Assembly (NCBI GenBank): GCA_947383945.1 | Contig: CANDFH010000005.1 | Location: 86,791-121,703, forward strand | DNA: 34,913 nt | Source of the DNA: an uncultured Lachnospiraceae bacterium | GTDB lineage: Bacteria; Bacillota; Clostridia; Lachnospirales; Lachnospiraceae | Reading direction: 5' to 3' | Shown here: positions 1 through 34,913 of the stretch, piece by piece | How positions within the stretch are numbered: position 1 is the stretch's first letter | How the letters are laid out: each line of letters starts with the position of its first letter | Notes under the pieces: generated by a model | The model's input: only the letters and a program-made list of their open reading frames with translations | Told to the model about the DNA's origin: nothing | Databases searched by the model: none | Translations under genes and position numbers: made by a program

Positions 1-342
1 GTTTCCAAGAATCTTTACTCCGTCCTTTGGGTTGCTGATGATGCCGAGTTCCATCATAGACTCAACCGTTACATCAGCGCCGTCCTCGAACCTGTTCAGC
101 ATATCAACATTAACAGCGATGATTTCCTTTGTATTTCTGTTGTGGAAGCCTCTTTTTGGAAGTCTCCTGTACAAAGGCATCTGACCACCTTCAAAGCCTG
201 TTCTCGGAGCGCCGGAACGTGCCTTCTGGCCTTTGTGACCCTTACCGGCTGTCTTTCCGTTTCCTGAACCATGGCCGCGTCCTCTGCGGAACTTATCGCC
301 CTGCTTAGAACCTTTTGCTGGTCTTAATTCTGATAAATTCAT
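1..342 (-). CDS. rplO: 50S ribosomal protein L15 (3'-truncated by window edge; N-terminus present)
   Basis: Minus-strand translation from ATG at 340-342 reads [38 protein letters not shown]..., a typical L15 N-terminus. An AGGAGG RBS lies at 351-356. The gene sits after rpmD as in the canonical spc operon. Confidence 0.9.
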
Positions 343-365
343 CGTATACACCTCCTTACTTGGAA

Positions 366-548
366 CTAGATTTCTTCAACTTTCACCAAATGCTTAACCT
401 GCGCCACCATACCTCTTGTGGAAGCATTGTCCGGCATCTCGACCACGCTGTTAAGCTTTTTTAAGCCAAGTGCGGCGACGGTGCGCTTATGTTTTGGAAT
501 CGCACCAATCGTGGACTTTGTCAATGTTATTTTCAATTTCTCAGCCAT
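366..548 (-). CDS. rpmD: 50S ribosomal protein L30
   Basis: 60-aa [34 protein letters not shown]..., a typical L30. ATG start at 546-548. Position between rpsE and rplO fits the operon. Confidence 0.92.
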
Positions 549-571
549 TTTTCTACCTCTCCTTTGCTAAA

Positions 572-1081
572 TCAGCCCAAAAGCTCATCCACAGAGATGC
601 CGCGGAGCACTGCCACTTCCTCTGGGGTCTTTAACTGGGCAAGGCCGTTGATGGTAGCGAGAACTACATTCTGCTTATTGTTCGAGCCGAGGGACTTTGT
701 ACGAATATTCTTAAAACCTGCAAGTTCAAGGACATTGCGGGCTGGACCACCAGCGATAATACCAGTACCGTCTGGACTTTTCTTCAGCATCACGCTCGCG
801 CTGCCAAACTTGCCGATAAAATCATGCGGAACACTGCCATTCTCATCAAGCGGCAGTTCAATCAGCTTCTTCATCGCGTCTTCCTTGCCCTTGCGGATTG
901 CTTCTGGAATCTCAGCAGCCTTGCCAAGTCCAGCGCCGACATGGCCATTCTTGTCACCGACAACAACCAGCGCTGTAAAACGGAAGTTACGGCCACCCTT
1001 TACAACCTTTGTTACGCGCTTGATGGCTACGACTTTATCTTCCAGTTCCAACTGGCTAGCATCAATGATTGTACGTTTCAT
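572..1081 (-). CDS. rpsE: 30S ribosomal protein S5
   Basis: Internal ATG at 1079-1081 (M47 of the 215-aa tracked ORF) gives a 169-aa protein [31 protein letters not shown]..., matching S5 length and sequence. A GGAGGA RBS lies about 8 nt upstream. The N-terminal extension in the ORF track was rejected. Confidence 0.9.
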
Positions 1082-1097
1082 GTGTTTTCCTCCTTGC

Positions 1098-1466
1098 TTA
1101 GAAATTAAGCCCTGCTTCACGGGCTGCATCGGCCAATGCCTGAACCTTGCCCTGGTAGATAAAACCGCCCCTGTCAAATACGACCTGGGTAATGCCCTTC
1201 TCCAGCGCTTTCTTGGCAATTACCTGTCCCAAATGCGCTGCCGCTGCAACGTTGTTGGTTTTTTCAAGCTCAGCCTTTACGTCTTTGTCAAGGGTGGAAG
1301 CAGCTACTAAAGTGTTCCCTACCGTGTCATCGATCACCTGTGCATACATATGGTTGTTGCTTCTGAAAACGGCCAAACGTGGTCTCTCAGGAGTGCCGGC
1401 GAAACGATTGCGCATTCTGTTATGCTTTTTCACGCGAACTTCACTTCTCGATATCTTACTAACCAT
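1098..1466 (-). CDS. rplR: 50S ribosomal protein L18
   Basis: 122 aa with ...[20 protein letters not shown]..., a conserved L18 motif. ATG at 1464-1466. Confidence 0.93.
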
Positions 1467-1494
1467 TTTTATACCTCTTTCCTACGATACACAA

Positions 1495-2037
1495 TTATTT
1501 CTTGCCAGTCTTACCAGCCTTGCGCCTAATCACTTCGTCAGCATACTTGATACCCTTGCCCTTATATGGCTCTGGTCTTCTCTTATTCCTGATCTCAGCA
1601 GCATACTGGCCAACCTTTTCTTTATCAATACCCCTGACAATAATCTTGGTCTGTGCATCCACCGTCGTCTCGACGCCTTCTGGGTCAACCATAATCACAG
1701 GGTGAGAATATCCTAATGTCAGTGTAAGCTCCTTGCCTGCTTTTGCGGCCCTATAGCCTGTACCATTGATTTCAAGAACTTTCTCATAACCGCTTACAAC
1801 ACCGGTCACCATATTTGCGATCAGGGTTCTTGTCAGACCGTGGAGAGATTTCATTCTCTTTAAGTCGTTTGGTCTGGAAACCAGCACTTCCACGCCTTCC
1901 ACCTTGATCGTCATCTCTGCAGGCAATACCCTTTCGAGTGTCCCTTTCGGACCTTTTACAGTCACTTTATTATTTTCTGCAACCTCGACTGTCACACCAG
2001 CCGGAATTGCGATTGGCATTTTTCCTATACGTGACAT
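1495..2037 (-). CDS. rplF: 50S ribosomal protein L6
   Basis: 180 aa, [19 protein letters not shown]..., classic L6. ATG at 2035-2037. Confidence 0.93.
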
Positions 2038-2175
2038 GCCCGTACCTCCTTATTCAATGTTTGACAGCTCTTTCGCTGTCCCCCGTAGGAAAGAGTATCT
2101 AATGGGACAAGGCATCCCGAAAAGACTTCCTTTCCTTGCCCGGAAAATAAAATTTTTATCACAGCCGGCATCTCT

Positions 2176-2577
2176 TTACCAGATAAATGCCAGCACTTCT
2201 CCTCCCACATTCTCCTTCCGCGCTTCCTTGTCGGTGAGAACGCCCTTGTTTGTGGAAATAATTGCAGTACCAAGTCCTCCAAGAACTCTTGGAAGGTCTT
2301 CTTTGCTCGCGTAGACGCGCAGTCCCGGCTTTGAGATTCTCTTAAGACCAGTGATAATCCTTGTGTTTTTATCTTTGCCGTACTTCAAGGTAACATGGAT
2401 ATTTTTGAAATTTCCAACCTCCTCGACCTCGAAGCTCTTGATATATCCTTCTTTCAAGAGGATCTCCGCAATGGAAATCTTCATCTTGGATGCCGGGATA
2501 TCCACGGTATCATGTTTAGCAGTGTTTGCATTACGAATTCTTGTAAGCATATCTGCGATCGGATCGTTCATTGTCAT
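2176..2577 (-). CDS. rpsH: 30S ribosomal protein S8
   Basis: 133 aa, [18 protein letters not shown]..., classic S8 N-terminus. ATG at 2575-2577. Confidence 0.93.
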
Positions 2578-2600
2578 GGTATTTGCCTCCTTTCCTAATC

Positions 2601-2786
2601 TTACCAGCTTGCTTTCTTAACACCTGGTATTTCGCCCTTGTATGCCAGCTCACGGAAGCAGATTCTGCAGATTCCGTATTTTCTTAAATATGCATGTGGG
2701 CGTCCACAAATCCTGCAGCGGTTGTATTCTCTGGTCGAGAACTTCTGTGTGCGCTGCTGTTTAATCTTCATCGATGTTTTAGCCAT
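2601..2786 (-). CDS. rpsZ: 30S ribosomal protein S14 type Z (zinc-binding)
   Basis: 61 aa with a CxxC...CxxC zinc ribbon ([23 protein letters not shown]), the short S14 typical of Firmicutes. Confidence 0.92.
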
Positions 2787-2801
2787 GGACTTTCCCTCCT
2801 G

Positions 2802-3341
2802 TTATTTGCTAAATGGCATTCCGAACAACGTCAGTAACTCGCGCGCTTCTTCATCTGTCTTCGCGGTTGTCACGAAGATAATATCCATGCCCCTAACCTT
2901 ATCTACTTTGTCGTACTCGATCTCCGGGAAAATCAGCTGCTCTTTAATGCCGAGTGCATAATTGCCTCTGCCGTCAAACGCATTTGGATTCACACCCCTA
3001 AAGTCGCGGACACGCGGTAAAGACAGATTGATCAGGCGGTCAGCAAACTCATACATCTTCTCACCGCGCAGAGTTACTTTACATCCGATCGCAAGTCCCT
3101 CCCTGATCTTAAAGTTCGCGATGGATTTCTTTGCCTTTGTGACCACTGGCTTCTGTCCTGCGATAATCTGCATATCGCGCACTGCGGACTCTAATGCCTT
3201 TGCATTTTCCTTCGCCTCGCCGACTCCCATATTGATTACAATTTTATCAAGCTTCGGGATCTGCATTACATTCTTATAACCGAATTTCTTCTGCATAGCC
3301 GGAGCGATTTCATTTTTATATGTTTCCTTTAAACGAGCCAA
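2802..3341 (-). CDS. rplE: 50S ribosomal protein L5 (TTG start)
   Basis: 179 aa (M)[19 protein letters not shown]... The start codon is TTG at 3339-3341, preceded by AGGAGG with an 8-nt spacer. Confidence 0.9.
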
Positions 3342-3364
3342 CTTGATAACCTCCTTTCCTGGAA

Positions 3365-3685
3365 TTAGTCGATAACCTCACCGGTTGATTTTGCAAAACG
3401 CACCTTCTTCGGCTTGCCGTCCTTGCCGTCAACAGTTTTAAAACCGATTCTGGTTGTCTTGCCCTTGTGAACATACATTACATTCGATGCGTCAATCGGT
3501 GCGTCCTTGTGAATAATACCACCCTGCGGATTCGCCTGAGATGCCTTCGCGTGCTTTACGACGGTGTTGACACCTTCCACTACGAGTCTGCCGTCAGAAA
3601 CGGAAACGACTTTCCCTTCCTTGCCTTTATCTTTGCCGGCGATAACCTTCACGGTATCGCCCCTTTTAATCTTTGCTGTTGCCAC
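3365..3685 (-). CDS. rplX: 50S ribosomal protein L24 (GTG start, shortened relative to ORF track)
   Basis: The ORF-track start at 3694 overlaps the AAGGAGG SD. The in-frame GTG at 3683-3685 lies 8 nt after the SD and gives a 106-aa protein (M)[25 protein letters not shown]..., matching L24. Confidence 0.85.
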
Positions 3686-3698
3686 GTCCGACACCTCC

Positions 3699-4067
3699 TT
3701 AAAGTACTTCTGGTGCTAATGAAACGATCTTCATAAACTGCTTCTCTCTGAGCTCTCTTGCGACCGGCCCAAAGATACGGGTTCCTCTTGGGTTCTTGTC
3801 TTCCTTAATGATAACTGCCGCATTCTCGTCGAAGCGGATATAAGAACCGTCCTTGCGGCGTGCTCCCTTGACTGTACGTACAACAACAGCCTTCACAACA
3901 TCGCCCTTCTTTACAACACCGCCTGGTGTTGCATCTTTGACAGAGGCTACAATAATATCGCCAATATTTGCATACCTTCTGGTTGAACCGCCCATAACAC
4001 GAATGCAAAGCAATTCCTTCGCGCCGGTATTGTCAGCAACCTTCAATCTGGTTTCTGTTTGTACCAT
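3699..4067 (-). CDS. rplN: 50S ribosomal protein L14
   Basis: 122 aa, [24 protein letters not shown]..., ATG at 4065-4067. Confidence 0.94.
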
Positions 4068-4127
4068 GTCGAATACTCCTTTCGAATTTCTAAGCTAGAA
4101 TCCCCCCGCAATAACTGCGGCAGGTAA

Positions 4128-4385
4128 TTATTTTGCCTTCTCAATGATCTCGACAAGCCTCCACCTTTTGTCCTTTGACAGCGGCCTTGTTTCCATAACC
4201 TTAACCCTGTCGCCGACCTGGCACTCATTGTTCTCGTCATGCGCCTTGAGCTTGTAGGTTCTCTTCACGATCTTGTTGTAAAGGGGGTGCTTCACGTTAT
4301 CTACGACAGCGACGACAATGGTCTTCTGCATCTTGTCGCTGACTACCTTGCCAACGCGGGTTTTACGAAGATTTCTTTCTTCCAC
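4128..4385 (-). CDS. rpsQ: 30S ribosomal protein S17 (GTG start)
   Basis: 85 aa (M)[24 protein letters not shown]... GTG at 4383-4385 follows AAGGAG with an 8-nt spacer. Confidence 0.9.
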
Positions 4386-4421
4386 GGTAAATACTCCTTT
4401 CTACTGGAACGTCGCCGGGTT

Positions 4422-4622
4422 CTATTTGCCCTGTGCGGAAATAACGGTCTGGATTCTTGCGATATTCCTTCTTACTTCTTTAATTCTGCTTGTATTATCC
4501 AACTGGTTTGTCGCATTCTGGAATCTCAAGTTAAAAAGTTCCTTCTTCGCATTTACCAGTTCTTCGTTCAATTCAGCTGCTGACTTTTTTGTTAATTCTT
4601 CTACATACTTATTTGTTTTCAC
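4422..4622 (-). CDS. rpmC: 50S ribosomal protein L29 (start moved to second GTG)
   Basis: The ORF-track start abuts the AGGAGG SD. A GTG 8 nt downstream (4620-4622) gives a 66-aa protein (M)[34 protein letters not shown]..., with the L29 consensus. It overlaps the 3' end of rplP. Confidence 0.85.
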
Positions 4623-5049
4623 TGCCAGCACCTCCTTCTAAATCTTGGCGGGAAACGATCTTGCACTTTACTGGTAACTTGTGAGATGCAAGACGCAATG
4701 CCTCTTTTGCGATTTCTTCCGTCACGCCCGCGATCTCGAACATCACGCGGCCCGGCTTTACAACAGCCACCCAATATTCCAGAGAGCCTTTTCCAGAACC
4801 CATTCTGGTTTCTGCCGGCTTTGTTGTCACCGGCTTATCTGGGAAAATCTTAATCCAAACCTGGCCACCACGCTTGATATAACGTGTCATTGCAATACGA
4901 GCTGCCTCGATCTGATTTGACTTGATCCACGCTGGTTCCACTGCAATAATACCATACTCGCCGTTTGTGATCGTATTGCCTCTCATAGCTTTTCCTGCCA
5001 TACTGCCACGGAATTGCTTACGGCGCTTTACTCTTTTTGGCATTAACAT
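4609..5049 (-). CDS. rplP: 50S ribosomal protein L16
   Basis: 146 aa, [15 protein letters not shown]..., ATG at 5047-5049 overlapping the rpsC stop. Confidence 0.93.
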
Positions 5050-5747
5050 TATTTATCACTCCCTTCCTTTTTTGCTGCCTTTGTTGGAAGTACTTCACCG
5101 TGGTAAATCCAAACTTTAACGCCGATCTTACCATAGGTAGTGTCTGCCTCTGCAAATCCGTAATCGATATCTGCACGGAGAGTCTGAAGCGGAATCGTTC
5201 CCTCGTTGTAGAACTCAGTACGCGCCATATCCGCGCCGCCAAGACGACCGGAGCAGGATACTTTAATACCCTTTGCGCCGCTCTTCATTGTCCTGGACAT
5301 TGTAGATTTCATCGCACGGCGGAAGGAAACACGGTTCTCAAGCTGAGTCGCAATGTTCTCCGCAACAAGCTGTGCGTTTGCGTCCGGCTTTTTCACCTCT
5401 TTGATTTCAATATTAAGCTTCTTTTTTGTAAAGCGGGCAAGCTCACCCTTTAAAACTTCAATCTCAGCGCCGGCCTTGCCGATCACTACGCCTGGCTTCG
5501 CCGTATAAATAATGATCTTCATTTTGTCAGAAGCGCGCTCGATATCAATCTTTGAGATACTTGGGTCAATCTTGGCAGAACCGGATTTCGCGGTACCTGC
5601 AGCACTGTATGACCTCTCCTTCAGGAACTTCCTGATGTTGTAATCTTCTACCAAATTGTCTGCGAAATCAGCTTCTGCGTACCATCTGGAATTCCAGTCG
5701 CTGATTACGCCGACCCTCAAGCCATGAGGATTAACTTTTTGTCCCAT
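5049..5747 (-). CDS. rpsC: 30S ribosomal protein S3
   Basis: 232 aa, [15 protein letters not shown]..., classic S3 with KH domain. ATG at 5745-5747. Confidence 0.94.
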
Positions 5748-5758
5748 GATTGCCCTCC

Positions 5759-6145
5759 TTATCTCTCATTCAGCACAATAGTGATATGGCTCATTCTCTT
5801 TAAAATCCGGTATGCTCTGCCCTGTGCTCTTGGATGAATTCTCTTCATCGTCGGCGCGCAGTTCGCATAGCACTCTGCAATATAAAGCTTCGAAGCGTCC
5901 ATACCATTATTATTCTCTGCGTTCGCAATTGCTGACTTCAGTAATTTCTCTATCAAAGTTGAAGCATATCTTGGATTATAAGCTAAAATGCCAAGTGCTG
6001 TCTGTACATCCTTGCCTCTGATCGCGTCGAGTACAAAGCACGCTTTCTGTACAGATACTCTCGCGTAAGATAACTTTGCCGATGGTCTTGTATCCTTGTT
6101 TGCGTTCCTCTCTCTCTTGATCTGGGACCTATGTCCTTTCGCCAT
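5759..6145 (-). CDS. rplV: 50S ribosomal protein L22
   Basis: 128 aa, [31 protein letters not shown]... ATG at 6143-6145. Confidence 0.92.
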
Positions 6146-6284
6146 GGATGATACCTCCTTTCAAAATCTAACGGCTCTCCGTTTGTTTGCTTCCAGCAGG
6201 CTCATTGCCCGCTTATTCTGTATCAGTACCGCAATCTGGCGGACGGTATTCCCGCCTCAAACGCCAGACTGTGCGTTATTTCAA

Positions 6285-6563
6285 TTATTTCTTGCCCTTC
6301 TTCTCGTCCTTGCCGTGTCCGCGGAACGTCCTTGTCGCTACGAACTCGCCGAGCTTGTGACCAACCATATCCTCTGTAATATAAACCGGAACATGCTTTC
6401 TTCCGTCATGAACGGCGATAGTCAGGCCAACCATCTGTGGGAAAATGGTAGAACGGCGGGACCAGGTTTTAATAACCTGCTTATCGCCGGTTTTATTTAC
6501 AGCCTCGACCTTCTTGAGCAAATGCTCATCAGCAAAAGGTCCCTTTTTTAATGAACGTGCCAT
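6285..6563 (-). CDS. rpsS: 30S ribosomal protein S19
   Basis: 92 aa, [20 protein letters not shown]..., classic S19. Confidence 0.94.
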
Positions 6564-6583
6564 ATCGGTTTAACCTCCTTCAA

Positions 6584-7429
6584 CTATTTCGTTAACGCCT
6601 TGCCGTCTCTTCTCCGCACAATCAGCTTATTGGACTGCTTGTTCTTCTTGCGGGTCTTAAGACCGAGTGCCGGCTTGCCCCAAGGGGTTACAGGGCCTGG
6701 GCGGCCAATTCCCGTCTTACCTTCACCACCGCCGTGAGGGTGATCGTTCGGGTTCATAACAGAACCGCGGACTGTAGGTCGGATACCCATATGACGCTTG
6801 CGCCCTGCCTTACCGATATTGATCAACTCATGGTCAATGTTTCCAACCTGACCAATTGTTGCACGGCAGCTGATCGGAACCATTCTCATCTCGCCGGATG
6901 GCAGACGCAGAGTTGCATACTTGCCTTCCTTTGCCATTAACTGTGCAGAATTTCCTGCGGAGCGAACCATCTGACCGCCCTTGCCCGGATATAACTCAAT
7001 ATTGTGAATCTCGGAACCAACTGGGATGTTCTGAAGCGGCAGGCAGTTGCCAAGCTTTACTTCGGCACTCTCTCCGTTCATAACCGAATCCCCGACATTC
7101 AAGCCGTTTGGCGCGAGGATATATGACTTCTCGCCGTCTGCATAACAGATCAGCGCAATATTTGCCGTTCTGTTTGGGTCGTACTCAATCGTAAGAACTT
7201 TCGCTGGAATTCCGTCTTTCCTTCTCTTAAAATCCACCAGACGGTATCTTCTTCTGCTGCCGCCGCCCTGATGTCTGACGGTAATTTTACCCTGGTTGTT
7301 GCGACCTGCATGTTTCTTCAGGGAAACAGTCAGGGACTTTTCTGGTTTCTTTGCTGTAATCTCAGAAAAATCAGATCCTGTCATGTTTCTTCTGGAAGGT
7401 GTATATGGGTTATAAGTTTTAATTCCCAT
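6584..7429 (-). CDS. rplB: 50S ribosomal protein L2
   Basis: Internal ATG at 7427-7429 gives a 281-aa protein [33 protein letters not shown]..., matching L2. An AGGAGT RBS lies upstream. The 12-aa extension in the ORF track was rejected. Confidence 0.9.
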
Positions 7430-7519
7430 GATTGTTACTCCTTTCAATCGTAACTTGTCACGCAATAATGAGGTGCGGCCTGAAAGGAAGCCAAGCCGAT
7501 ACCTTTATCTGCGAAATTT

Positions 7520-7819
7520 TTACAGACCGGAGAAAATCTCGATCTCCGCACTGTCCTCGGTCAGCTGAACAATCGCTTTTTTCATTTTCGCGGTCTTGCC
7601 GTAAGTTGCGCCGCGCCTGCGAGTCTTGCCGTCCAGGTTCATTGTGTTTACCTTTGCAACCTTTGTGCCGGCAAACATCTTCTCAACCGCTTCCTTCACC
7701 TGATTCTTTGTCGCATCCGGGTGAACGGAAAACGCATATTTCTTCTCGCTCATGGAATTCATCGTCTTCTCTGTTACAATTGGGCGAAGAATCACATCAT
7801 AATATTTCAAATCAGCCAT
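7520..7819 (-). CDS. rplW: 50S ribosomal protein L23
   Basis: 99 aa; the start overlaps the rplD stop. Confidence 0.9.
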   Translation of the reverse strand: MADLKYYDVILRPIVTEKTMNSMSEKKYAFSVHPDATKNQVKEAVEKMFAGTKVAKVNTMNLDGKTRRRGATYGKTAKMKKAIVQLTEDSAEIEIFSGL

Positions 7820-8439
7820 TACGCATACACCTCCTCAATCTTCGCAACAGCATCCTTCGTGATTACAAGATTGCTGTACTTTAAGATGTCATAGACATTG
7901 ATCGTATTGCTGAGAGCAGTTCTAACCGATGGAATGTTCCTTGCAGAAAGGATTACCTTGTCATCCTTCTCGCCAAGAACGATAAGCGCCTTGTCCACAT
8001 TTAATTTGTCCAGGACTGCTACCATCTTCTTTGTCTTGATTTCATCCAAGGACAGAGAATCAAGAACATAGAACTTCTGCTCCGCAACGCGGGAGGTCAG
8101 TGCAGACTTCAATGCCGCTGCCTTTTCCTTCTTATTCATCTTGAAGGAATAGTCCCTTGGCTTCGGGGCGAATACAACGCCGCCGCCCTTCCACTGCGGT
8201 GCTCTTGTGGAACCTTGTCTTGCATGGCCTGTACCCTTCTGCTTCCACGGCTTTCTGCCGCCGCCTCTTACTTCCGCGCGGGTCTTCGCACTCTGCGTAC
8301 CCTGACGCTTGTTTGCAAGATGCAGAACAACTGCCATATGCATTAAATGCTCATTTACTTCTACGCCAAAGATTGCATCGTTCAGCTCAAGAGAGCCTAC
8401 TTCGCTGCCTTCCATATTATAAACCTTTACGCTTGCCAT
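7819..8439 (-). CDS. rplD: 50S ribosomal protein L4
   Basis: 206 aa, MASVKVYNMEGSEVGSLELNDAIFGVEVNEHLMH..., typical L4. Confidence 0.92.
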   Translation of the reverse strand: MASVKVYNMEGSEVGSLELNDAIFGVEVNEHLMHMAVVLHLANKRQGTQSAKTRAEVRGGGRKPWKQKGTGHARQGSTRAPQWKGGGVVFAPKPRDYSFKMNKKEKAAALKSALTSRVAEQKFYVLDSLSLDEIKTKKMVAVLDKLNVDKALIVLGEKDDKVILSARNIPSVRTALSNTINVYDILKYSNLVITKDAVAKIEEVYA

Positions 8440-8467
8440 TCTAGTATTCCTCCTTTCCTCAGGCTTT

Positions 8468-9103
8468 CTAGTTTGTGCTCTTTACGGTTTCCTTCAGCAT
8501 TACAAGTGCCTTTTTCGGTCCTGGCACTGCGCCTTTTACAAGGATAATATTGTTGTCCACATCAATGCGAACAACTTCAAGGTTCTGTATGGTTGCCTTT
8601 ACATGTCCCATGTGTCCCGGCATGTGCTTGCCTTTAAACACACGTCCCGGAGTTGTGGCTGGACCGTTCGAACCAGCGTGTCTGTGATACTTGGAACCAT
8701 GACCCATAGGTCCTCTGGAAAGTCCATGACGCTTGATCGCACCCTGGAATCCCTTTCCTTTTGTAGTTCCGGTCGCGTCAATTTTATCGCCAGCCGAAAA
8801 AATATCAACCTTAATTTCCTGACCTACCGTGTAATCTGCAGCGTTCTCAAACTTGAACTCCCTGAGAAACCTCTTGTTTGCAACACCCGCTTTTTTGAAA
8901 TGACCTGCTCTCGGTTTGTTTACAAGAACATCTCTGATGTCGCCAAATCCGACCTGAACTGCATTGTAGCCGTCAGTCTCAACTGTTTTTACTTGTGTTA
9001 CTGCACAAGGACCAGCCTGCAATACGGTCACCGGAGTAAGCACTCCGTCCTCACCGAAGATCTGCGTCATGCCAACCTTCGTAGCTAAAATAGCCTTTTT
9101 CAT
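8468..9103 (-). CDS. rplC: 50S ribosomal protein L3
   Basis: 211 aa, [20 protein letters not shown]..., typical L3. Confidence 0.93.
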
Positions 9104-9326
9104 AATAACTGCACCTCCTGTTAATCTACAGCGGATCGGATTAAAATTCCTTTCCGATCATCCTAGACGGTCTAATACGGAGCTTGTATATAAACCATAA
9201 GGATTTCTTACTTTGTTATATAACCTTTTCAGGCAATTCGTTTTCCTGCTCAAAGCACTGTTTTATCAGCTGGATTTTCAGCAGACCAACCTAGTCTTTG
9301 TCGGAAAAACGGATTTCGCTATATTT

Positions 9327-9644
9327 TTATTTCGCCTTCATCTTGATATCGATGTACACGCCTGCCGGCATCTCAAGTCTTGCCAGAGCGTCAACGGTCT
9401 TCTGTGTCGGAGCAATAATATCAATAAGTCTTTTATGTGTTCTCTGCTCAAACTGCTCTCTCGAATCCTTATATTTGTGTACCGCGCGGAGAATTGTGAT
9501 AACTTCCTTCTTTGTCGGCAGCGGCACTGGTCCGCTCACCTTTGACCCCGTTTTCTTTACCGTCTCAATAATCTTTGCAGCAGATGAATCGATCAACTGA
9601 TGATCATAAGCTTTCAGCGTAATCCTCATTACTTGACTTGCCAT
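9327..9644 (-). CDS. rpsJ: 30S ribosomal protein S10
   Basis: Internal ATG at 9642-9644 (M79 of the 183-aa tracked ORF) gives 105 aa [33 protein letters not shown]..., matching S10. A GGAGGCGAC RBS lies 7 nt upstream. Confidence 0.92.
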
Positions 9645-9944
9645 AAAAAAAGTCGCCTCCTTTTCGCACTTCATTGCAGTACGACAAGCGGTGACTGTAC
9701 ACTCACCCGTGTGTTTCGCACTTATCGAATCGAAGTGATTCCTTGGATGCTGTCTAAATTTCAGCAGACAGCACTTGGCTTCATCCCGAAAAAGCCGAGT
9801 CCACGGTTCTCTGCATAGCAGAATATTTATCTGTACAGTGACTTGTCGCCAGTTTTGATAACTTGACATTCGCTCCACGGAAAACCTGCCCTAAACAGGA
9901 CAGCAACCTCTCGCTTCTACGCTATCAACGTCACAACAGTTGGT

Positions 9945-9973
9945 ATTATACCTTAGAAATTCCCCGATTGCAA
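9945..9973 (-). promoter_or_regulatory. SigA-type promoter of the S10 operon (-35 TTGCAA, 17-nt spacer, -10 TATAAT)
   Basis: Minus-strand read: TTGCAA(9968-9973)-17nt-TATAAT(9945-9950). An AT-rich, UP-element-like tract and the palindrome AATTTCATGAAATT (10012-10025) lie upstream. The transcription start should fall near 9937, giving a leader of about 295 nt. Confidence 0.6.
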
Positions 9974-10167
9974 GCATTTTCTCAAGGATTTCTTTCGATT
10001 GACAAAACAAAATTTCATGAAATTCCCACTGCTTTTTTGTGCAAATTCTCCAATTCTTACCGATATCACTCTACAACAGAACTTTCTTTTACTATCTTCC
10101 ATAAATTAAACAACAAACCACAGACTTTGGAACCTGACACAAATCTCGCAATGAAACATTCTTATTT

Positions 10168-11049
10168 TCAATTTTTATCCCTCTGCCATCTTCCAGATGC
10201 TCCGCACGGCAGCACAAGCCCGCTCTCTGTCACTGGCAGCCCGATCTCCTCCGATATTGTCTTTCCTTCAAATGATCTTAACTCCAGACCAAGCAGATAG
10301 GACAGCACTGCTGGCTGCAAACCTGTAGTATAGGAATTTATAAGAAAAAACAGCGGCTGTTCTGTCAGTACGGATGTACATAGTCTAATAAATCCATGAA
10401 TACTATCCTCGATCTTCCAGATCTCGCCTTTTGGTCCTCTGCCGTAGGACGGCGGATCCATAATCACAGCGTCATAATGGTTTCCCCGACGGATTTCACG
10501 CTCCACAAATTTTTGACAGTCATCGACAATATAGCGGATCGGCGCGTTCGAAAGCCCCGATAAAGCAGCGTTTTCCTTCGCCCAGGAAACCATCCCTCTC
10601 GATGCGTCCACATGTGTTACCGCTGCGCCTGCTGCCGCAGCAGCCACAGTTGCGCCGCCTGTGTAAGCAAATAGATTTAATACTTTAATCTCTTTATCAG
10701 GATGATTTTCTTTTTCCTTTCGAATCAGCCCGCCAAACCAATCCCAATTTACCGCCTGCTCTGGAAACAGCCCTGTATGTTTAAATGAGAACGGCTGTAG
10801 CTGAAATATCAGACTGCGGTAGCTCACCTGCCACTGCTTTGGCAAATCAAAAAATTCCCACTCTCCTCCACCTTTGCTGCTGCGGCGGTAATGGGCATTT
10901 CGTTTTTTCCACCCGCCATGTTTTTTTTCTGTATTCCAAATCACCTGTGGGTCTGGGCGTACAAGCAGATACTTTCCCCACCGCTCTAATTTTTCGCCGT
11001 CCGAGGTATCAAGCACCTCGTAATCCTCCCATTGATCTGCAATCCACAT
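10168..11049 (-). CDS. class I SAM-dependent methyltransferase, RlmI/COG1092-like (probable rRNA methyltransferase)
   Basis: 293 aa. Motif I FAYTGGATVAAAAAGA and motif IV VIMDPPSYGRG (DPP-aromatic) fit the Rossmann methyltransferase fold. The RBS is weak. The gene lies 28 bp downstream of lacI on the same strand. Confidence 0.6.
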   Translation of the reverse strand: MWIADQWEDYEVLDTSDGEKLERWGKYLLVRPDPQVIWNTEKKHGGWKKRNAHYRRSSKGGGEWEFFDLPKQWQVSYRSLIFQLQPFSFKHTGLFPEQAVNWDWFGGLIRKEKENHPDKEIKVLNLFAYTGGATVAAAAAGAAVTHVDASRGMVSWAKENAALSGLSNAPIRYIVDDCQKFVEREIRRGNHYDAVIMDPPSYGRGPKGEIWKIEDSIHGFIRLCTSVLTEQPLFFLINSYTTGLQPAVLSYLLGLELRSFEGKTISEEIGLPVTESGLVLPCGASGRWQRDKN

Positions 11050-11077
11050 AAAAATTTATCCCTTCTCTAAAGATTAA

Positions 11078-12106
11078 TCAGGTGCTGTCCCCCTCGATTA
11101 AAACTGGTTCCAGCAGGCATGACTCTGTCTTTCTTCCATTTTGCCGCGCCACAATATTTTCAAAAATCAAACTTCCCATCTTTTCAAAATCAACGGCGAC
11201 TGTCGTCAGATTCGGGCGCATCATACTGGCAATATGTATATTATCACTCCCGATACATGCGATATCTTCAGGAACTCTCAGCCCTGCGTCCTTCGCTGCC
11301 AAAATAGCTCCGTAAGCCACATAGTCGTTAATACAGCAGACTGCTCTTGGAAGTTTTTTTTGACCAAGCAAAGCCCGCATTGCCTCCTCGCCGTCTTTTT
11401 CATCATAAGACTGCCCATGAATCCATTCCTGGCGAATTTCAAGACCAGCTTCCCTTGCATACTGATGCAGGCAGTCATACATCAGGGCAGTCGGATACCT
11501 CCCGTAAGATCCGCTCGCGGCTCCTCCAAGAATTCCAACGGTTCGATAATCTTTTTTGAGCAAATGTTCCACAAGAAGCTTCACTTTCTTTTTCGTGTCT
11601 GTATGTACCCCGATACAGCCAAATTTTTCAGCCTGCTCGCAGCATAAAATACATGGAACACGACGGTTTAACGTATTGATGGCACTCGCGTACTCGGCGT
11701 CAATCTCAATCGCGTCAACGCCCCCTCCCATAATAACAGCAGCTTCCACGCGAACTTCATCAAAGACATTCAATATTCTCCGCTCCGTTCCAGTATCATT
11801 TTTTCCATTATATAAAATTGTCATATACCCATTGGCTGACGCATGTTTTTCAAATTCATAATATACATTAGAAAAATACTCGTTCCCAATATGCGGAATC
11901 ATAAATCCAATAATTCTTGTTCTGTTCCTCTGTAGCCCTCTGGCCATCGCATTCGGACGGAACCCATACTTGTCAATCACTTCTTGTATTCTCGCCCGCG
12001 TCTTTTCCGAAACAGATCCTTTGCCCGAAATTACTCTGGAAACCAGAGACGGGGACACCCCAACCTCAGCGGCAATATCATAGATTGTTATATTCTTCTC
12101 TTCCAC
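11078..12106 (-). CDS. LacI-family transcriptional regulator (GTG start)
   Basis: 342 aa. N-terminal HTH TIYDIAAEVGVSPSLVSRVISGKGSVSEKTRARIQEVIDKYGFRPNAMARGLQ followed by a periplasmic-binding-fold domain. GTG at 12104-12106, with AAGGA 7 nt upstream. Confidence 0.88.
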   Translation of the reverse strand: MEEKNITIYDIAAEVGVSPSLVSRVISGKGSVSEKTRARIQEVIDKYGFRPNAMARGLQRNRTRIIGFMIPHIGNEYFSNVYYEFEKHASANGYMTILYNGKNDTGTERRILNVFDEVRVEAAVIMGGGVDAIEIDAEYASAINTLNRRVPCILCCEQAEKFGCIGVHTDTKKKVKLLVEHLLKKDYRTVGILGGAASGSYGRYPTALMYDCLHQYAREAGLEIRQEWIHGQSYDEKDGEEAMRALLGQKKLPRAVCCINDYVAYGAILAAKDAGLRVPEDIACIGSDNIHIASMMRPNLTTVAVDFEKMGSLIFENIVARQNGRKTESCLLEPVLIEGDST

Positions 12107-12224
12107 GGCTCTATCCTTAATCTCAAAAAATTTATAATGAAACCCTCATTTATTTTATAATTTTAACTTATCTATCTTCAAGATGATCATATTGTTTCAA
12201 TTTAAATATAACTTATCCTATAAT

Positions 12225-12262
12225 AAAAAGCAAGGGGCAATTTCCCTGCCCCCTGCTTTTTC
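12225..12262 (-). terminator. rho-independent terminator (bidirectional hairpin) ending the long glycan operon
   Basis: Stem GGGGCA/TGCCCC (12234-12239 / 12247-12252) with a 7-nt loop. A T-run follows on both strands (minus: ...TTGCTTTTTATT). It lies 66 bp downstream of the solute-binding-protein stop. Confidence 0.65.
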
Positions 12263-12327
12263 TACTGCAAACTACTTTTGTTAAAACAACCCTTCTTTTA
12301 AAAGACAGCGCTTTTTTTGAAAAAGAC

Positions 12328-13830
12328 TTACTCTGCGCCTTCTTCTCCCTCTTCTTCTGGAGGATTAACATAATCATCCTGCAAATCCTGGCTGTAGTCG
12401 TGGTTCTTGATATCCTCCATCATTGCATCCAGTGCCGACTTATATGCTTCAAGTGCAGAATCTGGAGTATTTGAACCATTTCCAATCGACGAAAATACTT
12501 CATTATTCAAGAGTGTGTTCAGATCTTCAAAACCCATCAGAGGGCTGATCATTACCTTAGGCATTAAGTCAAGGCAGATCTCAACTGCTTTTGCATCGGA
12601 AGCGGAAGCCTCGAAATTCGCCGCGATGGCATCTTCGTAATCTTCTTCATCCTCAAAAACCTGGAAGATCAAATCAATGATTGTCGCCACTTCCTCCGGC
12701 TTGTCAATACCATTTAACATCATCCATGGAGAGGACTCTTTCCCATAAGAAACATACTCTTTGCCGGAAGGTCCAAGCGGGAACGGCACAAAGCCCCACT
12801 CATCTTTCATACCGGTTTCTTCATCGTTCAAATAAGAAGTAATCCACCATGCCTCATAGCACATCATCGACTGACCATCGCGGAACGAGTAGATCTGTGC
12901 CTGCCAGTCTCCCAGCCAGCCGCCTAAGTGCGGAACATTCTGCATGAAATCTGCATAAGCTTCCAGAGCTTCCTTTGCCTCCTTTGTGTCGAGTGCAAGT
13001 TCAACGCCGGAATCTGTCTTCTTTACAGCATCTGCACCGTTTGACGCCATAAAGCTCCAGATAAAGTTCTCCCTCTGATTAAAACCGTGGATATCATACT
13101 CGCCGTCGCCGTCCAAGTCAACGTTACCTTTGATTGCGATATCCTTAAAGTTTTTCCAATTCCATTCGCCCTTGTCATAAAGTTCATACAAATCTGGCAG
13201 ATTGTACTGTTTAAAGAGCGTCTTGTTGTAGAAAATACCATACTGTACGTCCGGACCGGTTCTGCCCATCGCATAGACCTTGCCCTTGTAGGTGCTGGCA
13301 TTTGTCGCCGACTCCTGATACCAAGGCTTGCTAAAATCAATTACACCAAGGTCACTGATCGGGTAAGCGATACCGCCCTCAATCAATGATGGAAGCAGCT
13401 GATAACTTAAAATATAACCGACGTCGCAGACTGGGTCGCCCGCAAGCACGCTTGTTACATAAGCGCCGACATAATCACCGCCGACATTGACAAACTCGAT
13501 ATTGCAGTTGTAGTTATCTTCCACAAACTTGATCCTCTCGGCAAATGCTTTTGCAAACAAATCGCCGTCTGGATCTGGAGTCATCTCCCAGTAGCTTCCG
13601 ATTCTTACGGTTCTGCCGCCAAAATCATAAGCTGGCTCCGGCTCGTCGGTCGGTGTTGGATCGGTCGGATTATCGGAATCCGGCGTGTTTGTTGGAGTTT
13701 CTGGTGCGGAGGTCGGTTTTTCCTGATCTGCCGGAGTCGGAGTTGGGTCTTCTGCCGGATCTCCCCCGCAGCCTGCCATCGCCATTACCATAGATGCCGA
13801 CAGCGTCAATGCAAGTAACTTCTTTTTCAT
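12328..13830 (-). CDS. ABC transporter extracellular solute-binding lipoprotein (carbohydrate family)
   Basis: 500 aa. Lipoprotein signal MKKKLLALTLSASMVMAMAGC. A Pro/Thr-rich linker (PTPTPADQEKPTSAPETPTNTPDSDNPTDPTPTDEPEP) precedes a family-1-like binding domain. Strong AGGAGG RBS. It is the last gene of the operon. Confidence 0.8.
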   Translation of the reverse strand: MKKKLLALTLSASMVMAMAGCGGDPAEDPTPTPADQEKPTSAPETPTNTPDSDNPTDPTPTDEPEPAYDFGGRTVRIGSYWEMTPDPDGDLFAKAFAERIKFVEDNYNCNIEFVNVGGDYVGAYVTSVLAGDPVCDVGYILSYQLLPSLIEGGIAYPISDLGVIDFSKPWYQESATNASTYKGKVYAMGRTGPDVQYGIFYNKTLFKQYNLPDLYELYDKGEWNWKNFKDIAIKGNVDLDGDGEYDIHGFNQRENFIWSFMASNGADAVKKTDSGVELALDTKEAKEALEAYADFMQNVPHLGGWLGDWQAQIYSFRDGQSMMCYEAWWITSYLNDEETGMKDEWGFVPFPLGPSGKEYVSYGKESSPWMMLNGIDKPEEVATIIDLIFQVFEDEEDYEDAIAANFEASASDAKAVEICLDLMPKVMISPLMGFEDLNTLLNNEVFSSIGNGSNTPDSALEAYKSALDAMMEDIKNHDYSQDLQDDYVNPPEEEGEEGAE

Positions 13831-13905
13831 AATAAATCCTCCTTCTTTTAATATACAACTAAAAAGAATTTATAATAAAGCATCTCGCTCTATTATCTTG
13901 AGCAG

Positions 13906-13934
13906 ATCTGGAAACGCAGTCTGCGTTTCCAGAT
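13906..13934 (-). promoter_or_regulatory. perfect 14+14 palindromic stem-loop in the permease-to-solute-binding-protein intergenic region
   Basis: ATCTGGAAACGCAG-T-CTGCGTTTCCAGAT. A T7 run follows on the plus strand only. On the coding (minus) strand it is a strong hairpin with no U-tract, sitting 5' of the solute-binding-protein RBS. Confidence 0.5.
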
Positions 13935-13944
13935 ATTTTTTTAA

Positions 13945-14991
13945 TTATCCGACAATACCAGAGCGCGCAATTCCCTCCACAAAATGTTTCTGGCAGGCCA
14001 GATACAAAATAACGAGAGGAAGGATTACAAGCAGCACGCCTGTGTTGTTCATCATTGAGGCAAAGCCCGGCGTCACAAAATTCATAGACCCGCCCATATC
14101 TTTGTACTGCGCTGCAATCGTGGTTGCAAGCCCGCTCAGCTTATTTGATAAAAGCGCCATCTTAGGCATATACATTCCAGTGTAGAACGAGTCGGTCCAC
14201 TGCCATACAAATCCAAACAAAAATACGGTTACCATCATCGGCACTGCAACCGGCATCATAATCTGCACAAATGTCCGAAGCTTGCCGCATCCGTCCACAA
14301 ACGCAGCCTCCTCAAGTTCCTTCGGTATTCCTTTAAAGAACTGGCGCAGCATATAGATATAAAGCCCATTCTTAAAACCGATACAGGTAATCGCCTGAAT
14401 CAGCACAGGTCCCGCCGTATTTAAAAGATTGATGCTCTCTCCTGTCACAGATTTCGCAATACCCAAAATATCAAAGAAACGAAAGTTCATATACATTGGG
14501 AGCATTAAAATCTGCGGCGGCACAATCAAGGTAAAGATCACACAGCCAAAAAATATATTTTTTCCAGGAAAACGGAATCTTGCAAAACCGTAAGCGGTCA
14601 GCATACATACAATCAGCTGTAAGAACGCCACTCCGCCTGAGATCACCGCGGTAAGCAGAAAACTCTTGCCGTACTCCAATCCCTTTAACACCTTTCTATA
14701 ATTGTCCAATGTGAAAGTTTTTGGCACGTACTTTACTGTCGCATCGTATAAATTTGATTCATCCATCAAGGATACGCTCAACTTTACAAAGACCGGATAC
14801 AAAATCACGTAACAGATTCCAAATACAATAACACCGCGCACAATGGAGAGTGCAATCCGCCCAAGTCTTGCCGGCGTAAGCTTCTTTTTTCTGCGTTCCA
14901 CCCCCGGCGCTGTCTTTTTTCTGGGAAGTAATTTCTGGAGCGAAAACTTTGCTCCATTGTTTAATTTCCTTACGTCCTCCAACTTTGCCAC
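13945..14991 (-). CDS. carbohydrate ABC transporter permease (MalG-type) with a basic N-terminal extension; non-ATG start
   Basis: 348 aa with multiple TM helices. The start codon is GTG (14989-14991), only 3 nt after the upstream TAG. Alternatively TTG 9 nt downstream, with an AGGGGG SD and an 8-nt spacer. No in-frame ATG precedes TM1. Confidence 0.8.
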   Translation of the reverse strand: MAKLEDVRKLNNGAKFSLQKLLPRKKTAPGVERRKKKLTPARLGRIALSIVRGVIVFGICYVILYPVFVKLSVSLMDESNLYDATVKYVPKTFTLDNYRKVLKGLEYGKSFLLTAVISGGVAFLQLIVCMLTAYGFARFRFPGKNIFFGCVIFTLIVPPQILMLPMYMNFRFFDILGIAKSVTGESINLLNTAGPVLIQAITCIGFKNGLYIYMLRQFFKGIPKELEEAAFVDGCGKLRTFVQIMMPVAVPMMVTVFLFGFVWQWTDSFYTGMYMPKMALLSNKLSGLATTIAAQYKDMGGSMNFVTPGFASMMNNTGVLLVILPLVILYLACQKHFVEGIARSGIVG

Positions 14992-14994
14992 CCC

Positions 14995-15927
14995 CTAATC
15001 TGTATAGAATACCTTCCGGCTGATCAAACCGCCGACAACAGCGATAATTACAGCGATCAACACGAAGTAAATCCATGCCATTGCGGAACCGAACCCATAC
15101 TTTACATCGCTGAAGATCGTCTTTTTGATCAATGTCATCAGCTCGTTATCCGCGCTTGTGAACGAGTCGATAATTGTGTAAACGGAGTTCACAAGAATCA
15201 GCGGGCTGATCATCGGGAATGTGATCTTCCAGAAATTCTCCCACGCTGTAGCTCCTTCCATATTGGACGCCTCGTAAAGACTTGGAGAAATTCCCTGAAG
15301 TCCTGCAAGGAATACAAGAATCTGTACACCTGAAGCGATAACAATATCGTAAATTCCAAGCACTGCCTCCGATAAATAATTAACAAATGTTGCGGGCAGA
15401 TTTGTATAATTCATCAAAAATTTTGAAATATTAAACACTGTTGACGCATCATCTGCGGAAAGCATTCCCTCTGGTCCCAATGTCTGCTGCAATAAGTCCG
15501 ACGACTCAATACCAAGGATAATCCCCGAAGTCAGAATCACCGGAAAGAAGAAAATACTTCTCGCAATACCGCGTCCTTTAAATTTCTGGTTCAGCAGGTT
15601 CGCGGCAAAAAAGCTGAAAATCAAAATCAAAGGCACCTGGATAAACATATCCTTCACAGCGTTCAGCAATTTTAAATTAAAATCCGGATCGATCGTCAGC
15701 GCCCGTTTATAGTGTTCCAGTCCGCCTTCCGCCGCTTTTTGAAGTACATAACCTCCAGTTCCTACCTGCATATTGCTGAAACTGAACGCAATCGACTTAA
15801 AAAGCATCGGAAGAAACAACCCGATAAAACCGACCAGGAAAGGAATGATAAAGCAAAACCCGGCCACCGCTTCTTTACCTCTGAGCGTCATTTTCCGTTT
15901 TCCGTTCACTTTGCGCATTGCTTTCAT
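14995..15927 (-). CDS. sugar ABC transporter permease (MalF-type)
   Basis: 310 aa, 6 TM helices. EAA-loop region EASNMEGATAWENFWKITFPMISP. AGGAGAGG RBS. Confidence 0.85.
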   Translation of the reverse strand: MKAMRKVNGKRKMTLRGKEAVAGFCFIIPFLVGFIGLFLPMLFKSIAFSFSNMQVGTGGYVLQKAAEGGLEHYKRALTIDPDFNLKLLNAVKDMFIQVPLILIFSFFAANLLNQKFKGRGIARSIFFFPVILTSGIILGIESSDLLQQTLGPEGMLSADDASTVFNISKFLMNYTNLPATFVNYLSEAVLGIYDIVIASGVQILVFLAGLQGISPSLYEASNMEGATAWENFWKITFPMISPLILVNSVYTIIDSFTSADNELMTLIKKTIFSDVKYGFGSAMAWIYFVLIAVIIAVVGGLISRKVFYTD

Positions 15928-15931
15928 TCTA

Positions 15932-18487
15932 CTACCTCTCCTTCACAACAACAAAATCGCGCGCTTCCACCGTCTGACCGGCAGCCGACACCGCTTTTTT
16001 GTTATAGTTCACGATCACGCAGGTTCCATTCTCGTAAGTCGTCGCATACACTTTATCAGCCAGCCGTTCATGCTTTGTAATCCGCTGTCCCTGTACACTT
16101 CCCACCGCTGCATTCACTTTTTCGTAGGTCGAGATTGCTTTCTCCTTCCACGCTGCAAAATTGATGGAATAAAGGGAATCAAAATCTGTATCTTTCAACA
16201 GATGGTTATCGCCGTAAATCCATTCAAAAGACAGTCCGGCTCCACACTCAATACTCTGTAATACCGTCGTCTCAAAATCATCTGACATATTGAGATTTGG
16301 TCCTGCAAAATCTTTGTAACCATGCAGTACAATCGCATAAAATGGTATTGTTTCATCCAGGATTCTGCTGTTATTGCTGTCAAACGGCACCTCGATAATA
16401 TCAGAAAGCCATGAAAATGCGTAAGCGTTCGCATTATTGGCAAGTACATTCCCGCCCACCGCTGTATTCAGCAGCTCAATCGCTTCAGAATTATAGCCTG
16501 CCGCATGGCTTCGATCTGTGTACCTTGAGGACGCATAATCCGAAAACAGTTCTGATGCCAAAGTGTTTACCGCCACTCCGGTAAAATCATATTTCTTCAC
16601 TTTCTTTTCAAAATCCTTCGCCATCTTTACAACATAGTACGGGCTGATCAGATCAACGTCGCGCTTTACAAGCATTCCATTTGGAATCAGATATTCTCCG
16701 GTTCTTACCGTTGATTTGTCATAGTACTGCGGTGCGTGCGAACCGGATGCGTACCCGTCGCCTAACGCGCTTTTATATACATACTGCAGCTGTGCAGAAT
16801 GAAATACGGTAATCCCCTTTGCTGTCATATCGGACAAGAACTTCTTTAGAGATACCCCGGAAGCATTTAATTTGGAAAGTGCGGAAGCCGCCTTTGGAGC
16901 AGTTCCATGCAATCCGCCTTTTGCCCATCCCTGATACTGGATTTTCAGATTGCTGACCCCTGCACTTTGCAGTTCTTCCACAATTTTTTCCGCCTGCGCG
17001 TAAGTTGTCAATTCCTGCACTGCGTTATATTTAATGCCAAATATAGATTTTGTCTTTTCAATCGCACCGATTAAGTTTGCATAAAACGGCACCGCATTTC
17101 CCGCTGTCTGCTTTTTTAACGCCCCTTGGCTTTCCAAGTACGATTGATAAAAATGCGCCATCCCTGTATAGTTGGCCTCTTCACCGTGCAGGAAATTATA
17201 GCGCACACGGAACAGCCCTTCAAACTCTGCCGGGGAATACATCTGAAATGTCTGAGTTCCCACCACGTCGCCCAGCGAAATCTTCCCGTAACTTAAATAG
17301 GAAAAACCTGCGTACACATTATTGTAACTGTTTGTCTTTCCGGCATTGTCCGCCGTGATATCCGCCGCAGCCGCATTTTCCTCAATAATTGCAAACCACG
17401 CTTTATCGCCTGTTTTCAGACCGTACACCGGCATTCTCACAGTCACTGCCTGATCAATTTCCGACTTTGTTTTGCTGTTGAATGTATTGGTGATATCTCT
17501 GCCGTACACCGGAGCAAAATACGCGCTGTCCGTCTTTCCAGAATTCAGATAAATCAAAGCACCGCTTCCATCCGGCACAAAAAGATATCCTTCTTCCTCC
17601 GATCCGGCTGCCCCGAAAAACTCTAAAAGGTCAAGATCCACAAGGTAATAACCTTCTGTGTTGTACTCTACCTTTTTCGGATCAATCTGCGCAATCAAAC
17701 TCTCCCCATCCAATTTATACTCAAGCGTAACATTGAACCAAGGCTTTTCATTTGCTGACAGCACTCCGTTTTCCTCGTTGTCAAACGCCATATCTTCCGC
17801 CGTATAACCAACCTTTGTAAAATACCCTGTAATTTCTTCTTTTTTATAGTCCTTTACGCTGGACTGTAAAACATAGATATTGTGATCTTCAAAGGATGGG
17901 TACTGCTCGATATACTCCTGCCGCTCGGACTCCCTCATACTGGAAGCATCCAGATAGTTGTAAACTCGATCTGTCTTTTTCTTATCGCTTTTATCCATCT
18001 GCTCTGTAAATTGCAGATAGCGTTCCTCGCTGATTGCCTGCGGCAAAATATATTTATCTGCCAGCTCTCCAAGCTGATACAAGATACTTACTCCGTCTGA
18101 TTCATAAGTAATCTCAAATTGACCGTTTGCAATGCTGTCCGTATAATTATCCATCTCGGAAGACTGCGCGCTCTCGTTAAAATACCGGATGGAAAACTGG
18201 GAGCGCATCAGATCTTTGTGATAGGCACTTGCCACTGTATCGCTGTCAACCCCTTCTGGATTGCTGAACCATACATCACCGTTCTTTTTTACCCGAACTG
18301 CAACCGCGGTAGTCGCCTCGTCAATGTAGAGTTCCAACTCCGACGTTGAAGCCGCCAGTTTCATTCCGCTCGGTATGTCCTGCCCTTCCGCCGCGCAAAC
18401 CTTAAAATCCGGTTTACTGCCGCCCGAAAAGGCAATGCAGCCTGCCAGCAAAAACGCCGCGGCTCTTTTTATCCATTTCCTTTTCAT
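15932..18487 (-). CDS. large lipoprotein of unknown function (DUF5696-like, inferred from memory of similar clusters)
   Basis: 851 aa from the ATG at 18485-18487. Lipoprotein signal MKRKWIKRAAAFLLAGC (lipobox LAGC). No catalytic motif was recognisable by eye. It is translationally linked (4-nt gap) to the downstream permease genes. Confidence 0.55.
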   Translation of the reverse strand: MKRKWIKRAAAFLLAGCIAFSGGSKPDFKVCAAEGQDIPSGMKLAASTSELELYIDEATTAVAVRVKKNGDVWFSNPEGVDSDTVASAYHKDLMRSQFSIRYFNESAQSSEMDNYTDSIANGQFEITYESDGVSILYQLGELADKYILPQAISEERYLQFTEQMDKSDKKKTDRVYNYLDASSMRESERQEYIEQYPSFEDHNIYVLQSSVKDYKKEEITGYFTKVGYTAEDMAFDNEENGVLSANEKPWFNVTLEYKLDGESLIAQIDPKKVEYNTEGYYLVDLDLLEFFGAAGSEEEGYLFVPDGSGALIYLNSGKTDSAYFAPVYGRDITNTFNSKTKSEIDQAVTVRMPVYGLKTGDKAWFAIIEENAAAADITADNAGKTNSYNNVYAGFSYLSYGKISLGDVVGTQTFQMYSPAEFEGLFRVRYNFLHGEEANYTGMAHFYQSYLESQGALKKQTAGNAVPFYANLIGAIEKTKSIFGIKYNAVQELTTYAQAEKIVEELQSAGVSNLKIQYQGWAKGGLHGTAPKAASALSKLNASGVSLKKFLSDMTAKGITVFHSAQLQYVYKSALGDGYASGSHAPQYYDKSTVRTGEYLIPNGMLVKRDVDLISPYYVVKMAKDFEKKVKKYDFTGVAVNTLASELFSDYASSRYTDRSHAAGYNSEAIELLNTAVGGNVLANNANAYAFSWLSDIIEVPFDSNNSRILDETIPFYAIVLHGYKDFAGPNLNMSDDFETTVLQSIECGAGLSFEWIYGDNHLLKDTDFDSLYSINFAAWKEKAISTYEKVNAAVGSVQGQRITKHERLADKVYATTYENGTCVIVNYNKKAVSAAGQTVEARDFVVVKER

Positions 18488-18564
18488 ACTTCCTCGCATT
18501 CCGCCGCACAAACGGCTTTTTAATCAAAGGAATTCAGTTTCTCCTTTTTCCTGAAATCATTCTG

Positions 18565-19185
18565 CTACCGGAAACGAACTTCCTTGTAAATTGTCATCAC
18601 GAACGTCGCAATCTGCTGGATCACACTGAAAAAAAGCAGCCCGATAAAAAGCAGGATCGCCATACCGATAATTGTAAGGAGCGTTGTAAAAAGTGTTTTC
18701 TTCACAGAATACTGATGGGTTACCATCATCCCTGCCAAAAGCAGCGCGCCTGTCCAGAGATAGCTGATCGTTGTAAATACATAATAAAACGTTCCCTCTT
18801 CCGCTGTGATCATATGGCTCATTCCGATAAGCGGAAACTGAATCAGCCAGAGAGGAACCAGCGAATAGCCGGTAAAGATGATAATATCCCGCATTTTGCC
18901 TTCGCCGTCCATCAGCGAAGTTAAACACCAGTTGGACACACACCAGAGAATGCACATCAGACCTACCGATACAATATCAACCATAACATCAATGGTTTCC
19001 AGACGGTTCATATTAAACAAAAATGCCGTATTCTGCTTTTGCACCACGAGCATAAAGATTGTGAGCACAATAAAGGTAAAGGATGCGGCAACGGAACCGC
19101 GGTGCTCCTTCTTCAAATCCCAAAAACCGTCAAAAGGATGAAAAATAACATAGAAGCCGTATTTTAACGTCCTGAGATATTGCAT
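18565..19185 (-). CDS. Yip1-family integral membrane protein
   Basis: 206 aa. The N-terminus MQYLRTLKYGFYVIFHPFDGFWDLKKE followed by 5 hydrophobic helices is typical of bacterial YIP1-domain proteins. Its start overlaps the 3' end of the NHL gene by 22 nt. Confidence 0.65.
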   Translation of the reverse strand: MQYLRTLKYGFYVIFHPFDGFWDLKKEHRGSVAASFTFIVLTIFMLVVQKQNTAFLFNMNRLETIDVMVDIVSVGLMCILWCVSNWCLTSLMDGEGKMRDIIIFTGYSLVPLWLIQFPLIGMSHMITAEEGTFYYVFTTISYLWTGALLLAGMMVTHQYSVKKTLFTTLLTIIGMAILLFIGLLFFSVIQQIATFVMTIYKEVRFR

Positions 19186-20666
19186 TTTGCCTCACCTACC
19201 CATCTTTTAATTTTTTTGCCCACCACAAACACAAGAGCAATCACAACAACCCCGGCAATCAGCCCCATATATTTTCCGAAATTGTCCTGCATCAGATCTT
19301 TGCGGTAGAATTTAAATGCTTTCGTGTAATATTTTCGGCTGTTTCCAAGCTCGAAGTATTCCATCGCCTCTTTGTAACGGCCTTCCTTCAAGTACGTTTT
19401 TCCGATACCGATATACGCGACCTCGCTGTTGGCGTTGCGCAGAAGCACCTCCTGCCAAAGTTCATAAGAAAGTGCTTCATTCCCTTCATTATGAGCCTTT
19501 AAAGCTCCGAGCAGCGCCTGCCCGTACTCTGTAATTTCATAGGTTAAAATACTGCCCAACTGAGAATCAAGGACATAAATCTTTGCCTGATCCTCGCTTA
19601 ATGCCAGCGACACCGGATTTCTTACAAGTCCCGCGCGGCTGCCCTTTCCGCCAAAAACAAACAGTGAATTTCCGTCGTAATCATAACAGAAAACCTTGCC
19701 TCCGGCATTGTCGAGAATAAAATAACACCCGTAATCCGTCGATGCAATATCCGTGAAGGACGACCATGCCGCCTCATCGGTCGCGTTGTACAAATCTCCA
19801 ATAATAGCTGTATTTCCAAGACGTCTTAATACATCTGTGCCGGTTGGATTCAGCCTTCTTACGGCATCTGCCCCATTTAAGTGATCCTCGGCGGACAGAT
19901 TGCTGATTGTCGCATAGACAAAGTTGCTTTTATCCACAAAAATATTGCTGTATTCTGTTGGAATAATCGTCTCCATCCTCTGCTTCTGCGCGTCGGTAGA
20001 AAAATAATTCTTCCAGATATATTCAAACATGGATACCGAAACTTGTGTAGCCCCCATAAAACCCTGAAATTCTCCGTTTCGGTCAAACTCCACCAAACCC
20101 ATATTGATACCGTAAGCAATCACATAAATTCTTCCGGCTCCGTCCACAATAACTTTTGTAGGCACATAGTTCTGACTTTCTGTAATCAGCTCGGTTTCCG
20201 GTCTTCCAATCTGCCGGATATACTCTCTGTTCGGAGAGAATTCTACAACTCTTCCATTTCCAGAATCAGCGACATAAATATGCCCTTCCTCCGTCACAAA
20301 CACGCCCTGCGGGCTTTTTAAACTGTCCTCAGCTCCATCTGCTGTAAAAGAGGATAATTCCCACAACATTGCCCCTGAAGTATCAAGCGCGACAATTCTG
20401 CTGTTCTCCATATCCGCCACATACAAGGTGTCATGTTTTAAAAACAAGTCCTGCGGATTTTTTAACTTTGTACCCGACTGTATATATGACAATTCTTCTG
20501 CATACAAATACGCAGGAGGCTGCAGCACATCCTCGCCCCACCAGTCGTAACTGTAAGTGTCGTAAGGCATCGTATCCGCAGAGACTTCGCTTGCAGGGAA
20601 AAGCAGGCTTCCCGCCGCTGCAAGCACACAGAGCAGTTTTCCGAACTTCTTCTTCGAATTCTTCAT
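19164..20666 (-). CDS. secreted NHL-repeat beta-propeller protein with C-terminal TM anchor
   Basis: Internal ATG at 20664-20666 (M32 of the tracked ORF) gives 500 aa. Signal peptide MKNSKKKFGKLLCVLAAAGSLLFPASEVSA. At least 5 NHL-type blades (LYVADMENSRIVALD, IYVADSGNGRVVEF, IYVIAYGINMGLVEF, YFILDNAGGKVFCYD, IYVLDSQLGSILTYE). A TPR-like helical segment, then a C-terminal TM helix YMGLIAGVVVIALVFVVG. Confidence 0.7.
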   Translation of the reverse strand: MKNSKKKFGKLLCVLAAAGSLLFPASEVSADTMPYDTYSYDWWGEDVLQPPAYLYAEELSYIQSGTKLKNPQDLFLKHDTLYVADMENSRIVALDTSGAMLWELSSFTADGAEDSLKSPQGVFVTEEGHIYVADSGNGRVVEFSPNREYIRQIGRPETELITESQNYVPTKVIVDGAGRIYVIAYGINMGLVEFDRNGEFQGFMGATQVSVSMFEYIWKNYFSTDAQKQRMETIIPTEYSNIFVDKSNFVYATISNLSAEDHLNGADAVRRLNPTGTDVLRRLGNTAIIGDLYNATDEAAWSSFTDIASTDYGCYFILDNAGGKVFCYDYDGNSLFVFGGKGSRAGLVRNPVSLALSEDQAKIYVLDSQLGSILTYEITEYGQALLGALKAHNEGNEALSYELWQEVLLRNANSEVAYIGIGKTYLKEGRYKEAMEYFELGNSRKYYTKAFKFYRKDLMQDNFGKYMGLIAGVVVIALVFVVGKKIKRWVGEAKCNISGR

Positions 20667-20682
20667 TGTTTGCTCCCCCCTT

Positions 20683-21561
20683 CTATTCCTTGATACCGGA
20701 AGATGCCATTGTCTCGATAATATTACTCTGGCTGATAATAAAGATCGCAATCGGCACAACCATCATAATTACCGTTACTGCCGCAGTTGCTCCAGCTCTG
20801 GAAATACCTCCTGCCGCAATCTGGGATAATGCGTAAGGCAGAGTCTTTAGTTCTTCGCTGTAAATGTAATTTGCGCCCTGCGCATTCCACAAATCCTGGA
20901 AGGAAAAGATAATCAGCGTCAGCCATGCAGATTTTACCTGCGGCATTGCAATTCGGAAAAATGTGTGAATCTCGGTCGCACCGTCAATTCTTGCCGCCTC
21001 CAAAAGAGTATCCGGTATCTGCTCCATAAACTGTTTCATCAGGAACAGACCGAGCGGTTTTGCAATCGCAGGAACAACGATCGCTACATAATGGTCAAGC
21101 CATCCGATCTTGCTCATAATCAGATAGTTTGGAATCGCTGTGACCTGACCGGAGAACATCAAGGCTGTAACAATAATGCCAAAAATCAGGTTGCGTCCCG
21201 GGAACTTATGTTTTGAGAGTGCGTAAGCGCACATACTGGCAATAATCAAATGACCTGCCGTTCCGGTTACCGTAATAAATACGGTGTTAAATATGTATCT
21301 TGAAAACGGCACCCATGACTCGGACATCAGCACAAACACATCATGGTAGTTTTTTCCCGTAGGATTTCTCACAAACAACCGCGGCGGGAACACAAACAAT
21401 TCCTCAAGTGGTTTTAAGGAGTTGCTGATGGAAAGTACAAGCGGCACAACCATAAATGCACCCATTAAGATAAGAAGGAACATATTCAGGAAATTACCTG
21501 CCGCGGAATGGTTCGGTTTTGCCCGTTTCTTTTTCTTAAAAACTGCTGAAACTGCACTCAT
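20683..21561 (-). CDS. carbohydrate ABC transporter permease (MalG-type)
   Basis: 292 aa, multi-TM. The ATG at 21559-21561 lies 1 nt after the upstream TAA, indicating translational coupling. Confidence 0.85.
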   Translation of the reverse strand: MSAVSAVFKKKKRAKPNHSAAGNFLNMFLLILMGAFMVVPLVLSISNSLKPLEELFVFPPRLFVRNPTGKNYHDVFVLMSESWVPFSRYIFNTVFITVTGTAGHLIIASMCAYALSKHKFPGRNLIFGIIVTALMFSGQVTAIPNYLIMSKIGWLDHYVAIVVPAIAKPLGLFLMKQFMEQIPDTLLEAARIDGATEIHTFFRIAMPQVKSAWLTLIIFSFQDLWNAQGANYIYSEELKTLPYALSQIAAGGISRAGATAAVTVIMMVVPIAIFIISQSNIIETMASSGIKE

Positions 21562-21562
21562 T

Positions 21563-22507
21563 TTATTGACCCACCTTTCGTAACAGGAATTGTACCAGCT
21601 TGTTGCAGAGTATCATAACGATAAACAAGAGCGTGGCGATCGCGGAGGCGTAACCCATCTCAAAACGGATTGAGCCGTAATCGACAAGATGTGAGACAAC
21701 CGTGTGCGCCGCGTAGCTGACGCTTGGGAAACCTGCGAGAGCCGCCAACTGGTCATGGATGGCAAACGACGAAGTAATTGTCATAACCGCACCAAACATC
21801 AGCTGCGGCTTCATGGAAGGAAGTGTGATATACCAAAGTTCCTGAAAACGGTTTTTGATACCATCCATATAACCTGCCTCGTACAAAGTGCGATCCACGT
21901 TCTGCAGACCTGCAATAAAGGACAAAAACCCTGTTCCCATACTCATCCACAAAACAACGACAATCAAAATCGGCTGAATGTACGTCGCATCCTCAAACCA
22001 CAGAATTGGTGAATAAATCGCGCCAAGCTTCATCAGCCAGCCGTTTGCAAAACCGTAAGAGTCACTGGAAAAAATAAACTTCCAGATAAAATACGCCTGC
22101 CCTGAAATTGTTGGGGCATAAAAGATCAGCGTCATAATCGCGCGCAGCACCGGTCTTTTGATCTCATTGATCATCCATGCGATAATCAGCGCCATAAAAT
22201 AGCCGATCGGTCCGGTAACAACTGCAAACAGGAATGTATTCTTTACTGCCGTCAAAAATACATCGTCCGAAAAAAACAAATTTATATAGTTCTGCCAGCC
22301 GATAAACCGCGGCGATTCGAGTACATTGTAGTAGGTGAAGCTCAATCCCATCGAAGTCACGACCGGAACCAGATAAAATACCGTAAAAATAATGCAGTAT
22401 GGAGCAATAAACAAAAACGATATTTTCGATTTTTTCATCTGCTTCCAGGTTGCTTTCCACCTTCTTGCAATATCTGCTTTCAGAACATGAATCAAACCCT
22501 TCTCCAT
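21563..22507 (-). CDS. sugar ABC transporter permease (MalF-type)
   Basis: 314 aa, multi-TM. ATG at 22505-22507. GAGGT RBS. Confidence 0.85.
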   Translation of the reverse strand: MEKGLIHVLKADIARRWKATWKQMKKSKISFLFIAPYCIIFTVFYLVPVVTSMGLSFTYYNVLESPRFIGWQNYINLFFSDDVFLTAVKNTFLFAVVTGPIGYFMALIIAWMINEIKRPVLRAIMTLIFYAPTISGQAYFIWKFIFSSDSYGFANGWLMKLGAIYSPILWFEDATYIQPILIVVVLWMSMGTGFLSFIAGLQNVDRTLYEAGYMDGIKNRFQELWYITLPSMKPQLMFGAVMTITSSFAIHDQLAALAGFPSVSYAAHTVVSHLVDYGSIRFEMGYASAIATLLFIVMILCNKLVQFLLRKVGQ

Positions 22508-22521
22508 TTCATACCTCGTTT

Positions 22522-22554
22522 CTATATAACTGCGGTTTTAAGCCGCAGTTATAT
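22522..22554 (-). promoter_or_regulatory. perfect 13-bp inverted repeat stem-loop between the solute-binding-protein gene and the permease genes (mRNA stabiliser or attenuator candidate)
   Basis: TATATAACTGCGG-TTTTAAG-CCGCAGTTATATA. On the mRNA it sits immediately 5' of the permease RBS and has no U-tract. Confidence 0.55.
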
Positions 22555-22618
22555 ATCGATGATTGACTTGATTTTCAAACTATATTATTTTGAACTTATG
22601 TCAGTGTCCGTCTTATTT

Positions 22619-25501
22619 TTATTCCAGACCAAACTCAATACGCTTGTTTGTAATCTCATTATTGATTGTCTTAACATAATCCTCAAGCGTTTCTCTCGGA
22701 TCCTCCTTGGTGTTATACACTGCATAGAATGCATTTTTCACATGGCGCTCTGTAAAATATCCGCCTGGAATCTCCGGCACGACCTTCACCCATTCCATCT
22801 GAGCTTTCAGCTGTTTTAAATCCCTGCTGGTCCACGGCAGATTTTCCAGCGCCGCTGTATTTGCCGTCGCGACACGTCCCGCAACACCCAGGATATTTTC
22901 AACTTCAATGCCGTAGGAAGTCTGCGTCTCTTCGCTCATCCACCATTTTAAGAATTCCCATGCTCCTTCTTTGCGCTTGGATGTATCCAGAATAATAACC
23001 GCCGACTGCCCTGCTAAAACAGAGTGATCAACATTGCCCGATTCATCTTCGTAGCCCGGAACTAACGTAAAGCCCCAAAGCCCCTTGATCTCCGGTGCAA
23101 ATACCGAAAGGTAGCTGTACTGCGTATAATCTGCGATTGCCAGCGGCATCTCGCCTGTTCGGAAACGGTTTGCAAAATCATAAGTAACCGGCATACGGTA
23201 ATCAACATAATTACTCGTCCACTGCGTGAAGGCCTGCACCGCTTCCTCTGTATCCAACCCGCTCGCCTTACCGTCCGGCGAATAATAAGAACCGCCATGC
23301 TGGTACAAACACATACCATAAGAAGAATAATCAGGACTGATACCAATGTTCATATTATTTTTCTGTATCACTGCCAGACACTCATAGAACTGATCCCAAG
23401 TCCGCGGCACGGTTAAACCAAGCTCTTTTAAAATATCCGCCCGATAAAACAGCATCGGGAAAGAGGAGGTCTGCGGCAGTGCATAAACGCCGTCGTTCAG
23501 CCGGAACATATCGAGCGCATTGTCAAAAAATCTGCTGGAAACTTCGTCAAAGTCATCAAACTGCGTCAAATCTGCCGCCGCTTTGCGGAGCGCGTAATTG
23601 ACCGGCTCTTTACTTCCAACTCCCAGCGCAACGTCAGGTCCCTGACCGGCAAGTGTTGCGGACAGCAGGATATCGCGGTTTACAAGTTTTACATTGACTG
23701 GGATTCCCTTTGCTTCCACAAAGTAATTGTCCACAAGATTTTTTAAAACGGTCGCCTGGTCACGCCCGGAACCGCTCGCACTTGCTGCCGCCGATGCGTC
23801 TGCAAGCATCCATACTTCAACAGTGCCGCTGCCGTACACATTACCGATGCTTTCATAATCTTCTGTAAAGCTTGCGATAAACGCACGCCACTCATGCAGC
23901 ACCTTCTGCCAGAATCCTGCCTTTGCTTTTGGCAGTTTTGCATCCGCCTGCTGCAAGAGCAGATAATCAATCTGAAGCGGCTGTTCCTTCATCGAGAGCG
24001 TCCAGGAACCAAGCGAAATAATATTATCTTTAAATGCCGACCACTGTTTCGCGATGGTTGATGGCTTCTTGGACATATTTCCAAGCTGGATAATCAGGTT
24101 GTCAAGCGCTACAGACTCACTTCCGCTGGAACCTTTCGCGTAAGCCTTCACCCGCGCGGATAAGTTCTCAATAATCTGGTGCTGTTCTTTTAAGATTGCA
24201 AGAGCCTCTGGCGTCTTGATGTCAAGCTGATAGTCTCTGAGAGAATCCGGCGAGGAGCCAATTACCATAAGCAGCTGCCTGTATGCCTGGTTCAGTTCAA
24301 AAATACTGTTGTCCGCCTCGTTTAGAATCTGAGCCATCTCCTCGCCCAGCGCAACTTCCAGAGTCAAGGTATGAGTACCTGCCGTCAAATAAAAACGATA
24401 ACTTTCCTCATCACTGCCAAACGTTGTGACATCCCAGTTGTTATCATAGTAAAATCTTAATTCTGCCGCCTCCTGAAATGGAAGTTCCCCATCAATGGAA
24501 AGCGAACGTACCACAGTTACACCCTGCTTTATACTCTGCTTGTATTTCGCTGCAATCTCATAAAAACCATCCTCTGGAACCGACACTTCCCATGTAATCC
24601 ACTGCCCTGTCTGGTTCCAGTTGTTTCCGCCGATGCTGTTCATTCGAATCTTGGACGGATGATACGGCTCAGTGAGCGGCGAAGTTCTGTCGTTCACCGG
24701 GTAGAGCGTGGAATCGGACTTATATACTGCATCCTCGCCCTGAATTTTAACAGCCGCCGCCAGAGCGACATCCTTTGCTCCTTTCGCCGCTGCCGCCGCG
24801 TAATAATCCGCATAGCTTGGAATTTCCGGCTGTTTTGACAAAGTAATCGCGCCGACTGCCATCGGCTCTTTGATTGAGGTTAAAGAAATGGTGTTTGTTC
24901 CTTTATTAAAATAAAAATAGTATGCGTCCGACTCATATCCCGAACTATCCTCGCACCATGCGCTGCGCCAAATTCTCTCCTCGACCTGCGTCGGTCGGAT
25001 ATCATTGCCGCGCGCGTCCATTCGAACCTCCGTCTCATTTTTCCAGACCCTTGTAAACTCCAGAGACTGCGCCCCGTCAAACGGAAGTTCTCCATTGATA
25101 CGAATCTCCCGCTCAATTGTATTGCCCTTGCCTTCCGTCGGATAATAGTCAAGTTTTACCTGGTACAGTCCCGCTTCCGAAACATCAAACTCCCAGACAA
25201 TCTCACCTTCCTCCGCGGTCAGTGCAACGCTTCCGGCAAAACCTTCATAATTATCCTGACGCGAAAATCCTGCGTCCGCCGTTTTGTAATCGCCGCCTGC
25301 AATCCTTATTTCGCCTGCTGGATATCCTGCATCCGAATGGTCTGCCAAGTAATCCCGGTAGCTTTTTGTATCGTAAACGATCGACAAAAGCTCATCTTCC
25401 TGCTCCGTTTCACCCGCAGCCTGCATAGGTCGTGGGAACGCAAGTACCGCAAACGCTGCCGCCAGCAACCCTGCTTTCAACTTTCTTTTCATTGCCATCA
25501 T
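22619..25501 (-). CDS. giant extracellular solute-binding protein with N-terminal tandem beta-sandwich (carbohydrate-binding-like) modules
   Basis: About 960 aa from the ATG cluster at 25490-25501 (MMAMKRK...). AAGGGGG SD. Signal peptide MKRKLKAGLLAAAFAVLAFPRPMQAAG. Two internal repeats (INGELPFDGAQSLEFTRVW / IDGELPFQEAAELRFYYDNNW). The C-terminal ~430 aa resemble a family-1 sugar-binding domain. The N-terminal 17 aa of the ORF track were rejected. Confidence 0.7.
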   Translation of the reverse strand: MMAMKRKLKAGLLAAAFAVLAFPRPMQAAGETEQEDELLSIVYDTKSYRDYLADHSDAGYPAGEIRIAGGDYKTADAGFSRQDNYEGFAGSVALTAEEGEIVWEFDVSEAGLYQVKLDYYPTEGKGNTIEREIRINGELPFDGAQSLEFTRVWKNETEVRMDARGNDIRPTQVEERIWRSAWCEDSSGYESDAYYFYFNKGTNTISLTSIKEPMAVGAITLSKQPEIPSYADYYAAAAAKGAKDVALAAAVKIQGEDAVYKSDSTLYPVNDRTSPLTEPYHPSKIRMNSIGGNNWNQTGQWITWEVSVPEDGFYEIAAKYKQSIKQGVTVVRSLSIDGELPFQEAAELRFYYDNNWDVTTFGSDEESYRFYLTAGTHTLTLEVALGEEMAQILNEADNSIFELNQAYRQLLMVIGSSPDSLRDYQLDIKTPEALAILKEQHQIIENLSARVKAYAKGSSGSESVALDNLIIQLGNMSKKPSTIAKQWSAFKDNIISLGSWTLSMKEQPLQIDYLLLQQADAKLPKAKAGFWQKVLHEWRAFIASFTEDYESIGNVYGSGTVEVWMLADASAAASASGSGRDQATVLKNLVDNYFVEAKGIPVNVKLVNRDILLSATLAGQGPDVALGVGSKEPVNYALRKAAADLTQFDDFDEVSSRFFDNALDMFRLNDGVYALPQTSSFPMLFYRADILKELGLTVPRTWDQFYECLAVIQKNNMNIGISPDYSSYGMCLYQHGGSYYSPDGKASGLDTEEAVQAFTQWTSNYVDYRMPVTYDFANRFRTGEMPLAIADYTQYSYLSVFAPEIKGLWGFTLVPGYEDESGNVDHSVLAGQSAVIILDTSKRKEGAWEFLKWWMSEETQTSYGIEVENILGVAGRVATANTAALENLPWTSRDLKQLKAQMEWVKVVPEIPGGYFTERHVKNAFYAVYNTKEDPRETLEDYVKTINNEITNKRIEFGLE

Positions 25502-25521
25502 CAACCCCCTTCGGCATTCTT

Positions 25522-27585
25522 TTATCGTTTCAGCGTCCATTCCTCCTGCCACTCAATCTTCATATCCGTTCCGTCAAAATCGATTGGAAGCCAGACATAT
25601 CTGGAGTCTGAGAGATTATCGCTGTTCCAGCGGTCGCCCATATAGACAATCGTACCGTCATCGGTCTGAAAAATACAGGTGCTTTGGGAATCAAACGTCG
25701 TCCGCTTATCGTCCCCAATACAAGGATCCCCCTTATCTTCCCACTCTCCGAAAATCTCATCTGCAACCCAGTATCTCGCCTGGTTCGGCGCCCATCCGGT
25801 CGCGCCGGAAGTCATCATATAATACCTGCCGTCTTTTTTTATAATCGCCGGCGCCTCTCTCTGCGCACCCGGATACAGACGAATAAAATCTTTGCCGTAC
25901 ACTGCATTTTCTGGTTCTGTGCAGAGGTAATCATAAGCATCGTTCAGTTTTGATATGTAGATGGTTAAGTTTTCCTCGCTGGAATAGATAATGTACGCCG
26001 TGCCGTCATCATCGATAAAGAGGTTCATATCGCGCGCCATACCCTTGCTTTGCGGATACATATCTTCCTGATCTTCCGGGCAAGTGTTAAGCCGGTAGCG
26101 GTCAACAAAACGGAATGGTCCATAAGGGGAATCACTGACCGCAAGCCCCGCGCTGGCCGCAGCATAATTTGCGCTGCTCGTTTCCGTCGGACCATCGGCG
26201 TGAAACCATATAAGATATTGCTTTGTCTTTTCATTGTAAATCATCTTAGGACGTTCAATTACAGAAGTTGAATCATTGATGCAGCGATATACATTATCGA
26301 GCTGTTCTTTGGTATATCCCGCATAGAGTTCTTTAAAATATTCGTCCGTGTCAAGCTCCTCACGGCTTGTCACATTGCGCATTACAACACCTTCAAATTT
26401 CCAGTTGTAAAGATCGTCGGAACTGTAGGCGCAAATCCCGCCGCGGTAGCCTTTTGTTTTATCCTCTCCAACCCACCACCACTTCTCTGACGATTCGCCG
26501 GTCTCTTTATCGGTCACCGTAAGTTTCTGCACCTGACCGCCGTGCGCCTGTATTTTATTTCCATCCTGATCCTGCCAAATCTTACCTGGTCGAAATGAAC
26601 TATATATCATTTTCTTTTCCAACCCTTCAAATGATTTTTTTAAATTTTCATACGCTGTTCTAATTTCCTGCTCTGAAGCGTTTTCTTTAAGAGCGACCGC
26701 CTCCGTTCTCGACTCGATATATCCGCCGACAGTCGCATCGCGGTATTCTTTTAGTTCCTCGTCGGACAACTCGGTTGCCGAGAGGAGCATCGCGAGCATC
26801 TCCCCATTGTACTCTGGCACTGCCCTCACAATAATATAGCTTATCTCGGGGTTTTTCATCGCATCTTTTCCACGTTTTGAATTATAGATAAATAAATTTA
26901 ACTCTCCGTCCTCTACATCCAATTCAAACGTGCTTTTTATATCTTGAAATTTCAGAATTTTCTGCTCTTCTACAACCTTTTTCCCCTCCGCTTGAATATC
27001 GATGGTTCTCGCGGAAAACGGATTATAAAAACCACATGTCACCTCATAAGTTCCTGCTGGAACTTCAAAGCTGTATCGGTAGCCTGTATCATCATTGTAC
27101 TCGACATTATCGGCAAGCACCCACTTTGCATCTTTGGGACTTTCCCCTTCTGCATCTCCCTCCGCAACCATATAGTCCTGCGGTATATAGCCCCAGATTC
27201 TGCCGCTGTTCTCGTCCGAACCATACTCTTGATCCGGCTTTGTCTGAAACAATCCAAGACCTGTTGAAACGGTATCTGCACGGGAGGCGCAGTTTACAAA
27301 ATAGAGAAGAAAATCATTTTCAAACAAAACTTCTTTGGTCGGGAGAGCCTTGACTTCACCAAGTGGTTTCCCCTGCTGACTTTCTGTCGGCGTTGCTTCT
27401 GGTGAGGGTTCTTCCGGCTTGTTTGTAGGATTTGTCTTTTCATCTTGAACAGCATCCCCCGTTCCCTGCGTTTCTATTGTAGGTTTTGGATTTTCCACAT
27501 CCTCACCCTTCCCGCAGCCTGTCAGCGCAAATACAGCAGCGGCAAGAAATGATAATGACTTTCTGTAGCTCCTCGCTTTCCACAT
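25522..27585 (-). CDS. GH43-like (5-bladed beta-propeller) glycoside hydrolase lipoprotein, first gene of the operon
   Basis: 687 aa. Lipoprotein signal MWKARSYRKSLSFLAAAVFALTGC. The C-terminal ~330 aa carry GH43-type motifs ARDMNLFIDDDGTAYIIYSS and EAPAIIKKDGRYYMMTSG (putative acid Glu). GAGGTGA RBS. Confidence 0.7.
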   Translation of the reverse strand: MWKARSYRKSLSFLAAAVFALTGCGKGEDVENPKPTIETQGTGDAVQDEKTNPTNKPEEPSPEATPTESQQGKPLGEVKALPTKEVLFENDFLLYFVNCASRADTVSTGLGLFQTKPDQEYGSDENSGRIWGYIPQDYMVAEGDAEGESPKDAKWVLADNVEYNDDTGYRYSFEVPAGTYEVTCGFYNPFSARTIDIQAEGKKVVEEQKILKFQDIKSTFELDVEDGELNLFIYNSKRGKDAMKNPEISYIIVRAVPEYNGEMLAMLLSATELSDEELKEYRDATVGGYIESRTEAVALKENASEQEIRTAYENLKKSFEGLEKKMIYSSFRPGKIWQDQDGNKIQAHGGQVQKLTVTDKETGESSEKWWWVGEDKTKGYRGGICAYSSDDLYNWKFEGVVMRNVTSREELDTDEYFKELYAGYTKEQLDNVYRCINDSTSVIERPKMIYNEKTKQYLIWFHADGPTETSSANYAAASAGLAVSDSPYGPFRFVDRYRLNTCPEDQEDMYPQSKGMARDMNLFIDDDGTAYIIYSSEENLTIYISKLNDAYDYLCTEPENAVYGKDFIRLYPGAQREAPAIIKKDGRYYMMTSGATGWAPNQARYWVADEIFGEWEDKGDPCIGDDKRTTFDSQSTCIFQTDDGTIVYMGDRWNSDNLSDSRYVWLPIDFDGTDMKIEWQEEWTLKR

Positions 27586-27664
27586 AAAAAAATCACCTCA
27601 TAATCGCCCAATTATATTGAATCTTTTTCTTCTTTTTTAGTACTTATGCCCTAACTACTTTTTC

Positions 27665-27693
27665 AGTATATACCAAAACTATTGTATTGTCAA
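27665..27693 (-). promoter_or_regulatory. SigA-type promoter (-35 TTGACA, 17 nt, -10 TATACT) for the GH43 / solute-binding-protein / ABC operon
   Basis: Minus-strand read: TTGACA(27688-27693)-17nt-TATACT(27665-27670), about 75 nt upstream of the GH43 ATG. Confidence 0.6.
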
Positions 27694-27860
27694 TCGATTT
27701 ACCTTAATTTTTTTAGATTTCTTTCAGTAATTTTTCACAATACTTTATAAAAAATCACTGGTCAGGGCAAAAAACATACACAGCTCCCAAAGAAACCACA
27801 GTGGGAATCATACATATTTTCAAGGATTAAAACACTCTGAAAAAAACGCTTTATAATAAA

Positions 27861-27897
27861 AATCTGCGGATACTACTCAAACTTCTCAAAACCGCAG
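27861..27897 (-). terminator. terminator-like hairpin (7-bp stem, 21-nt loop, U-run)
   Basis: Minus read: TCTGCGG...CCGCAGA followed by TTTTTATT. Confidence 0.35.
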
Positions 27898-27932
27898 AGA
27901 TAAATTATTCTGTTGGAAGTATGTTCCTGCAC

Positions 27933-27963
27933 AGAAAAAAGAATCCTGCTTCACAGGATTCTT
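27933..27963 (-). terminator. canonical rho-independent terminator
   Basis: Minus read: AAGAATCCTG-TGAAG-CAGGATTCTT followed by TTTTTTCTGT. 10-bp stem, 5-nt loop, U6. Confidence 0.7.
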
Positions 27964-28009
27964 CGCCGCAGTGCATTTGTTTTATAGGACACAATTTCCT
28001 ATAAAATAA

Positions 28010-28110
28010 AAAAGCTGCCGCACAAAGAATGGCATACACAGAATTTTATAGATTGCATTAATACAAAATCCATACTCTGTATATCTTTCTCTTTGTGCGG
28101 CAGCTTTTAT
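28010..28110 (-). terminator. large 18-bp-stem hairpin with about 62-nt loop followed by U-run (complex terminator or structured RNA)
   Basis: AAAAGCTGCCGCACAAAG ... CTTTGTGCGGCAGCTTTT; the minus-strand read is followed by TTTTTTATTTTAT. Confidence 0.45.
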
Positions 28111-28355
28111 AATCAGCAGTCTGTTTTATAACAAAACACTCTTTCAAAATACTGTAGTACTACAGCAGACATTTGCTGCACTTTACAAGTTTTTCAAAAA
28201 GTCATAATATAGAATTTATAGAAATATAAATATTTATTTTTTAATAATTAAAATGCTAAATTTATATATTTCTTCTATAATATTTCTTTTTTAAAACAAT
28301 TTAAAAACAAAAACATGCAGACTGGTGTTTCATTTGGAAAACTGCTCTTAACTTC

Positions 28356-29789
28356 TTAAATTTCCACCGGCTCAAACCGTATTCTCATTTTCGGCAGTGC
28401 TGTGATGACGGTGTACGTATTATACAATCCATCTTCCAAAGAAAGGTCATTCTCACCGCTTGCTGGCGGCGCGAATATTTTTAATGATAAATCGCATGCT
28501 TCTTTTAAAGGCTTTTCAAAAAATGCTCCCATCAAATCAATCGTTTTTGCTTTCGGAGATTTATAGAACCACTTTCCATTCAGCTCCAGCATTAAGTTTG
28601 AATCATCTTCAAATGTAACCTCACAGAAATGAGGATTGCAGTCAAAGTGCAATGGGATCGCCAGTCCGTCGGCATCCTCCGCACCGCCCCAGCGCAGTGT
28701 TGCAGGAAGGGAAACTTCCTCCCCGACAGTCATCTCAGGGCTGAAATAATCGTCGTGAATAATCTCTTTGTAAGTGTAAAGCAGCGGCTGCGGAATACCA
28801 ACCTCCGCGTTATTTGGATCTTCAATTTCAAGCCCTAATCTGCCGCGGTCACGGAACTGATACATTGAAAAGTTTGTAAACCAAGCTGCATTTTCCTTCT
28901 TTATCAAATCGCAGAATTCTTTTACCATCGCCGCCTGGTCGTAAGGTCCTGTCACATCTCCATCCGCATTCAGCTCGCTCATCATCATCGGCTTTGCCAC
29001 GCCGCCGGAAAGCTCCTTAAAACGCTCGTAAGTGCGCTTTGTGTAGCGGAAAATGTCTTCGATATCGCCTCTGCTGTGCGATTTGCCGCCGCGTTCTGCC
29101 ACATCGTAAGGCCAGCCCCAGTGAAGTGCAAAATACCGGTCAATCGACCACATATCTGCATCTCTTACAGCTTGTGCAAAATCCTCTTCCTTCTCGATCT
29201 CCGTCTTGCCTTCATCCACACCGCCAGTACATAAAATAGTCTGTACATTCGGCGCATATTCTTTTAAAACTTTGCAGAAACGACTGTAAAATTCACCGAT
29301 TTCCTTGTAGCTGGCACGCTTTGTAAAACTAAACCAATTTCCTGTACATTCATGATTGATGCGCAGCATCATACGGCCAAATGGCTTTAAATCCTTGGCA
29401 ATCGCAATAAGATGCTCATCCGATACATGCGGGTCGATGGTCAATGTCAGTGTTACATCCTGCCCATGCCTGCGGATATCGCGCATACAATCAAATGGTT
29501 CGCCCTCTGTATTTCCGTTCAGACCGCCCTTATAGGTAAAATAATCATCATAAGGATAATCCCACGCAAAAGAAACATTTGGATTTGCATGAACCACGCT
29601 CGCTCTTCCCGGCCATCCTTCATCCAGCGGATAATAGCAGTACATAAGACTGATACTGCGGTGCGGTCTGCCCAAAATCTGCAAAATATAATCCTGATTT
29701 ACATACTCTCCACGCTCGGAGCCATCTCCCAGATCAACCGCGCATTTCGCTTTTCCCTGATGGATGGAATATACTTTTAAATCGCTCAT
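28356..29789 (-). CDS. cytoplasmic hypothetical protein, possibly a TIM-barrel glycoside-hydrolase-like enzyme of unassigned family
   Basis: 477 aa, no signal peptide. GGAAGGG RBS. Motifs LRINHECTGNWF and PMMMSELNADGD loosely resemble clan GH-A acid/base and nucleophile strands (speculative). Last gene of the kinase-GH94 operon. Confidence 0.4.
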   Translation of the reverse strand: MSDLKVYSIHQGKAKCAVDLGDGSERGEYVNQDYILQILGRPHRSISLMYCYYPLDEGWPGRASVVHANPNVSFAWDYPYDDYFTYKGGLNGNTEGEPFDCMRDIRRHGQDVTLTLTIDPHVSDEHLIAIAKDLKPFGRMMLRINHECTGNWFSFTKRASYKEIGEFYSRFCKVLKEYAPNVQTILCTGGVDEGKTEIEKEEDFAQAVRDADMWSIDRYFALHWGWPYDVAERGGKSHSRGDIEDIFRYTKRTYERFKELSGGVAKPMMMSELNADGDVTGPYDQAAMVKEFCDLIKKENAAWFTNFSMYQFRDRGRLGLEIEDPNNAEVGIPQPLLYTYKEIIHDDYFSPEMTVGEEVSLPATLRWGGAEDADGLAIPLHFDCNPHFCEVTFEDDSNLMLELNGKWFYKSPKAKTIDLMGAFFEKPLKEACDLSLKIFAPPASGENDLSLEDGLYNTYTVITALPKMRIRFEPVEI

Positions 29790-29894
29790 TTTATTTCCCT
29801 TCCAGGCAAAGCAAACCTGAAAATTATATCAGATATCTGCTCTGCCCCTATATACTTATGATTTATCAGATTACTCTGCAGCACTTATAAAAAA

Positions 29895-32288
29895 TTACAT
29901 TACAAGAATTACTTCATTTTCCTCTGCCATATCCGCTGCTGCCACATAAGGCTTATCCAGTTTCTTTCCATTCAGAGAAAACTCCTGAAAGCCTCCCTCC
30001 GCGCCGTTTGGATTCTTTACAACAATATGAAGCTTTTTGCCGCGGAACACTTTATCCATCGTAAATTCCTTCCAATCTGCCGGAACTGCCGGGCAGATCC
30101 AAAGACCGTCAAGATCCGGGCGCATACCGCAGATTCCTTCCACACAGCCAACCATACAGGTGGAAGCTGTTCCGGTCAGCCAATGCACGTGAGAACGTCC
30201 CTCAAACGGGGATTCTGTACTCTCAGTAAACTGTCCATGTACGTAAGGCTCAAGCTTTCTTGTATCCGCATCGTCATTCTGGGAAGCCGGAGAACTCTCC
30301 GTAAAGTACTCAAACGCGCGGTTTCCATGTCCCATCAGGGCTTCTGCCAGAATAATCCATCCCTGCGGCTGTGAGAAAATACCGCCGTTCTCCTTTGTGG
30401 ACGGGTTAAACAAAAGTGCCAGCGCGCCGTCAAACGCATGATCTACATAAGATGGAGCCATCACTCTTACACCGTACTTTGTATTTAACTCGCGGTGTAC
30501 CGACTCCAGAGCCTTTTCTGCCTGCTCTTTTGTCGCCAGACCACTGATTACTGCCCAGGACTGCGGGTTCAGCCACATACTTGCCTCCGGGTCATGCTTG
30601 GAACCAATCACCTGCCCGTCCTCCTTGATCCCGCGGACATAGCGGTCATCTTCCCAGCACTCCTTCTGGATAATATCGCCAAGCTCTTTCTGAGTTTTAT
30701 CAAGGTACGCAATATATTCCGTATCATTTAGATCGCTCGCAAAGCCTTTTAAAACTGTTATTGCATAGTACAGCTGCATTGCCACAAACGTAGACTCGCC
30801 CTTTTTGCCAAGACGCAGACAGTCGTTCCAGTCCGCATGAAGTCCCGCCGGCATTTTATGATCGCCAAGACGCTCCATTGAAAACTGTATCGCGCGCTTT
30901 AAGTGATCGTAAACCGTGCCTTCTTCCTTGTTTGCATAAGGAATCACTTCATTGATAAAATCCTTGTTGCCAGATTCTGACACATACTTCCACACCGTAG
31001 GGAACAGCCAGAGTGCATCGTCCGCGCGGTATGCCGGATGCCCTGTCGCACGCACATAAGAATCGTCGTCCGGCGTATCCTCATGACCCGCATTGTGATC
31101 GTACTTTACAAGAGGAAGCCCGCCGCCGTTATTTACCTGGGCAGAAAGCATAAAGCGAATCTGCTTTAACGCCATCTCCGGGTCAAGGTGAATAATACCC
31201 TGGATGTCCTGCACAGTATCGCGGTAACCGTAGCCGTTGCGCTGTCCGCAGTAAATGAACGACGCTGCCCTTGACCATGTAAATGTGATAAAGCACTGAT
31301 AAGCGTTCCATGTATTCACCATGCTGTTAAACGCTTCATCCGGCGTGCTGACCTGGAAATTTGCAAGTTTTGCATGCCAATAGTCGATCAATTCTTTCTT
31401 CTCCTGCTCGATAACCGCAAGATCTTCATAACCATTTACAATCTTTGCCGCAGCGGACGGAGTGGTCTGACCAAGAAGAAAAGCGATCTCTTTCGTCTCG
31501 CCAGGCTGCAATGTCAGAGCAGTATGTAATGCGCCGCAGCCGTTGGAATTGTAGTTTAACACATTGTCACATGCGCCGTTCTCAACAGCAACCGGATTGC
31601 CGTAAGTGTGATAATTGCCAAGAAACGCAGCTTTATCGCCGTTGTAGGAAGTCACCGGCGCGCCTGCCATCGCAAAGAAACGCTCCCTCCAGTTGCTGCC
31701 TTCCTCGTTCTTGCCGCAATTTTCGTTGATGCTCTGAACAATCATATTATTTTTAAAGTATGTTCTTGTGATAAACAGCGTATACTGCAAATTCACCTGA
31801 TCCTGCTCATAATTGCTGTCGTTTGTAAACTCAGCATAGCCAAATGCAGAAATTTTGCGCACCTTGTCCGTTGTGTTTGTAATCTTCGCGCGCCAAACTT
31901 CGTAAGTCTTATTTAACGGTACATAGTAAAGTACCTCTGAATGGATGCCCGCATAATCCGCAGCGATATTTGTGTAAGCAGTTCCATGACGGCACTCGCT
32001 TTTATAAGTATCAAGCGGTTTTGCCACCGGCTGCCACGATGCCGACCAAAAGTCCTTTGTCTCGTCATCCCTGAGATAAACATAGCGTCCCGGCGTATCG
32101 TCGCTGTTAAAATGATAGCGGATAATTCGCCCGTTCGCACCGCTCTTTACAAAACTGTAACCCCCCGCATTGTTTGAAATAATTGCGCCGTAAGCCGGAG
32201 AGCCAAGATAATTTGCCCATGGTGCCGGCGTGTTCGGCTTTGTAATTACATACTCTTTTGCCGCCTCATCAAAATAACCGTATTTCAT
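29895..32288 (-). CDS. GH94 glycoside phosphorylase (cellobiose/cellodextrin/chitobiose phosphorylase family)
   Basis: 797 aa. The N-terminus MKYGYFDEAAKEYVITKPNTPAPWANYLGSP...NNAGGYSF is near-identical in pattern to known cellobiose phosphorylases. The catalytic-Asp region ADWNDCLRLG is present. The 797-aa length also fits. Confidence 0.88.
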   Translation of the reverse strand: MKYGYFDEAAKEYVITKPNTPAPWANYLGSPAYGAIISNNAGGYSFVKSGANGRIIRYHFNSDDTPGRYVYLRDDETKDFWSASWQPVAKPLDTYKSECRHGTAYTNIAADYAGIHSEVLYYVPLNKTYEVWRAKITNTTDKVRKISAFGYAEFTNDSNYEQDQVNLQYTLFITRTYFKNNMIVQSINENCGKNEEGSNWRERFFAMAGAPVTSYNGDKAAFLGNYHTYGNPVAVENGACDNVLNYNSNGCGALHTALTLQPGETKEIAFLLGQTTPSAAAKIVNGYEDLAVIEQEKKELIDYWHAKLANFQVSTPDEAFNSMVNTWNAYQCFITFTWSRAASFIYCGQRNGYGYRDTVQDIQGIIHLDPEMALKQIRFMLSAQVNNGGGLPLVKYDHNAGHEDTPDDDSYVRATGHPAYRADDALWLFPTVWKYVSESGNKDFINEVIPYANKEEGTVYDHLKRAIQFSMERLGDHKMPAGLHADWNDCLRLGKKGESTFVAMQLYYAITVLKGFASDLNDTEYIAYLDKTQKELGDIIQKECWEDDRYVRGIKEDGQVIGSKHDPEASMWLNPQSWAVISGLATKEQAEKALESVHRELNTKYGVRVMAPSYVDHAFDGALALLFNPSTKENGGIFSQPQGWIILAEALMGHGNRAFEYFTESSPASQNDDADTRKLEPYVHGQFTESTESPFEGRSHVHWLTGTASTCMVGCVEGICGMRPDLDGLWICPAVPADWKEFTMDKVFRGKKLHIVVKNPNGAEGGFQEFSLNGKKLDKPYVAAADMAEENEVILVM

Positions 32289-32397
32289 ACCTTTACCCCT
32301 TTCTATGCATACTGCAAATAATTTTTATGCAGTACTGCATCATCACAAGTTTGAAATTATGTTTCTTTCAAACTATCTTTTTTGAATAGATACTTCT

Positions 32398-32426
32398 ATT
32401 TTATATGTTTTTTTTATAACTTGCAA
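32398..32426 (-). promoter_or_regulatory. candidate internal SigA promoter (-35 TTGCAA, 17 nt, -10 TAAAAT) upstream of the GH94 gene
   Basis: Minus read: TTGCAA(32421-32426)-17nt-TAAAAT(32398-32403). The ~100-nt leader contains the palindromes at 32304-32340. Confidence 0.4.
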
Positions 32427-32572
32427 TGTATTATTTTATATTCAGAAAATTTTTTCGCCGATTTACGAAATGTTTCGTATAAAAGCAATCAAATATAGAA
32501 GCAGTCAAAACAATATCCAAATCACAATACTGCAAAAAATAAGAATATTATTGCTGTTTTAGAAAAATACCA

Positions 32573-33610
32573 TTATCGCTTTGGCATCGGTTTTAAACAG
32601 AGCAGTGTTTGTCGGATTGCTTCTAACTGGCCGCGGACTGCTTTTGCATCTCCCCTCTTTAGTTTTTTCATTAAACTATCTTCTTTCCACTTAATATCCA
32701 TACTCCAAAAAGCATGAATGATCGCATACAGATAAGGGTACATTCGTTTTTGTTCTTCCGAAAACGGGCGTTCTTTGTTGTATCCTTCTAAAAATGCCGG
32801 AAGAATCACACTTTCTGGATCTTTGTATTCCTTTGGATACTCCATCAGCCTTGCCTGAAATACTGCTTGCATCACCGCATCACAATACAAATTGTTATCC
32901 CCACAGCGGTTAAAATCAAAAACTCCAAGATGCCCTTCTTTTGTCTGATACAAATTACAATCGCTGAAATCCCCCTGAACCGCATACCGCGGCTTACTTT
33001 TTAAAGGAGAAAGCACTTCCATGTATTCTTTATAAATTTTTGTAATATTTTCATACAAAGGCTGGTCAATCGCTAAAAACTCTTCTGCATGGGATAAAAA
33101 GTCCGTGTATGCAAACAAATCATTATCCGTAAACGGATCAAACAACACACTGTACTCTACATGAAATTGATTTGCTTCTGCAATATTATGTGTTTTTGCC
33201 AATAATTCACCCGCCTTTTTGGCAAGACAATCATCAATTTCTGAAAGTTCACCATCCACAAACTCCTCCACTGTTACAATCACAGAATATTTATCGATCC
33301 AATACCACTTTGCAAAATTCTGCCCTGTTTTATATAAGATTGGAGTATCAATTCCCGAATCTTTTAACAGCGCGGCAAACTGACTCTGTCTTTCAATCAA
33401 TTCTATAGACACATCAGGCTCATTTTTCAGCCGAACCACAACCGACGAGCCGTTTTGTAAATCCGCTTTTACAATAAGTCTTACTTCCCCAGACTCCAAA
33501 CCATCTTCCTTCGAATCATATCTTTGAAGTTCCGTATACGAAACTGCTTTGGAAGGAACATGATAATCCTTTAAAATTGCATCTATAGTACATAAAGAAA
33601 TCTCCAGCAT
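32573..33610 (-). CDS. APH/choline-kinase-fold phosphotransferase (putative sugar kinase) with non-canonical QGD catalytic loop
   Basis: 345 aa. Brenner-like motif VQGDFSDCNLY (Q in place of the usual H) and metal-binding GVFDFNRCGD. GGGAGGG RBS. First gene upstream of GH94. Confidence 0.65.
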   Translation of the reverse strand: MLEISLCTIDAILKDYHVPSKAVSYTELQRYDSKEDGLESGEVRLIVKADLQNGSSVVVRLKNEPDVSIELIERQSQFAALLKDSGIDTPILYKTGQNFAKWYWIDKYSVIVTVEEFVDGELSEIDDCLAKKAGELLAKTHNIAEANQFHVEYSVLFDPFTDNDLFAYTDFLSHAEEFLAIDQPLYENITKIYKEYMEVLSPLKSKPRYAVQGDFSDCNLYQTKEGHLGVFDFNRCGDNNLYCDAVMQAVFQARLMEYPKEYKDPESVILPAFLEGYNKERPFSEEQKRMYPYLYAIIHAFWSMDIKWKEDSLMKKLKRGDAKAVRGQLEAIRQTLLCLKPMPKR

Positions 33611-33717
33611 AAAAACCCTCCCAAATGTTTCGCACCTTGATTTTCTATGAATCTAACAAAAATAAGCAAAATTTTAATTTGATTGTAATATAGTGAATTA
33701 TTTTTATAAATTAAACT

Positions 33718-33747
33718 ATTATATACCGCATTTTATAGGCTTTTCAA
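33718..33747 (-). promoter_or_regulatory. SigA-type promoter (-35 TTGAAA, 18 nt, -10 TATAAT) for the kinase-GH94 operon
   Basis: Minus read: TTGAAA(33742-33747)-18nt-TATAAT(33718-33723), about 105 nt upstream of the kinase ATG. A tandem repeat lies immediately upstream. Confidence 0.5.
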
Positions 33748-33773
33748 AAGCTAGATATAATATCTATACACAA

Positions 33774-33844
33774 GTTACACTGTTCAAATATACTTTTCTA
33801 CAAGACATAAATTACACTGTTCAAATATACTTTTCTACAAGACA
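33774..33844. repeat. tandem direct repeat, two identical 33-nt units (period 37)
   Basis: TTACACTGTTCAAATATACTTTTCTACAAGACA occurs at 33775-33807 and 33812-33844, 27-97 bp upstream of the kinase promoter -35. Confidence 0.85.
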
Positions 33845-33967
33845 CAAATTATCAAAATATTCACTTTATTTCACTTAATTATAAACTTATTATTATATCA
33901 TATTATTTATGTTTTTTCAAGCAAAAAATGGTATCAATTTTTTTGAAAAAACAGCACCCTTTTTTGT

Positions 33968-33997
33968 TTGACAGAGTATTATTTTTTTTGATACAAT
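33968..33997 (+). promoter_or_regulatory. plus-strand SigA-type promoter (-35 TTGACA, 18 nt, -10 TACAAT), divergent from the kinase operon
   Basis: TTGACA(33968-33973)-18nt-TACAAT(33992-33997). It would give a ~310-nt leader before the 34318 ORF. Confidence 0.5.
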
Positions 33998-34317
33998 AAC
34001 AGCACAAGTTACAGTACAAAAGAAACTTGTTTTGTAGATAACTTGTTTGTATTTTGGAGCATTGGAACTGACATAATAAGTCTGGTTCGTCCAATGCCTG
34101 AACCCAATCTGCGCGCGGCGCGGGCAAATAACTACCATAAACAGAGCAGCCAAGCAGAATAAATACAAGGTCAAGATGCTTATACGGAATGTAATAGTTG
34201 GTATTAAAGATAAGGTCTTGCAACACGCTTGGCTGGGGTAGGGAGGAAAAGAGGGTTGAAGGGATACGAAAAATATTTTAAACTTAAACACCAAAATTAA
34301 AAAGGAGGTCAACTGAC

Positions 34318-34908
34318 ATGCCAAACAATCTTTTTAAACTACGAACTTTAAAGAAACTTATGGCTGGAATACTGACAATATTTTTATGTATGTCAAAAAT
34401 TCCAGTAGCAGTATTAGCTAATAACACTTTACCAGATTATACTGACACAGGAATTAGAATCGTTAAAGATAATGAAGTTGAATTAGTAGAACAACTGATA
34501 AATGAAAAATATATTTTATATTCCGAACTTTTATCTACAGAAGATGAAAATAAAAAGAACGATTTACAAAAAAGATATACTATAATATGTCAGAAACTGC
34601 AAAAACTTGGAGTAAGTGAAGAGCTCCTTGAGGATATTCCATTAATAAATAATCCTGAATTTGCTCCTTACGCCACTCTTCCTAGTTTTGAAGCACTGGA
34701 GCAATTGTTTAAGTTTGATACATTCTATCAATACGGCTATGTTGGGTCAACCGTTTACAAATTTTATAATGTACTGGTTCATGATAAAAATGGAAGTAAA
34801 TTACATAGCACAAAAAAAGACAGTATTATTTTATGCGGCTCTTTATCAAATGTAAATCAACGTGAGTTCGATGAGCATACTTATGCAAAAGTCATATTTC
34901 CAGTATGA
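34318..34908 (+). CDS. hypothetical secreted/membrane-anchored protein in AT-rich island
   Basis: 196 aa. AAAGGAGGT RBS 9 nt upstream. N-terminal hydrophobic segment LMAGILTIFLCMSKIPVAVLA. Very AT-rich codon usage unlike its neighbours. No recognisable domain. Confidence 0.55.
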   Translation: MPNNLFKLRTLKKLMAGILTIFLCMSKIPVAVLANNTLPDYTDTGIRIVKDNEVELVEQLINEKYILYSELLSTEDENKKNDLQKRYTIICQKLQKLGVSEELLEDIPLINNPEFAPYATLPSFEALEQLFKFDTFYQYGYVGSTVYKFYNVLVHDKNGSKLHSTKKDSIILCGSLSNVNQREFDEHTYAKVIFPV

Positions 34909-34913
34909 ATTGA

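Follow-up and report, generated by a model that had tools for sequence, protein, structure and literature searches.

Within the window, by which we mean the whole stretch of DNA analysed (34,913 nt) of a gut Lachnospiraceae bacterium, the block from 12225 to 27693 consists of ten ORFs, all of them encoded on the minus strand. The first codes for a GH43 surface lipoprotein. The nine that follow constitute what is referred to here as the cassette: a large CBM-bearing solute-binding protein (big SBP), two permeases, an NHL-TPR protein, a Yip1-family protein, a DUF5696 lipoprotein, two further permeases and a second SBP lipoprotein (SBP2). A Pfam run on all ten proteins agrees with the identities assigned in the initial annotation, and the gaps calculated from the coordinates (20, 111, 1, 16, -22, i.e., an overlap, 77, 4, 3 and 114 nt in gene order) agree with the spacing given there (1-20 bp or overlap, with gaps of about 111-114 bp and 77 bp). 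For comparison, related loci were analyzed. DUF5696 relatives are encoded in at least 576 species genomes, of whose loci the best-scoring 80 were examined. Sixty-five related loci were complete; in six further ones NHL and Yip1 were fused or a separate Yip1 ORF was lacking.

A sigma-70-type promoter (TTGACA-17 nt-TATACT, 11/12 match) is located at 27693-27665 on the minus strand and represents the top minus-strand match within 10000-29950. Two terminators which close a GH94 unit stand upstream of it. At the opposite end (12262-12225, minus strand) the sequence was read as AAGCAGGGGGCAGGGAAATTGCCCCTTGCTTTTTATTA and then folded, which yielded an intrinsic terminator of hairpin and U-tract with a GC-rich stem and a 5-nt loop, followed by UUUUUAUUA. 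A near-identical terminator is present in the closest relative, L007. No canonical internal terminator was found on the operon strand: the internal minus-strand matches have stems of only 5-7 bp, lie without exception within coding sequence and, with 26 found against 18.1 +/- 4.8 expected, are not clearly above chance.

Two of the intergenic regions are strongly structured. The one in front of the first permease gene (22508-22618, 111 nt, minus strand) contains a 13-bp hairpin and folds with an MFE of -24.8 kcal/mol (z -4.6 vs shuffles); among 65 related loci, just one leaves at least 60 nt between the big SBP gene and this permease gene. The region preceding the SBP2 gene (13831-13944, 114 nt, minus strand) reaches -35.9 kcal/mol (z -5.8 vs shuffles) and includes a perfect 13-bp hairpin at 13934-13906, which is missing from L007 and lineage-specific. 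A structured gap adjoining the SBP2 gene as such is a general feature across the related loci. On the operon strand, no U-tract follows the hairpins of either long intergenic region on their 3' side, and the two strong hairpins could serve transcript processing or attenuation. From the anatomy of promoter, terminator and gene spacing we infer a single transcript for all ten genes.

Behind the terminator a LacI-family regulator (11078-12106, minus strand; Pfam LacI and Peripla_BP_3) is encoded on a transcript of its own and is probably the repressor of the operon. LacI genes flank the cassette at 28 related positions, and in GH43-type loci they are found downstream of SBP2. An ORF motif search for a Walker-A/LSGGQ ATPase gave no hit in the whole window. 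The promoter, the terminator, the ten co-directional genes, the structured RNA in both long gaps, the LacI gene after the terminator and the lack of an encoded nucleotide-binding subunit had all been proposed initially and were confirmed here.

The GH43 enzyme and the two importers

The first gene (25522-27585, minus strand) encodes a surface lipoprotein (lipobox LTGC) with a GH43 domain (Pfam, E 3.6e-16) and about 330 N-terminal amino acids without assigned domain. The best PDB sequence matches of the enzyme are 6EUG/6EUF, 3VSF, 7BYS (galactan 1,3-beta-galactosidase) and 5FLW (exo-beta-1,3-galactanase), which we take to be members of GH43 subfamily 24 (GH43_24). With characterised GH43_24 enzymes as its closest relatives, the protein is GH43_24-like and a putative exo-beta-1,3-galactanase. 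Most likely the cassette serves the use of beta-1,3-galactan / type II arabinogalactan under LacI control in this bacterium, a substrate assignment derived from the family resemblance of this one enzyme.

Both importer sets consist of a family-1 SBP and two MalF/MalG-type permeases with EAA-type motifs and thereby correspond to CUT1 importers. The first set comprises the big SBP (960 aa; 22619-25501, minus strand; Pfam SBP_bac_1/SBP_bac_8), the MalF/UgpA-like permease P1a (21563-22507, minus strand; Pfam BPD_transp_1, NCBIfam UgpA/GlcT-like) with the coupling motif EAG..DG, and the MalG/UgpE-like permease P1b (20683-21561, minus strand; Pfam BPD_transp_1), whose EAA motif was present in 66/66 sequences. 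To the second set belong P2a (14995-15927, minus strand; Pfam BPD_transp_1 exactly at threshold; motif EAS..EG), the MalG/UgpE-like P2b (13945-14991, minus strand; Pfam BPD_transp_1, NCBIfam UgpE/MalG-like; EAA motif likewise in 66/66 sequences) and the lipoprotein SBP2 (500 aa; 12328-13830, minus strand; Pfam SBP_bac_1), which has a Pro/Thr/Asp-rich linker and carries a lipobox in 63 of 66 homologs. In the big SBP the SBP_bac_1 match spans residues 602-877 of the 977-aa ORF. Its AF2 model (pLDDT 74.9; domains 65-222, 251-384, 387-505 and 510-956) suggests, besides a signal/anchor segment and a family-1 sugar-binding domain, two beta-sandwiches resembling CBM35 and a helical bundle. Weak CBM_35/Golvesin_C matches were obtained for the protein and its homologs, most of which are not lipoproteins. 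The sugar-binding domain is similar to oligosaccharide binders, e.g., 5YSB, and the nearest solved relatives of both SBPs are oligosaccharide binders.

CUT1 sugar importers of Bacillota commonly lack an ATPase gene of their own and share an ATPase of the MsmX/MsmK type. No ORF for a MalK/MsmX/MsmK-type ATPase was detected in 85 related loci, up to 10 kb on each side, and its absence from the locus is ordinary for such importers. The importers had been described as a duplicated set. Two sets are indeed present, but a recent duplication is not supported, as P1 and P2 permeases share only about 26% identity; the two sets would rather have diverged anciently.

The three envelope proteins

The NHL beta-propeller/TPR protein (19164-20666, minus strand; Pfam NHL, SGL and TPR) is predicted to be secreted and held by a C-terminal membrane anchor, with a signal peptide and a hydrophobic C-terminal segment in all homologs. 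The polytopic membrane protein of the Yip1 family (18565-19185, minus strand; Pfam Yip1, E 5e-13) is closely coupled to it: the NHL gene ends 22 nt inside the Yip1 gene, an overlap that is conserved across 65 loci with a median of -20 nt, and four loci (L030, L037, L039 and L054) encode single NHL-TPR-Yip1 fusion proteins. These fusions would tie Yip1 to the NHL protein only. The Yip1 gene adjoins permease genes in all loci examined, and the Yip1-family protein YknW helps a Bacillus ABC transporter to assemble (PMC4887032), which by analogy provides a precedent for an assembly factor. Common to both cases is a Yip1-family membrane protein encoded alongside an ABC transporter. YknWXYZ, however, is an exporter of the MacB type that includes a membrane-fusion protein, whereas the partners of the cassette Yip1 are type I sugar importers, and the cassette Yip1, unlike YknW, comes coupled to, or fused with, an NHL-TPR ectodomain.

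The third envelope protein (15932-18487, minus strand) is a lipoprotein of 851 aa (lipobox LAGC) that matches Pfam DUF5696 with E 7e-185; no other Pfam family was found in it at E up to 10. P2a starts 4 nt past its stop codon (median -4 nt over 65 loci). The fold is GH129-like and composed of a beta-sandwich, a TIM barrel and a C-terminal beta-sandwich. It was compared with two GH129/GH129-like glycosidases, NagBb from Bifidobacterium bifidum (5WZN) and DagB from Zobellia galactanivorans (5OPQ). Sequence similarity to them is marginal (DUF5696 profile vs PDB, E 0.04-0.5) and Pfam yields DUF5696 only, so that membership in GH129 could not be assigned by sequence. DUF5696 is a Pfam family separate from GH129 with an extra helical insertion at 151-245 and, unlike the comparators, is a surface lipoprotein whose gene always lies between ABC transporter genes in the examined loci. 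The designation of the trio as uncharacterised therefore holds in part: with a GH129-like fold in DUF5696 and YknW as precedent for Yip1, it is not wholly anonymous.

Catalysis by DUF5696 is uncertain because D650 (97% conserved) is the sole barrel acid of note family-wide. Only D650 and E747 are kept as acidic residues in the TIM-barrel region throughout the family, the most conserved motif, VPDGSGALI, is located in a beta-sandwich domain, and a single fold would have to serve xylan, mannan and galactan loci. These features would suit a non-catalytic pseudo-glycosidase acting as a glycan-binding or structural platform, a reading that deserves serious consideration even if we do not favor it. 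Against it, D650 is a candidate nucleophile, since by interpolated HMM offsets it would fall at the position expected for the Asp shared by NagBb (D435) and DagB (D486). A conserved acid/base Glu was not seen at the expected position; DagB and NagBb share just that nucleophile Asp (PMC5698469). Moreover, DUF5696 diverges with the enzyme type as strongly as SBP2 does, as a substrate-contacting protein would.

Conservation of the cassette and its partner enzymes

All nine genes following GH43 were present in 65/65 complete loci, with the eight core genes in identical order. These loci range over Lachnospiraceae, Paenibacillaceae and Bacillaceae and thus over two classes, Clostridia and Bacilli. 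Gaps within the core amount to -20 to 16 nt, and SBP2 stands at opposite ends of the cassette in the two families. The architecture is presumably not accidental. More distant DUF5696 proteins, including a subclass of 910-980 aa, may occur in other contexts.

Partner enzymes beside the cassette are GH43 (13 loci), GH10 (12), GH26 (11) and GH53 (6); GH38, GH106, GH2 and GH35 were also found. Cohnella luojiensis holds two types, one with GH26 (L053) and one with GH10 (L059). Since the partner varies between loci (GH43_24-like, GH53, GH10, GH26), the cassette can be regarded as a reusable uptake module. Cytoplasmic endo-enzymes (GH26, small GH53 and small GH10) adjoin it, which implies that imported oligosaccharides still have the length needed for endo-cleavage.

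The cassette proteins diverge to different degrees. For P1a, mean identity falls from 74% inside each family to 59% when Lachnospiraceae are compared with Paenibacillaceae, and P1b shows 57% identity across the classes; between the same two families DUF5696 retains 33% and SBP2, the most divergent cassette member, 24%. Comparing GH10-type with GH26-type cassettes, identity is 70% for P1a/P1b, 58% for the big SBP domain and 32% for SBP2. Between cassettes with different partner enzymes, the binding domain of the big SBP shares 58-69% identity. Such conservation is unusual for a substrate-specific binder and would not fix the ligand of the big SBP. It could also mean that the conserved half (big SBP, P1a/P1b, NHL-TPR and Yip1) is a generic surface device for polymer attachment, sensing or delivery to P2, and that only SBP2-P2a-P2b carry specific oligosaccharides; the CBM-like domains and helical stalk of the big SBP, which is usually no lipoprotein, fit this as well. 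We nevertheless consider it unlikely: P1a/P1b retain the EAA motif required for ATPase coupling, the sequence and fold of the big SBP domain are those of an ordinary oligosaccharide binder of the MalE type, and separate SBP/histidine-kinase/AraC sensors already lie beside many Paenibacillus loci. Mere co-transcription of two unrelated importers and three unrelated envelope genes without functional integration is very improbable, for although the permease sets are so dissimilar, strong hairpins separate some genes and SBP2 changes ends, the core order kept in both classes, the overlapping or nearly abutting reading frames, the NHL-Yip1 fusions and the co-divergence of the whole cassette with its enzyme partner all speak against it.

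Proposed function and relation to known systems

We therefore regard the locus, with good though not full confidence, as a LacI-controlled polysaccharide-utilisation operon, likely for beta-1,3-galactan / type II arabinogalactan, which is built on a widespread nine-gene cassette. The surface GH43_24-like lipoprotein would free galacto-oligosaccharides from the polymer. SBP2, as the fastest-evolving member probably the substrate-specific lipoprotein, would supply P2a/P2b, and the big SBP would tether the glycan at the surface via its two CBM-like domains and supply the highly conserved P1a/P1b. DUF5696 may trim or present the glycan as a GH129-like surface protein, NHL-TPR and Yip1 may form one membrane scaffold organising both transporters, and a shared MsmX/MsmK-type ATPase encoded elsewhere would power both importers. 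More speculatively, the nine proteins might form a single complex in the envelope, the Gram-positive equivalent of what the utilisome is in Bacteroidota. NHL-TPR/Yip1 would then bridge the importers, the CBM-bearing SBP would hold the polymer at the surface and DUF5696, as the founder of a new GH family, would process it directly above the P2 channel. If so, long oligosaccharides would be imported with little loss to competitors, and changes in SBP2, DUF5696 and the partner enzyme would retarget the complex to xylan, mannan or galactans.

In the literature searched, there was no mention of DUF5696/PF18952 or bacterial Yip1 in such a context and nothing relevant on the gene combination. We found no description of the nine-gene uptake cassette, widespread as it is, and the initial statement that two importer sets around an envelope trio are an undescribed Gram-positive architecture stands; no canonical internal terminator contradicts it, and the synteny of the cassette in 65/65 complete loci from two classes strengthens it.

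Gram-positive polysaccharide-utilisation loci (gpPULs) are based on CUT1 importers, e.g., the xylan and mannan loci of Roseburia/Eubacterium and the gan and lpl operons of Bacillus subtilis. With GH43, two ABC importers and LacI in one locus, the operon described here corresponds to a gpPUL. Both bring together a GH and a family-1 SBP lipoprotein with permeases of the MalF/MalG type and a regulator (LacI or AraC); in the operon described here, too, an ATPase would be provided in trans, and extracellular cleavage would be followed by oligosaccharide uptake and cytoplasmic endo-/exo-cleavage. To our knowledge, known gpPULs have a single SBP with a single pair of permeases and lack conserved envelope proteins as accessories, whereas in the cassette two importer sets, the 960-aa SBP, NHL-TPR, Yip1 and DUF5696 form a fixed nine-gene unit. 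The Sus-like systems of Bacteroidota combine SusC/SusD with a surface enzyme and with proteins that bind glycans at the surface. The cassette, by contrast, relies on ABC importers of the cytoplasmic membrane; an outer membrane, a TonB-dependent transporter, a SusD fold and homology are all lacking, and Pfam detected neither SusC nor SusD domains among the ten proteins. The two resemble each other by analogy alone, in a core for capture and import that is conserved while enzymes are swapped across many loci, in CBM-like domains on surface lipoproteins, and in a surface protein of glycosidase fold beside the transporter.

Operon anatomy and neighbouring genes

Almost all genes of the window are carried on the minus strand, and ten co-directional ORFs lie within 27693-12225. 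A Pfam scan agreed with all ten gene identities of the initial annotation: a GH43 enzyme (687 aa), a 960-aa solute-binding protein (big SBP) with a family-1 sugar-binding domain made up of its C-terminal 450 residues, a pair of BPD_transp_1 permeases (P1a, P1b), an NHL/TPR protein, a Yip1 protein, a DUF5696 protein (851 aa, E 7e-185), a second permease pair (P2a, P2b) and, as the last operon gene, a 500-aa lipoprotein (SBP2), which is followed by a LacI regulator gene. According to the coordinates the spacings in gene order are 20, 111, 1, 16, -22, 77, 4, 3 and 114 nt. The transcription signals named earlier were recovered as well. The promoter at 27665-27693 reads TTGACA-17-TATACT (11/12), is the top minus-strand match in 20 kb and is located just downstream of two terminators closing a GH94 unit. 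The terminator at 12225-12262, which was read and folded, consists of a GC-rich stem and a 5-nt loop followed by UUUUUAUUA; an almost identical one is present in L007, the closest relative of the window locus. No canonical internal terminator was seen in the block: the remaining minus-strand candidates are 5-7-bp stems inside coding sequence, and the frequency of internal terminator-like stems is not clearly above that in shuffles. Both long intergenic regions, for which structured RNA had been proposed, are far more stably folded than shuffled sequence (z -4.6 for the 111-nt and -5.8 for the 114-nt region), and on the operon strand no U-tract follows their hairpins. Given the promoter, the terminator, the weak internal stems and the internal hairpins lacking a U-tract, a single transcript is the most economical interpretation of this anatomy.

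A perfect 13-bp palindromic hairpin ATCTGGAAACGCAGACTGCGTTTCCAGAT is situated at 13906-13934; it is preceded by an A-run and terminator-like only for the opposite strand. A conserved regulatory RNA before SBP2 was ruled out by the absence of this hairpin from the same intergenic region of L007, and the hairpin is for this reason probably a recent insertion. The Rfam scan gave no match in the operon intergenic regions, its sole match being an S10 leader. Near the promoter, no LacI/cre-type operator TGNAANCGNTTNCA was found with up to one mismatch allowed. A 16-nt imperfect palindrome GGTAAATCGATTGACA at 27690-27705 (minus strand) overlaps the -35 box; it could be a candidate LacI operator, with no match to the generic TGNAANCGNTTNCA within one mismatch.

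Upstream of the operon a separate unit (28356-32288, minus strand) comprises the GH94 gene and a gene for a 477-aa protein. The two genes were ruled out as operon members, as two terminators (~28100-28010 and 27964-27938) intervene and the genes are not found beside the cassette elsewhere. The GH94 enzyme is very near the solved N,N'-diacetylchitobiose phosphorylase 8BOU (1208 bits). The 477-aa protein had no Pfam, NCBIfam-independent or PDB sequence match; the motifs INHECTGNW and MSELNADGD, recognized by eye, suggest a clan GH-A-like TIM barrel. On the other side of the operon, an S10-Clostridia ribosomal-protein leader (9843-9927, Rfam RF03136, 84 bits) precedes the S10/L3 ribosomal protein operon (1-9600). 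Immediately upstream of this leader the window carries a SAM-dependent methyltransferase (10168-11049) together with LacI and the sugar operon, and the LacI-methyltransferase pair is kept in L007. An APH-type phosphotransferase gene is located at 32573-33610, beyond which the GC content is very low (31% at 33001-34000); a plus-strand ORF with a signal-anchor-like N-terminus, within 32573-34913, runs off the window end.

Distribution and gene order of the cassette

Homologs of DUF5696 accounted for 597 matches in a 90%-clustered database and for 6,211 cluster representatives at 50% identity, 3,680 of them with E <= 1e-30. Relatives are present in at least 576 of 185,579 species genomes. Loci were inspected for the 80 best-scoring of these at least 576, and the ORFs of 85 fetched loci were classified against the window proteins. 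The search for synteny in relatives, proposed in the initial annotation, revealed the identical core order big SBP, P1a, P1b, NHL, Yip1, DUF5696, P2a, P2b in every complete locus. All nine cassette genes, i.e., this core and SBP2, occur as separate ORFs in 65 loci; six further loci have an enlarged NHL ORF (685-701 aa), and five of these six are without a separate Yip1 ORF. Carriers within Lachnospiraceae include Roseburia, Acetatifactor, Butyrivibrio and Anaerotaenia, and the other carriers are Defluviitaleaceae, one Clostridiaceae MAG, Paenibacillus, Cohnella, Marinicrinis, Gorillibacterium, Lederbergia and Amphibacillus.

The sole rearrangement concerns the SBP2 gene, which is placed at the 3' end in Lachnospiraceae (L001-L029) and at the 5' end in Paenibacillaceae/Bacillaceae (L031-L085). 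In both placements a structured stretch of ~60-100 nt (-25 to -40 kcal/mol) lies between it and the core, and this isolation at either end suggests that SBP2 expression is tuned separately from the core. Median gaps within the eight-gene core range from -20 to 16 nt, and the NHL and Yip1 reading frames always overlap. Within DUF5696, a subclass of ~910-990 aa (P0325, P0329-P0343 and similar) has no profile match before about residue 190 and thus has a different N-terminal region.

Enzyme partners and divergence of the cassette

A Pfam census of the cassette-flanking genes, clustering and a scan of representatives yielded four main partner types. The GH43 type, to which the window belongs (13 loci), and the GH53 type (six loci) were found in Lachnospiraceae. 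Paenibacillaceae carry the GH10 type (12 loci), in which a GH43 beta-xylosidase and a regulator of the AraC type are frequent companions, and the GH26 type with LacI (11 loci). Further flanking enzymes are GH38, GH106, GH2 (beta-mannosidase-like), GH35, GH127 and GH9. The enzyme partner of the cassette is thus swapped between loci, and two types may occur in one genome: Cohnella luojiensis has a GH26-type (L053) and a GH10-type locus (L059). As judged from the N-termini, GH53 loci encode one large lipoprotein GH53 and one small GH53 without signal peptide, the GH26 enzymes directly beside the cassette have no signal peptides, and GH10 partners are membrane-anchored or cytoplasmic. That cytoplasmic endo-enzymes adjoin the importer genes implies that the oligosaccharides imported via the cassette would be long.

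The GH43 enzyme of the window has a lipobox and is closest to the solved exo-beta-1,3-galactanases 3VSF, 7BYS, 5FLW and Bacteroides 6EUG/6EUF. In GH43-type loci the LacI gene downstream of SBP2 is conserved. Our best guess for the substrate is the beta-1,3-galactan backbone with side chains of type II arabinogalactan, with the adjacent LacI in control. Residues 1-342 of the enzyme (26560-27585) had no Pfam match (best E 0.11); this N-terminal third contains a GTYEVTCGFYNP stretch like malectin/CBM-like beta-sandwich motifs, followed by a helical linker, and is probably an unclassified carbohydrate-binding module.

Mean identities between Lachnospiraceae and Paenibacillaceae are highest for P1a/P1b (57-59%), followed by P2a/P2b (42-48%), big SBP (44%), Yip1 (40%), NHL (35%), DUF5696 (33%) and SBP2 (24%). 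Between GH10-type and GH26-type cassettes of Paenibacillaceae, every component is less identical than in within-type pairs, and whole cassettes have therefore diverged in step with the partner enzyme. The drop is smallest for P1a/P1b (from 82-85% to 69-70%) and largest for SBP2 (from 65 to 32%) and DUF5696 (from 62 to 35%), for which reason the latter two seem the likeliest carriers of specificity. The SBP domain of big SBP is 58-69% identical between types, which fits the proposed model poorly. In a domain-by-domain comparison of big SBP, DUF5696 and NHL no single domain followed the enzyme partner.

Predicted roles of the components and relation to known systems

The roles given to the individual proteins are predictions that draw on their domains, on how the genes are coupled and on what is conserved. 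The SBP domains of big SBP and SBP2 both resemble oligosaccharide binders; 63 of 66 SBP2 proteins are lipoproteins, unlike most big SBP proteins. In the model of big SBP, a pair of beta-sandwiches and a helical bundle accompany the SBP domain. The weak CBM35/Golvesin_C signals of big SBP reached the threshold in one homolog, and a fold search with the model returned MalE-type binders only, with no informative match for the N-terminal domains. EAA-type motifs are retained in all four permeases. Two importer sets are indeed present, but the P1 and P2 permeases are only ~26% identical, and the sets are not a recent duplication. As claimed, the window is without a MalK-type ATPase ORF; none was found across ~1.7 Mb of related loci either, where ABC ATPase domains occur in fused exporters only. 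Since in Bacillota one MsmX/MsmK-type ATPase is common to many CUT1 importers, the missing ATPase gene is ordinary.

Pfam detected DUF5696 alone in the 851-aa protein, whose AlphaFold model is confident (pLDDT 86.6, pTM 0.82). A single-sequence search of PDB sequences gave no match; with the profile, GH129 and GH129-like proteins ranked top, but only at E 0.04-0.5. The GH129-like DagB (5OPQ) consists of a beta-sandwich, a TIM barrel and an Ig-like domain in the same arrangement as DUF5696, and has only the nucleophile Asp in common with the glycosidase NagBb (5WZN; PMC5698469). D650 of an SDY motif, 97% conserved in 66 DUF5696 sequences, falls at the expected position of this Asp when placed by interpolating HMM offsets. 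A conserved acid/base residue was not evident across the 66 sequences. With a shared fold arrangement, a marginal sequence match and no evident conserved acid/base, DUF5696 is classed as GH129-like in fold and not as a member of GH129, and any catalytic role of it is putative.

The NHL protein starts with a signal peptide, continues with a propeller and a TPR segment and ends in a membrane anchor. In L030 (7932-9986), L037 (7640-9697), L039 (7704-9794) and L054 (7620-9710) Pfam detected NHL, TPR and Yip1 in one polypeptide of 685-697 aa. This Rosetta-stone fusion is strong sequence evidence that the NHL protein and Yip1 would act together. L040 is fusion-like by length. A putative scaffold role of the cassette Yip1 has a precedent in YknW, a Bacillus Yip1 protein which influences how the YknXYZ ABC transporter is assembled (PMC4887032).

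The claim of an undescribed architecture stands for 8 million full texts, a corpus with most subscription journals and supplementary tables outside its coverage: for DUF5696/PF18952 or the cassette gene combinations only one unrelated Erwinia paper and eukaryotic Yip1 papers were retrieved. In the searched full texts, no description was found of these nine genes as one fixed unit or of the use of such a unit with changing enzymes. In the gut, Lachnospiraceae rank among the major degraders of fibre, and Paenibacillaceae have the same role in soil. A fixed nine-gene module that hundreds of species combine with a xylanase, mannanase or galactanase would form a general, overlooked part of Gram-positive polymer capture and oligosaccharide import, and DUF5696, bacterial Yip1 and CBM-fused solute-binding proteins would gain a genomic context and a testable function. 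Cultivable Paenibacillus species with the same cassette make genetics and biochemistry feasible; tractable carriers include P. amylolyticus and P. xylanilyticus, whose cassettes (L038/L041/L043) are of the mannan type.

By the working definition the locus is a Gram-positive PUL, with importers of the CUT1 type. Polymer capture and import of large oligosaccharides are far less understood in Gram-positives than in the Sus paradigm of Bacteroidota. Without homology to Sus-like systems, the cassette is similar to them in its logic.

Follow-up and report, generated by a model that had tools for sequence, protein, structure and literature searches.

Gram-positive polysaccharide utilisation loci of the CUT1 (MalFGK-like) type contain a solute-binding protein (SBP), two permeases with EAA loops and no local ATPase, together with a surface endo-enzyme, a regulator of the LacI or AraC type, and enzymes without signal peptide that are presumably intracellular. 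For CUT1-type importers in Firmicutes, it is common that the ATPase is shared and encoded elsewhere. The locus described here is alike in these respects, but it combines two importers in a single fixed cassette, its big SBP (977 aa) carries some 550 additional residues, and the constant NHL, Yip1 and DUF5696, none of them a transporter protein, lie between the importers. No description of this eight-gene arrangement was found in the literature searched, and DUF5696 (PF18952) is mentioned in none of the papers within the searched library.

The polytopic Yip1-family protein YknW modulates assembly of the Bacillus YknXYZ ABC transporter (PMC4887032). The Yip1 protein of the cassette resembles it by family and by ABC-transporter gene context. 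However, YknWXYZ works as an exporter of MacB type that includes a membrane fusion protein, whereas the partners of the cassette Yip1 are importers; unlike YknW, the cassette Yip1 pairs with an NHL propeller and is in some genomes fused to it. Nearest to DUF5696 are the GH129 enzymes, with the alpha-N-acetylgalactosaminidase NagBb (5wzn) and the 3,6-anhydro-D-galactosidase ZgGH129 (5opq); GH101, GH36, GH31 and GH13 are more distant. NagBb is made without a signal peptide (PMC7232152), whereas DUF5696 is extracytoplasmic, membrane-tethered and always embedded between permease genes. Two other systems are comparable by analogy only. The Bacteroidota SusC/SusD "utilisome" PULs share a constant transport and binding core, interchangeable enzymes and within-genome paralogues, but they use different, non-homologous proteins and TonB-dependent energy coupling at the outer membrane. 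The CD98hc/rBAT heavy chains, from eukaryotes, resemble GH13 instead of GH129 and have LeuT-fold partners; this functional parallel is hypothetical.

The window, that is the whole 34.9-kb stretch of DNA analysed, carries the following features, given in minus-strand order.

27938-27964, minus strand: terminator-like hairpin, preceding the promoter
27665..27693, minus strand: sigma-70-like promoter, best match of a consensus scan (TTGACA-17-TATACT, 11/12)
25522..27585, minus strand: GH43 lipoprotein, 687 aa, lipobox LTGC, Glyco_hydro_43 3.6e-16
22619..25552, minus strand: big solute-binding protein, core gene 1, SBP_bac_1 3.5e-27 at residues 602-877
21563..22507, minus strand: permease A1, MalF-type, core gene 2, BPD_transp_1 3.5e-10
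20683..21561, minus strand: permease A2, MalG-type, core gene 3, BPD_transp_1 2.2e-14
19164..20666, minus strand: NHL gene, core gene 4, 500 aa
18565..19185, minus strand: Yip1 gene, core gene 5, 206 aa
15932..18487, minus strand: DUF5696 gene, core gene 6, 851 aa
14995..15927, minus strand: permease B1, MalF-type, core gene 7, BPD_transp_1 26.4 bits, exactly at the cut-off
13945..14991, minus strand: permease B2, MalG-type, core gene 8, BPD_transp_1 4.5e-13
13906..13934, no strand assigned: perfect 13-bp stem-loop between permease B2 and the second SBP gene
12328..13830, minus strand: second solute-binding lipoprotein, 500 aa, lipobox MAGC, SBP_bac_1 2.3e-18
11078..12106, minus strand: LacI-family regulator (Pfam LacI/Peripla_BP), at the locus end

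An earlier note on this DNA had singled out the NHL, Yip1 and DUF5696 genes, with a 22-nt overlap and gaps of 77 bp and 4 bp. ORF coordinates bear this out: the end of NHL overlaps the start of Yip1 (19164-19185), 77 bp separate Yip1 from DUF5696, and 4 bp lie between the end of DUF5696 (15932) and the start of permease B1 (15927). The NHL ORF (19164-20759) has its ATG at 20666 (MKNSKKK), and the DUF5696 ORF (15932-18511) at 18487 (MKRKWIKR). The three family calls were right as well, all being above Pfam cut-offs in an HMM check: NHL at 6.7e-11 (42.1 bits, cut-off 20), Yip1 (PF04893) at 5.4e-13 (49.6 bits, cut-off 28.6, model positions 2-171 of 173), and DUF5696 at 6.9e-185 (616.5 bits, cut-off 25.6, model positions 2-612 of 612).

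We surveyed the 80 loci most similar to the query. NHL and Yip1 were found directly upstream of DUF5696 in all 77 related loci with enough upstream flank, and the order big SBP, permease A1, permease A2, NHL, Yip1, DUF5696, permease B1, permease B2 was the same in all 69 loci whose flanks were complete. The cassette loci span Lachnospiraceae, Paenibacillus, Cohnella, Bacillaceae and Oscillospiraceae. Recurrence of the trio in related loci is far beyond chance, and the eight genes are inherited as one fixed-order block. The vicinity of DUF5696 and Yip1 to ATPase-less sugar ABC permeases, which the earlier note had described as recurrent, is real and stricter than supposed (77/77 and 69/69 loci); that note had named a lack of conserved co-occurrence as one refuting outcome, and the three genes co-occurred in every one of the 77. 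The unit, however, is larger than a trio: it is a cassette of eight genes, in which the trio is flanked by one importer on either side (69/69). NHL, which had been regarded as an addition, is a constant member (69/69), and in 6 genomes it forms one fused ORF with Yip1. The fusion junction was read in locus L075, and protein P0184 is also an NHL-Yip1 fusion. NHL/Yip1 overlaps of similar size occur elsewhere, as seen from stop-to-stop ORF coordinates rather than start codons.

Identities of the components to the window proteins correlate with r 0.92-0.97 (one value per locus and component), a figure that agrees with block inheritance but includes no control for shared phylogeny. By the same per-locus identities, DUF5696 is overall the least conserved core protein, and NHL ranks above it. 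Two paralogous cassettes are present in several genomes (L042/L078, L044/L080, L047/L053, L065/L074).

Four BPD_transp_1 permeases with EAA loops and two SBP_bac_1 proteins correspond to the make-up of CUT1-type importers. A motif scan matched the EAA loops of permeases A2 (EAARIDGATEIHTFFRIAMP), B1 and B2, and that of A1 (LYEAGYMDGIKNRFQELWYITLP) is readable in its sequence. Permeases A1 and B1 are 26% identical (E 4e-10), and A2 resembles B2, which has a long basic N-terminus. Because the two pairs are paralogous, of MalF/MalG type, and each carries EAA loops, they encode two complete membrane channels. No ABC_tran match was obtained among the ORFs of at least 150 aa scanned in the window, which does not exclude importer function, given the frequent use of a shared ATPase in Firmicutes. 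The big SBP is 977 aa long when read from a GTG, with a likely Met start near 25501. It consists of an N-terminal hydrophobic anchor, an extra CBM-like region of about 550 aa, and the C-terminal SBP_bac_1 domain; Golvesin_C matches it weakly in Pfam. Its homologues mostly have no lipobox and a TM-like N-terminus. The second SBP gene sits downstream of permease B2 in Lachnospiraceae. In Paenibacillus, a weaker SBP match (phmmer E ~1e-30 to 1e-50) lies upstream of the big SBP, and is a candidate counterpart.

The promoter upstream of the GH43 gene is the likely start of the operon, whose membership is read from spacing and the consensus promoter scan. The minus (transcribed) strand of the stem-loop at 13906..13934 has no T-run, so that this element may serve mRNA stability or processing rather than termination. 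LacI homologues flank 26 of the related loci. The same-strand neighbours of the cassette vary by lineage (GH10/GH43, GH26/GH2, GH53, GH127), GH10 being counted in 13 related loci and GH26 in 9, besides GH53, GH2, GH127 and GH43. In 9 Lachnospiraceae loci, a full-length homologue of the window GH43 lipoprotein immediately precedes the big SBP. Sequence matches of this lipoprotein in the PDB are 6eug (2.7e-67), 3vsf, 7bys and 5flw; its greatest likeness is to GH43 exo-beta-1,3-galactanases, suggesting type II arabinogalactan as the target. By family, the neighbouring plant-glycan enzymes change with lineage and act on xylan, mannan or galactan, and in the window on beta-1,3-galactan (type II arabinogalactan).

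The earlier note had found no recognisable catalytic motif in the trio. For DUF5696, this holds in plain sequence searches: phmmer against the PDB gave nothing at E<=1, and a profile built from 38 homologues reached 5opq only at E 0.045. It does not hold in fold and profile comparisons. The protein has the three-domain fold of GH129: an N-terminal beta-sandwich with a helical insert is followed by a (beta/alpha)8 barrel spanning roughly 468-770, and a second beta-sandwich makes up the C-terminal domain. Foldseek matched it to 5opq at E 3.3e-32, hhalign profile-profile comparison with GH129 gave 98.8% and 99.2%, and precomputed Pfam DUF5696 hits are present on GH129 fragments. By these comparisons, DUF5696 is a remote GH129 homologue with a hidden GH129-type glycosidase fold, a homology visible only profile-to-profile. 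Both share a GW motif after beta2 and Arg (R659 = R458), Pro and His positions, but identity is only about 12-14%, residues ~154-240 of DUF5696 form an additional helical insert, and the site of the stacking Trp (NagBb W398) is deleted in DUF5696. All three proteins of the trio are extracytoplasmic or membrane proteins, in line with the surface exposure proposed earlier, but the lipoprotein status of DUF5696 is lineage-specific: the lipobox LAGC at residues 14-17 is found only in the window protein and its closest relatives, while more distant homologues start with a plain signal peptide, a lipobox or a TM anchor.

The GH129 nucleophile, which we take to be NagBb D435 in the YLD motif, was cross-checked by counting from W398 in the reconstructed sequence and corresponds to the near-invariant D439 of alignment A3. 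The acid/base, presumably NagBb E478 in the SSEE motif, corresponds to near-invariant E482 of the same alignment. In two profile alignments, the nucleophile falls on variable DUF5696 position 646 or on a gap. For the acid/base, the aligned position is 684, at which the 118 DUF5696 sequences have D46/S21/N18/E18/Q4 and thus no conserved Glu. Since the catalytic Asp and Glu are not conserved in the alignments, DUF5696 is probably not a member of GH129. A confident hit to a characterised glycoside hydrolase family had been set as a refuting result for the earlier interpretation; the fold match is confident, but it does not extend to family membership. Acidic residues on or near the C-terminal face of the barrel, D650 (115/118, 4 residues downstream of 646), D711 (110/118) and D737 (101/118), are conserved and follow strands beta4, beta6 and beta7. 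W521 and R659 correspond to W328 and R458 of GH129.

DUF5696 could therefore be an active surface glycosidase of a new family distantly related to GH129 and GH101, since two of the three conserved Asp, such as D650 together with D711 or D737, might provide a relocated catalytic pair. The enzyme would strip off alpha-linked decorations (arabinose, galactose or glucuronate) or cut oligosaccharides to importable size, NHL-Yip1 only tethering or regulating it. The GH129-type fold, the remote homology and the Trp and Arg common to GH129 favour this, and to our knowledge all the associated hemicelluloses carry alpha-linked side chains. Residue 684 tracks cassette type, like a specificity determinant; this variation fits a substrate contact but is confounded by phylogeny. 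However, a conserved counterpart is lacking for both GH129 catalytic residues, the acid/base position is N in the window protein but E in relatives at about 80% identity, and DUF5696 is overall the least conserved core protein. Moreover, the core conserved residues of DUF5696 are unchanged across cassettes with different neighbour enzymes; the protein is constant over chemically different glycans while the genuine enzymes are swapped. We consider such an activity possible, but hold it only tentatively. A core that does not change with cargo could also have some other ligand, and both permease pairs look complete, each with an SBP of its own. There might then be two ordinary, independent sugar ABC importers, with the trio carried along for an unrelated envelope function such as local cell-wall polymer remodelling or surface adhesion. 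This is unlikely, because the trio always lies between the permease pairs (69/69 loci, across widely diverged lineages), with gaps that are tight or overlapping, and per-locus identities track each other over all components; together, these features are hard to explain without functional coupling.

It is still less probable that the NHL protein is the catalytic component, as an SMP-30/gluconolactonase-type lactonase or a propeller lyase, with DUF5696 and Yip1 as accessories. Its Pfam SGL match (9.7e-11, 42.2 bits, cut-off 26.3), database names like "SMP-30/gluconolactonase/LRE family protein" and its higher conservation relative to DUF5696 go in this direction. But the SGL match is partial, spanning only 103 of 246 model positions, and the 50 best Foldseek hits include no lactonase or lyase, being mostly NHL binding domains and designed propellers. 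The best are the NHL domains of TRIM71/Lin41/Brat/Thin (TRIM71/Brat E 5e-18, TMt 0.75-0.80). On manual reading, the majority of conserved residues of blades 1-3 agree with the repeated ADxxNxRI-type NHL motif. In its AF2 model (six blades, pLDDT 81), the protein is predicted to be a generic six-bladed propeller without enzyme-like fold matches, with a highly conserved low-confidence insertion (about 186-291) and a TPR-like helical region, for which Pfam gives a weak TPR match. Its N-terminal helix is signal-like, and residues 464-482 form a TM helix at the C-terminal end. The Yip1 protein shows 4 hydrophobic segments in a simple hydropathy scan, and a fifth is visible by eye.

We favour, with a probability of about 0.5, a reading in which a twin, binding-protein-dependent sugar ABC importer has the trio as its constant accessory module. 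With its own TM helix and Yip1 as anchors, the NHL propeller would form a membrane scaffold in the manner of YknW, and both importers as well as the DUF5696 ectodomain would be positioned by this scaffold. The fused NHL-Yip1 ORF is the one direct sign of physical contact among the components. DUF5696 may be a subunit of the machinery and not an enzyme specific to one cargo: oligosaccharides set free by the lineage-specific surface endo-enzyme would be bound, and possibly trimmed, by DUF5696 and handed on to the big SBP, with its CBM-like region, and to the small SBP for import, ATP being hydrolysed by an ATPase encoded elsewhere. The role in glycan capture or processing that the earlier note had proposed, feeding the importers, remains the best general reading. 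The twin importer would be a reusable glycan-uptake core of Firmicutes.

The three genes coding for an NHL propeller protein, a Yip1 membrane protein and an 851-aa DUF5696 lipoprotein lie on the minus strand, within a locus of ABC permease and solute-binding protein (SBP) genes. In transcription order the locus consists of a GH43 lipoprotein gene, a big SBP gene, permA1 and permA2, the trio, permB1 and permB2, a small SBP gene and a LacI gene. Coordinates of the main features are as follows.

27964-27938, minus: terminator-like hairpin between the promoter-like site and genes further upstream (consensus match only)
27693-27665, minus: best promoter-like site of the strand, just 5' of the GH43 gene (consensus match only)
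25522-27585, minus: GH43 lipoprotein, first in transcription order
22619-25552, minus: big SBP, 977 aa, with the SBP domain confined to the final ~375 residues
19164-20666, minus: NHL protein, ATG start giving MKNSKKK, which fits homologue N-termini
18565-19185, minus: Yip1 protein
15932-18487, minus: DUF5696 lipoprotein
12328-13830, minus: small SBP lipoprotein, 500 aa
11078-12106, minus: LacI regulator

The junctions described in the earlier note proved exact: the NHL and Yip1 genes overlap by 22 nt, a 77-bp gap precedes the DUF5696 gene, and 4 bp separate the latter from the next permease gene. The NHL ORF has an alternative, longer start, TTG at 20759. Pfam bore out the family calls of that note, matching the NHL protein to NHL (6.7e-11), SGL (9.7e-11) and, weakly, TPR, the Yip1 protein to Yip1 (5.4e-13), and the DUF5696 protein to the whole of its model (6.9e-185); an NCBIfam scan of the trio added no information. 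Its claim of a surface location held too, all three being extracytoplasmic or membrane proteins: DUF5696 has a lipobox, LAGC, NHL is signal-like at the N-terminus and carries a TM helix (464-482) at the C-terminal end, and Yip1 is polytopic.

Both the MalF-type permeases, permA1 and permB1 (26% identity, E 4e-10), and the MalG-type ones, permA2 and permB2 (26%, E 2e-19), form paralogous pairs. Of the four, permA2, permB1 and permB2 gave matches to EAA-loop motifs, and the loop of permA1 is readable by eye (LYEAGYMDGIKNRFQELWYITLP). Therefore, two complete channels of MalF/MalG type are encoded by the locus, along with two SBPs. The window ORFs that were scanned included no ATPase gene. Gene spacing is what suggests the operon structure of the locus. 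The 114 bp separating permB2 from the small SBP gene hold a perfect inverted repeat (13906-13934; 13 bp, 3-nt loop). Because the T-run lies on the non-transcribed strand, the mRNA stem-loop has no terminator tail; it may act in stability or processing and so set the SBP:permease expression ratio. In the big SBP, residues ~50-590 hold two similar segments, YQVKLDYYP…REIRINGELPF and YEIAAKYKQ…RSLSIDGELPF, with weak Golvesin_C and SusE/F-like matches only; they are probably tandem carbohydrate-binding modules (CBM) of an undescribed type.

On one side, the locus adjoins the S10/spc ribosomal protein operon (window 1-9100; S10 ORF 9327-9878, minus), ribosomal protein genes filling the first 9.9 kb. 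The S10 ORF as listed has 183 aa, with an 84-residue extension ahead of the S10 domain that is probably an artefact of choosing the first GTG as start, and a SAM-dependent methyltransferase gene (10168-11049) lies between this operon and the LacI gene. On the other side, the terminator-like hairpin comes after a 477-aa ORF (28356-29789, minus), located between the cassette and a GH94 phosphorylase gene, for which no Pfam, NCBIfam or PDB match was obtained (best E 0.13-0.6). The GH94 protein (29895-32288, minus) is very close to solved N,N'-diacetylchitobiose phosphorylases (8bou, 1208 bits; 1v7v, 2.4e-167), and an APH-family kinase gene adjoins it (32573-33610, minus). N-acetylhexosamine 1-kinases are members of the APH family, and this pair looks like a separate chitobiose/GlcNAc unit. 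At the right end of the window, G+C is 0.31-0.385 (32001-34000) versus about 0.45 elsewhere, and the ORF at 34318-34908 (plus) had no Pfam match.

A DUF5696 alignment was scanned against one genome per GTDB species, giving at least 596 relatives. Gene context was taken, with 10-kb flanks, from the best 80 of these, those most similar to the query, and the window proteins were searched against every ORF of the 80 loci. NHL and Yip1 were directly upstream of DUF5696 in all 77 loci having enough upstream flank. Eight genes (big SBP, permA1, permA2, NHL, Yip1, DUF5696, permB1, permB2) were found in identical order on one strand in 69 out of 69 full-flank loci among these best 80 of at least 596, and the 11 incomplete loci were all broken by contig ends. 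The trio thus co-occurs across genomes, a point on which the earlier note had staked its proposal. Hosts are Lachnospiraceae (including Butyrivibrio, Roseburia and Acetatifactor MAGs), Anaerotaenia, Defluviitaleaceae, Oscillospiraceae, many Paenibacillus and Cohnella, and some Bacillaceae. In Lachnospiraceae, permB2 is followed by the second SBP; the weaker SBP match lying upstream of the big one in Paenibacillus is a putative counterpart only.

Conservation is unequal among components. The permeases permA1 and permA2 are the most conserved (77% and 76% identity to the window in Lachnospiraceae-like loci, 60% and 58% in other loci), and DUF5696 the least (45% and 34%). Per-locus identities, uncorrected for shared phylogeny, correlate among components with r 0.92-0.97, as block inheritance would give. 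Four genomes have two paralogous whole cassettes (loci L042/L078, L044/L080, L047/L053 and L065/L074), with different neighbouring enzymes for each copy: these are Paenibacillus gallinarum, Paenibacillus sp. J45TS6, Cohnella luojiensis and Paenibacillus harenae. Such pairs point to duplication of the block as a whole, with retargeting.

Flanking genes of the loci were clustered and representatives scanned. In the xylan type, a TM-anchored GH10 is directly downstream (13 loci), then usually a GH43 beta-xylosidase without signal peptide, and an AraC-type response regulator is upstream (20 loci). The mannan type has, downstream, a GH26 without signal peptide (9 loci) or a GH2 beta-mannosidase (3 loci), with LacI regulators. 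In the galactan type of Lachnospiraceae, a GH53 without signal peptide is upstream (3 loci) and a GH53 lipoprotein downstream (5 loci). GH127, GH9, GH16 plus GH3, and GH106 are single cases. Gaps read directly were 5 bp for a GH26 (locus L036) and about 50 bp for a GH10 (locus L028). The window and 9 other Lachnospiraceae loci have the GH43 lipoprotein directly upstream; its closest solved relatives are GH43 exo-beta-1,3-galactanases (6eug, 2.7e-67; 3vsf, 7bys, 5flw), pointing to type II arabinogalactan. Deducing one single substrate from neighbouring enzymes was rejected, because the neighbours vary by lineage. The loci match the layout of Gram-positive PULs, with a surface endo-enzyme, a transporter, a regulator and signal-peptide-less, presumably intracellular, enzymes; the eight-gene cassette is their invariant transport core. 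We regard the proteins varying between loci as cargo-specific enzymes, and the unvarying ones, DUF5696, NHL and Yip1 included, as machinery.

A plain sequence search of the DUF5696 protein against PDB and NCBIfam gave nothing usable. Its AlphaFold2 model, built with 38 homologues, was confident (pLDDT 86.8, pTM 0.82), and GH129 came at the top of a Foldseek search of PDB: 5opq, a ZgGH129 3,6-anhydro-D-galactosidase, and 8rzk had E 3.3e-32, and the 5wz* entries of NagBb, a bifidobacterial alpha-N-acetylgalactosaminidase, about 1e-24 (TMt 0.68-0.71). GH101, GH36 and GH31 followed. The fold check proposed in the earlier note for the 851-aa protein thus points, on the predicted model, to a hidden glycosidase fold. 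The homology is also backed by sequence evidence independent of the model. The best sub-threshold PDB matches of the DUF5696 profile were those same GH129 entries, in colinear pieces. Profile-profile comparison with 40 full-length GH129-like proteins gave 98.8% probability (E 1.2e-16, 490 columns), and 99.2% (E 7.5e-20) when 118 DUF5696 sequences were used. Finally, fragments of a GH129 gene bear precomputed Pfam matches to both GH101 and DUF5696. This bifidobacterial NagBb-like gene, at 94-1800 of locus L081 (ENA ERZ504733 contig), is frameshifted and on a low-coverage contig, and the matches of its called fragments are to Glyco_hydro_101 and DUF5696. The Pfam DUF5696 model therefore already reaches GH129 sequences.

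Trp398 is the stacking platform of NagBb (PMC8106489). Active-site residues were mapped by counting from it on a NagBb-like sequence partly rebuilt from the frameshifted gene. By this count, Asp435 and Glu478, which we take to be the nucleophile and acid/base of NagBb, belong to the YLD and SSEE motifs, whose near-invariance in the GH129 alignment (D439, E482) fits the assignment. In two hhalign runs, the nucleophile aligned to the variable DUF5696 position 646 or to a gap; four residues further, D650 is conserved in 115 of 118 sequences and aligns with the GH129 DEC motif. The acid/base aligned to position 684, occupied by D (46), S (21), N (18), E (18) or Q (4) in the 118 sequences. This position is N in the window and E in loci L001 and L002, which are 78-80% identical, and such a switch among close relatives would be unusual for a catalytic residue. 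The Trp398 platform is lost to a deletion. On these alignments, the GH129 catalytic pair appears not to be conserved despite homology, which places DUF5696 beside GH129 as a sister family and outside its membership. The earlier note had held that a confident hit to a characterised GH family would count against its proposal: the fold match was found, family membership was not.

Conserved positions common to both families are W521 (after beta2), R659, P701, P715 and H722. The core conserved DUF5696 residues are identical across all cassette types; positions 684 and 658 track type, in a manner confounded with phylogeny (mannan S/T/A with F/H; xylan E/N/D; GH53 D). E747 is invariant (118/118), and was set aside as a catalytic candidate because of its place at the end of helix alpha7, ahead of beta8, which puts it on the barrel's N-terminal face. 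Additional conserved acids lie in post-strand barrel loops (D711, 110/118; D737, 101/118). The main rival to the explanation favoured below, to which we give an appreciable chance, well short of even, is that DUF5696 founds a new GH family as an active enzyme whose catalytic pair has moved, stripping for instance alpha-linked decorations.

In six genomes, two of which are complete Paenibacillus chromosomes, NHL and Yip1 form a single ORF, with propeller, TM helix, short basic linker and Yip1 in succession. The junction was read in locus L075, and a 716-aa database protein, P0184, carries both Pfam domains. From the fusion it follows that the C-terminal tail of NHL and the N-terminus of Yip1 share one (cytoplasmic) side, and that the two proteins act together. 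In its model (pLDDT 81), NHL has a propeller of six blades, a TPR-like helical bundle and a long C-terminal helix finishing in the TM segment. Its top Foldseek matches are the ligand-binding NHL domains of TRIM71, Lin41, Brat and Thin, and designed propellers. Many invariant residues (e.g. RRLNPTGTDVLRRLG, YIWKNYFS) sit in or around an insertion at ~186-291, modelled at pLDDT about 50-70, which is a candidate partner-binding surface. The SGL Pfam match, spanning less than half of the SGL model, is what could make NHL the enzyme of the locus; no lactonase or lyase is among the 50 best fold matches, the fold search gives such an activity no support, and we consider this reading very improbable. 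For Yip1, a bacterial precedent is YknW, which modulates assembly of the YknXYZ ABC transporter (PMC4887032). A role of NHL-Yip1 as tether for unanchored secreted proteins was ruled out: the big SBP has its own N-terminal TM-like anchor, and many DUF5696 homologues carry a lipobox or TM anchor themselves.

The explanation that we favour, with a probability of about 0.5 for its parts taken jointly, is that NHL-Yip1 would be the membrane scaffold of a twin importer, and the GH129-like ectodomain its constant glycan-handling subunit, more probably a binding protein whose active site has degenerated than a classical hydrolase, and this subunit would hand oligosaccharides to the CBM-bearing big SBP and to the small SBP. 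What the analysis shows is which genes are present and in which order, the NHL-Yip1 fusion, the fold and homology of DUF5696, the apparent loss of the canonical catalytic residues and the change of enzyme partners; that the proteins assemble, that they bind glycans, and which way these are handed on is what we infer. The place of the trio between two permease pairs in every full-flank locus speaks for import, and we find an envelope role unrelated to import unlikely. A bolder and rather doubtful extension of the scaffold reading is that the eight proteins form one Gram-positive "utilisome", in which NHL-Yip1 would bridge two importers within the membrane, and a GH129-derived pseudo-glycosidase would cap them together with the CBM-bearing giant SBP. 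If true, this generic platform for long oligosaccharides would be the Firmicutes functional counterpart of the SusCD core, and its targets, xylan, mannan, galactan or arabinogalactan, would be set merely by swapping neighbour enzymes.

ABC-based glycan loci are well known. A literature search, mainly of open-access journals, returned no paper mentioning DUF5696 or PF18952, and no report linking sugar ABC importers with Yip1 or NHL proteins. New here are the fixed dual-importer cassette with its three undescribed accessory proteins, and the placing of DUF5696 as a remote relative of GH129.

In guts, rumen and soil, Lachnospiraceae (including relatives of Butyrivibrio, Roseburia and Acetatifactor) and Paenibacillus/Cohnella are among the main degraders of plant glycans, and the usual picture of their uptake systems is a simple SBP and two permeases. 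At least 596 DUF5696-encoding stretches, with two cassettes in some genomes, suggest an unrecognised layer of transport machinery. It would supply a function for two bacterial domains of unknown role, DUF5696 and bacterial Yip1, and the cassette would serve as a marker predicting glycan-utilisation loci in Firmicutes. It would also make it possible to test whether a glycosidase fold was co-opted as part of a transporter or, instead, stands for a new GH family.

Follow-up and report, generated by a model that had tools for sequence, protein, structure and literature searches.

Positions 28,356 to 33,610 of the window (the whole stretch of 34,913 nucleotides that was analysed, from an uncultured Lachnospiraceae bacterium) contain three genes on the minus strand, encoding an APH-fold kinase (33610-32573, 345 amino acids), a GH94 phosphorylase (32288-29895, 797 amino acids) and a 477-residue protein (29789-28356), here called p477, which on the basis of its predicted structure and family alignment is a member of an unannotated family of clan GH-A with GH26 as nearest, distant relative. 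The open reading frames are exactly those given in an earlier sequence-only reading, and each has many conserved homologues. That reading had joined the three genes in one phosphorolysis pathway. We regard as the best explanation of the whole, and as rather probable, that three independently evolving genes have recently come to lie side by side in the region, where they form no conserved module.

The 477-residue protein and its predicted active site

Searches with the single p477 sequence against Pfam, NCBIfam, PADLOC and the PDB found nothing, and the GH26 model (PF02156) matched none of 21 members of the p477 family even at E values up to 10. The family profile, when run against the PDB, matched only chains of CtLic26A (E 3.3e-7), the RINHE of p477 aligning on RPLHE of CtLic26A (E109) and the MSE of MSELN on IAE (E222). 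The AF2 model of p477 (pLDDT 91.5) has the predicted fold of clan GH-A: a (beta/alpha)8 barrel (about residues 1-345) followed by a C-terminal beta-sandwich (about residues 350-477). R143, N145, H146 and E147 of the motif RINHEC (residues 143-148) and E272 of MSELN (residues 270-274) are invariant in the 21 family members, which go down to 27% identity. Modelling and alignment show E147, at the end of strand 4, as the predicted acid/base and E272, at the end of strand 7, as the predicted nucleophile; a (beta/alpha)8 barrel with one Glu after strand 4 and another after strand 7 is what characterizes the clan. The two motifs, which had been called weak and GH-A-like from the sequence alone, are thus genuine, since they align on the catalytic glutamate pair of a GH26 enzyme in a protein of predicted clan GH-A fold.

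The absence of a signal peptide from p477, also noted earlier, agrees with the translation, in which the N-terminus is without a hydrophobic stretch; the N-termini of the kinase and of the GH94 likewise read without one. p477 is apparently cytoplasmic. It matches no housekeeping enzyme of known type, a match that the sequence-only reading had named as evidence against its proposal. Neither p477 nor the DUF5696 cluster discussed below was described in the literature found by searches on DUF5696, "GH26-like" and new clan GH-A families. For a protein that is nameless in Pfam, NCBIfam and the databases, there is now a predicted clan GH-A fold with two predicted catalytic glutamates.

The family has more than 2,100 homologues (72-96% identity among the matches listed), with 215 representatives at 50% identity, and a one-genome-per-species collection of fibre-degrading gut Clostridia contains 593 places at which a relative was confirmed. 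We propose that p477 would be a cytoplasmic retaining beta-glycosidase that trims beta-linked oligosaccharides after their import, the most plausible being fragments of beta-glucan that the GH94 is unable to finish, and that it may therefore act alongside the GH94 in the species of the window.

It is unlikely, in our judgement, that p477 has instead a housekeeping role on an endogenous glycan, in the turnover of cell-wall or storage polysaccharide, rather than on dietary material. Such a role would fit the unusual conservation of the protein (69-75% identity between Lachnospiraceae and Ruminococcus/Oscillospiraceae) and the position of its gene, which is mostly found singly amid housekeeping genes: its neighbours in the closest relatives are Ddl/racemase genes on one side and methyltransferase/S10 operon genes on the other, and in 25 Ruminococcus loci it directly follows the gene of a class-A beta-lactamase-like lipoprotein. 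However, the family is limited to a narrow group of fibre-degrading anaerobes, a GH2 gene lies upstream of p477 in 7 loci, and distant members are found in plant-glycan loci, together with GH94, GH9 and CBM11 or with GH5 and CBM6.

Neighbourhoods of the p477 gene

Association of p477 with GH94 was counted in 10-kb flanks around 80 loci of the one-genome-per-species collection. A GH94 gene was present in none of the 80 loci of close p477 orthologues (69-86% identity, different species), and the p477 gene in none of 80 GH94 loci; any partnership of the two is therefore not general. In the window a spacer of 105 bp (29790..29894, minus strand) separates the two genes, and a scan of the spacer found no terminator-like site. 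It contains a hairpin without a U-run (dG -26.5 kcal/mol, z -2.3) and an extended -10-like sequence, TGATATAAT (29831-29823, minus strand); co-transcription and separate transcription of GH94 and p477 are both possible.

Distant members of the family speak for a connection. In the lineage represented by loci L178 and L179, two p477-like genes lie in operons with two GH94 genes and with genes of GH9 and CBM11 proteins, one of the GH94 genes preceding a p477-like gene with a gap of 2 bp. In L182 the gene of a GH5 with CBM6 and CBM35 lies 23 bp after a p477-like gene. By analogy with the distant genes paired with GH94, GH9 and CBM11, a partnership of GH94 and p477 in the breakdown of beta-glucan oligosaccharides is plausible. 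For the distant members P0244, P0245, P0254 and P0262 the contexts gave no information or the contigs were too short. That GH94 and p477 are wholly unrelated was considered and the view softened, since distant p477-like genes are found in GH94 operons. Ruminococcus bromii is a starch specialist, and p477 also occurs in a MAG labelled with this name, which is a poor fit with a role in beta-glucan breakdown.

We put forward only tentatively, as possible though somewhat doubtful, that p477 founds a new GH family in clan GH-A, remote from GH26, as a highly conserved cytoplasmic beta-glycosidase completing the breakdown of beta-glucan-type oligosaccharides together with GH94. If this were so, p477 and GH94 would carry out in the cell a step now assigned only to GH1 and GH3 beta-glucosidases, and p477 would be found in gut and rumen Clostridia of several hundred species, Ruminococcus and Lachnospiraceae among them. 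An active p477 would represent a CAZyme family missed by current annotation pipelines in key taxa of the human and animal gut, and its link to beta-glucan catabolism is testable.

The import operon that the sequence-only reading had placed upstream of the three genes lies at 27585 and below, which is downstream of p477 in the direction of transcription. About 250 nt 3' of the p477 stop codon, a long near-perfect hairpin followed by a U-run (28008..28105, minus strand; dG -51 kcal/mol, z -10.5, with none of 200 shuffles as stable) is read as a predicted intrinsic terminator closing the p477 transcript. The scan found a second terminator-like hairpin with a 12-bp stem and a T-run (27938..27964, minus strand) and, before the operon, the promoter-like site TTGACA-17-TATACT (27665..27693, minus strand, 11 of 12 consensus matches), which marks the operon as a separate transcription unit. 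An Rfam scan of 27000-34913 gave nothing above chance-level matches.

The operon encodes a GH43_24-like enzyme, a giant solute-binding protein, an NHL/TPR protein, a Yip1 protein and a DUF5696 protein. The GH43, with which it starts, has among its closest solved relatives the exo-beta-1,3-galactanases 3vsf and 7bys (about 1e-37), which makes the operon ill-suited to a beta-glucoside phosphorylase. The GH43 also matches the structure 6eug (E 2.7e-67), deposited as "beta-glucanase"; the entries 6eug and 6euf presumably come from work on arabinogalactan degradation as well. The GH43/ABC/DUF5696 operon is apparently directed at type II arabinogalactan and is a unit of its own.

p477 could in principle serve this operon, as a cytoplasmic beta-galactosidase-type enzyme acting on imported arabinogalactan side-chain oligosaccharides, its adjacency to GH94 being incidental. 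We think this improbable. Besides the resemblance of the GH43 to 6eug and to the galactanases, it would account for the loci L001, L018 and L022, in which p477 adjoins the same cluster (giant binding protein, permeases, NHL, Yip1, DUF5696), and clan GH-A has many beta-galactosidases and beta-galactanases. Yet the association is found in only 2 of 80 genome loci, the cluster of L001 adjoins xylan-degrading rather than galactan-degrading genes, strong predicted terminators lie between p477 and the operon in the window, and the homologue closest to p477 is a beta-glucanase, not a galactanase. L001, L018 and L022 are Lachnospiraceae loci, and the cluster is there oriented divergently to p477.

The GH94 phosphorylase

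The product of the middle gene had rightly been taken for a member of the GH94 phosphorylase family: both Pfam domains (PF06165 and PF17167) are matched full length, with E values of 9.7e-82 for the N-terminal super-sandwich model and 3.5e-143 for the (alpha/alpha)6 catalytic model, and the catalytic general-acid Asp is kept, D489 in ADWNDC aligning with the DWND Asp of chitobiose phosphorylase (ChBP) and cellobiose phosphorylase (CBP). R340 and the adjacent Arg are conserved, and the phosphate-site His of CBP and ChBP is replaced by Gln640, as it is in the entire clade and in the active enzyme 8BOU. This His is H666 in CBP and H644 in ChBP. At least 565 metagenomic relatives were confirmed. 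Of the characterised enzymes, BpGH94MLG of Blautia producta (PDB 8BOU) is the closest, with 64% identity full length; searched against the PDB, the window enzyme matched 8BOU with E=0, the ChBP of Vibrio with 2.4e-167 and cellobiose phosphorylases with about 4e-124. D489 also aligns with the catalytic D515 (structure numbering) of 8BOU, as given in the report on that enzyme (PMC10318527). According to the same report, BpGH94MLG phosphorolyses mixed-linkage gluco-oligosaccharides and does not cleave disaccharides: cellotriose, G4G3G and G4G4G3G are substrates, and neither cellobiose nor laminaribiose is attacked (PMC10318527).

F627 of the window enzyme occupies the Tyr653/Val631 specificity position in the +1 subsite, and Leu623 is the equivalent of Glu649. 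Phe is found at the Tyr653 position in 65 of 67 aligned metagenomic relatives; with Phe in place of the Tyr of 8BOU, the acceptor specificity may differ from that of 8BOU. The sequence-only reading would have been weakened by a placement among the cellobiose phosphorylases, and such clustering was not seen: these enzymes score far below 8BOU or ChBP, and their Glu649 and Tyr653 are replaced by Leu623 and Phe627. The chitobiose phosphorylase subgroup was rejected as well, the Val631 position holding Phe627. Judged from its sequence, the window enzyme is neither a classical cellobiose phosphorylase nor a chitobiose phosphorylase.

The PDB title of 8BOU and automatic annotation suggest that the enzyme is an N,N'-diacetylchitobiose phosphorylase. 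This we consider very improbable, even though the E value for the Vibrio ChBP is far better than those for the cellobiose phosphorylases, the Arg-containing segment GQRNGYGYRD is nearer to the ChBP than to the CBP version, and chitobiose is not in the substrate panel of 8BOU as far as the accessible text describes it (PMC10318527). Val631 of ChBP is a small residue that gives space to the N-acetyl group, according to the same text (PMC10318527); it is replaced by Phe in the window enzyme and by Tyr in 8BOU, which that report presents as a beta-1,4-gluco-oligosaccharide phosphorylase by experiment (PMC10318527). Moreover, genes for chitin or GlcNAc catabolism were not found among the window genes scanned, and close orthologues of the GH94 gene lie in glucomannan operons.

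In these orthologues (85-86% identity) the GH94 gene is the last of an operon with two GH130 genes, a CE2 esterase, an SGNH esterase, a LacI regulator and an epimerase, a composition that points to the use of glucomannan. The Phe-type clade that includes the window enzyme is without a characterised member and closes glucomannan operons in some species, where it could handle the glucose-beta-1,4-mannose linkage. We know of no phosphorylase for this linkage. For the window enzyme, a predicted inverting beta-glycoside phosphorylase, we propose that it would convert the non-reducing-end beta-1,4-linked glucose of imported gluco-oligosaccharides of DP 3 or more to alpha-glucose-1-phosphate, one ATP being saved per glucose; likely substrates would be fragments of cellodextrin, mixed-linkage glucan and glucomannan.

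The kinase, the proposed pathway and known systems

The kinase matches the Pfam APH family (PF01636) with E 7.5e-8 (32.9 bits, the curated cut-off being 23.2), and QGDFSDCN, its catalytic loop, carries Gln instead of the usual His of the HxD motif, so that its description as a non-canonical APH-fold kinase was apt. It has 468 homologues. In the family alignment K62, QGDxSxCN and FDFNRxGD are conserved, with K62, D214, N219 and D232 invariant; the ATP-binding Lys, the catalytic-loop Asp and Asn and the metal-binding Asp are thus present. The AF2 model (pLDDT 93.5) shows a generic APH fold by Foldseek, and the only APH-type match of the family profile in the PDB is amicoumacin kinase (E 0.008). 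No match was obtained in libraries of defence systems and phage proteins.

A promoter-like site, TTGAAA-18-TATAAT (33718..33747, minus strand, 11 of 12 consensus matches), lies 5' of the kinase gene. In the AT-rich spacer between kinase and GH94 (32289..32572, minus strand, GC 0.25) the consensus scan found two further promoter-like sites on the minus strand (32426-32398 and 32519-32492), and the scan for terminator-like sites on that strand found none. Upstream of GH94 the spacer also holds a perfect palindrome of 14 bp, ATGCAGTACTGCAT (32327-32340), which is unique and a possible operator. Beyond the window the palindrome is present only in contigs of the same species, so that no regulon can be defined.

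The kinase had been likened to anomeric sugar kinases of the NahK type, in a pathway in which the GH94 splits a disaccharide, the kinase takes up the free sugar, p477 is an accessory glycosidase and the ABC operon supplies the substrate. We consider this pathway hardly credible, notwithstanding three genes on the same strand with no terminator-like site between them, an arrangement that four further contigs of this species share, and NahK structures among the Foldseek matches of the kinase (4ocv, E 5e-10, TM about 0.52-0.57, 13-14% identity). NahK ranks no higher in that search than homoserine kinase II, amicoumacin kinase, YihE, YtaA, LicA and APH(2''), and neither the single sequence nor the family profile of the kinase matches it; the likeness is one of generic fold, with no conserved linkage to a phosphorylase or to sugar-nucleotide salvage genes. 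The kinase gene is absent from all 160 related loci (80 of GH94 and 80 of p477). Three kinase homologues lie beside unrelated genes (glutaredoxin; SDR and metallo-beta-lactamase-fold proteins; ADP-ribosyltransferase and resolvase), with no carbohydrate gene in these contexts. The base composition of the gene is foreign (GC 0.383; GC3 0.344, against 0.43-0.55), and it adjoins an IS30/prophage region that varies between strains. Sugar-phosphate mutase and uridylyltransferase were not matched among the window genes scanned, the operon, which looks directed at arabinogalactan, is separate, and the trio is not conserved. Since the closest characterised GH94 leaves disaccharides uncut (PMC10318527), one would not expect a free monosaccharide to be released for the kinase to act on.

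The sequence-only reading had itself named a GH94 clustering with cellobiose phosphorylases together with a non-sugar kinase as jointly refuting its pathway; half of this combination was encountered, since a sugar link of the kinase was looked for and none seen. With the kinase/phosphorylase pathway unsupported, no new metabolic route emerges. The kinase was probably acquired horizontally and probably stands outside any sugar pathway; it is an APH-type small-molecule kinase at the edge of a mobile region, without a demonstrable role in sugar metabolism.

Bifidobacteria combine a GH112 phosphorylase with the anomeric kinase NahK in the GNB/LNB pathway, and the chitobiose operon of Vibrio combines a GH94 ChBP with a sugar kinase. 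The window resembles both in having a phosphorylase gene beside a kinase gene, and its kinase shares the APH fold with NahK; it differs in that this adjacency recurs in 0 of 160 loci and in that mutase, uridylyltransferase and epimerase genes were not found. With the amicoumacin kinase AmiN (PDB 6SUM), second by Foldseek, the window kinase shares the catalytic Asp, the Asn and the metal-binding Asp, but at 17% identity and with Gln rather than His before the catalytic Asp.

BpGH94MLG from Blautia producta ATCC 27340 is like the window GH94 in its four-domain size of roughly 800 amino acids, the Asp of ADWNDC and the Gln that replaces the phosphate-site His; neither enzyme has a signal peptide, and both are from gut Lachnospiraceae. 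They differ in Tyr653 versus Phe627 and in setting, the locus of BpGH94MLG having GH16, AraC and ABC-transporter genes that are not in the setting of the window GH94. CtLic26A, the GH26 beta-1,3-1,4-glucanase domain of CelH from Clostridium thermocellum (PDB 2BV9, 2V3G), has 13% identity to p477. It is a secreted, cellulosomal endo-glucanase, whereas p477 is about 200 residues longer, apparently acts in the cytoplasm and, unlike CtLic26A, has a C-terminal beta-sandwich resembling that of GH51, GH39 and GH79 enzymes.

Layout of the three genes and the downstream operon

The kinase (33610-32573, 345 aa), the GH94 phosphorylase (32288-29895, 797 aa) and the 477-aa protein, here p477 (29789-28356), are encoded on the minus strand where the sequence-only reading had placed them, and all three are real genes since each has many conserved homologues. 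The folds assigned to them, including the GH-A motifs of p477, were also right. The intergenic gaps are 284 bp (kinase-GH94), 105 bp (GH94-p477) and 770 bp (p477-next gene). About 40 bp 5′ of the GH94 start codon lies a perfect 14-bp palindrome, ATGCAGTACTGCAT (32327-32340), present in a single copy in the window and otherwise restricted to contigs of this species, a possible operator.

The import operon, from 27585 downward, had been described as upstream of the three genes and coupled to them, but in the direction of transcription it is downstream. Some 250 nt beyond the stop codon of p477 there is a near-perfect 98-nt hairpin with a U-run (28008-28105, minus strand; ΔG −51 kcal/mol, z −10.5), and 3′ of it a second terminator-like site and then a promoter-like site, from which it follows that the operon is transcribed separately from p477. 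In the AT-rich stretch between stop codon and hairpin no open reading frame of 80 aa or more was found. Ordinary terminators are shorter than this hairpin, which could represent a small RNA or a repeat element. The first gene of the operon encodes a lipoprotein with a GH43 domain, which in the PDB matched 6eug (deposited as "beta-glucanase"; E 2.7e-67) and the exo-β-1,3-galactanases 3vsf and 7bys (E ~1e-37). These matches point to type II arabinogalactan, which lacks β-glucosidic bonds for GH94, as the probable target of the operon; the proposed coupling is thus unsupported.

The operon belongs to a large glycan-utilisation block (12328-27585, minus strand) encoding the GH43 lipoprotein, a "giant" solute-binding protein of 977 aa, two permeases, an NHL/TPR β-propeller protein, a membrane protein with a Yip1 domain and a DUF5696 protein of 859 aa; after these come another ABC system and a LacI regulator. 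Its core, from the binding protein to DUF5696, was found again in other Lachnospiraceae, once adjoining xylanase genes (metagenomic locus L001). A literature search yielded no mention of DUF5696, and the protein matched no PDB sequence. Positions 1-9900 (minus strand) hold part of the S10/spc ribosomal-protein operon (S10, L3, L4, L2, S3, L5, L6, S5 and others), the DNA being ~81-87% identical to that of two mouse-gut Lachnospiraceae MAGs (L014, L015), which assigns the source organism to the Lachnospiraceae.

The kinase

That the kinase is non-canonical and of the APH fold is borne out by its match to Pfam APH (E 7.5e-8) and by its catalytic loop, QGDxSxCN, in which Gln replaces the usual His; K62, D214, N219 and D232 are invariant. 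The single sequence matched no kinase in the PDB, and the family profile reached only the amicoumacin kinase AmiN (E 0.008). The AlphaFold2 model (pLDDT 93.5) resembles homoserine kinase II, AmiN, NahK, YihE, YtaA, LicA, aminopropanol kinase and macrolide kinases about equally (TM 0.45-0.6, identity 12-18%) and APH(2″) structures more weakly (TM ~0.35-0.4). The suggested NahK-like role therefore finds no specific support, NahK scoring level with the other APH-fold kinases.

Homologues of the kinase occur in quite different settings: with glutaredoxin and NUDIX/HAD genes, with SDR and metallo-β-lactamase-fold genes, and with ADP-ribosyltransferase and resolvase genes. In Schinkia azotoformans (L012/L013) a homologue of 51% identity lies 60 bp 3′ of a gene with an ADP-ribosyltransferase toxin domain, together with a serine recombinase, which suggests that some members of the family are carried on mobile elements. 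The kinase gene has a GC content of 0.383 and a GC3 of 0.344; GC3 in the other genes ranges from 0.43 to 0.55. Over 21895-33951 the window shares 99.9% identity with four contigs from its own species; past 33951 these contigs continue into an IS30 transposase and the end of a prophage with holin, amidase and a diversity-generating-retroelement reverse transcriptase with bAvd. The window's own divergent region (33951-34913, GC 0.30) contains two open reading frames (33917-34324, minus; 34318-34908, plus) without a match in Pfam, PHROGs or PADLOC. The best reading is that the kinase gene was acquired and encodes a small-molecule kinase.

The GH94 phosphorylase

The GH94 protein matches both Pfam GH94 domains, each over the full length of the domain. 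Its top PDB match is 8BOU (E=0; 64% global identity), before the chitobiose phosphorylase (ChBP) from Vibrio (2.4e-167) and the cellobiose phosphorylases (CBP; ~4e-124). 8BOU was deposited as "N,N′-diacetylchitobiose phosphorylase" and is in fact BpGH94MLG from Blautia producta, for which the published work gives cellotriose, G4G3G and G4G4G3G as substrates and reports inactivity on cellobiose, laminaribiose, laminaritriose, gentiobiose, maltose and sucrose (PMC10318527). The catalytic Asp is D489, within ADWNDC, and the phosphate-binding His of CBP and ChBP is replaced by Gln throughout the clade, the active 8BOU included. One specificity-determining position, according to the same paper, is Tyr653 in CBP and 8BOU and Val631 in ChBP (PMC10318527). 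It is Phe627 in the window GH94, likewise in 65 of 67 aligned metagenomic relatives, and by this residue the enzyme falls into a "Phe-type" branch, so far uncharacterised, within the BpGH94MLG clade.

The flanks of 80 metagenomic loci with GH94 genes of 67-92% identity contained neither the kinase nor p477. Orthologues of 92% identity are surrounded by unrelated genes. Those of 85-86% (L096-L101, L121; e.g., L099:1700-12394) are the last gene of an operon for a binding protein, GH130, CE2 esterase, LacI regulator, N-acylglucosamine-2-epimerase-family protein, a second GH130, SGNH esterase and GH94. Roseburia uses this set of genes for acetylated glucomannan. These orthologues might phosphorolyse glucose-β-1,4-mannose linkages, to our knowledge an activity unrecorded for GH94. 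At the position of CBP Glu649 they have Gln; the window GH94 has Leu.

p477 and its adjacency to GH94

The single p477 sequence had no match in Pfam, NCBIfam, PADLOC or the PDB. The family is compact (215 representatives at 50% identity) and widespread, with relatives confirmed in at least 593 places (599 stretches matched, 593 of them confirmed, in a collection of one genome per species), among them Eisenbergiella, Acetatifactor, many Ruminococcus, R. callidus and Hominimerdicola, annotated in every case as "hypothetical protein". Invariant in an alignment spanning 27-83% identity are S24, E25, R26, R143, N145, H146, E147, W152, F153, D217, Y219, E272, D276, Y310 and D314.

The AlphaFold2 model from the family alignment (pLDDT 91.5, pTM 0.92) shows a (β/α)8 barrel and, from about residue 350, a β-sandwich; Foldseek found remote matches only (TM ~0.4, E ~1e-10) and no close family among solved structures. 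Independently of the model, the family profile run against the whole PDB matched solely sequences of CtLic26A, the GH26 β-1,3-1,4-glucanase domain of Clostridium thermocellum CelH (E 3.3e-7), aligning RINHEanGnWF with RPLHEANGDWY (E109) and plvlsElnaD with PIIIAEFA, "sE" over "AE" (E222). E109 and E222 are the acid/base and nucleophile, respectively, of CtLic26A. In the model E147 follows strand 140-144 and E272 strand 268-273, and both are thus predicted at the catalytic positions of clan GH-A; the profile alignment and the modelled barrel confirm the GH-A-like motifs first seen. Membership of GH26 proper was rejected because none of 21 family members hit the Pfam GH26 model with the E-value limit relaxed to 10, and p477 is therefore described as a distinct clan GH-A family with GH26 as nearest relative.

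Within 10 kb of close p477 orthologues at 80 genome loci, neither GH94 nor the kinase was found. The two closest relatives (85-86%) are flanked on one side by D-Ala-D-Ala ligase, racemase and DUF1934 and on the other by a methyltransferase and the S10 operon. In the window species the 17-kb glycan block (11078-27585) lies between p477 and the methyltransferase, with GH94 and kinase upstream; given the order in the two relatives, the window arrangement is derived. In 25 Ruminococcus-type/Oscillospiraceae loci (within L034-L090) a class-A β-lactamase-like lipoprotein (Pfam Beta-lactamase2, SxxK motif; e.g., L041:8858-9955) is encoded 38 bp upstream of p477 on the same strand. A GH2 gene lies upstream in seven p477 loci, in some preceding this lipoprotein, and in two genome loci and L001 p477 adjoins the giant binding protein/permeases/NHL-TPR/Yip1/DUF5696 cluster.

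A pathway of phosphorolysis and kinase made up of the three genes, as first proposed, is unsupported, the kinase being found in none of the 160 GH94 and p477 loci; nor, by the same count, is the GH94-p477 link general. The 105-bp gap holds a hairpin without U-run, no terminator-like site, and an extended −10-like TGATATAAT, so that separate transcription of p477 is possible too. Locus L178/L179 contains two p477-like genes (40-41% identity), one at the end of a string of GH35 (GlmA-like), GH94, GH9 and a CBM11 protein, the other in a convergent string, 2 bp after a second GH94; in L182 a GH5 gene with CBM6 and CBM35 modules lies 23 bp behind a p477-like gene. From these contexts and the lichenase homology the GH94-p477 adjacency is possibly functionally relevant, and our best guess is that p477 would act on β-glucan-type oligosaccharides. 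Since the window itself was chosen for this adjacency, the one independent support for the link is L178. What remains of interest are two groups, either accessible to simple enzyme assays: the uncharacterised Phe-type branch of GH94, and the unannotated, widespread p477 family, which is GH26-like.

What the first reader, a model, noticed from the sequence alone, without database searches (positions are those of the whole stretch)
33611..34913. Visibly AT-rich island with divergent promoter, G-tract-rich structured leader and an orphan secreted protein
From 33611 onward the base composition looks markedly more AT-rich than the rest of the window. The plus-strand promoter (33968-33997) would produce a ~310-nt leader. 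That leader contains an 8-bp stem (GCATTGGA / TCCAATGC, ~34059-34102), a GCGCGCGGCGCGGG block, and four G-tracts (34235-34238, 34241-34243, 34253-34255, 34261-34263), which is G-quadruplex-capable. These precede a 196-aa signal-peptide protein with no recognisable domain.

The island sits where the conserved glycan locus ends. Compositional mismatch suggests horizontal acquisition, and the leader could be a riboswitch or sRNA-like regulator.
Basis: partly seen in the sequence, partly recalled or inferred. Interest (0 to 1): 0.5.

Follow-up and report, generated by a model that had tools for sequence, protein, structure and literature searches.

The report
IS-truncated secreted-protein gene with long leader
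The AT-rich end of this window is the start of a foreign-looking gene block in a gut Lachnospiraceae bacterium; its "orphan 196-aa protein" is the front half of a 358-aa secreted protein cut by an IS982 jumping gene, and the long leader is a variable, probably hairpin-forming 5' UTR, not a known riboswitch or a conserved G-quadruplex.

Summary
The sequence features are all at the stated coordinates, and the region is AT-rich. GC is 0.30 for both the intergenic region and the ORF, against 0.45 for the window.

- **The ORF is not a complete orphan gene.** Codons 1-181 are 98-100% identical to intact 358-aa proteins. From base 34860 the sequence is the left end of a 1,006-bp IS982-family element with a 15-bp inverted repeat and a 7-bp target duplication (TAAATCA). 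That element supplies the last 15 codons and the stop.
- **The window ends 54 nt into this repeat,** which is an assembly break. The gene's other half lies on separate contigs from the same samples.
- **The AT-rich block continues about 4-10 kb further** and is missing next to the GH94 gene of a sister lineage. Horizontal acquisition is therefore plausible.
- **The ~313-nt leader matches no Rfam family** and is not found upstream of distant homologues. It is the most polymorphic segment of the locus.
- **The G-tracts are broken in 2 of 5 full-length alleles,** which argues against a functional G-quadruplex.
- **Substitutions do avoid breaking the predicted plus-strand helices** (P≈0.02). This is modest support for a structured 5' UTR of unknown role.

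Overall this is ordinary, with a small open question about the leader.

The parts
32573..33610 (-). APH-like (phosphotransferase-family) kinase gene, 345 aa. It is the first low-GC gene of the block (GC 0.38, GC3 0.34) and is transcribed divergently from gene A.
   Evidence: Pfam PF01636, E=7.5e-8. Composition. It is present next to gene A in all 'context i' strains. It was not found in the GTDB species-representative genomes.
33611..33997 (.). AT-rich (GC 0.22) divergent promoter region
   Evidence: Composition. Promoter-like sites on both strands.
33768..33841 (.). Tandem duplication of a 37-nt unit (2 copies, 95% identical). Only one copy is present in every other allele.
33910..33953 (.). 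AT-rich inverted repeat (TGTTTTTTCAA...TTGAAAAAACA). In some strains, homology to this locus begins at 33932, with phage-like genes to the left of that point. Part of the sequence (CAAGCAAAAAATGGTATC) resembles a large palindrome upstream of the distant homologue in L017.
33968..33997 (+). Sigma-70/SigA-type promoter-like site: TTGACA, 18-nt spacer, TG-n-TACAAT. It is identical in all five alleles and is retained next to the mobile-element junction.
   Evidence: Use of this promoter is inferred, not shown.
33998..34317 (+). Predicted ~313-nt 5' UTR of gene A (GC 0.40). Predicted helices:
- 33999-34011 / 34039-34050
- 34015-34021 / 34030-34036
- 34059-34066 / 34090-34097
- 34108-34114 / 34118-34124
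- 34132-34136 / 34237-34241
- 34147-34155 / 34227-34235
- 34170-34183 / 34210-34221

Other features are the purine/G-rich block at 34235-34264 and the SD AAGGAGG at 34302-34308.
   Evidence: Folds. No Rfam match. Polymorphism. Structure-preservation test.
34318..34859 (+). 5' part (codons 1-181) of gene A. Gene A encodes a 358-aa secreted protein of a rare, unannotated family. Residues 1-34 are the signal peptide, ending VLA|NN.
   Evidence: Rejoining it with L035:1015-1549 gives an intact 358-codon ORF whose protein is identical to P0007.
34853..34859 (.). Left copy of the 7-bp target-site duplication TAAATCA.
   Evidence: Window sequence, compared with the right junction ...CTCACGT|TAAATCA|GGTTAAAC in L035/L031 and with the uninterrupted allele.
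34860..34913 (.). First 54 nt of an IS982-family insertion sequence. The terminal inverted repeat ACGTGAGTTCGATGA lies at 34860-34874. This stretch encodes the last 15 codons (REFDEHTYAKVIFPV) and the stop codon (34906-34908) of the 196-aa ORF. The contig ends here because the IS is a repeat.
   Evidence: Read-through contigs L005 and L035. The transposase matches NF033520 at 234.9 bits against a cut-off of 130. Most contigs carrying this ORF end at the same base. blastn shows 100% identity over 55 nt.

Best explanation
**What the region is.** The region is the left edge of a low-GC, probably horizontally acquired gene block in an uncultured gut Lachnospiraceae bacterium. A SigA-type promoter (33968-33997) should drive 'gene A' through a ~313-nt 5' UTR and a strong ribosome-binding site. 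Gene A normally encodes a 358-aa Sec-exported protein of a very small family with no known domain. It is followed by a conserved ~190-aa membrane-anchored partner, 'gene B'.

**What happened in this strain.** A 1,006-bp IS982-family element transposed into codon 181 of gene A and duplicated TAAATCA.
- The annotated 196-aa ORF is therefore 181 native codons plus 15 IS-encoded codons and an IS-encoded stop. It is most likely a null or truncated allele.
- The assembler broke the contig 54 nt into this multi-copy element. That is why the window ends there.

**The leader.**
- It is a lineage-specific 5' UTR and a recombination mosaic.
- It probably folds into several hairpins that influence mRNA stability or translation.
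- It is not a member of any described RNA family.
- Its G-tracts are not conserved.

**Shown versus inferred.**
- Shown: the IS insertion and truncation, the assembly break, the composition, the lack of Rfam or homologue conservation, and the allele polymorphism.
- Inferred: promoter use, export of the protein, loss of function, a polar effect on gene B, and any regulatory role of the leader.
For: **Truncation by IS982**
- An exhaustive HMMER search finds 358/359/350/339-aa relatives. P0001 is 98% identical over residues 1-182.
- The DNA alignment shows identity up to ...AATGTAAATCA and then divergence.
- L005 and L035 read through a 297-aa transposase that matches NF033520 (IS982) at 234.9 bits. 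The element has 15-bp inverted repeats and a 7-bp target duplication.
- The C-terminal fragment P0008 lies on contigs from the same samples that begin inside the IS.
- The rejoined halves give 358 codons, identical to the commonest allele, P0007.
- dN/dS of 0.13-0.39 shows that gene A is a real gene.

**Assembly break**
- Eight of the ten displayed contigs (of 21 that carry this ORF) end at the same base.

**Island**
- GC and GC3 values support it.
- A sister lineage lacks the block.
- IS elements and phage-like genes sit at its edges.

**Leader**
- No Rfam hit.
- The covariance model and nhmmer find no counterpart upstream of homologues.
- It has 13 variable columns per 100 nt, against 1-3 in the flanking genes.
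- The G4 motif is absent from the L011, L028 and L029 alleles.
- Substitutions break fewer plus-strand pairs than random placement does: 4 observed against 8.0 expected, P=0.02. The minus strand gives P=0.10.
Against: - No expression data exist, so the promoter, the transcription start and the 5' UTR length are predictions only.
- The structural signal in the leader is modest. The covariation score is reached by 49 of 500 shuffles. Only 5 closely related, recombining alleles are available. The minus strand folds with an even lower z-score (-3.4).
- Absence of the island from the sister lineage rests on a GH94 gene that is only 83% identical in DNA. Orthology of the flanking PGA_cap genes was not demonstrated.
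- One contig (L005) joins the same IS to a different right flank, next to a tRNA. I read this as another IS copy (2 SNPs) or a chimeric assembly, but a rearranged sub-population is not excluded.
Confidence: 0.85

Rival explanations
1. The leader is a genuine, lineage-specific structured cis-regulatory RNA. It could be ligand-, protein-, temperature- or ribosome-sensing, for example a STAB-SD-like stabiliser. Its helices would be maintained by selection while its sequence turns over.
For: - The leader has GC 0.40, embedded in intergenic DNA of GC 0.22.
- Fold z-scores are -1.8 and -2.1 for two alleles.
- With the window-only MFE structure, 28 polymorphic sites break only 4 pairs (8.0 expected, P=0.02) and 5 cells (16.2 expected, P=0.003). 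The minus strand does not show this.
- Two pairs follow a G-C / G-U / A-U path: 34000-34049 and 34059-34097.
- Every allele keeps at least one GGAGG in the purine block, although its position shifts by 8 nt.
- STAB-SD elements are documented in Gram-positive 5' UTRs (PMC12970973, citing Agaisse & Lereclus 1996).
- The L017 homologue also has a ~225-nt leader, with z=-2.5.
Against: - There is no Rfam family, no terminator, and no predicted SD-sequestering helix.
- No sequence or structure counterpart exists upstream of the other family members. L018 has only an ~80-nt leader and L016 has z=-0.2.
- Covariation is not significant in the shuffle control.
- The alleles are few, related and recombinant, so the cell counts are not independent.
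- GGAGG is expected by chance in so G/A-rich a stretch.
Confidence: 0.25
2. The four G-tracts at 34235-34263 form an RNA (or DNA) G-quadruplex that regulates gene A.
For: It is the only G3+N1-12 motif on either strand of the 35-kb window. It is unlikely by chance within the leader alone (P=0.011). It is retained in 3 of 5 alleles: window, L020 and L023.
Against: - It requires a 9-nt loop. No motif exists with loops of 7 nt or less.
- One motif per window equals the shuffle expectation of 1.35.
- Two tracts are destroyed in the L011, L028 and L029 alleles, whose gene A is intact (GGGG to GTGG, GGG to GGC).
- This is the most variable part of the leader.
- The tracts are predicted to pair with C-rich segments at 34098-34105 and 34132-34136.
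Confidence: 0.03
3. The hairpin-forming sequences act at the DNA level, as operators or recombination sites, or they belong to an antisense RNA from the minus strand rather than to a plus-strand leader.
For: - The minus strand folds with the better z-score, -3.4.
- ACAAGTTA/TAACTTGT half-sites recur at 33770, 34004, 34024 and 34039.
- A mobile-element junction and a palindrome lie just upstream of the promoter.
Against: - Polymorphisms are tolerated as G-U wobbles only on the plus strand. On the minus strand 9 pairs are broken (P=0.10).
- No minus-strand promoter or terminator was found within 34000-34320.
- No regulator gene is adjacent.
Confidence: 0.1
4. The 196-aa ORF is a complete, bona fide orphan secreted protein.
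For: It has a good SD, an ATG, a signal peptide and a stop codon, and gene callers annotate it.
Against: - Its last 15 codons and its stop lie inside the IS982 inverted-repeat end.
- Intact 358-aa alleles are identical up to codon 181.
- The missing half is found on the other side of the IS.
Confidence: 0.01

Closest known systems
IS982-family insertion sequences (DDE transposase, about 1 kb, single ORF)
   Same: - The transposase scores 234.9 bits against NCBIfam NF033520, whose cut-off is 130.
- The element is 1,006 bp with one 297-aa ORF.
- It has perfect 15-bp terminal inverted repeats starting with AC.
- It made a 7-bp target duplication in an AT-rich target.
- It is multi-copy, and assemblies break at it.
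   Different: - The closest annotated DNA matches in PLSDB are only 63-74% identical, from cyanobacteria, Prevotella and Cardinium. It is therefore an undescribed member.
- Only its first 54 nt lie within the window.
Long structured 5' UTRs / STAB-SD-type mRNA stabilisers of Gram-positive secreted or toxin genes (e.g. B. thuringiensis cry3Aa)
   Same: - A distant promoter and a leader of several hundred nucleotides.
- An SD-like GGAGG about 70 nt upstream of the real SD, in every allele.
- A hairpin close to the predicted 5' end.
   Different: - No experimental evidence of processing or stabilisation.
- The SD-like motif shifts position between alleles and is expected by chance in the purine-rich block.
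- No sequence similarity to any described element.
Riboswitches and other Rfam cis-regulatory leaders
   Same: The position (5' UTR), the length and the multi-helix predicted fold.
   Different: - No covariance-model match, even at E<=10.
- No expression platform.
- Not conserved upstream of homologous genes.
- It is the most polymorphic part of the locus rather than the most conserved.
Small AT-rich genomic islets of ORFan surface or secreted proteins in gut Firmicutes
   Same: - Low GC and GC3 relative to the host genes.
- ORFan content: gene A, gene B, a 639-aa lipoprotein-like protein and a 232-aa protein.
- Flanked or invaded by IS elements and phage-like DNA.
- Elevated polymorphism and recombination mosaics.
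- Recurrent inactivation.
   Different: - No integrase or direct-repeat boundaries were identified.
- Absence from a sister lineage is only loosely established.

Membership tests
IS982-family insertion sequence | DDE transposase matching the family model above its curated cut-off | tested here: met
   NF033520 scores 234.9 bits against a cut-off of 130. Pfam domains DDE_Tnp_1 and DDE_Tnp_1_3 are present. The transposase is on the read-through contigs L005 and L035, not inside the window.
IS982-family insertion sequence | About 1 kb long, one ORF, terminal inverted repeats | tested here: met
   The element is 1,006 bp (L035 2-1007). The inverted repeat ACGTGAGTTCGATGA is 15/15.
IS982-family insertion sequence | Target-site duplication flanking a simple insertion, and an empty site in other strains | tested here: met
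   TAAATCA is present on both sides. It occurs once in the intact alleles. The rejoined gene is intact.
IS982-family insertion sequence | The window's terminal bases belong to the element | tested here: met
   Window 34859-34913 is 100% identical to the IS end.
Riboswitch / Rfam cis-regulatory RNA | Match to a curated covariance model | tested here: not met
   No hit at gathering threshold. Only chance-level hits at E between 1.4 and 10 to eukaryotic and viral families.
Riboswitch / Rfam cis-regulatory RNA | Conserved upstream of homologous genes in other lineages | tested here: not met
   nhmmer, blastn and a covariance model of 34052-34250 find nothing upstream of the homologues in L016-L019.
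Riboswitch / Rfam cis-regulatory RNA | Covariation-supported secondary structure | tested here: inconclusive
   - 98.9% of cells are paired and 3 pairs have two-sided changes.
- Shuffles reach the covariation score 49 times in 500.
- The placement test gives P=0.02 on the plus strand.
Riboswitch / Rfam cis-regulatory RNA | Expression platform (intrinsic terminator or SD-sequestering helix) | tested here: not met
   There are 0 terminator-like sites. The SD at 34302-34308 is unpaired in the MFE and consensus folds.
RNA G-quadruplex | Four G3+ tracts with short loops | tested here: inconclusive
   The motif is present only if a 9-nt loop is allowed. There is none with loops of 7 nt or less.
RNA G-quadruplex | Tracts conserved among alleles of the same leader | tested here: not met
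   The motif is lost in the L011, L028 and L029 alleles.
RNA G-quadruplex | K+-dependent folding | not testable with these tools
   This needs CD, an RT-stop assay or a fluorescence assay.
Sec-exported protein (type I signal peptide) | N-terminal basic n-region, hydrophobic h-region and a small-x-small cleavage site | tested here: inconclusive
   - Read directly from the sequence: MPNNLFKLRTLKK / LMAGILTIFLCMSKIPVAVLA | NN.
- The same layout occurs in the homologues P0002 and P0004 and in the L018 gene.
- AF2 predicts a helix at residues 2-24.
- No dedicated signal-peptide predictor was available.
Horizontally acquired genomic island | Base composition and codon third positions deviating from the host genes | tested here: met
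   - Gene A has GC3 0.18-0.29 in all hosts, against 0.43-0.55 for the window's other genes and 0.57-0.67 for the L018 flanks.
- The block continues with GC 0.30-0.36 for about 4 kb.
Horizontally acquired genomic island | Absent from the same site in related genomes | tested here: inconclusive
   - In the sister lineage (L037-L040, including GCA_949420475.1), GH94 is adjacent to PGA_cap with no APH-to-RR block.
- Only GH94 aligns, at 83%.
- PGA_cap orthology is unproven.
- ORF196 and APH were not found in the GTDB representative genomes.
Horizontally acquired genomic island | Mobility genes or att/tRNA boundaries | tested here: inconclusive
   - IS982 is present here.
- An IS630-like element lies between genes A and B in L015.
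- A phage-like block abuts at 33932 in L020-type strains.
- No integrase or boundary repeats were found.
- The tRNA adjacency is seen only in the probably chimeric L005.

The most novel reading that the evidence does not exclude
The ~270-nt variable part of the leader would be an undescribed, lineage-restricted structured RNA. Its helices would be kept by selection while at least two deep haplotype blocks recombine independently of the coding sequence. This would tune expression of a hypervariable, repeatedly inactivated secreted-protein/anchor cassette (genes A and B) that moves between Lachnospiraceae genomes. In other words, it would be a new regulatory RNA attached to a new mobile surface-protein module.
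Probability: 0.15. Interest if true: 0.5.

Novelty: new member of a known kind. Interest (0 to 1): 0.25.

Why it matters
**Annotation quality.**
- An 'orphan secreted protein' at a contig end turns out to be an IS-truncated pseudogene. The apparent end of the locus is an assembly break at a repeat.
- Such fragments inflate ORFan counts in metagenome catalogues.

**Biology.**
- The locus shows a rare two-gene cassette (a ~350-aa secreted protein and a ~190-aa anchored protein) in gut Lachnospiraceae.
- The cassette is AT-rich in every host and highly polymorphic.
- It has been disrupted independently at least three times, twice within gene A and once by an insertion between genes A and B: by IS982 here, by a nonsense mutation (with or without a frameshift) in L018/L019, and by an IS630-like insertion between the two genes in L015.
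- This pattern is typical of surface or antagonism factors under fluctuating selection.

**The leader.** It is a modest candidate for a new structured 5' UTR. The evidence is too thin to rank it highly.

Tried and rejected
**Searches that found nothing**
- Rfam at gathering threshold and at E<=10: nothing in the region.
- Word-indexed protein search with the 196-aa ORF: nothing, even though close relatives exist. That index missed them.
- GTDB genome scans with ORF196 and with APH: nothing.
- Viral contigs, phage records and plasmid records: nothing relevant.
- Pfam, NCBIfam, PHROGs and PADLOC on gene A and its neighbours: no family.
- AlphaFold2 model of P0001: low confidence (pLDDT 58). Foldseek against PDB and an HMM search against PDB sequences gave nothing better than E about 0.2. 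The afdb50 library was unavailable.

**Ideas considered and rejected**
- Covariance model of the leader core: it finds only its own alleles. A 17-bit hit at L031 9406-9500 was inspected and judged to be a generic two-hairpin match.
- Invertible promoter: the 9-nt inverted repeat TTCCGTATA/TATACGGAA (33530 and 34181) is lost in the L011 allele, and no recombinase is nearby.
- DGR-type hypermutation of the leader: the substitutions are not adenine-specific, and no reverse transcriptase is present.
- Small ORFs in the leader (14, 21 and 22 codons): they are not preserved between alleles, being disrupted by indels or lacking a consistent SD spacing.
- The tRNA flank in L005 as the true right side of the insertion: rejected, because L031-L036 carry the gene's 3' half with the target duplication.
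Full report
**1. Observation**

- TTGACA 33968-73, an 18-nt spacer, then TG-n-TACAAT 33992-97. This scores 11/12 and is the best plus-strand site.
- The 8-bp stem GCATTGGA 34059-66 / TCCAATGC 34090-97.
- GCGCGCGGCGCGGG at 34111-24.
- G-tracts at 34235-38, 34241-43, 34253-55 and 34261-63.
- SD AAGGAGG at 34302-08, nine bases before the ATG of a 196-codon ORF (34318-34908).

Composition:
- The window averages GC 0.447. Region 33611-34317 is 0.30, and the ORF is 0.30 with GC3 0.20. The other genes have GC3 of about 0.43-0.55.
- The intergenic AT-richness is normal for this genome. The other long spacers are 0.25-0.29.
- The drop in GC starts earlier, in the APH-like gene (0.38).
- The leader (0.40) is actually GC-richer than the promoter region (0.22).

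Chance levels:
- An 8-bp stem in 320 nt has P=0.16 by dinucleotide shuffles.
- The G4 motif needs a 9-nt loop. One such motif in 35 kb equals the shuffle expectation of 1.35, though within the leader alone P=0.011.

**2. The ORF is a truncated gene and the window ends in a repeat**

- A look-up of the exact protein found 21 metagenome contigs. Eight of the ten displayed stop at the same base, 5 nt after the stop codon.
- Contig L005 reads on into a 297-aa DDE transposase on the opposite strand. It scores 234.9 bits against the NCBIfam IS982 model, whose cut-off is 130.
- The word-indexed protein search found no homologue. The exhaustive HMMER search found five cluster representatives. Four of them are 339-359 aa long. 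P0001 is 98% identical to ORF196 over residues 1-182 and then continues for another 176 residues.
- DNA alignment with the contigs that encode P0001 shows identity up to ...AATGTAAATCA and then complete divergence.
- Contigs carrying a 125-aa C-terminal fragment (P0008) come from the same samples. They begin inside the IS or, in L035, contain the whole IS. The junction reads ...CTCACGT|TAAATCA|GGTTAAAC....
- The element is therefore 1,006 bp, has perfect 15-bp inverted repeats (ACGTGAGTTCGATGA), starts at window 34860, and duplicated TAAATCA (34853-34859).
- Rejoining the two halves gives an intact 358-codon gene. Its protein is identical to P0007, the commonest allele. The insertion is therefore recent.
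- ORF196 is 181 native codons plus 15 IS-encoded codons (REFDEHTYAKVIFPV) and an IS-encoded stop.
- The window's last 54-55 nt are the k-mer-length overlap into a multi-copy repeat.
- L005's different right flank is AT-rich spacer followed by a tRNA (Rfam, 36.8 bits). Its IS differs by 2 SNPs. I read it as another IS copy or an assembly chimera.

**3. Gene A and its neighbourhood**

- The family has only five clusters at 50% identity among 1.84 billion representatives.
- It has no Pfam, NCBIfam, PHROG or PADLOC match.
- There is no PDB sequence hit. The structure model is low-confidence (pLDDT 58) and has no Foldseek neighbour.
- All members that have an N-terminus begin with a signal-peptide-like segment.
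- dN/dS between alleles is 0.13-0.39, so it is a real gene under constraint.
- A ~190-208-aa protein with an N-terminal membrane anchor follows gene A in L013, L018, L020-L036 and L015. I call it gene B.
- Gene A or the A-B cassette has been disrupted repeatedly, twice within gene A and once by an insertion between the two genes:
  - By IS982 here.
  - By an in-frame TGA at codon 88 in L018, and the same stop plus a frameshift in L019.
  - By an IS630-like element between genes A and B in L015.
- Proteins in the same 90% clusters as the window's GH94 and 477-aa genes are named as coming from 'Lachnospiraceae bacterium' and 'Acetatifactor sp.' MAGs. An S10-Clostridia leader lies at 9843-9927.

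**4. Island**

- Gene A is AT-rich in every context (GC 0.30-0.37, GC3 0.18-0.29), including L018, whose flanks are 0.52-0.55.
- Beyond the IS, the block continues with the gene A 3' half, gene B, a 639-aa lipoprotein-like ORFan and a 232-aa ORFan (GC 0.30-0.36). An ABC-transporter/two-component module follows (0.37-0.43). GC then returns to 0.48 at a PGA_cap gene.
- In a sister lineage the GH94 protein falls in the same 90% cluster and its DNA is 83% identical. There, GH94 sits divergently next to a PGA_cap gene with none of these genes between them. Orthology of the two PGA_cap genes could not be shown from the 118 residues available.
- In some strains (L020, L022, L024), phage-like genes replace everything to the left of window position 33932, which is 36 nt upstream of the -35 element. 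These genes match PHROG families for a methyltransferase, a PAPS reductase and a DNA-binding protein.
- Horizontal acquisition is thus well supported for gene A and plausible for the roughly 12-kb block.

**5. The leader**

*Known families.* There is no Rfam hit at gathering threshold. At E<=10 there are only chance matches to eukaryotic and viral families. There is no intrinsic terminator.

*Folding.* The z-score is -1.8 for the window and -2.1 for the L011 allele on the plus strand, and -3.4 on the minus strand.

*Conservation in other family members.* The upstream regions of distant family members share nothing with it:
- L018/L019 have an ~80-nt leader.
- L017 has an unrelated ~225-nt leader with z=-2.5.
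- L016's upstream region has z=-0.2.
- A covariance model of 34052-34250 finds only its own alleles.

*Polymorphism.* Five full-length alleles of this leader were recovered: window, L011, L020, L023 and L028.
- The segment 33998-34267 is the most polymorphic of the locus, with 13 variable columns per 100 nt. The values are 1.8 for APH, 2.6 for GH94 and 6.5 for gene A.
- The last 50 nt of the leader are invariant.
- Window and L023 have identical gene A sequences (0 differences in 1,077 nt) but differ at about 15 leader positions.
- L028 combines an L011-like 3' block with a P0007-like coding sequence.
- The variation is therefore a recombination mosaic, not local hypermutation. The substitutions are not adenine-biased.

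*G-tracts.* They are broken in L011, L028 and L029 (GGGG to GTGG, GGG to GGC). They are also predicted to pair with C-rich segments.

*Support for structure.*
- Using the MFE fold of the window sequence alone, the 28 substituted columns break only 4 pairs (8.0 expected under random placement of the same changes, P=0.02). They break 5 cells (16.2 expected, P=0.003).
- The minus-strand control gives 9 broken pairs against 12.1 expected (P=0.10).
- Two pairs show G-C / G-U / A-U series: 34000-34049 and 34059-34097.
- The shuffle control on covariation is not significant, at 49 of 500. The alleles are few and related.

*SD-like motif.* Every allele keeps at least one GGAGG in the purine block. It is at 34242-46 in window and L020, at 34250-54 in L011 and L028, and at both positions in L023. 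This recalls STAB-SD stabilisers (PMC12970973). However, such a motif is expected by chance in so G/A-rich a stretch.

**6. Mechanism**

Shown:
- The IS982 insertion, with its target duplication.
- The truncation and chimeric C-terminus of the ORF.
- The assembly break.
- The low-GC block.
- The polymorphic leader that matches no known family.

Inferred:
- Transcription from the promoter at 33968-33997, which is identical in all alleles and is retained next to the phage-like junction.
- A ~313-nt 5' UTR whose hairpins modulate stability or translation.
- Sec export of the product.
- Loss of function of gene A in this strain, and a possible polar effect on gene B.

**7. Verdict**

- The finding is largely explained by ordinary phenomena: an IS-disrupted gene at a contig end inside an AT-rich accessory block.
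- The G-quadruplex and riboswitch readings are not supported.
- A weak case remains for a lineage-specific structured 5' UTR attached to a rare, hypervariable secreted-protein cassette.

Noticed in passing
window 9843-9927 (-): An S10-Clostridia ribosomal-protein leader (RF03136, 84.2 bits) lies upstream of the ribosomal protein operon. It places the organism in the class Clostridia.
   Followed up: no
window 27586-28355: A second long AT-rich spacer (770 bp, GC 0.29) lies upstream of a 477-aa gene with no Pfam or NCBIfam match. It was not examined for RNA elements beyond the whole-window Rfam scan.
   Followed up: no
window 33768-33841: A 37-nt unit is tandemly duplicated only in the window-type strain. 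All four other alleles have a single copy. It lies between the two minus-strand promoter-like sites of the APH gene.
   Followed up: partly
window 33910-33953; L017 2085-2135; L020 ~5640-5690: An AT-rich inverted repeat lies just upstream of the gene A promoter. L020-type strains switch to phage-like DNA exactly inside it, at window 33932. Part of it (CAAGCAAAAAATGGTATC) resembles a perfect 20-bp-arm palindrome upstream of the distant homologue in L017 (nhmmer E=2e-5 in a tiny database). It may be a recombination or attachment site, or an operator.
   Followed up: partly
L018 4974-6029; L019 ~4733-5735; L015 1290-2556: Other members of the gene A family are also disrupted. L018 has an in-frame TGA at codon 88. 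L019 has the same stop plus a frameshift and a small duplication. In L015 an IS630-like element (HTH_29 + DDE_3) sits between genes A and B.
   Followed up: partly
L011 2790-3326 versus window strain (L035 1015-1549): The C-terminal half of gene A in the L011 allele is much more divergent (dS 0.25, 62 differences) than the N-terminal half (dS 0.027). This is a recombination mosaic within the coding sequence. Gene B is also hypervariable, with 8.6 variable columns per 100 nt.
   Followed up: partly
L005 5404-5932: One low-coverage contig joins the gene A 5' half, through an IS982 copy that differs by 2 SNPs, to an AT-rich spacer and the 3' part of a tRNA (Rfam, 36.8 bits; the anticodon loop reads CTT, Lys, by eye). 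There is no target duplication. It is probably another IS copy or an assembly chimera.
   Followed up: partly
L031 713-9527: Downstream of the IS the block holds gene B (188 aa), a 639-aa protein with a lipobox-like TYGC motif, and 232-aa and 194-aa ORFans, none with a Pfam or PADLOC hit. An ABC transporter with a histidine kinase/response regulator module follows on the opposite strand.
   Followed up: partly
L037-L040 8221-12397 (includes GCA_949420475.1 CASPCM010000007.1): In the most abundant sister lineage, GH94 is divergently adjacent to a PGA_cap gene. On its other side it is flanked by SocA_Panacea and arabinofuranosidase genes, plus a type II restriction-modification system. The neighbourhood of GH94 therefore varies on both sides.
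   Followed up: partly
L031 9406-9500 (-): There is a weak 17-bit match of the leader covariance model within or upstream of a 55-aa ORF that precedes the response-regulator operon. It consists of two generic hairpins and an AAAUAAC stretch. It was judged to be chance.
   Followed up: yes

What the first reader, a model, noticed from the sequence alone, without database searches (positions are those of the whole stretch)
33774..33844. Exact 33-nt tandem direct repeat immediately upstream of the kinase-GH94 promoter
Two identical copies of TTACACTGTTCAAATATACTTTTCTACAAGACA (period 37) sit 27-97 bp upstream of the -35 element. The spacing of 3.5 helical turns and the direct-repeat organisation are typical of activator binding sites. 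Response-regulator and AraC-type activators bind such arrays.

No such regulator is encoded in the window, so it must act in trans. The repeats could alternatively be a duplicated promoter fragment.
Basis: seen in the sequence. Interest (0 to 1): 0.55.

Follow-up and report, generated by a model that had tools for sequence, protein, structure and literature searches.

The report
Strain-specific 37-bp tandem duplication upstream of operon
The two identical 33-base repeats are real, but they are a recent 37-base tandem duplication found in only one lineage of a gut Lachnospiraceae bacterium (close relatives have one copy or none), so this is ordinary strain variation in non-coding DNA and not a conserved activator-binding array.

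Summary
Observation confirmed. The 33-mer TTACACTGTTCAAATATACTTTTCTACAAGACA occurs exactly twice, at 33775-33807 and 33812-33844, with period 37. It lies 27-97 bp upstream of a promoter-like site facing the kinase-GH94 operon.

Interpretation mostly not supported. Eleven contigs of a sister lineage carry the same upstream DNA with one copy of the 37-nt unit. In that allele the unit is bounded by an imperfect 10-nt direct repeat (ACACAAGTTA / ACAYAAATTA), the signature of slippage or unequal crossover. Copy number is perfectly linked to flanking SNPs, so it is not fast switching.

Strains whose kinase is 99% identical lack the whole surrounding AT-rich segment (33631-33890, 22% GC). In its place they carry 2.8 kb with an HTH protein, a small ORF and the ancestral promoter.

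- The unit has no dyad symmetry, no internal sub-repeat and no RNA or DNA structure.
- It has no other copy in the window or the 59 fetched loci, and its core has no exact match in IMG/VR, GTDB genomes or JGI metagenomes.
- A 37-bp period is 3.5 helical turns, which is atypical for cooperative activator sites.

Best reading: a neutral or mildly expression-modulating tandem duplication. A TR34-like doubling of a regulatory site cannot be excluded. Low interest.

The parts
33775..33807 (+). Copy 1 of the exact 33-mer TTACACTGTTCAAATATACTTTTCTACAAGACA
33812..33844 (+). Copy 2 of the exact 33-mer. It belongs to the extra 37-nt unit that single-copy strains lack.
33768..33777 (+). Left microhomology ACACAAGTTA, which begins the 37-nt unit
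33805..33814 (+). Duplication junction ACATAAATTA, followed by C. It is a chimera of the right-flank type (ACAYAAA) and the left-flank type (TTAC).
33842..33851 (+). Right microhomology ACACAAATTA. This is the '0.3 copy' in the TRF result and is already present in the single-copy allele.
33631..33890 (.). Lineage-specific AT-rich segment (22% GC against 44.7% for the window) that contains the duplication. It replaces 2.8 kb (58-aa ORF, 622-aa HTH_3 protein, ancestral kinase promoter) found in related strains.
33718..33747 (-).
   Evidence: same site in L048
33892..33920 (-). Second, extended -10 promoter-like site TTGAAA-17-TGaTATAAT facing the kinase gene. If it is active, the repeats lie in the transcribed leader at about +41 to +110. 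Its -10 box abuts the right end of the AT-rich segment. The equivalent site in L047 is a perfect TTGACA-17-TGaTATAAT.
33968..33997 (+). Divergent near-consensus promoter-like site TTGACA-18-TACAAT (TG-extended) for the + strand leader and secreted-protein gene
32573..33610 (-). APH-family phosphotransferase gene, first gene of the operon
29895..32288 (-). GH94 disaccharide phosphorylase gene

Best explanation
The array is a recent, lineage-specific tandem duplication of a 37-bp stretch of non-coding DNA.

Origin: it arose by slipped-strand mispairing or unequal crossover between two imperfect 10-bp direct repeats, ACACAAGTTA and ACAYAAATTA. In the single-copy allele these repeats lie 37 bp apart.

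Setting: the duplication sits inside a 223-nt (now 260-nt) AT-rich segment of unknown origin. In this lineage that segment has replaced the ancestral 2.8-kb regulatory region upstream of the kinase-GH94 operon, which held an HTH protein gene, a small ORF and the native promoter.

Function: the duplication has no dedicated function. At most it changes operon expression modestly. It could do so by adding 37 bp (3.5 helical turns) between the upstream extended -10 promoter (33920-33892) and the proximal promoter-like site (33747-33718), or by lengthening an unstructured 5' leader.

Shown here: the duplication, its boundaries, the microhomology, the 1/2/0-copy distribution among strains, and the absence of structure and of other copies. 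Inferred: the slippage mechanism, the direction of change (1 to 2 copies) and neutrality.
For: - Single-copy allele. Eleven contigs (L048-L058) have the same upstream DNA, about 96% identical over 1.86 kb, with exactly 37 nt fewer and the same unit flanked by ACACAAGTTA...ACAYAAATTA.
- Junction. The window's middle junction ACATAAA-TTAC is the chimera expected from recombination between those two microhomologies.
- No third copy. Beyond the 10-nt microhomology there is no degenerate extra copy.
- Linkage. Copy number is perfectly linked to flanking SNPs: 33751 C/T and 33886 C/T.
- Direction of change. In kinase-GH94 coding DNA the window is 0.76% from single-copy L048. Both are about 1.9% from single-copy L058, which groups with strains lacking the segment. 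Single-copy strains are therefore paraphyletic and the duplication is derived.
- Related strains. Those with a 99%-identical kinase (L030-L047, L059) and the 82% ortholog (L020) lack the sequence and share a different, conserved promoter.
- No structure. The leader RNA is less structured than shuffles, z = +1.9 and +0.4. As single-stranded DNA the repeat region folds at 0 kcal/mol, z = +2.2, so it has no dyad.
- No other copies of the 33-mer in the window or 59 loci; exact scans with 21-27-nt cores found nothing in IMG/VR, GTDB genomes or JGI metagenomes, and BLAST of the surrounding region found nothing in phages and only a 72-nt AT-rich hit outside the repeat in plasmids.
- No excess of sub-motifs elsewhere in the window.
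- Not coding. The unit length, 37, is not a multiple of 3, so the 61-aa ORF at 33693-33878 is not conserved.
Against: - All single-copy contigs come from Logan (k=31) assemblies, and I could not check reads. I argue against collapse on two grounds. A two-copy allele gives a branching loop at k=31 that should break contigs. And 24 of 35 L048 junction 31-mers do not exist in the window allele.
- The direction of change is not certain. In the adjacent leader (33891-34286), L048 and L058 share 12 derived states against the window and L047. The locus is therefore mosaic, and a 2-to-1 deletion remains possible.
- Neutrality is an inference. No expression data exist, and the two-copy allele is fixed in every contig of its lineage.
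Confidence: 0.7

Rival explanations
1. The 37-bp unit contains a binding site for a trans-acting regulator, either an activator of the proximal promoter or a roadblock downstream of the distal one. The duplication doubles that site and changes operon expression adaptively. This would parallel the TR34/TR46 promoter duplications of Aspergillus fumigatus cyp51A.
For: - The position, 27-97 bp upstream of a good promoter-like site, is compatible with such a role.
- The two-copy allele is fixed in at least 17 contigs of its lineage.
- This lineage has lost the divergent HTH protein of related strains, so the operon's control has been rewired.
- The TR34 precedent shows that a 34-bp promoter duplication can double transcription-factor sites (PMC9239056, PMC4954732).
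Against: - The unit has no dyad and no internal direct sub-repeat.
- A 37-bp period puts the copies on opposite helix faces (own knowledge of helical phasing).
- No related motif occurs at other promoters in 35 kb, and there is no cre-like site.
- No regulator gene lies nearby; the only one in the window is a LacI-family gene 21 kb away.
- The sequence is absent from orthologous promoters.
- Promoter-like matches are expected by chance in 22% GC DNA (14 found against 5.6 expected).
Confidence: 0.2
2. The repeat is a phase-variable contingency locus: copy number switches rapidly between 1 and 2 within populations and toggles expression.
For: - Copy number differs between close relatives.
- Tandem-repeat copy-number switching is documented in bacteria, for example in M. 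tuberculosis (PMC12817950, abstract only read).
Against: - Each state is perfectly linked to two flanking SNPs and to a coding-region lineage. No lineage shows both states in 29 contigs.
- Two copies of a 37-nt unit slip far more rarely than classical 1-8-nt contingency tracts (own knowledge).
Confidence: 0.05
3. The repeat is part of a mobile or dispersed element: a REP or MITE, IS-end transposase sites, phage att or arm sites, or plasmid iterons.
For: - The surrounding region is a hotspot for mobile DNA. An IS30-family element and a DGR prophage sit at 33947/8 in some strains, and an IS lies at the window end.
- The AT-rich segment is foreign-looking, 22% GC.
Against: - No other copy exists in the window or 59 loci, and exact core scans of IMG/VR, GTDB representative genomes and JGI metagenomes found none; BLAST of the surrounding region gave nothing in phages and nothing covering the repeat in plasmids.
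- The repeats are identical in strains with and without the IS30 element and prophage.
- The terminal inverted repeat of the segment is not above chance: 59 of 300 shuffles reach its score.
- No integrase or Rep gene is adjacent.
Confidence: 0.03
4. The repeats form a cis-regulatory RNA element in the 5' leader transcribed from the distal promoter, for example tandem protein-binding sites or an attenuator.
For: A strong extended -10 promoter-like site at 33920-33892 would put both copies in the leader.
Against: - The leader folds worse than shuffled controls, and no terminator-like site was found.
- There is no Rfam hit.
- Copy number varies and the sequence is absent from orthologs.
Confidence: 0.02

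Closest known systems
Tandem duplications and minisatellite-like copy-number polymorphisms generated by slipped-strand mispairing or unequal crossover between short direct repeats
   Same: - The copies are head to tail with no spacer.
- They are 35/37 identical.
- The unit is bounded by a 10-nt imperfect microhomology in the single-copy allele.
- Close relatives have 1 or 2 copies.
   Different: No difference was found. Only two states were seen, each fixed in its lineage.
TR34/TR46 promoter tandem repeats of Aspergillus fumigatus cyp51A (PMC9239056, PMC4954732)
   Same: A unit of about 34-37 bp is duplicated in tandem upstream of a promoter in some strains only.
   Different: In TR34 the unit is known to carry SrbA and AtrR sites and to raise expression under selection. 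Here no binding site, regulator, phenotype or selection is known, and the organism is a bacterium.
Direct-repeat activator sites of OmpR/PhoB-, LytTR- or AraC-type regulators
   Same: The repeats are direct and lie upstream of a -35 element.
   Different: Those sites are 6-9-bp or 17-bp elements spaced by whole helical turns (10-11 or 21 bp), and they are conserved with a cognate regulator (own knowledge). Here the unit is 33-37 bp at 3.5 turns, has no sub-repeats, is not conserved and has no regulator.
Promoter replacement or regulatory rewiring by deletion and insertion in strain-variable intergenic regions
   Same: The 260-nt AT-rich segment replaces 2.8 kb that held a putative regulator and the native promoter. 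IS elements are nearby.
   Different: The source of the replacing DNA is unknown, and no IS end or inverted-repeat signature flanks it.

Membership tests
Tandem duplication / copy-number polymorphism by slippage | Head-to-tail copies, nearly identical | tested here: met
   33/33 and 35/37 identity at period 37
Tandem duplication / copy-number polymorphism by slippage | Short direct repeat (microhomology) at the unit boundaries in the unduplicated allele, and a chimeric junction in the duplicated allele | tested here: met
   ACACAAGTTA / ACAYAAATTA lie 37 bp apart in L048 and L058; the window junction is ACATAAA+TTAC
Tandem duplication / copy-number polymorphism by slippage | Copy number differs among close relatives | tested here: met
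   Two copies in L001-L019 and one copy in L048-L058. Caveat: the single-copy contigs are k=31 Logan assemblies; collapse is argued against.
Activator binding-site array (response regulator / AraC / LytTR type) | Recognition elements repeated at whole helical turns (10-11 or about 21 bp) | tested here: not met
   The period is 37 bp, or 3.5 turns. No internal sub-repeat or degenerate further copy was found.
Activator binding-site array (response regulator / AraC / LytTR type) | Array conserved in orthologous promoters and close strains | tested here: not met
   One copy in the sister lineage; absent in strains with a 99%-identical kinase and in the 82% ortholog
Activator binding-site array (response regulator / AraC / LytTR type) | Cognate regulator encoded nearby, or further sites at co-regulated promoters | tested here: not met
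   No response regulator or AraC protein in the window; the only regulator is a LacI-family gene 21 kb away. No further copies or sub-motifs. Only 35 kb plus the fetched loci could be searched.
Activator binding-site array (response regulator / AraC / LytTR type) | Specific protein binding and dependence of transcription on the repeats | not testable with these tools
   Needs EMSA or pull-down and reporter fusions
Dispersed repeat (REP / MITE / IS end) | Many copies dispersed in the genome | tested here: inconclusive
   None in the window or 59 loci; exact 21-27-nt core scans of IMG/VR, GTDB representatives and JGI metagenomes found none, and BLAST of the region found none in phages or plasmids. 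The species' own complete genome was not available.
Dispersed repeat (REP / MITE / IS end) | Hairpin or terminal inverted repeats | tested here: not met
   Single-stranded DNA MFE is 0 kcal/mol. The segment's inverted repeat is not above shuffles.
Phase-variable contingency repeat | Both copy-number states occur within one lineage or population | tested here: not met
   Copy number is perfectly linked to flanking SNPs in 29 contigs. Within-sample reads were not available.
Cis-regulatory leader RNA | Conserved secondary structure or a match to a known family | tested here: not met
   z = +1.9 and +0.4; no Rfam match
Plasmid / phage iterons or att sites | Adjacent Rep or integrase gene; the repeat marks the boundary of an inserted element | tested here: not met
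   No such gene is adjacent. The repeats are identical with and without the IS30 element and prophage, whose boundary is at 33947/8 and not at the repeats.

The most novel reading that the evidence does not exclude
After this lineage lost the ancestral HTH-regulator and small-ORF module and acquired a foreign AT-rich promoter or leader, a 37-bp duplication doubled a cis-acting site in it. That change was then fixed because it retunes expression of the kinase-GH94 sugar-phosphorylase operon. This would be a bacterial, gut-commensal counterpart of the TR34-type promoter duplication.
Probability: 0.15. Interest if true: 0.4.

Novelty: new member of a known kind. Interest (0 to 1): 0.15.

Why it matters
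It matters little on its own. It is one more example of microhomology-mediated tandem duplication in a strain-variable intergenic region.

It is useful as a clean natural 1-copy versus 2-copy pair for testing whether small promoter-region duplications tune carbohydrate-utilisation operons in gut Lachnospiraceae. It also serves as a strain marker.

The surrounding story is more interesting than the repeat itself. A regulator-plus-promoter module has been replaced by 223-260 nt of AT-rich DNA that has spread between lineages. Even so, this is a familiar kind of regulatory rewiring.

Tried and rejected
- Dispersed copies. I searched the 33-mer with up to 3-7 mismatches or edits in the window and all 59 loci, and 21-27-nt cores by exact match in IMG/VR, GTDB genomes and JGI metagenomes. 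I also ran BLAST of the segment against phages and plasmids. Nothing was found except a 72-nt, 78% AT-rich plasmid hit outside the repeat.
- Identifying the genome. The protein-based scan of GTDB found no relative. The organism is known only as Lachnospiraceae, from cluster names.
- A degenerate third copy: rejected.
- The segment as a copy of the neighbouring native promoter. GATAYAAT-N-CACAAGTTACA occurs at 33754-33779 and at 33990-34013, but the local alignment is not above shuffles, with 96 of 300 reaching its score.
- MITE-like terminal inverted repeats: not above chance.
- RNA structure, Rfam families and terminators: none.
- Dyad operator: none.
- cre / CcpA site: none in the window.
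- Sub-motif regulon within the window: none.
- Non-Logan confirmation of the single-copy allele. The last contig look-up (P0128, an ENA assembly) turned out to be the regulator-bearing type.

Full report
**1. Observation**

- The 33-mer TTACACTGTTCAAATATACTTTTCTACAAGACA occurs exactly at 33775-33807 and 33812-33844 on the + strand.
  - No other match with up to 3 mismatches exists in the 34.9-kb window, and no shuffle produced a match.
- TRF calls 33768-33851 as period 37, 2.3 copies.
- Read as 37-nt units, the two copies differ only in the heptamer that separates the 33-mers. The three heptamers are ACACAAG, ACATAAA and ACACAAA, each followed by TTA.
- The minus-strand genes downstream are an APH-family phosphotransferase (32573-33610) and a GH94 phosphorylase (29895-32288). 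A 477-aa protein without a Pfam domain, a GH43 protein and an ABC sugar transporter follow.
- Two further strong promoter-like sites lie close by:
  - TTGAAA-17-TGaTATAAT at 33920-33892 (minus strand). If active, it would transcribe through the repeats.
  - TTGACA-18-TACAAT at 33968-33997 (plus strand).
- The region is 22% GC, so such matches are enriched by composition: 14 were found against 5.6 expected.

**2. Comparative evidence**

Contigs encoding exactly the window's kinase or its neighbouring 196-aa ORF all carry both copies, base for base. These are L001-L019, SPAdes assemblies of many ENA samples. The duplication is therefore real.

Contigs encoding kinase variants P0122 and P0129 (L048-L058, 11 contigs from different sequencing runs) behave differently.
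- They have the same upstream DNA, about 96% identical over 1.86 kb.
- They are exactly 37 nt shorter and carry one copy...ACACAAGTTAC-ACTGTTCAAATATACTTTTCTACAAG-ACA[T/C]AAATTATC....
- In this allele the unit is bracketed by an imperfect 10-nt direct repeat, ACACAAGTTA / ACAYAAATTA.
- The window's internal junction, ACATAAA+TTAC, is the chimera expected from mispairing of those two repeats.
- Beyond those 10 nt there is no degenerate third copy.

Copy number is perfectly linked to two flanking SNPs, at 33751 and 33886. It is therefore a stable lineage marker and not a fast switch.

Direction of change:
- In kinase-GH94 coding DNA the window is 0.76% from single-copy L048.
- Both are about 1.9% from single-copy L058, which clusters with strains that lack the segment.
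- On that tree single-copy strains are paraphyletic, so the duplication is derived.
- The adjacent leader gives a conflicting grouping (12 sites unite L048 and L058). The locus is therefore mosaic, and the direction is likely but not proven.

Caveat on the single-copy contigs:
- All of them are Logan (k=31) assemblies.
- A two-copy allele produces a branching loop at k=31, which should break contigs and not collapse them.
- 24 of the 35 L048 junction 31-mers do not exist in the window allele.
- Collapse is therefore unlikely, but I could not check reads.
- My one remaining look-up of a non-Logan variant (P0128) returned a regulator-bearing strain.

**3. The setting**

Strains whose kinase is 99% identical (P0001, P0123, P0127, P0128; L030-L047, L059) lack the repeat and its whole surroundings.
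- Homology to the window stops 21 nt upstream of the kinase start codon, at 33630/33631. It resumes at about 33891.
- Between those points the window has 260 nt of 22%-GC DNA.
- The other strains instead have 2.8 kb holding a 58-aa ORF, a divergently oriented 622-aa protein with a central HTH_3 domain (E = 5e-10) and a different kinase promoter, TTGAAC-17-TGTGATAAAAT.
- That promoter is also recognisable upstream of the 82% ortholog L020. The regulator-bearing arrangement is therefore ancestral and the AT-rich segment is a replacement.

The AT-rich segment itself:
- Its right end abuts the -10 box of the 33920-33892 promoter. In L047 the equivalent site is a perfect TTGACA-17-TGaTATAAT.
- Its source is unknown. 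There is no match in the window or the loci; BLAST of the segment against phages and plasmids and exact scans with the repeat core and one other 26-nt piece in IMG/VR, GTDB genomes and JGI metagenomes found nothing, except a 72-nt AT-rich plasmid hit.
- Its putative terminal inverted repeat is not above chance.
- Its resemblance to the neighbouring native promoter (GATAYAAT-N-CACAAGTTACA) is not above chance either.

The region is a hotspot for mobile DNA.
- An IS30-family element plus a DGR-bearing prophage sit at 33947/8 in some strains.
- An IS truncates the 358-aa neighbour gene to 196 aa at the window end.
- The repeats are unchanged across these variants.

**4. Properties of the unit**

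- The leader RNA containing the repeats folds worse than shuffled controls: z = +1.9 for 287 nt and +0.4 for the repeat region.
- As single-stranded DNA the repeat region has an MFE of 0 kcal/mol, z = +2.2, so it has no dyad symmetry.
- No terminator-like site and no Rfam family match were found.
- Thirds of the 33-mer have no excess matches elsewhere in the window at up to 3 mismatches. In particular none lies at the other sugar-operon promoters.
- There is no cre-like site.
- The window encodes no response regulator or AraC protein. It does encode a LacI-family regulator at 11078-12106, next to another ABC transporter.
- The unit length, 37 nt, is not a multiple of three, so the mechanical 61-aa ORF across the repeats cannot be conserved between alleles.

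**5. Interpretation**

The best-supported reading is a microhomology-mediated 37-bp tandem duplication, specific to one lineage, in recently acquired AT-rich non-coding DNA.
- It is not a conserved regulatory architecture.
- A 37-bp period (3.5 turns) places the copies on opposite helix faces. Classical direct-repeat activators use 10-11 or about 21 bp (own knowledge).

The duplication's consequence is probably nil or modest. It moves the distal promoter 37 bp further from the proximal one: 173 bp apart in the window against 136 bp in L048. Alternatively it lengthens an unstructured leader.

The main rival, at about 0.2, is that the unit carries a binding site whose doubling retunes the operon, like TR34/TR46 in A. 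fumigatus cyp51A (PMC9239056, PMC4954732). Nothing in the sequence argues for this, but it cannot be excluded without expression or binding data. Phase variation, a mobile or dispersed repeat, and an RNA element are each unlikely, for the reasons tabulated.

**6. Novelty and verdict**

This is a new instance of a well-known kind of event. Interest is low (0.15). Their main interpretation is not supported. Their fallback, a duplicated promoter fragment, is near the mark.

Noticed in passing
window 34004-34290 (+), promoter 33968-33997: A leader of about 290 nt follows a near-consensus extended -10 promoter. It is conserved (93% to L047) and moderately structured (z = -1.84; 2 compensatory pairs among 4 strains). 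The ORFs behind it differ between strains and are unrelated (358-aa secreted protein against a 406-aa protein). There is no Rfam match. It is a candidate sRNA or cis-regulatory leader.
   Followed up: partly
L047:5287-8113 (also L040, L059, L030-L046): Strains with a 99%-identical kinase carry a divergent 622-aa protein with a central HTH_3 domain (residues 308-357). They also carry a 58-aa ORF with a hydrophobic N-terminus, behind a perfect TTGACA-17-TGaTATAAT promoter and a GC-rich leader of about 450 nt. This may be a regulator and small-peptide module controlling the kinase-GH94 operon. It is entirely missing from the window lineage. In some strains the 622-aa gene is split (425, 472 or 575 aa).
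   Followed up: partly
window 34318-34913: The 196-aa ORF is the first 181 residues of a 358-aa secreted protein that is intact in L048. Homology stops at 34859. L014 continues with a DDE_Tnp_1 transposase, and many metagenome contigs end exactly at the window end. This indicates an IS insertion.
   Followed up: partly
L001-L005, L008 (junction at window 33947/33948): In some strains of the same lineage an IS30-family element (HTH_38 + rve, 353 aa) sits here. It is followed by prophage tail and lysis genes with a diversity-generating retroelement (RVT_1, bAvd, mtd_2nd).
   Followed up: partly
window 33631-33890: This AT-rich segment is about 1% diverged between strains whose adjacent kinase-GH94 coding DNA differs by 1.9% (L058 against the window). 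The segment has therefore spread between lineages by recombination. Its origin is unknown.
   Followed up: partly
window 28007-28111: A 36-nt inverted repeat (81% complementary) with a 33-nt loop lies in the 770-nt gap between the 477-aa gene and the GH43 gene. A similar sequence (84%) is present in L047.
   Followed up: no
window 28356-29789 (-): A 477-aa protein without any Pfam domain is conserved directly downstream of GH94 in all strains and in the 82% ortholog locus. It is likely part of the same pathway.
   Followed up: no
window 11078-12106 (-) and 9843-9927 (-): A LacI-family regulator lies next to an ABC sugar transporter and DUF5696 cluster. An S10-Clostridia ribosomal leader (84 bits) precedes the ribosomal protein operon.
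   Followed up: no
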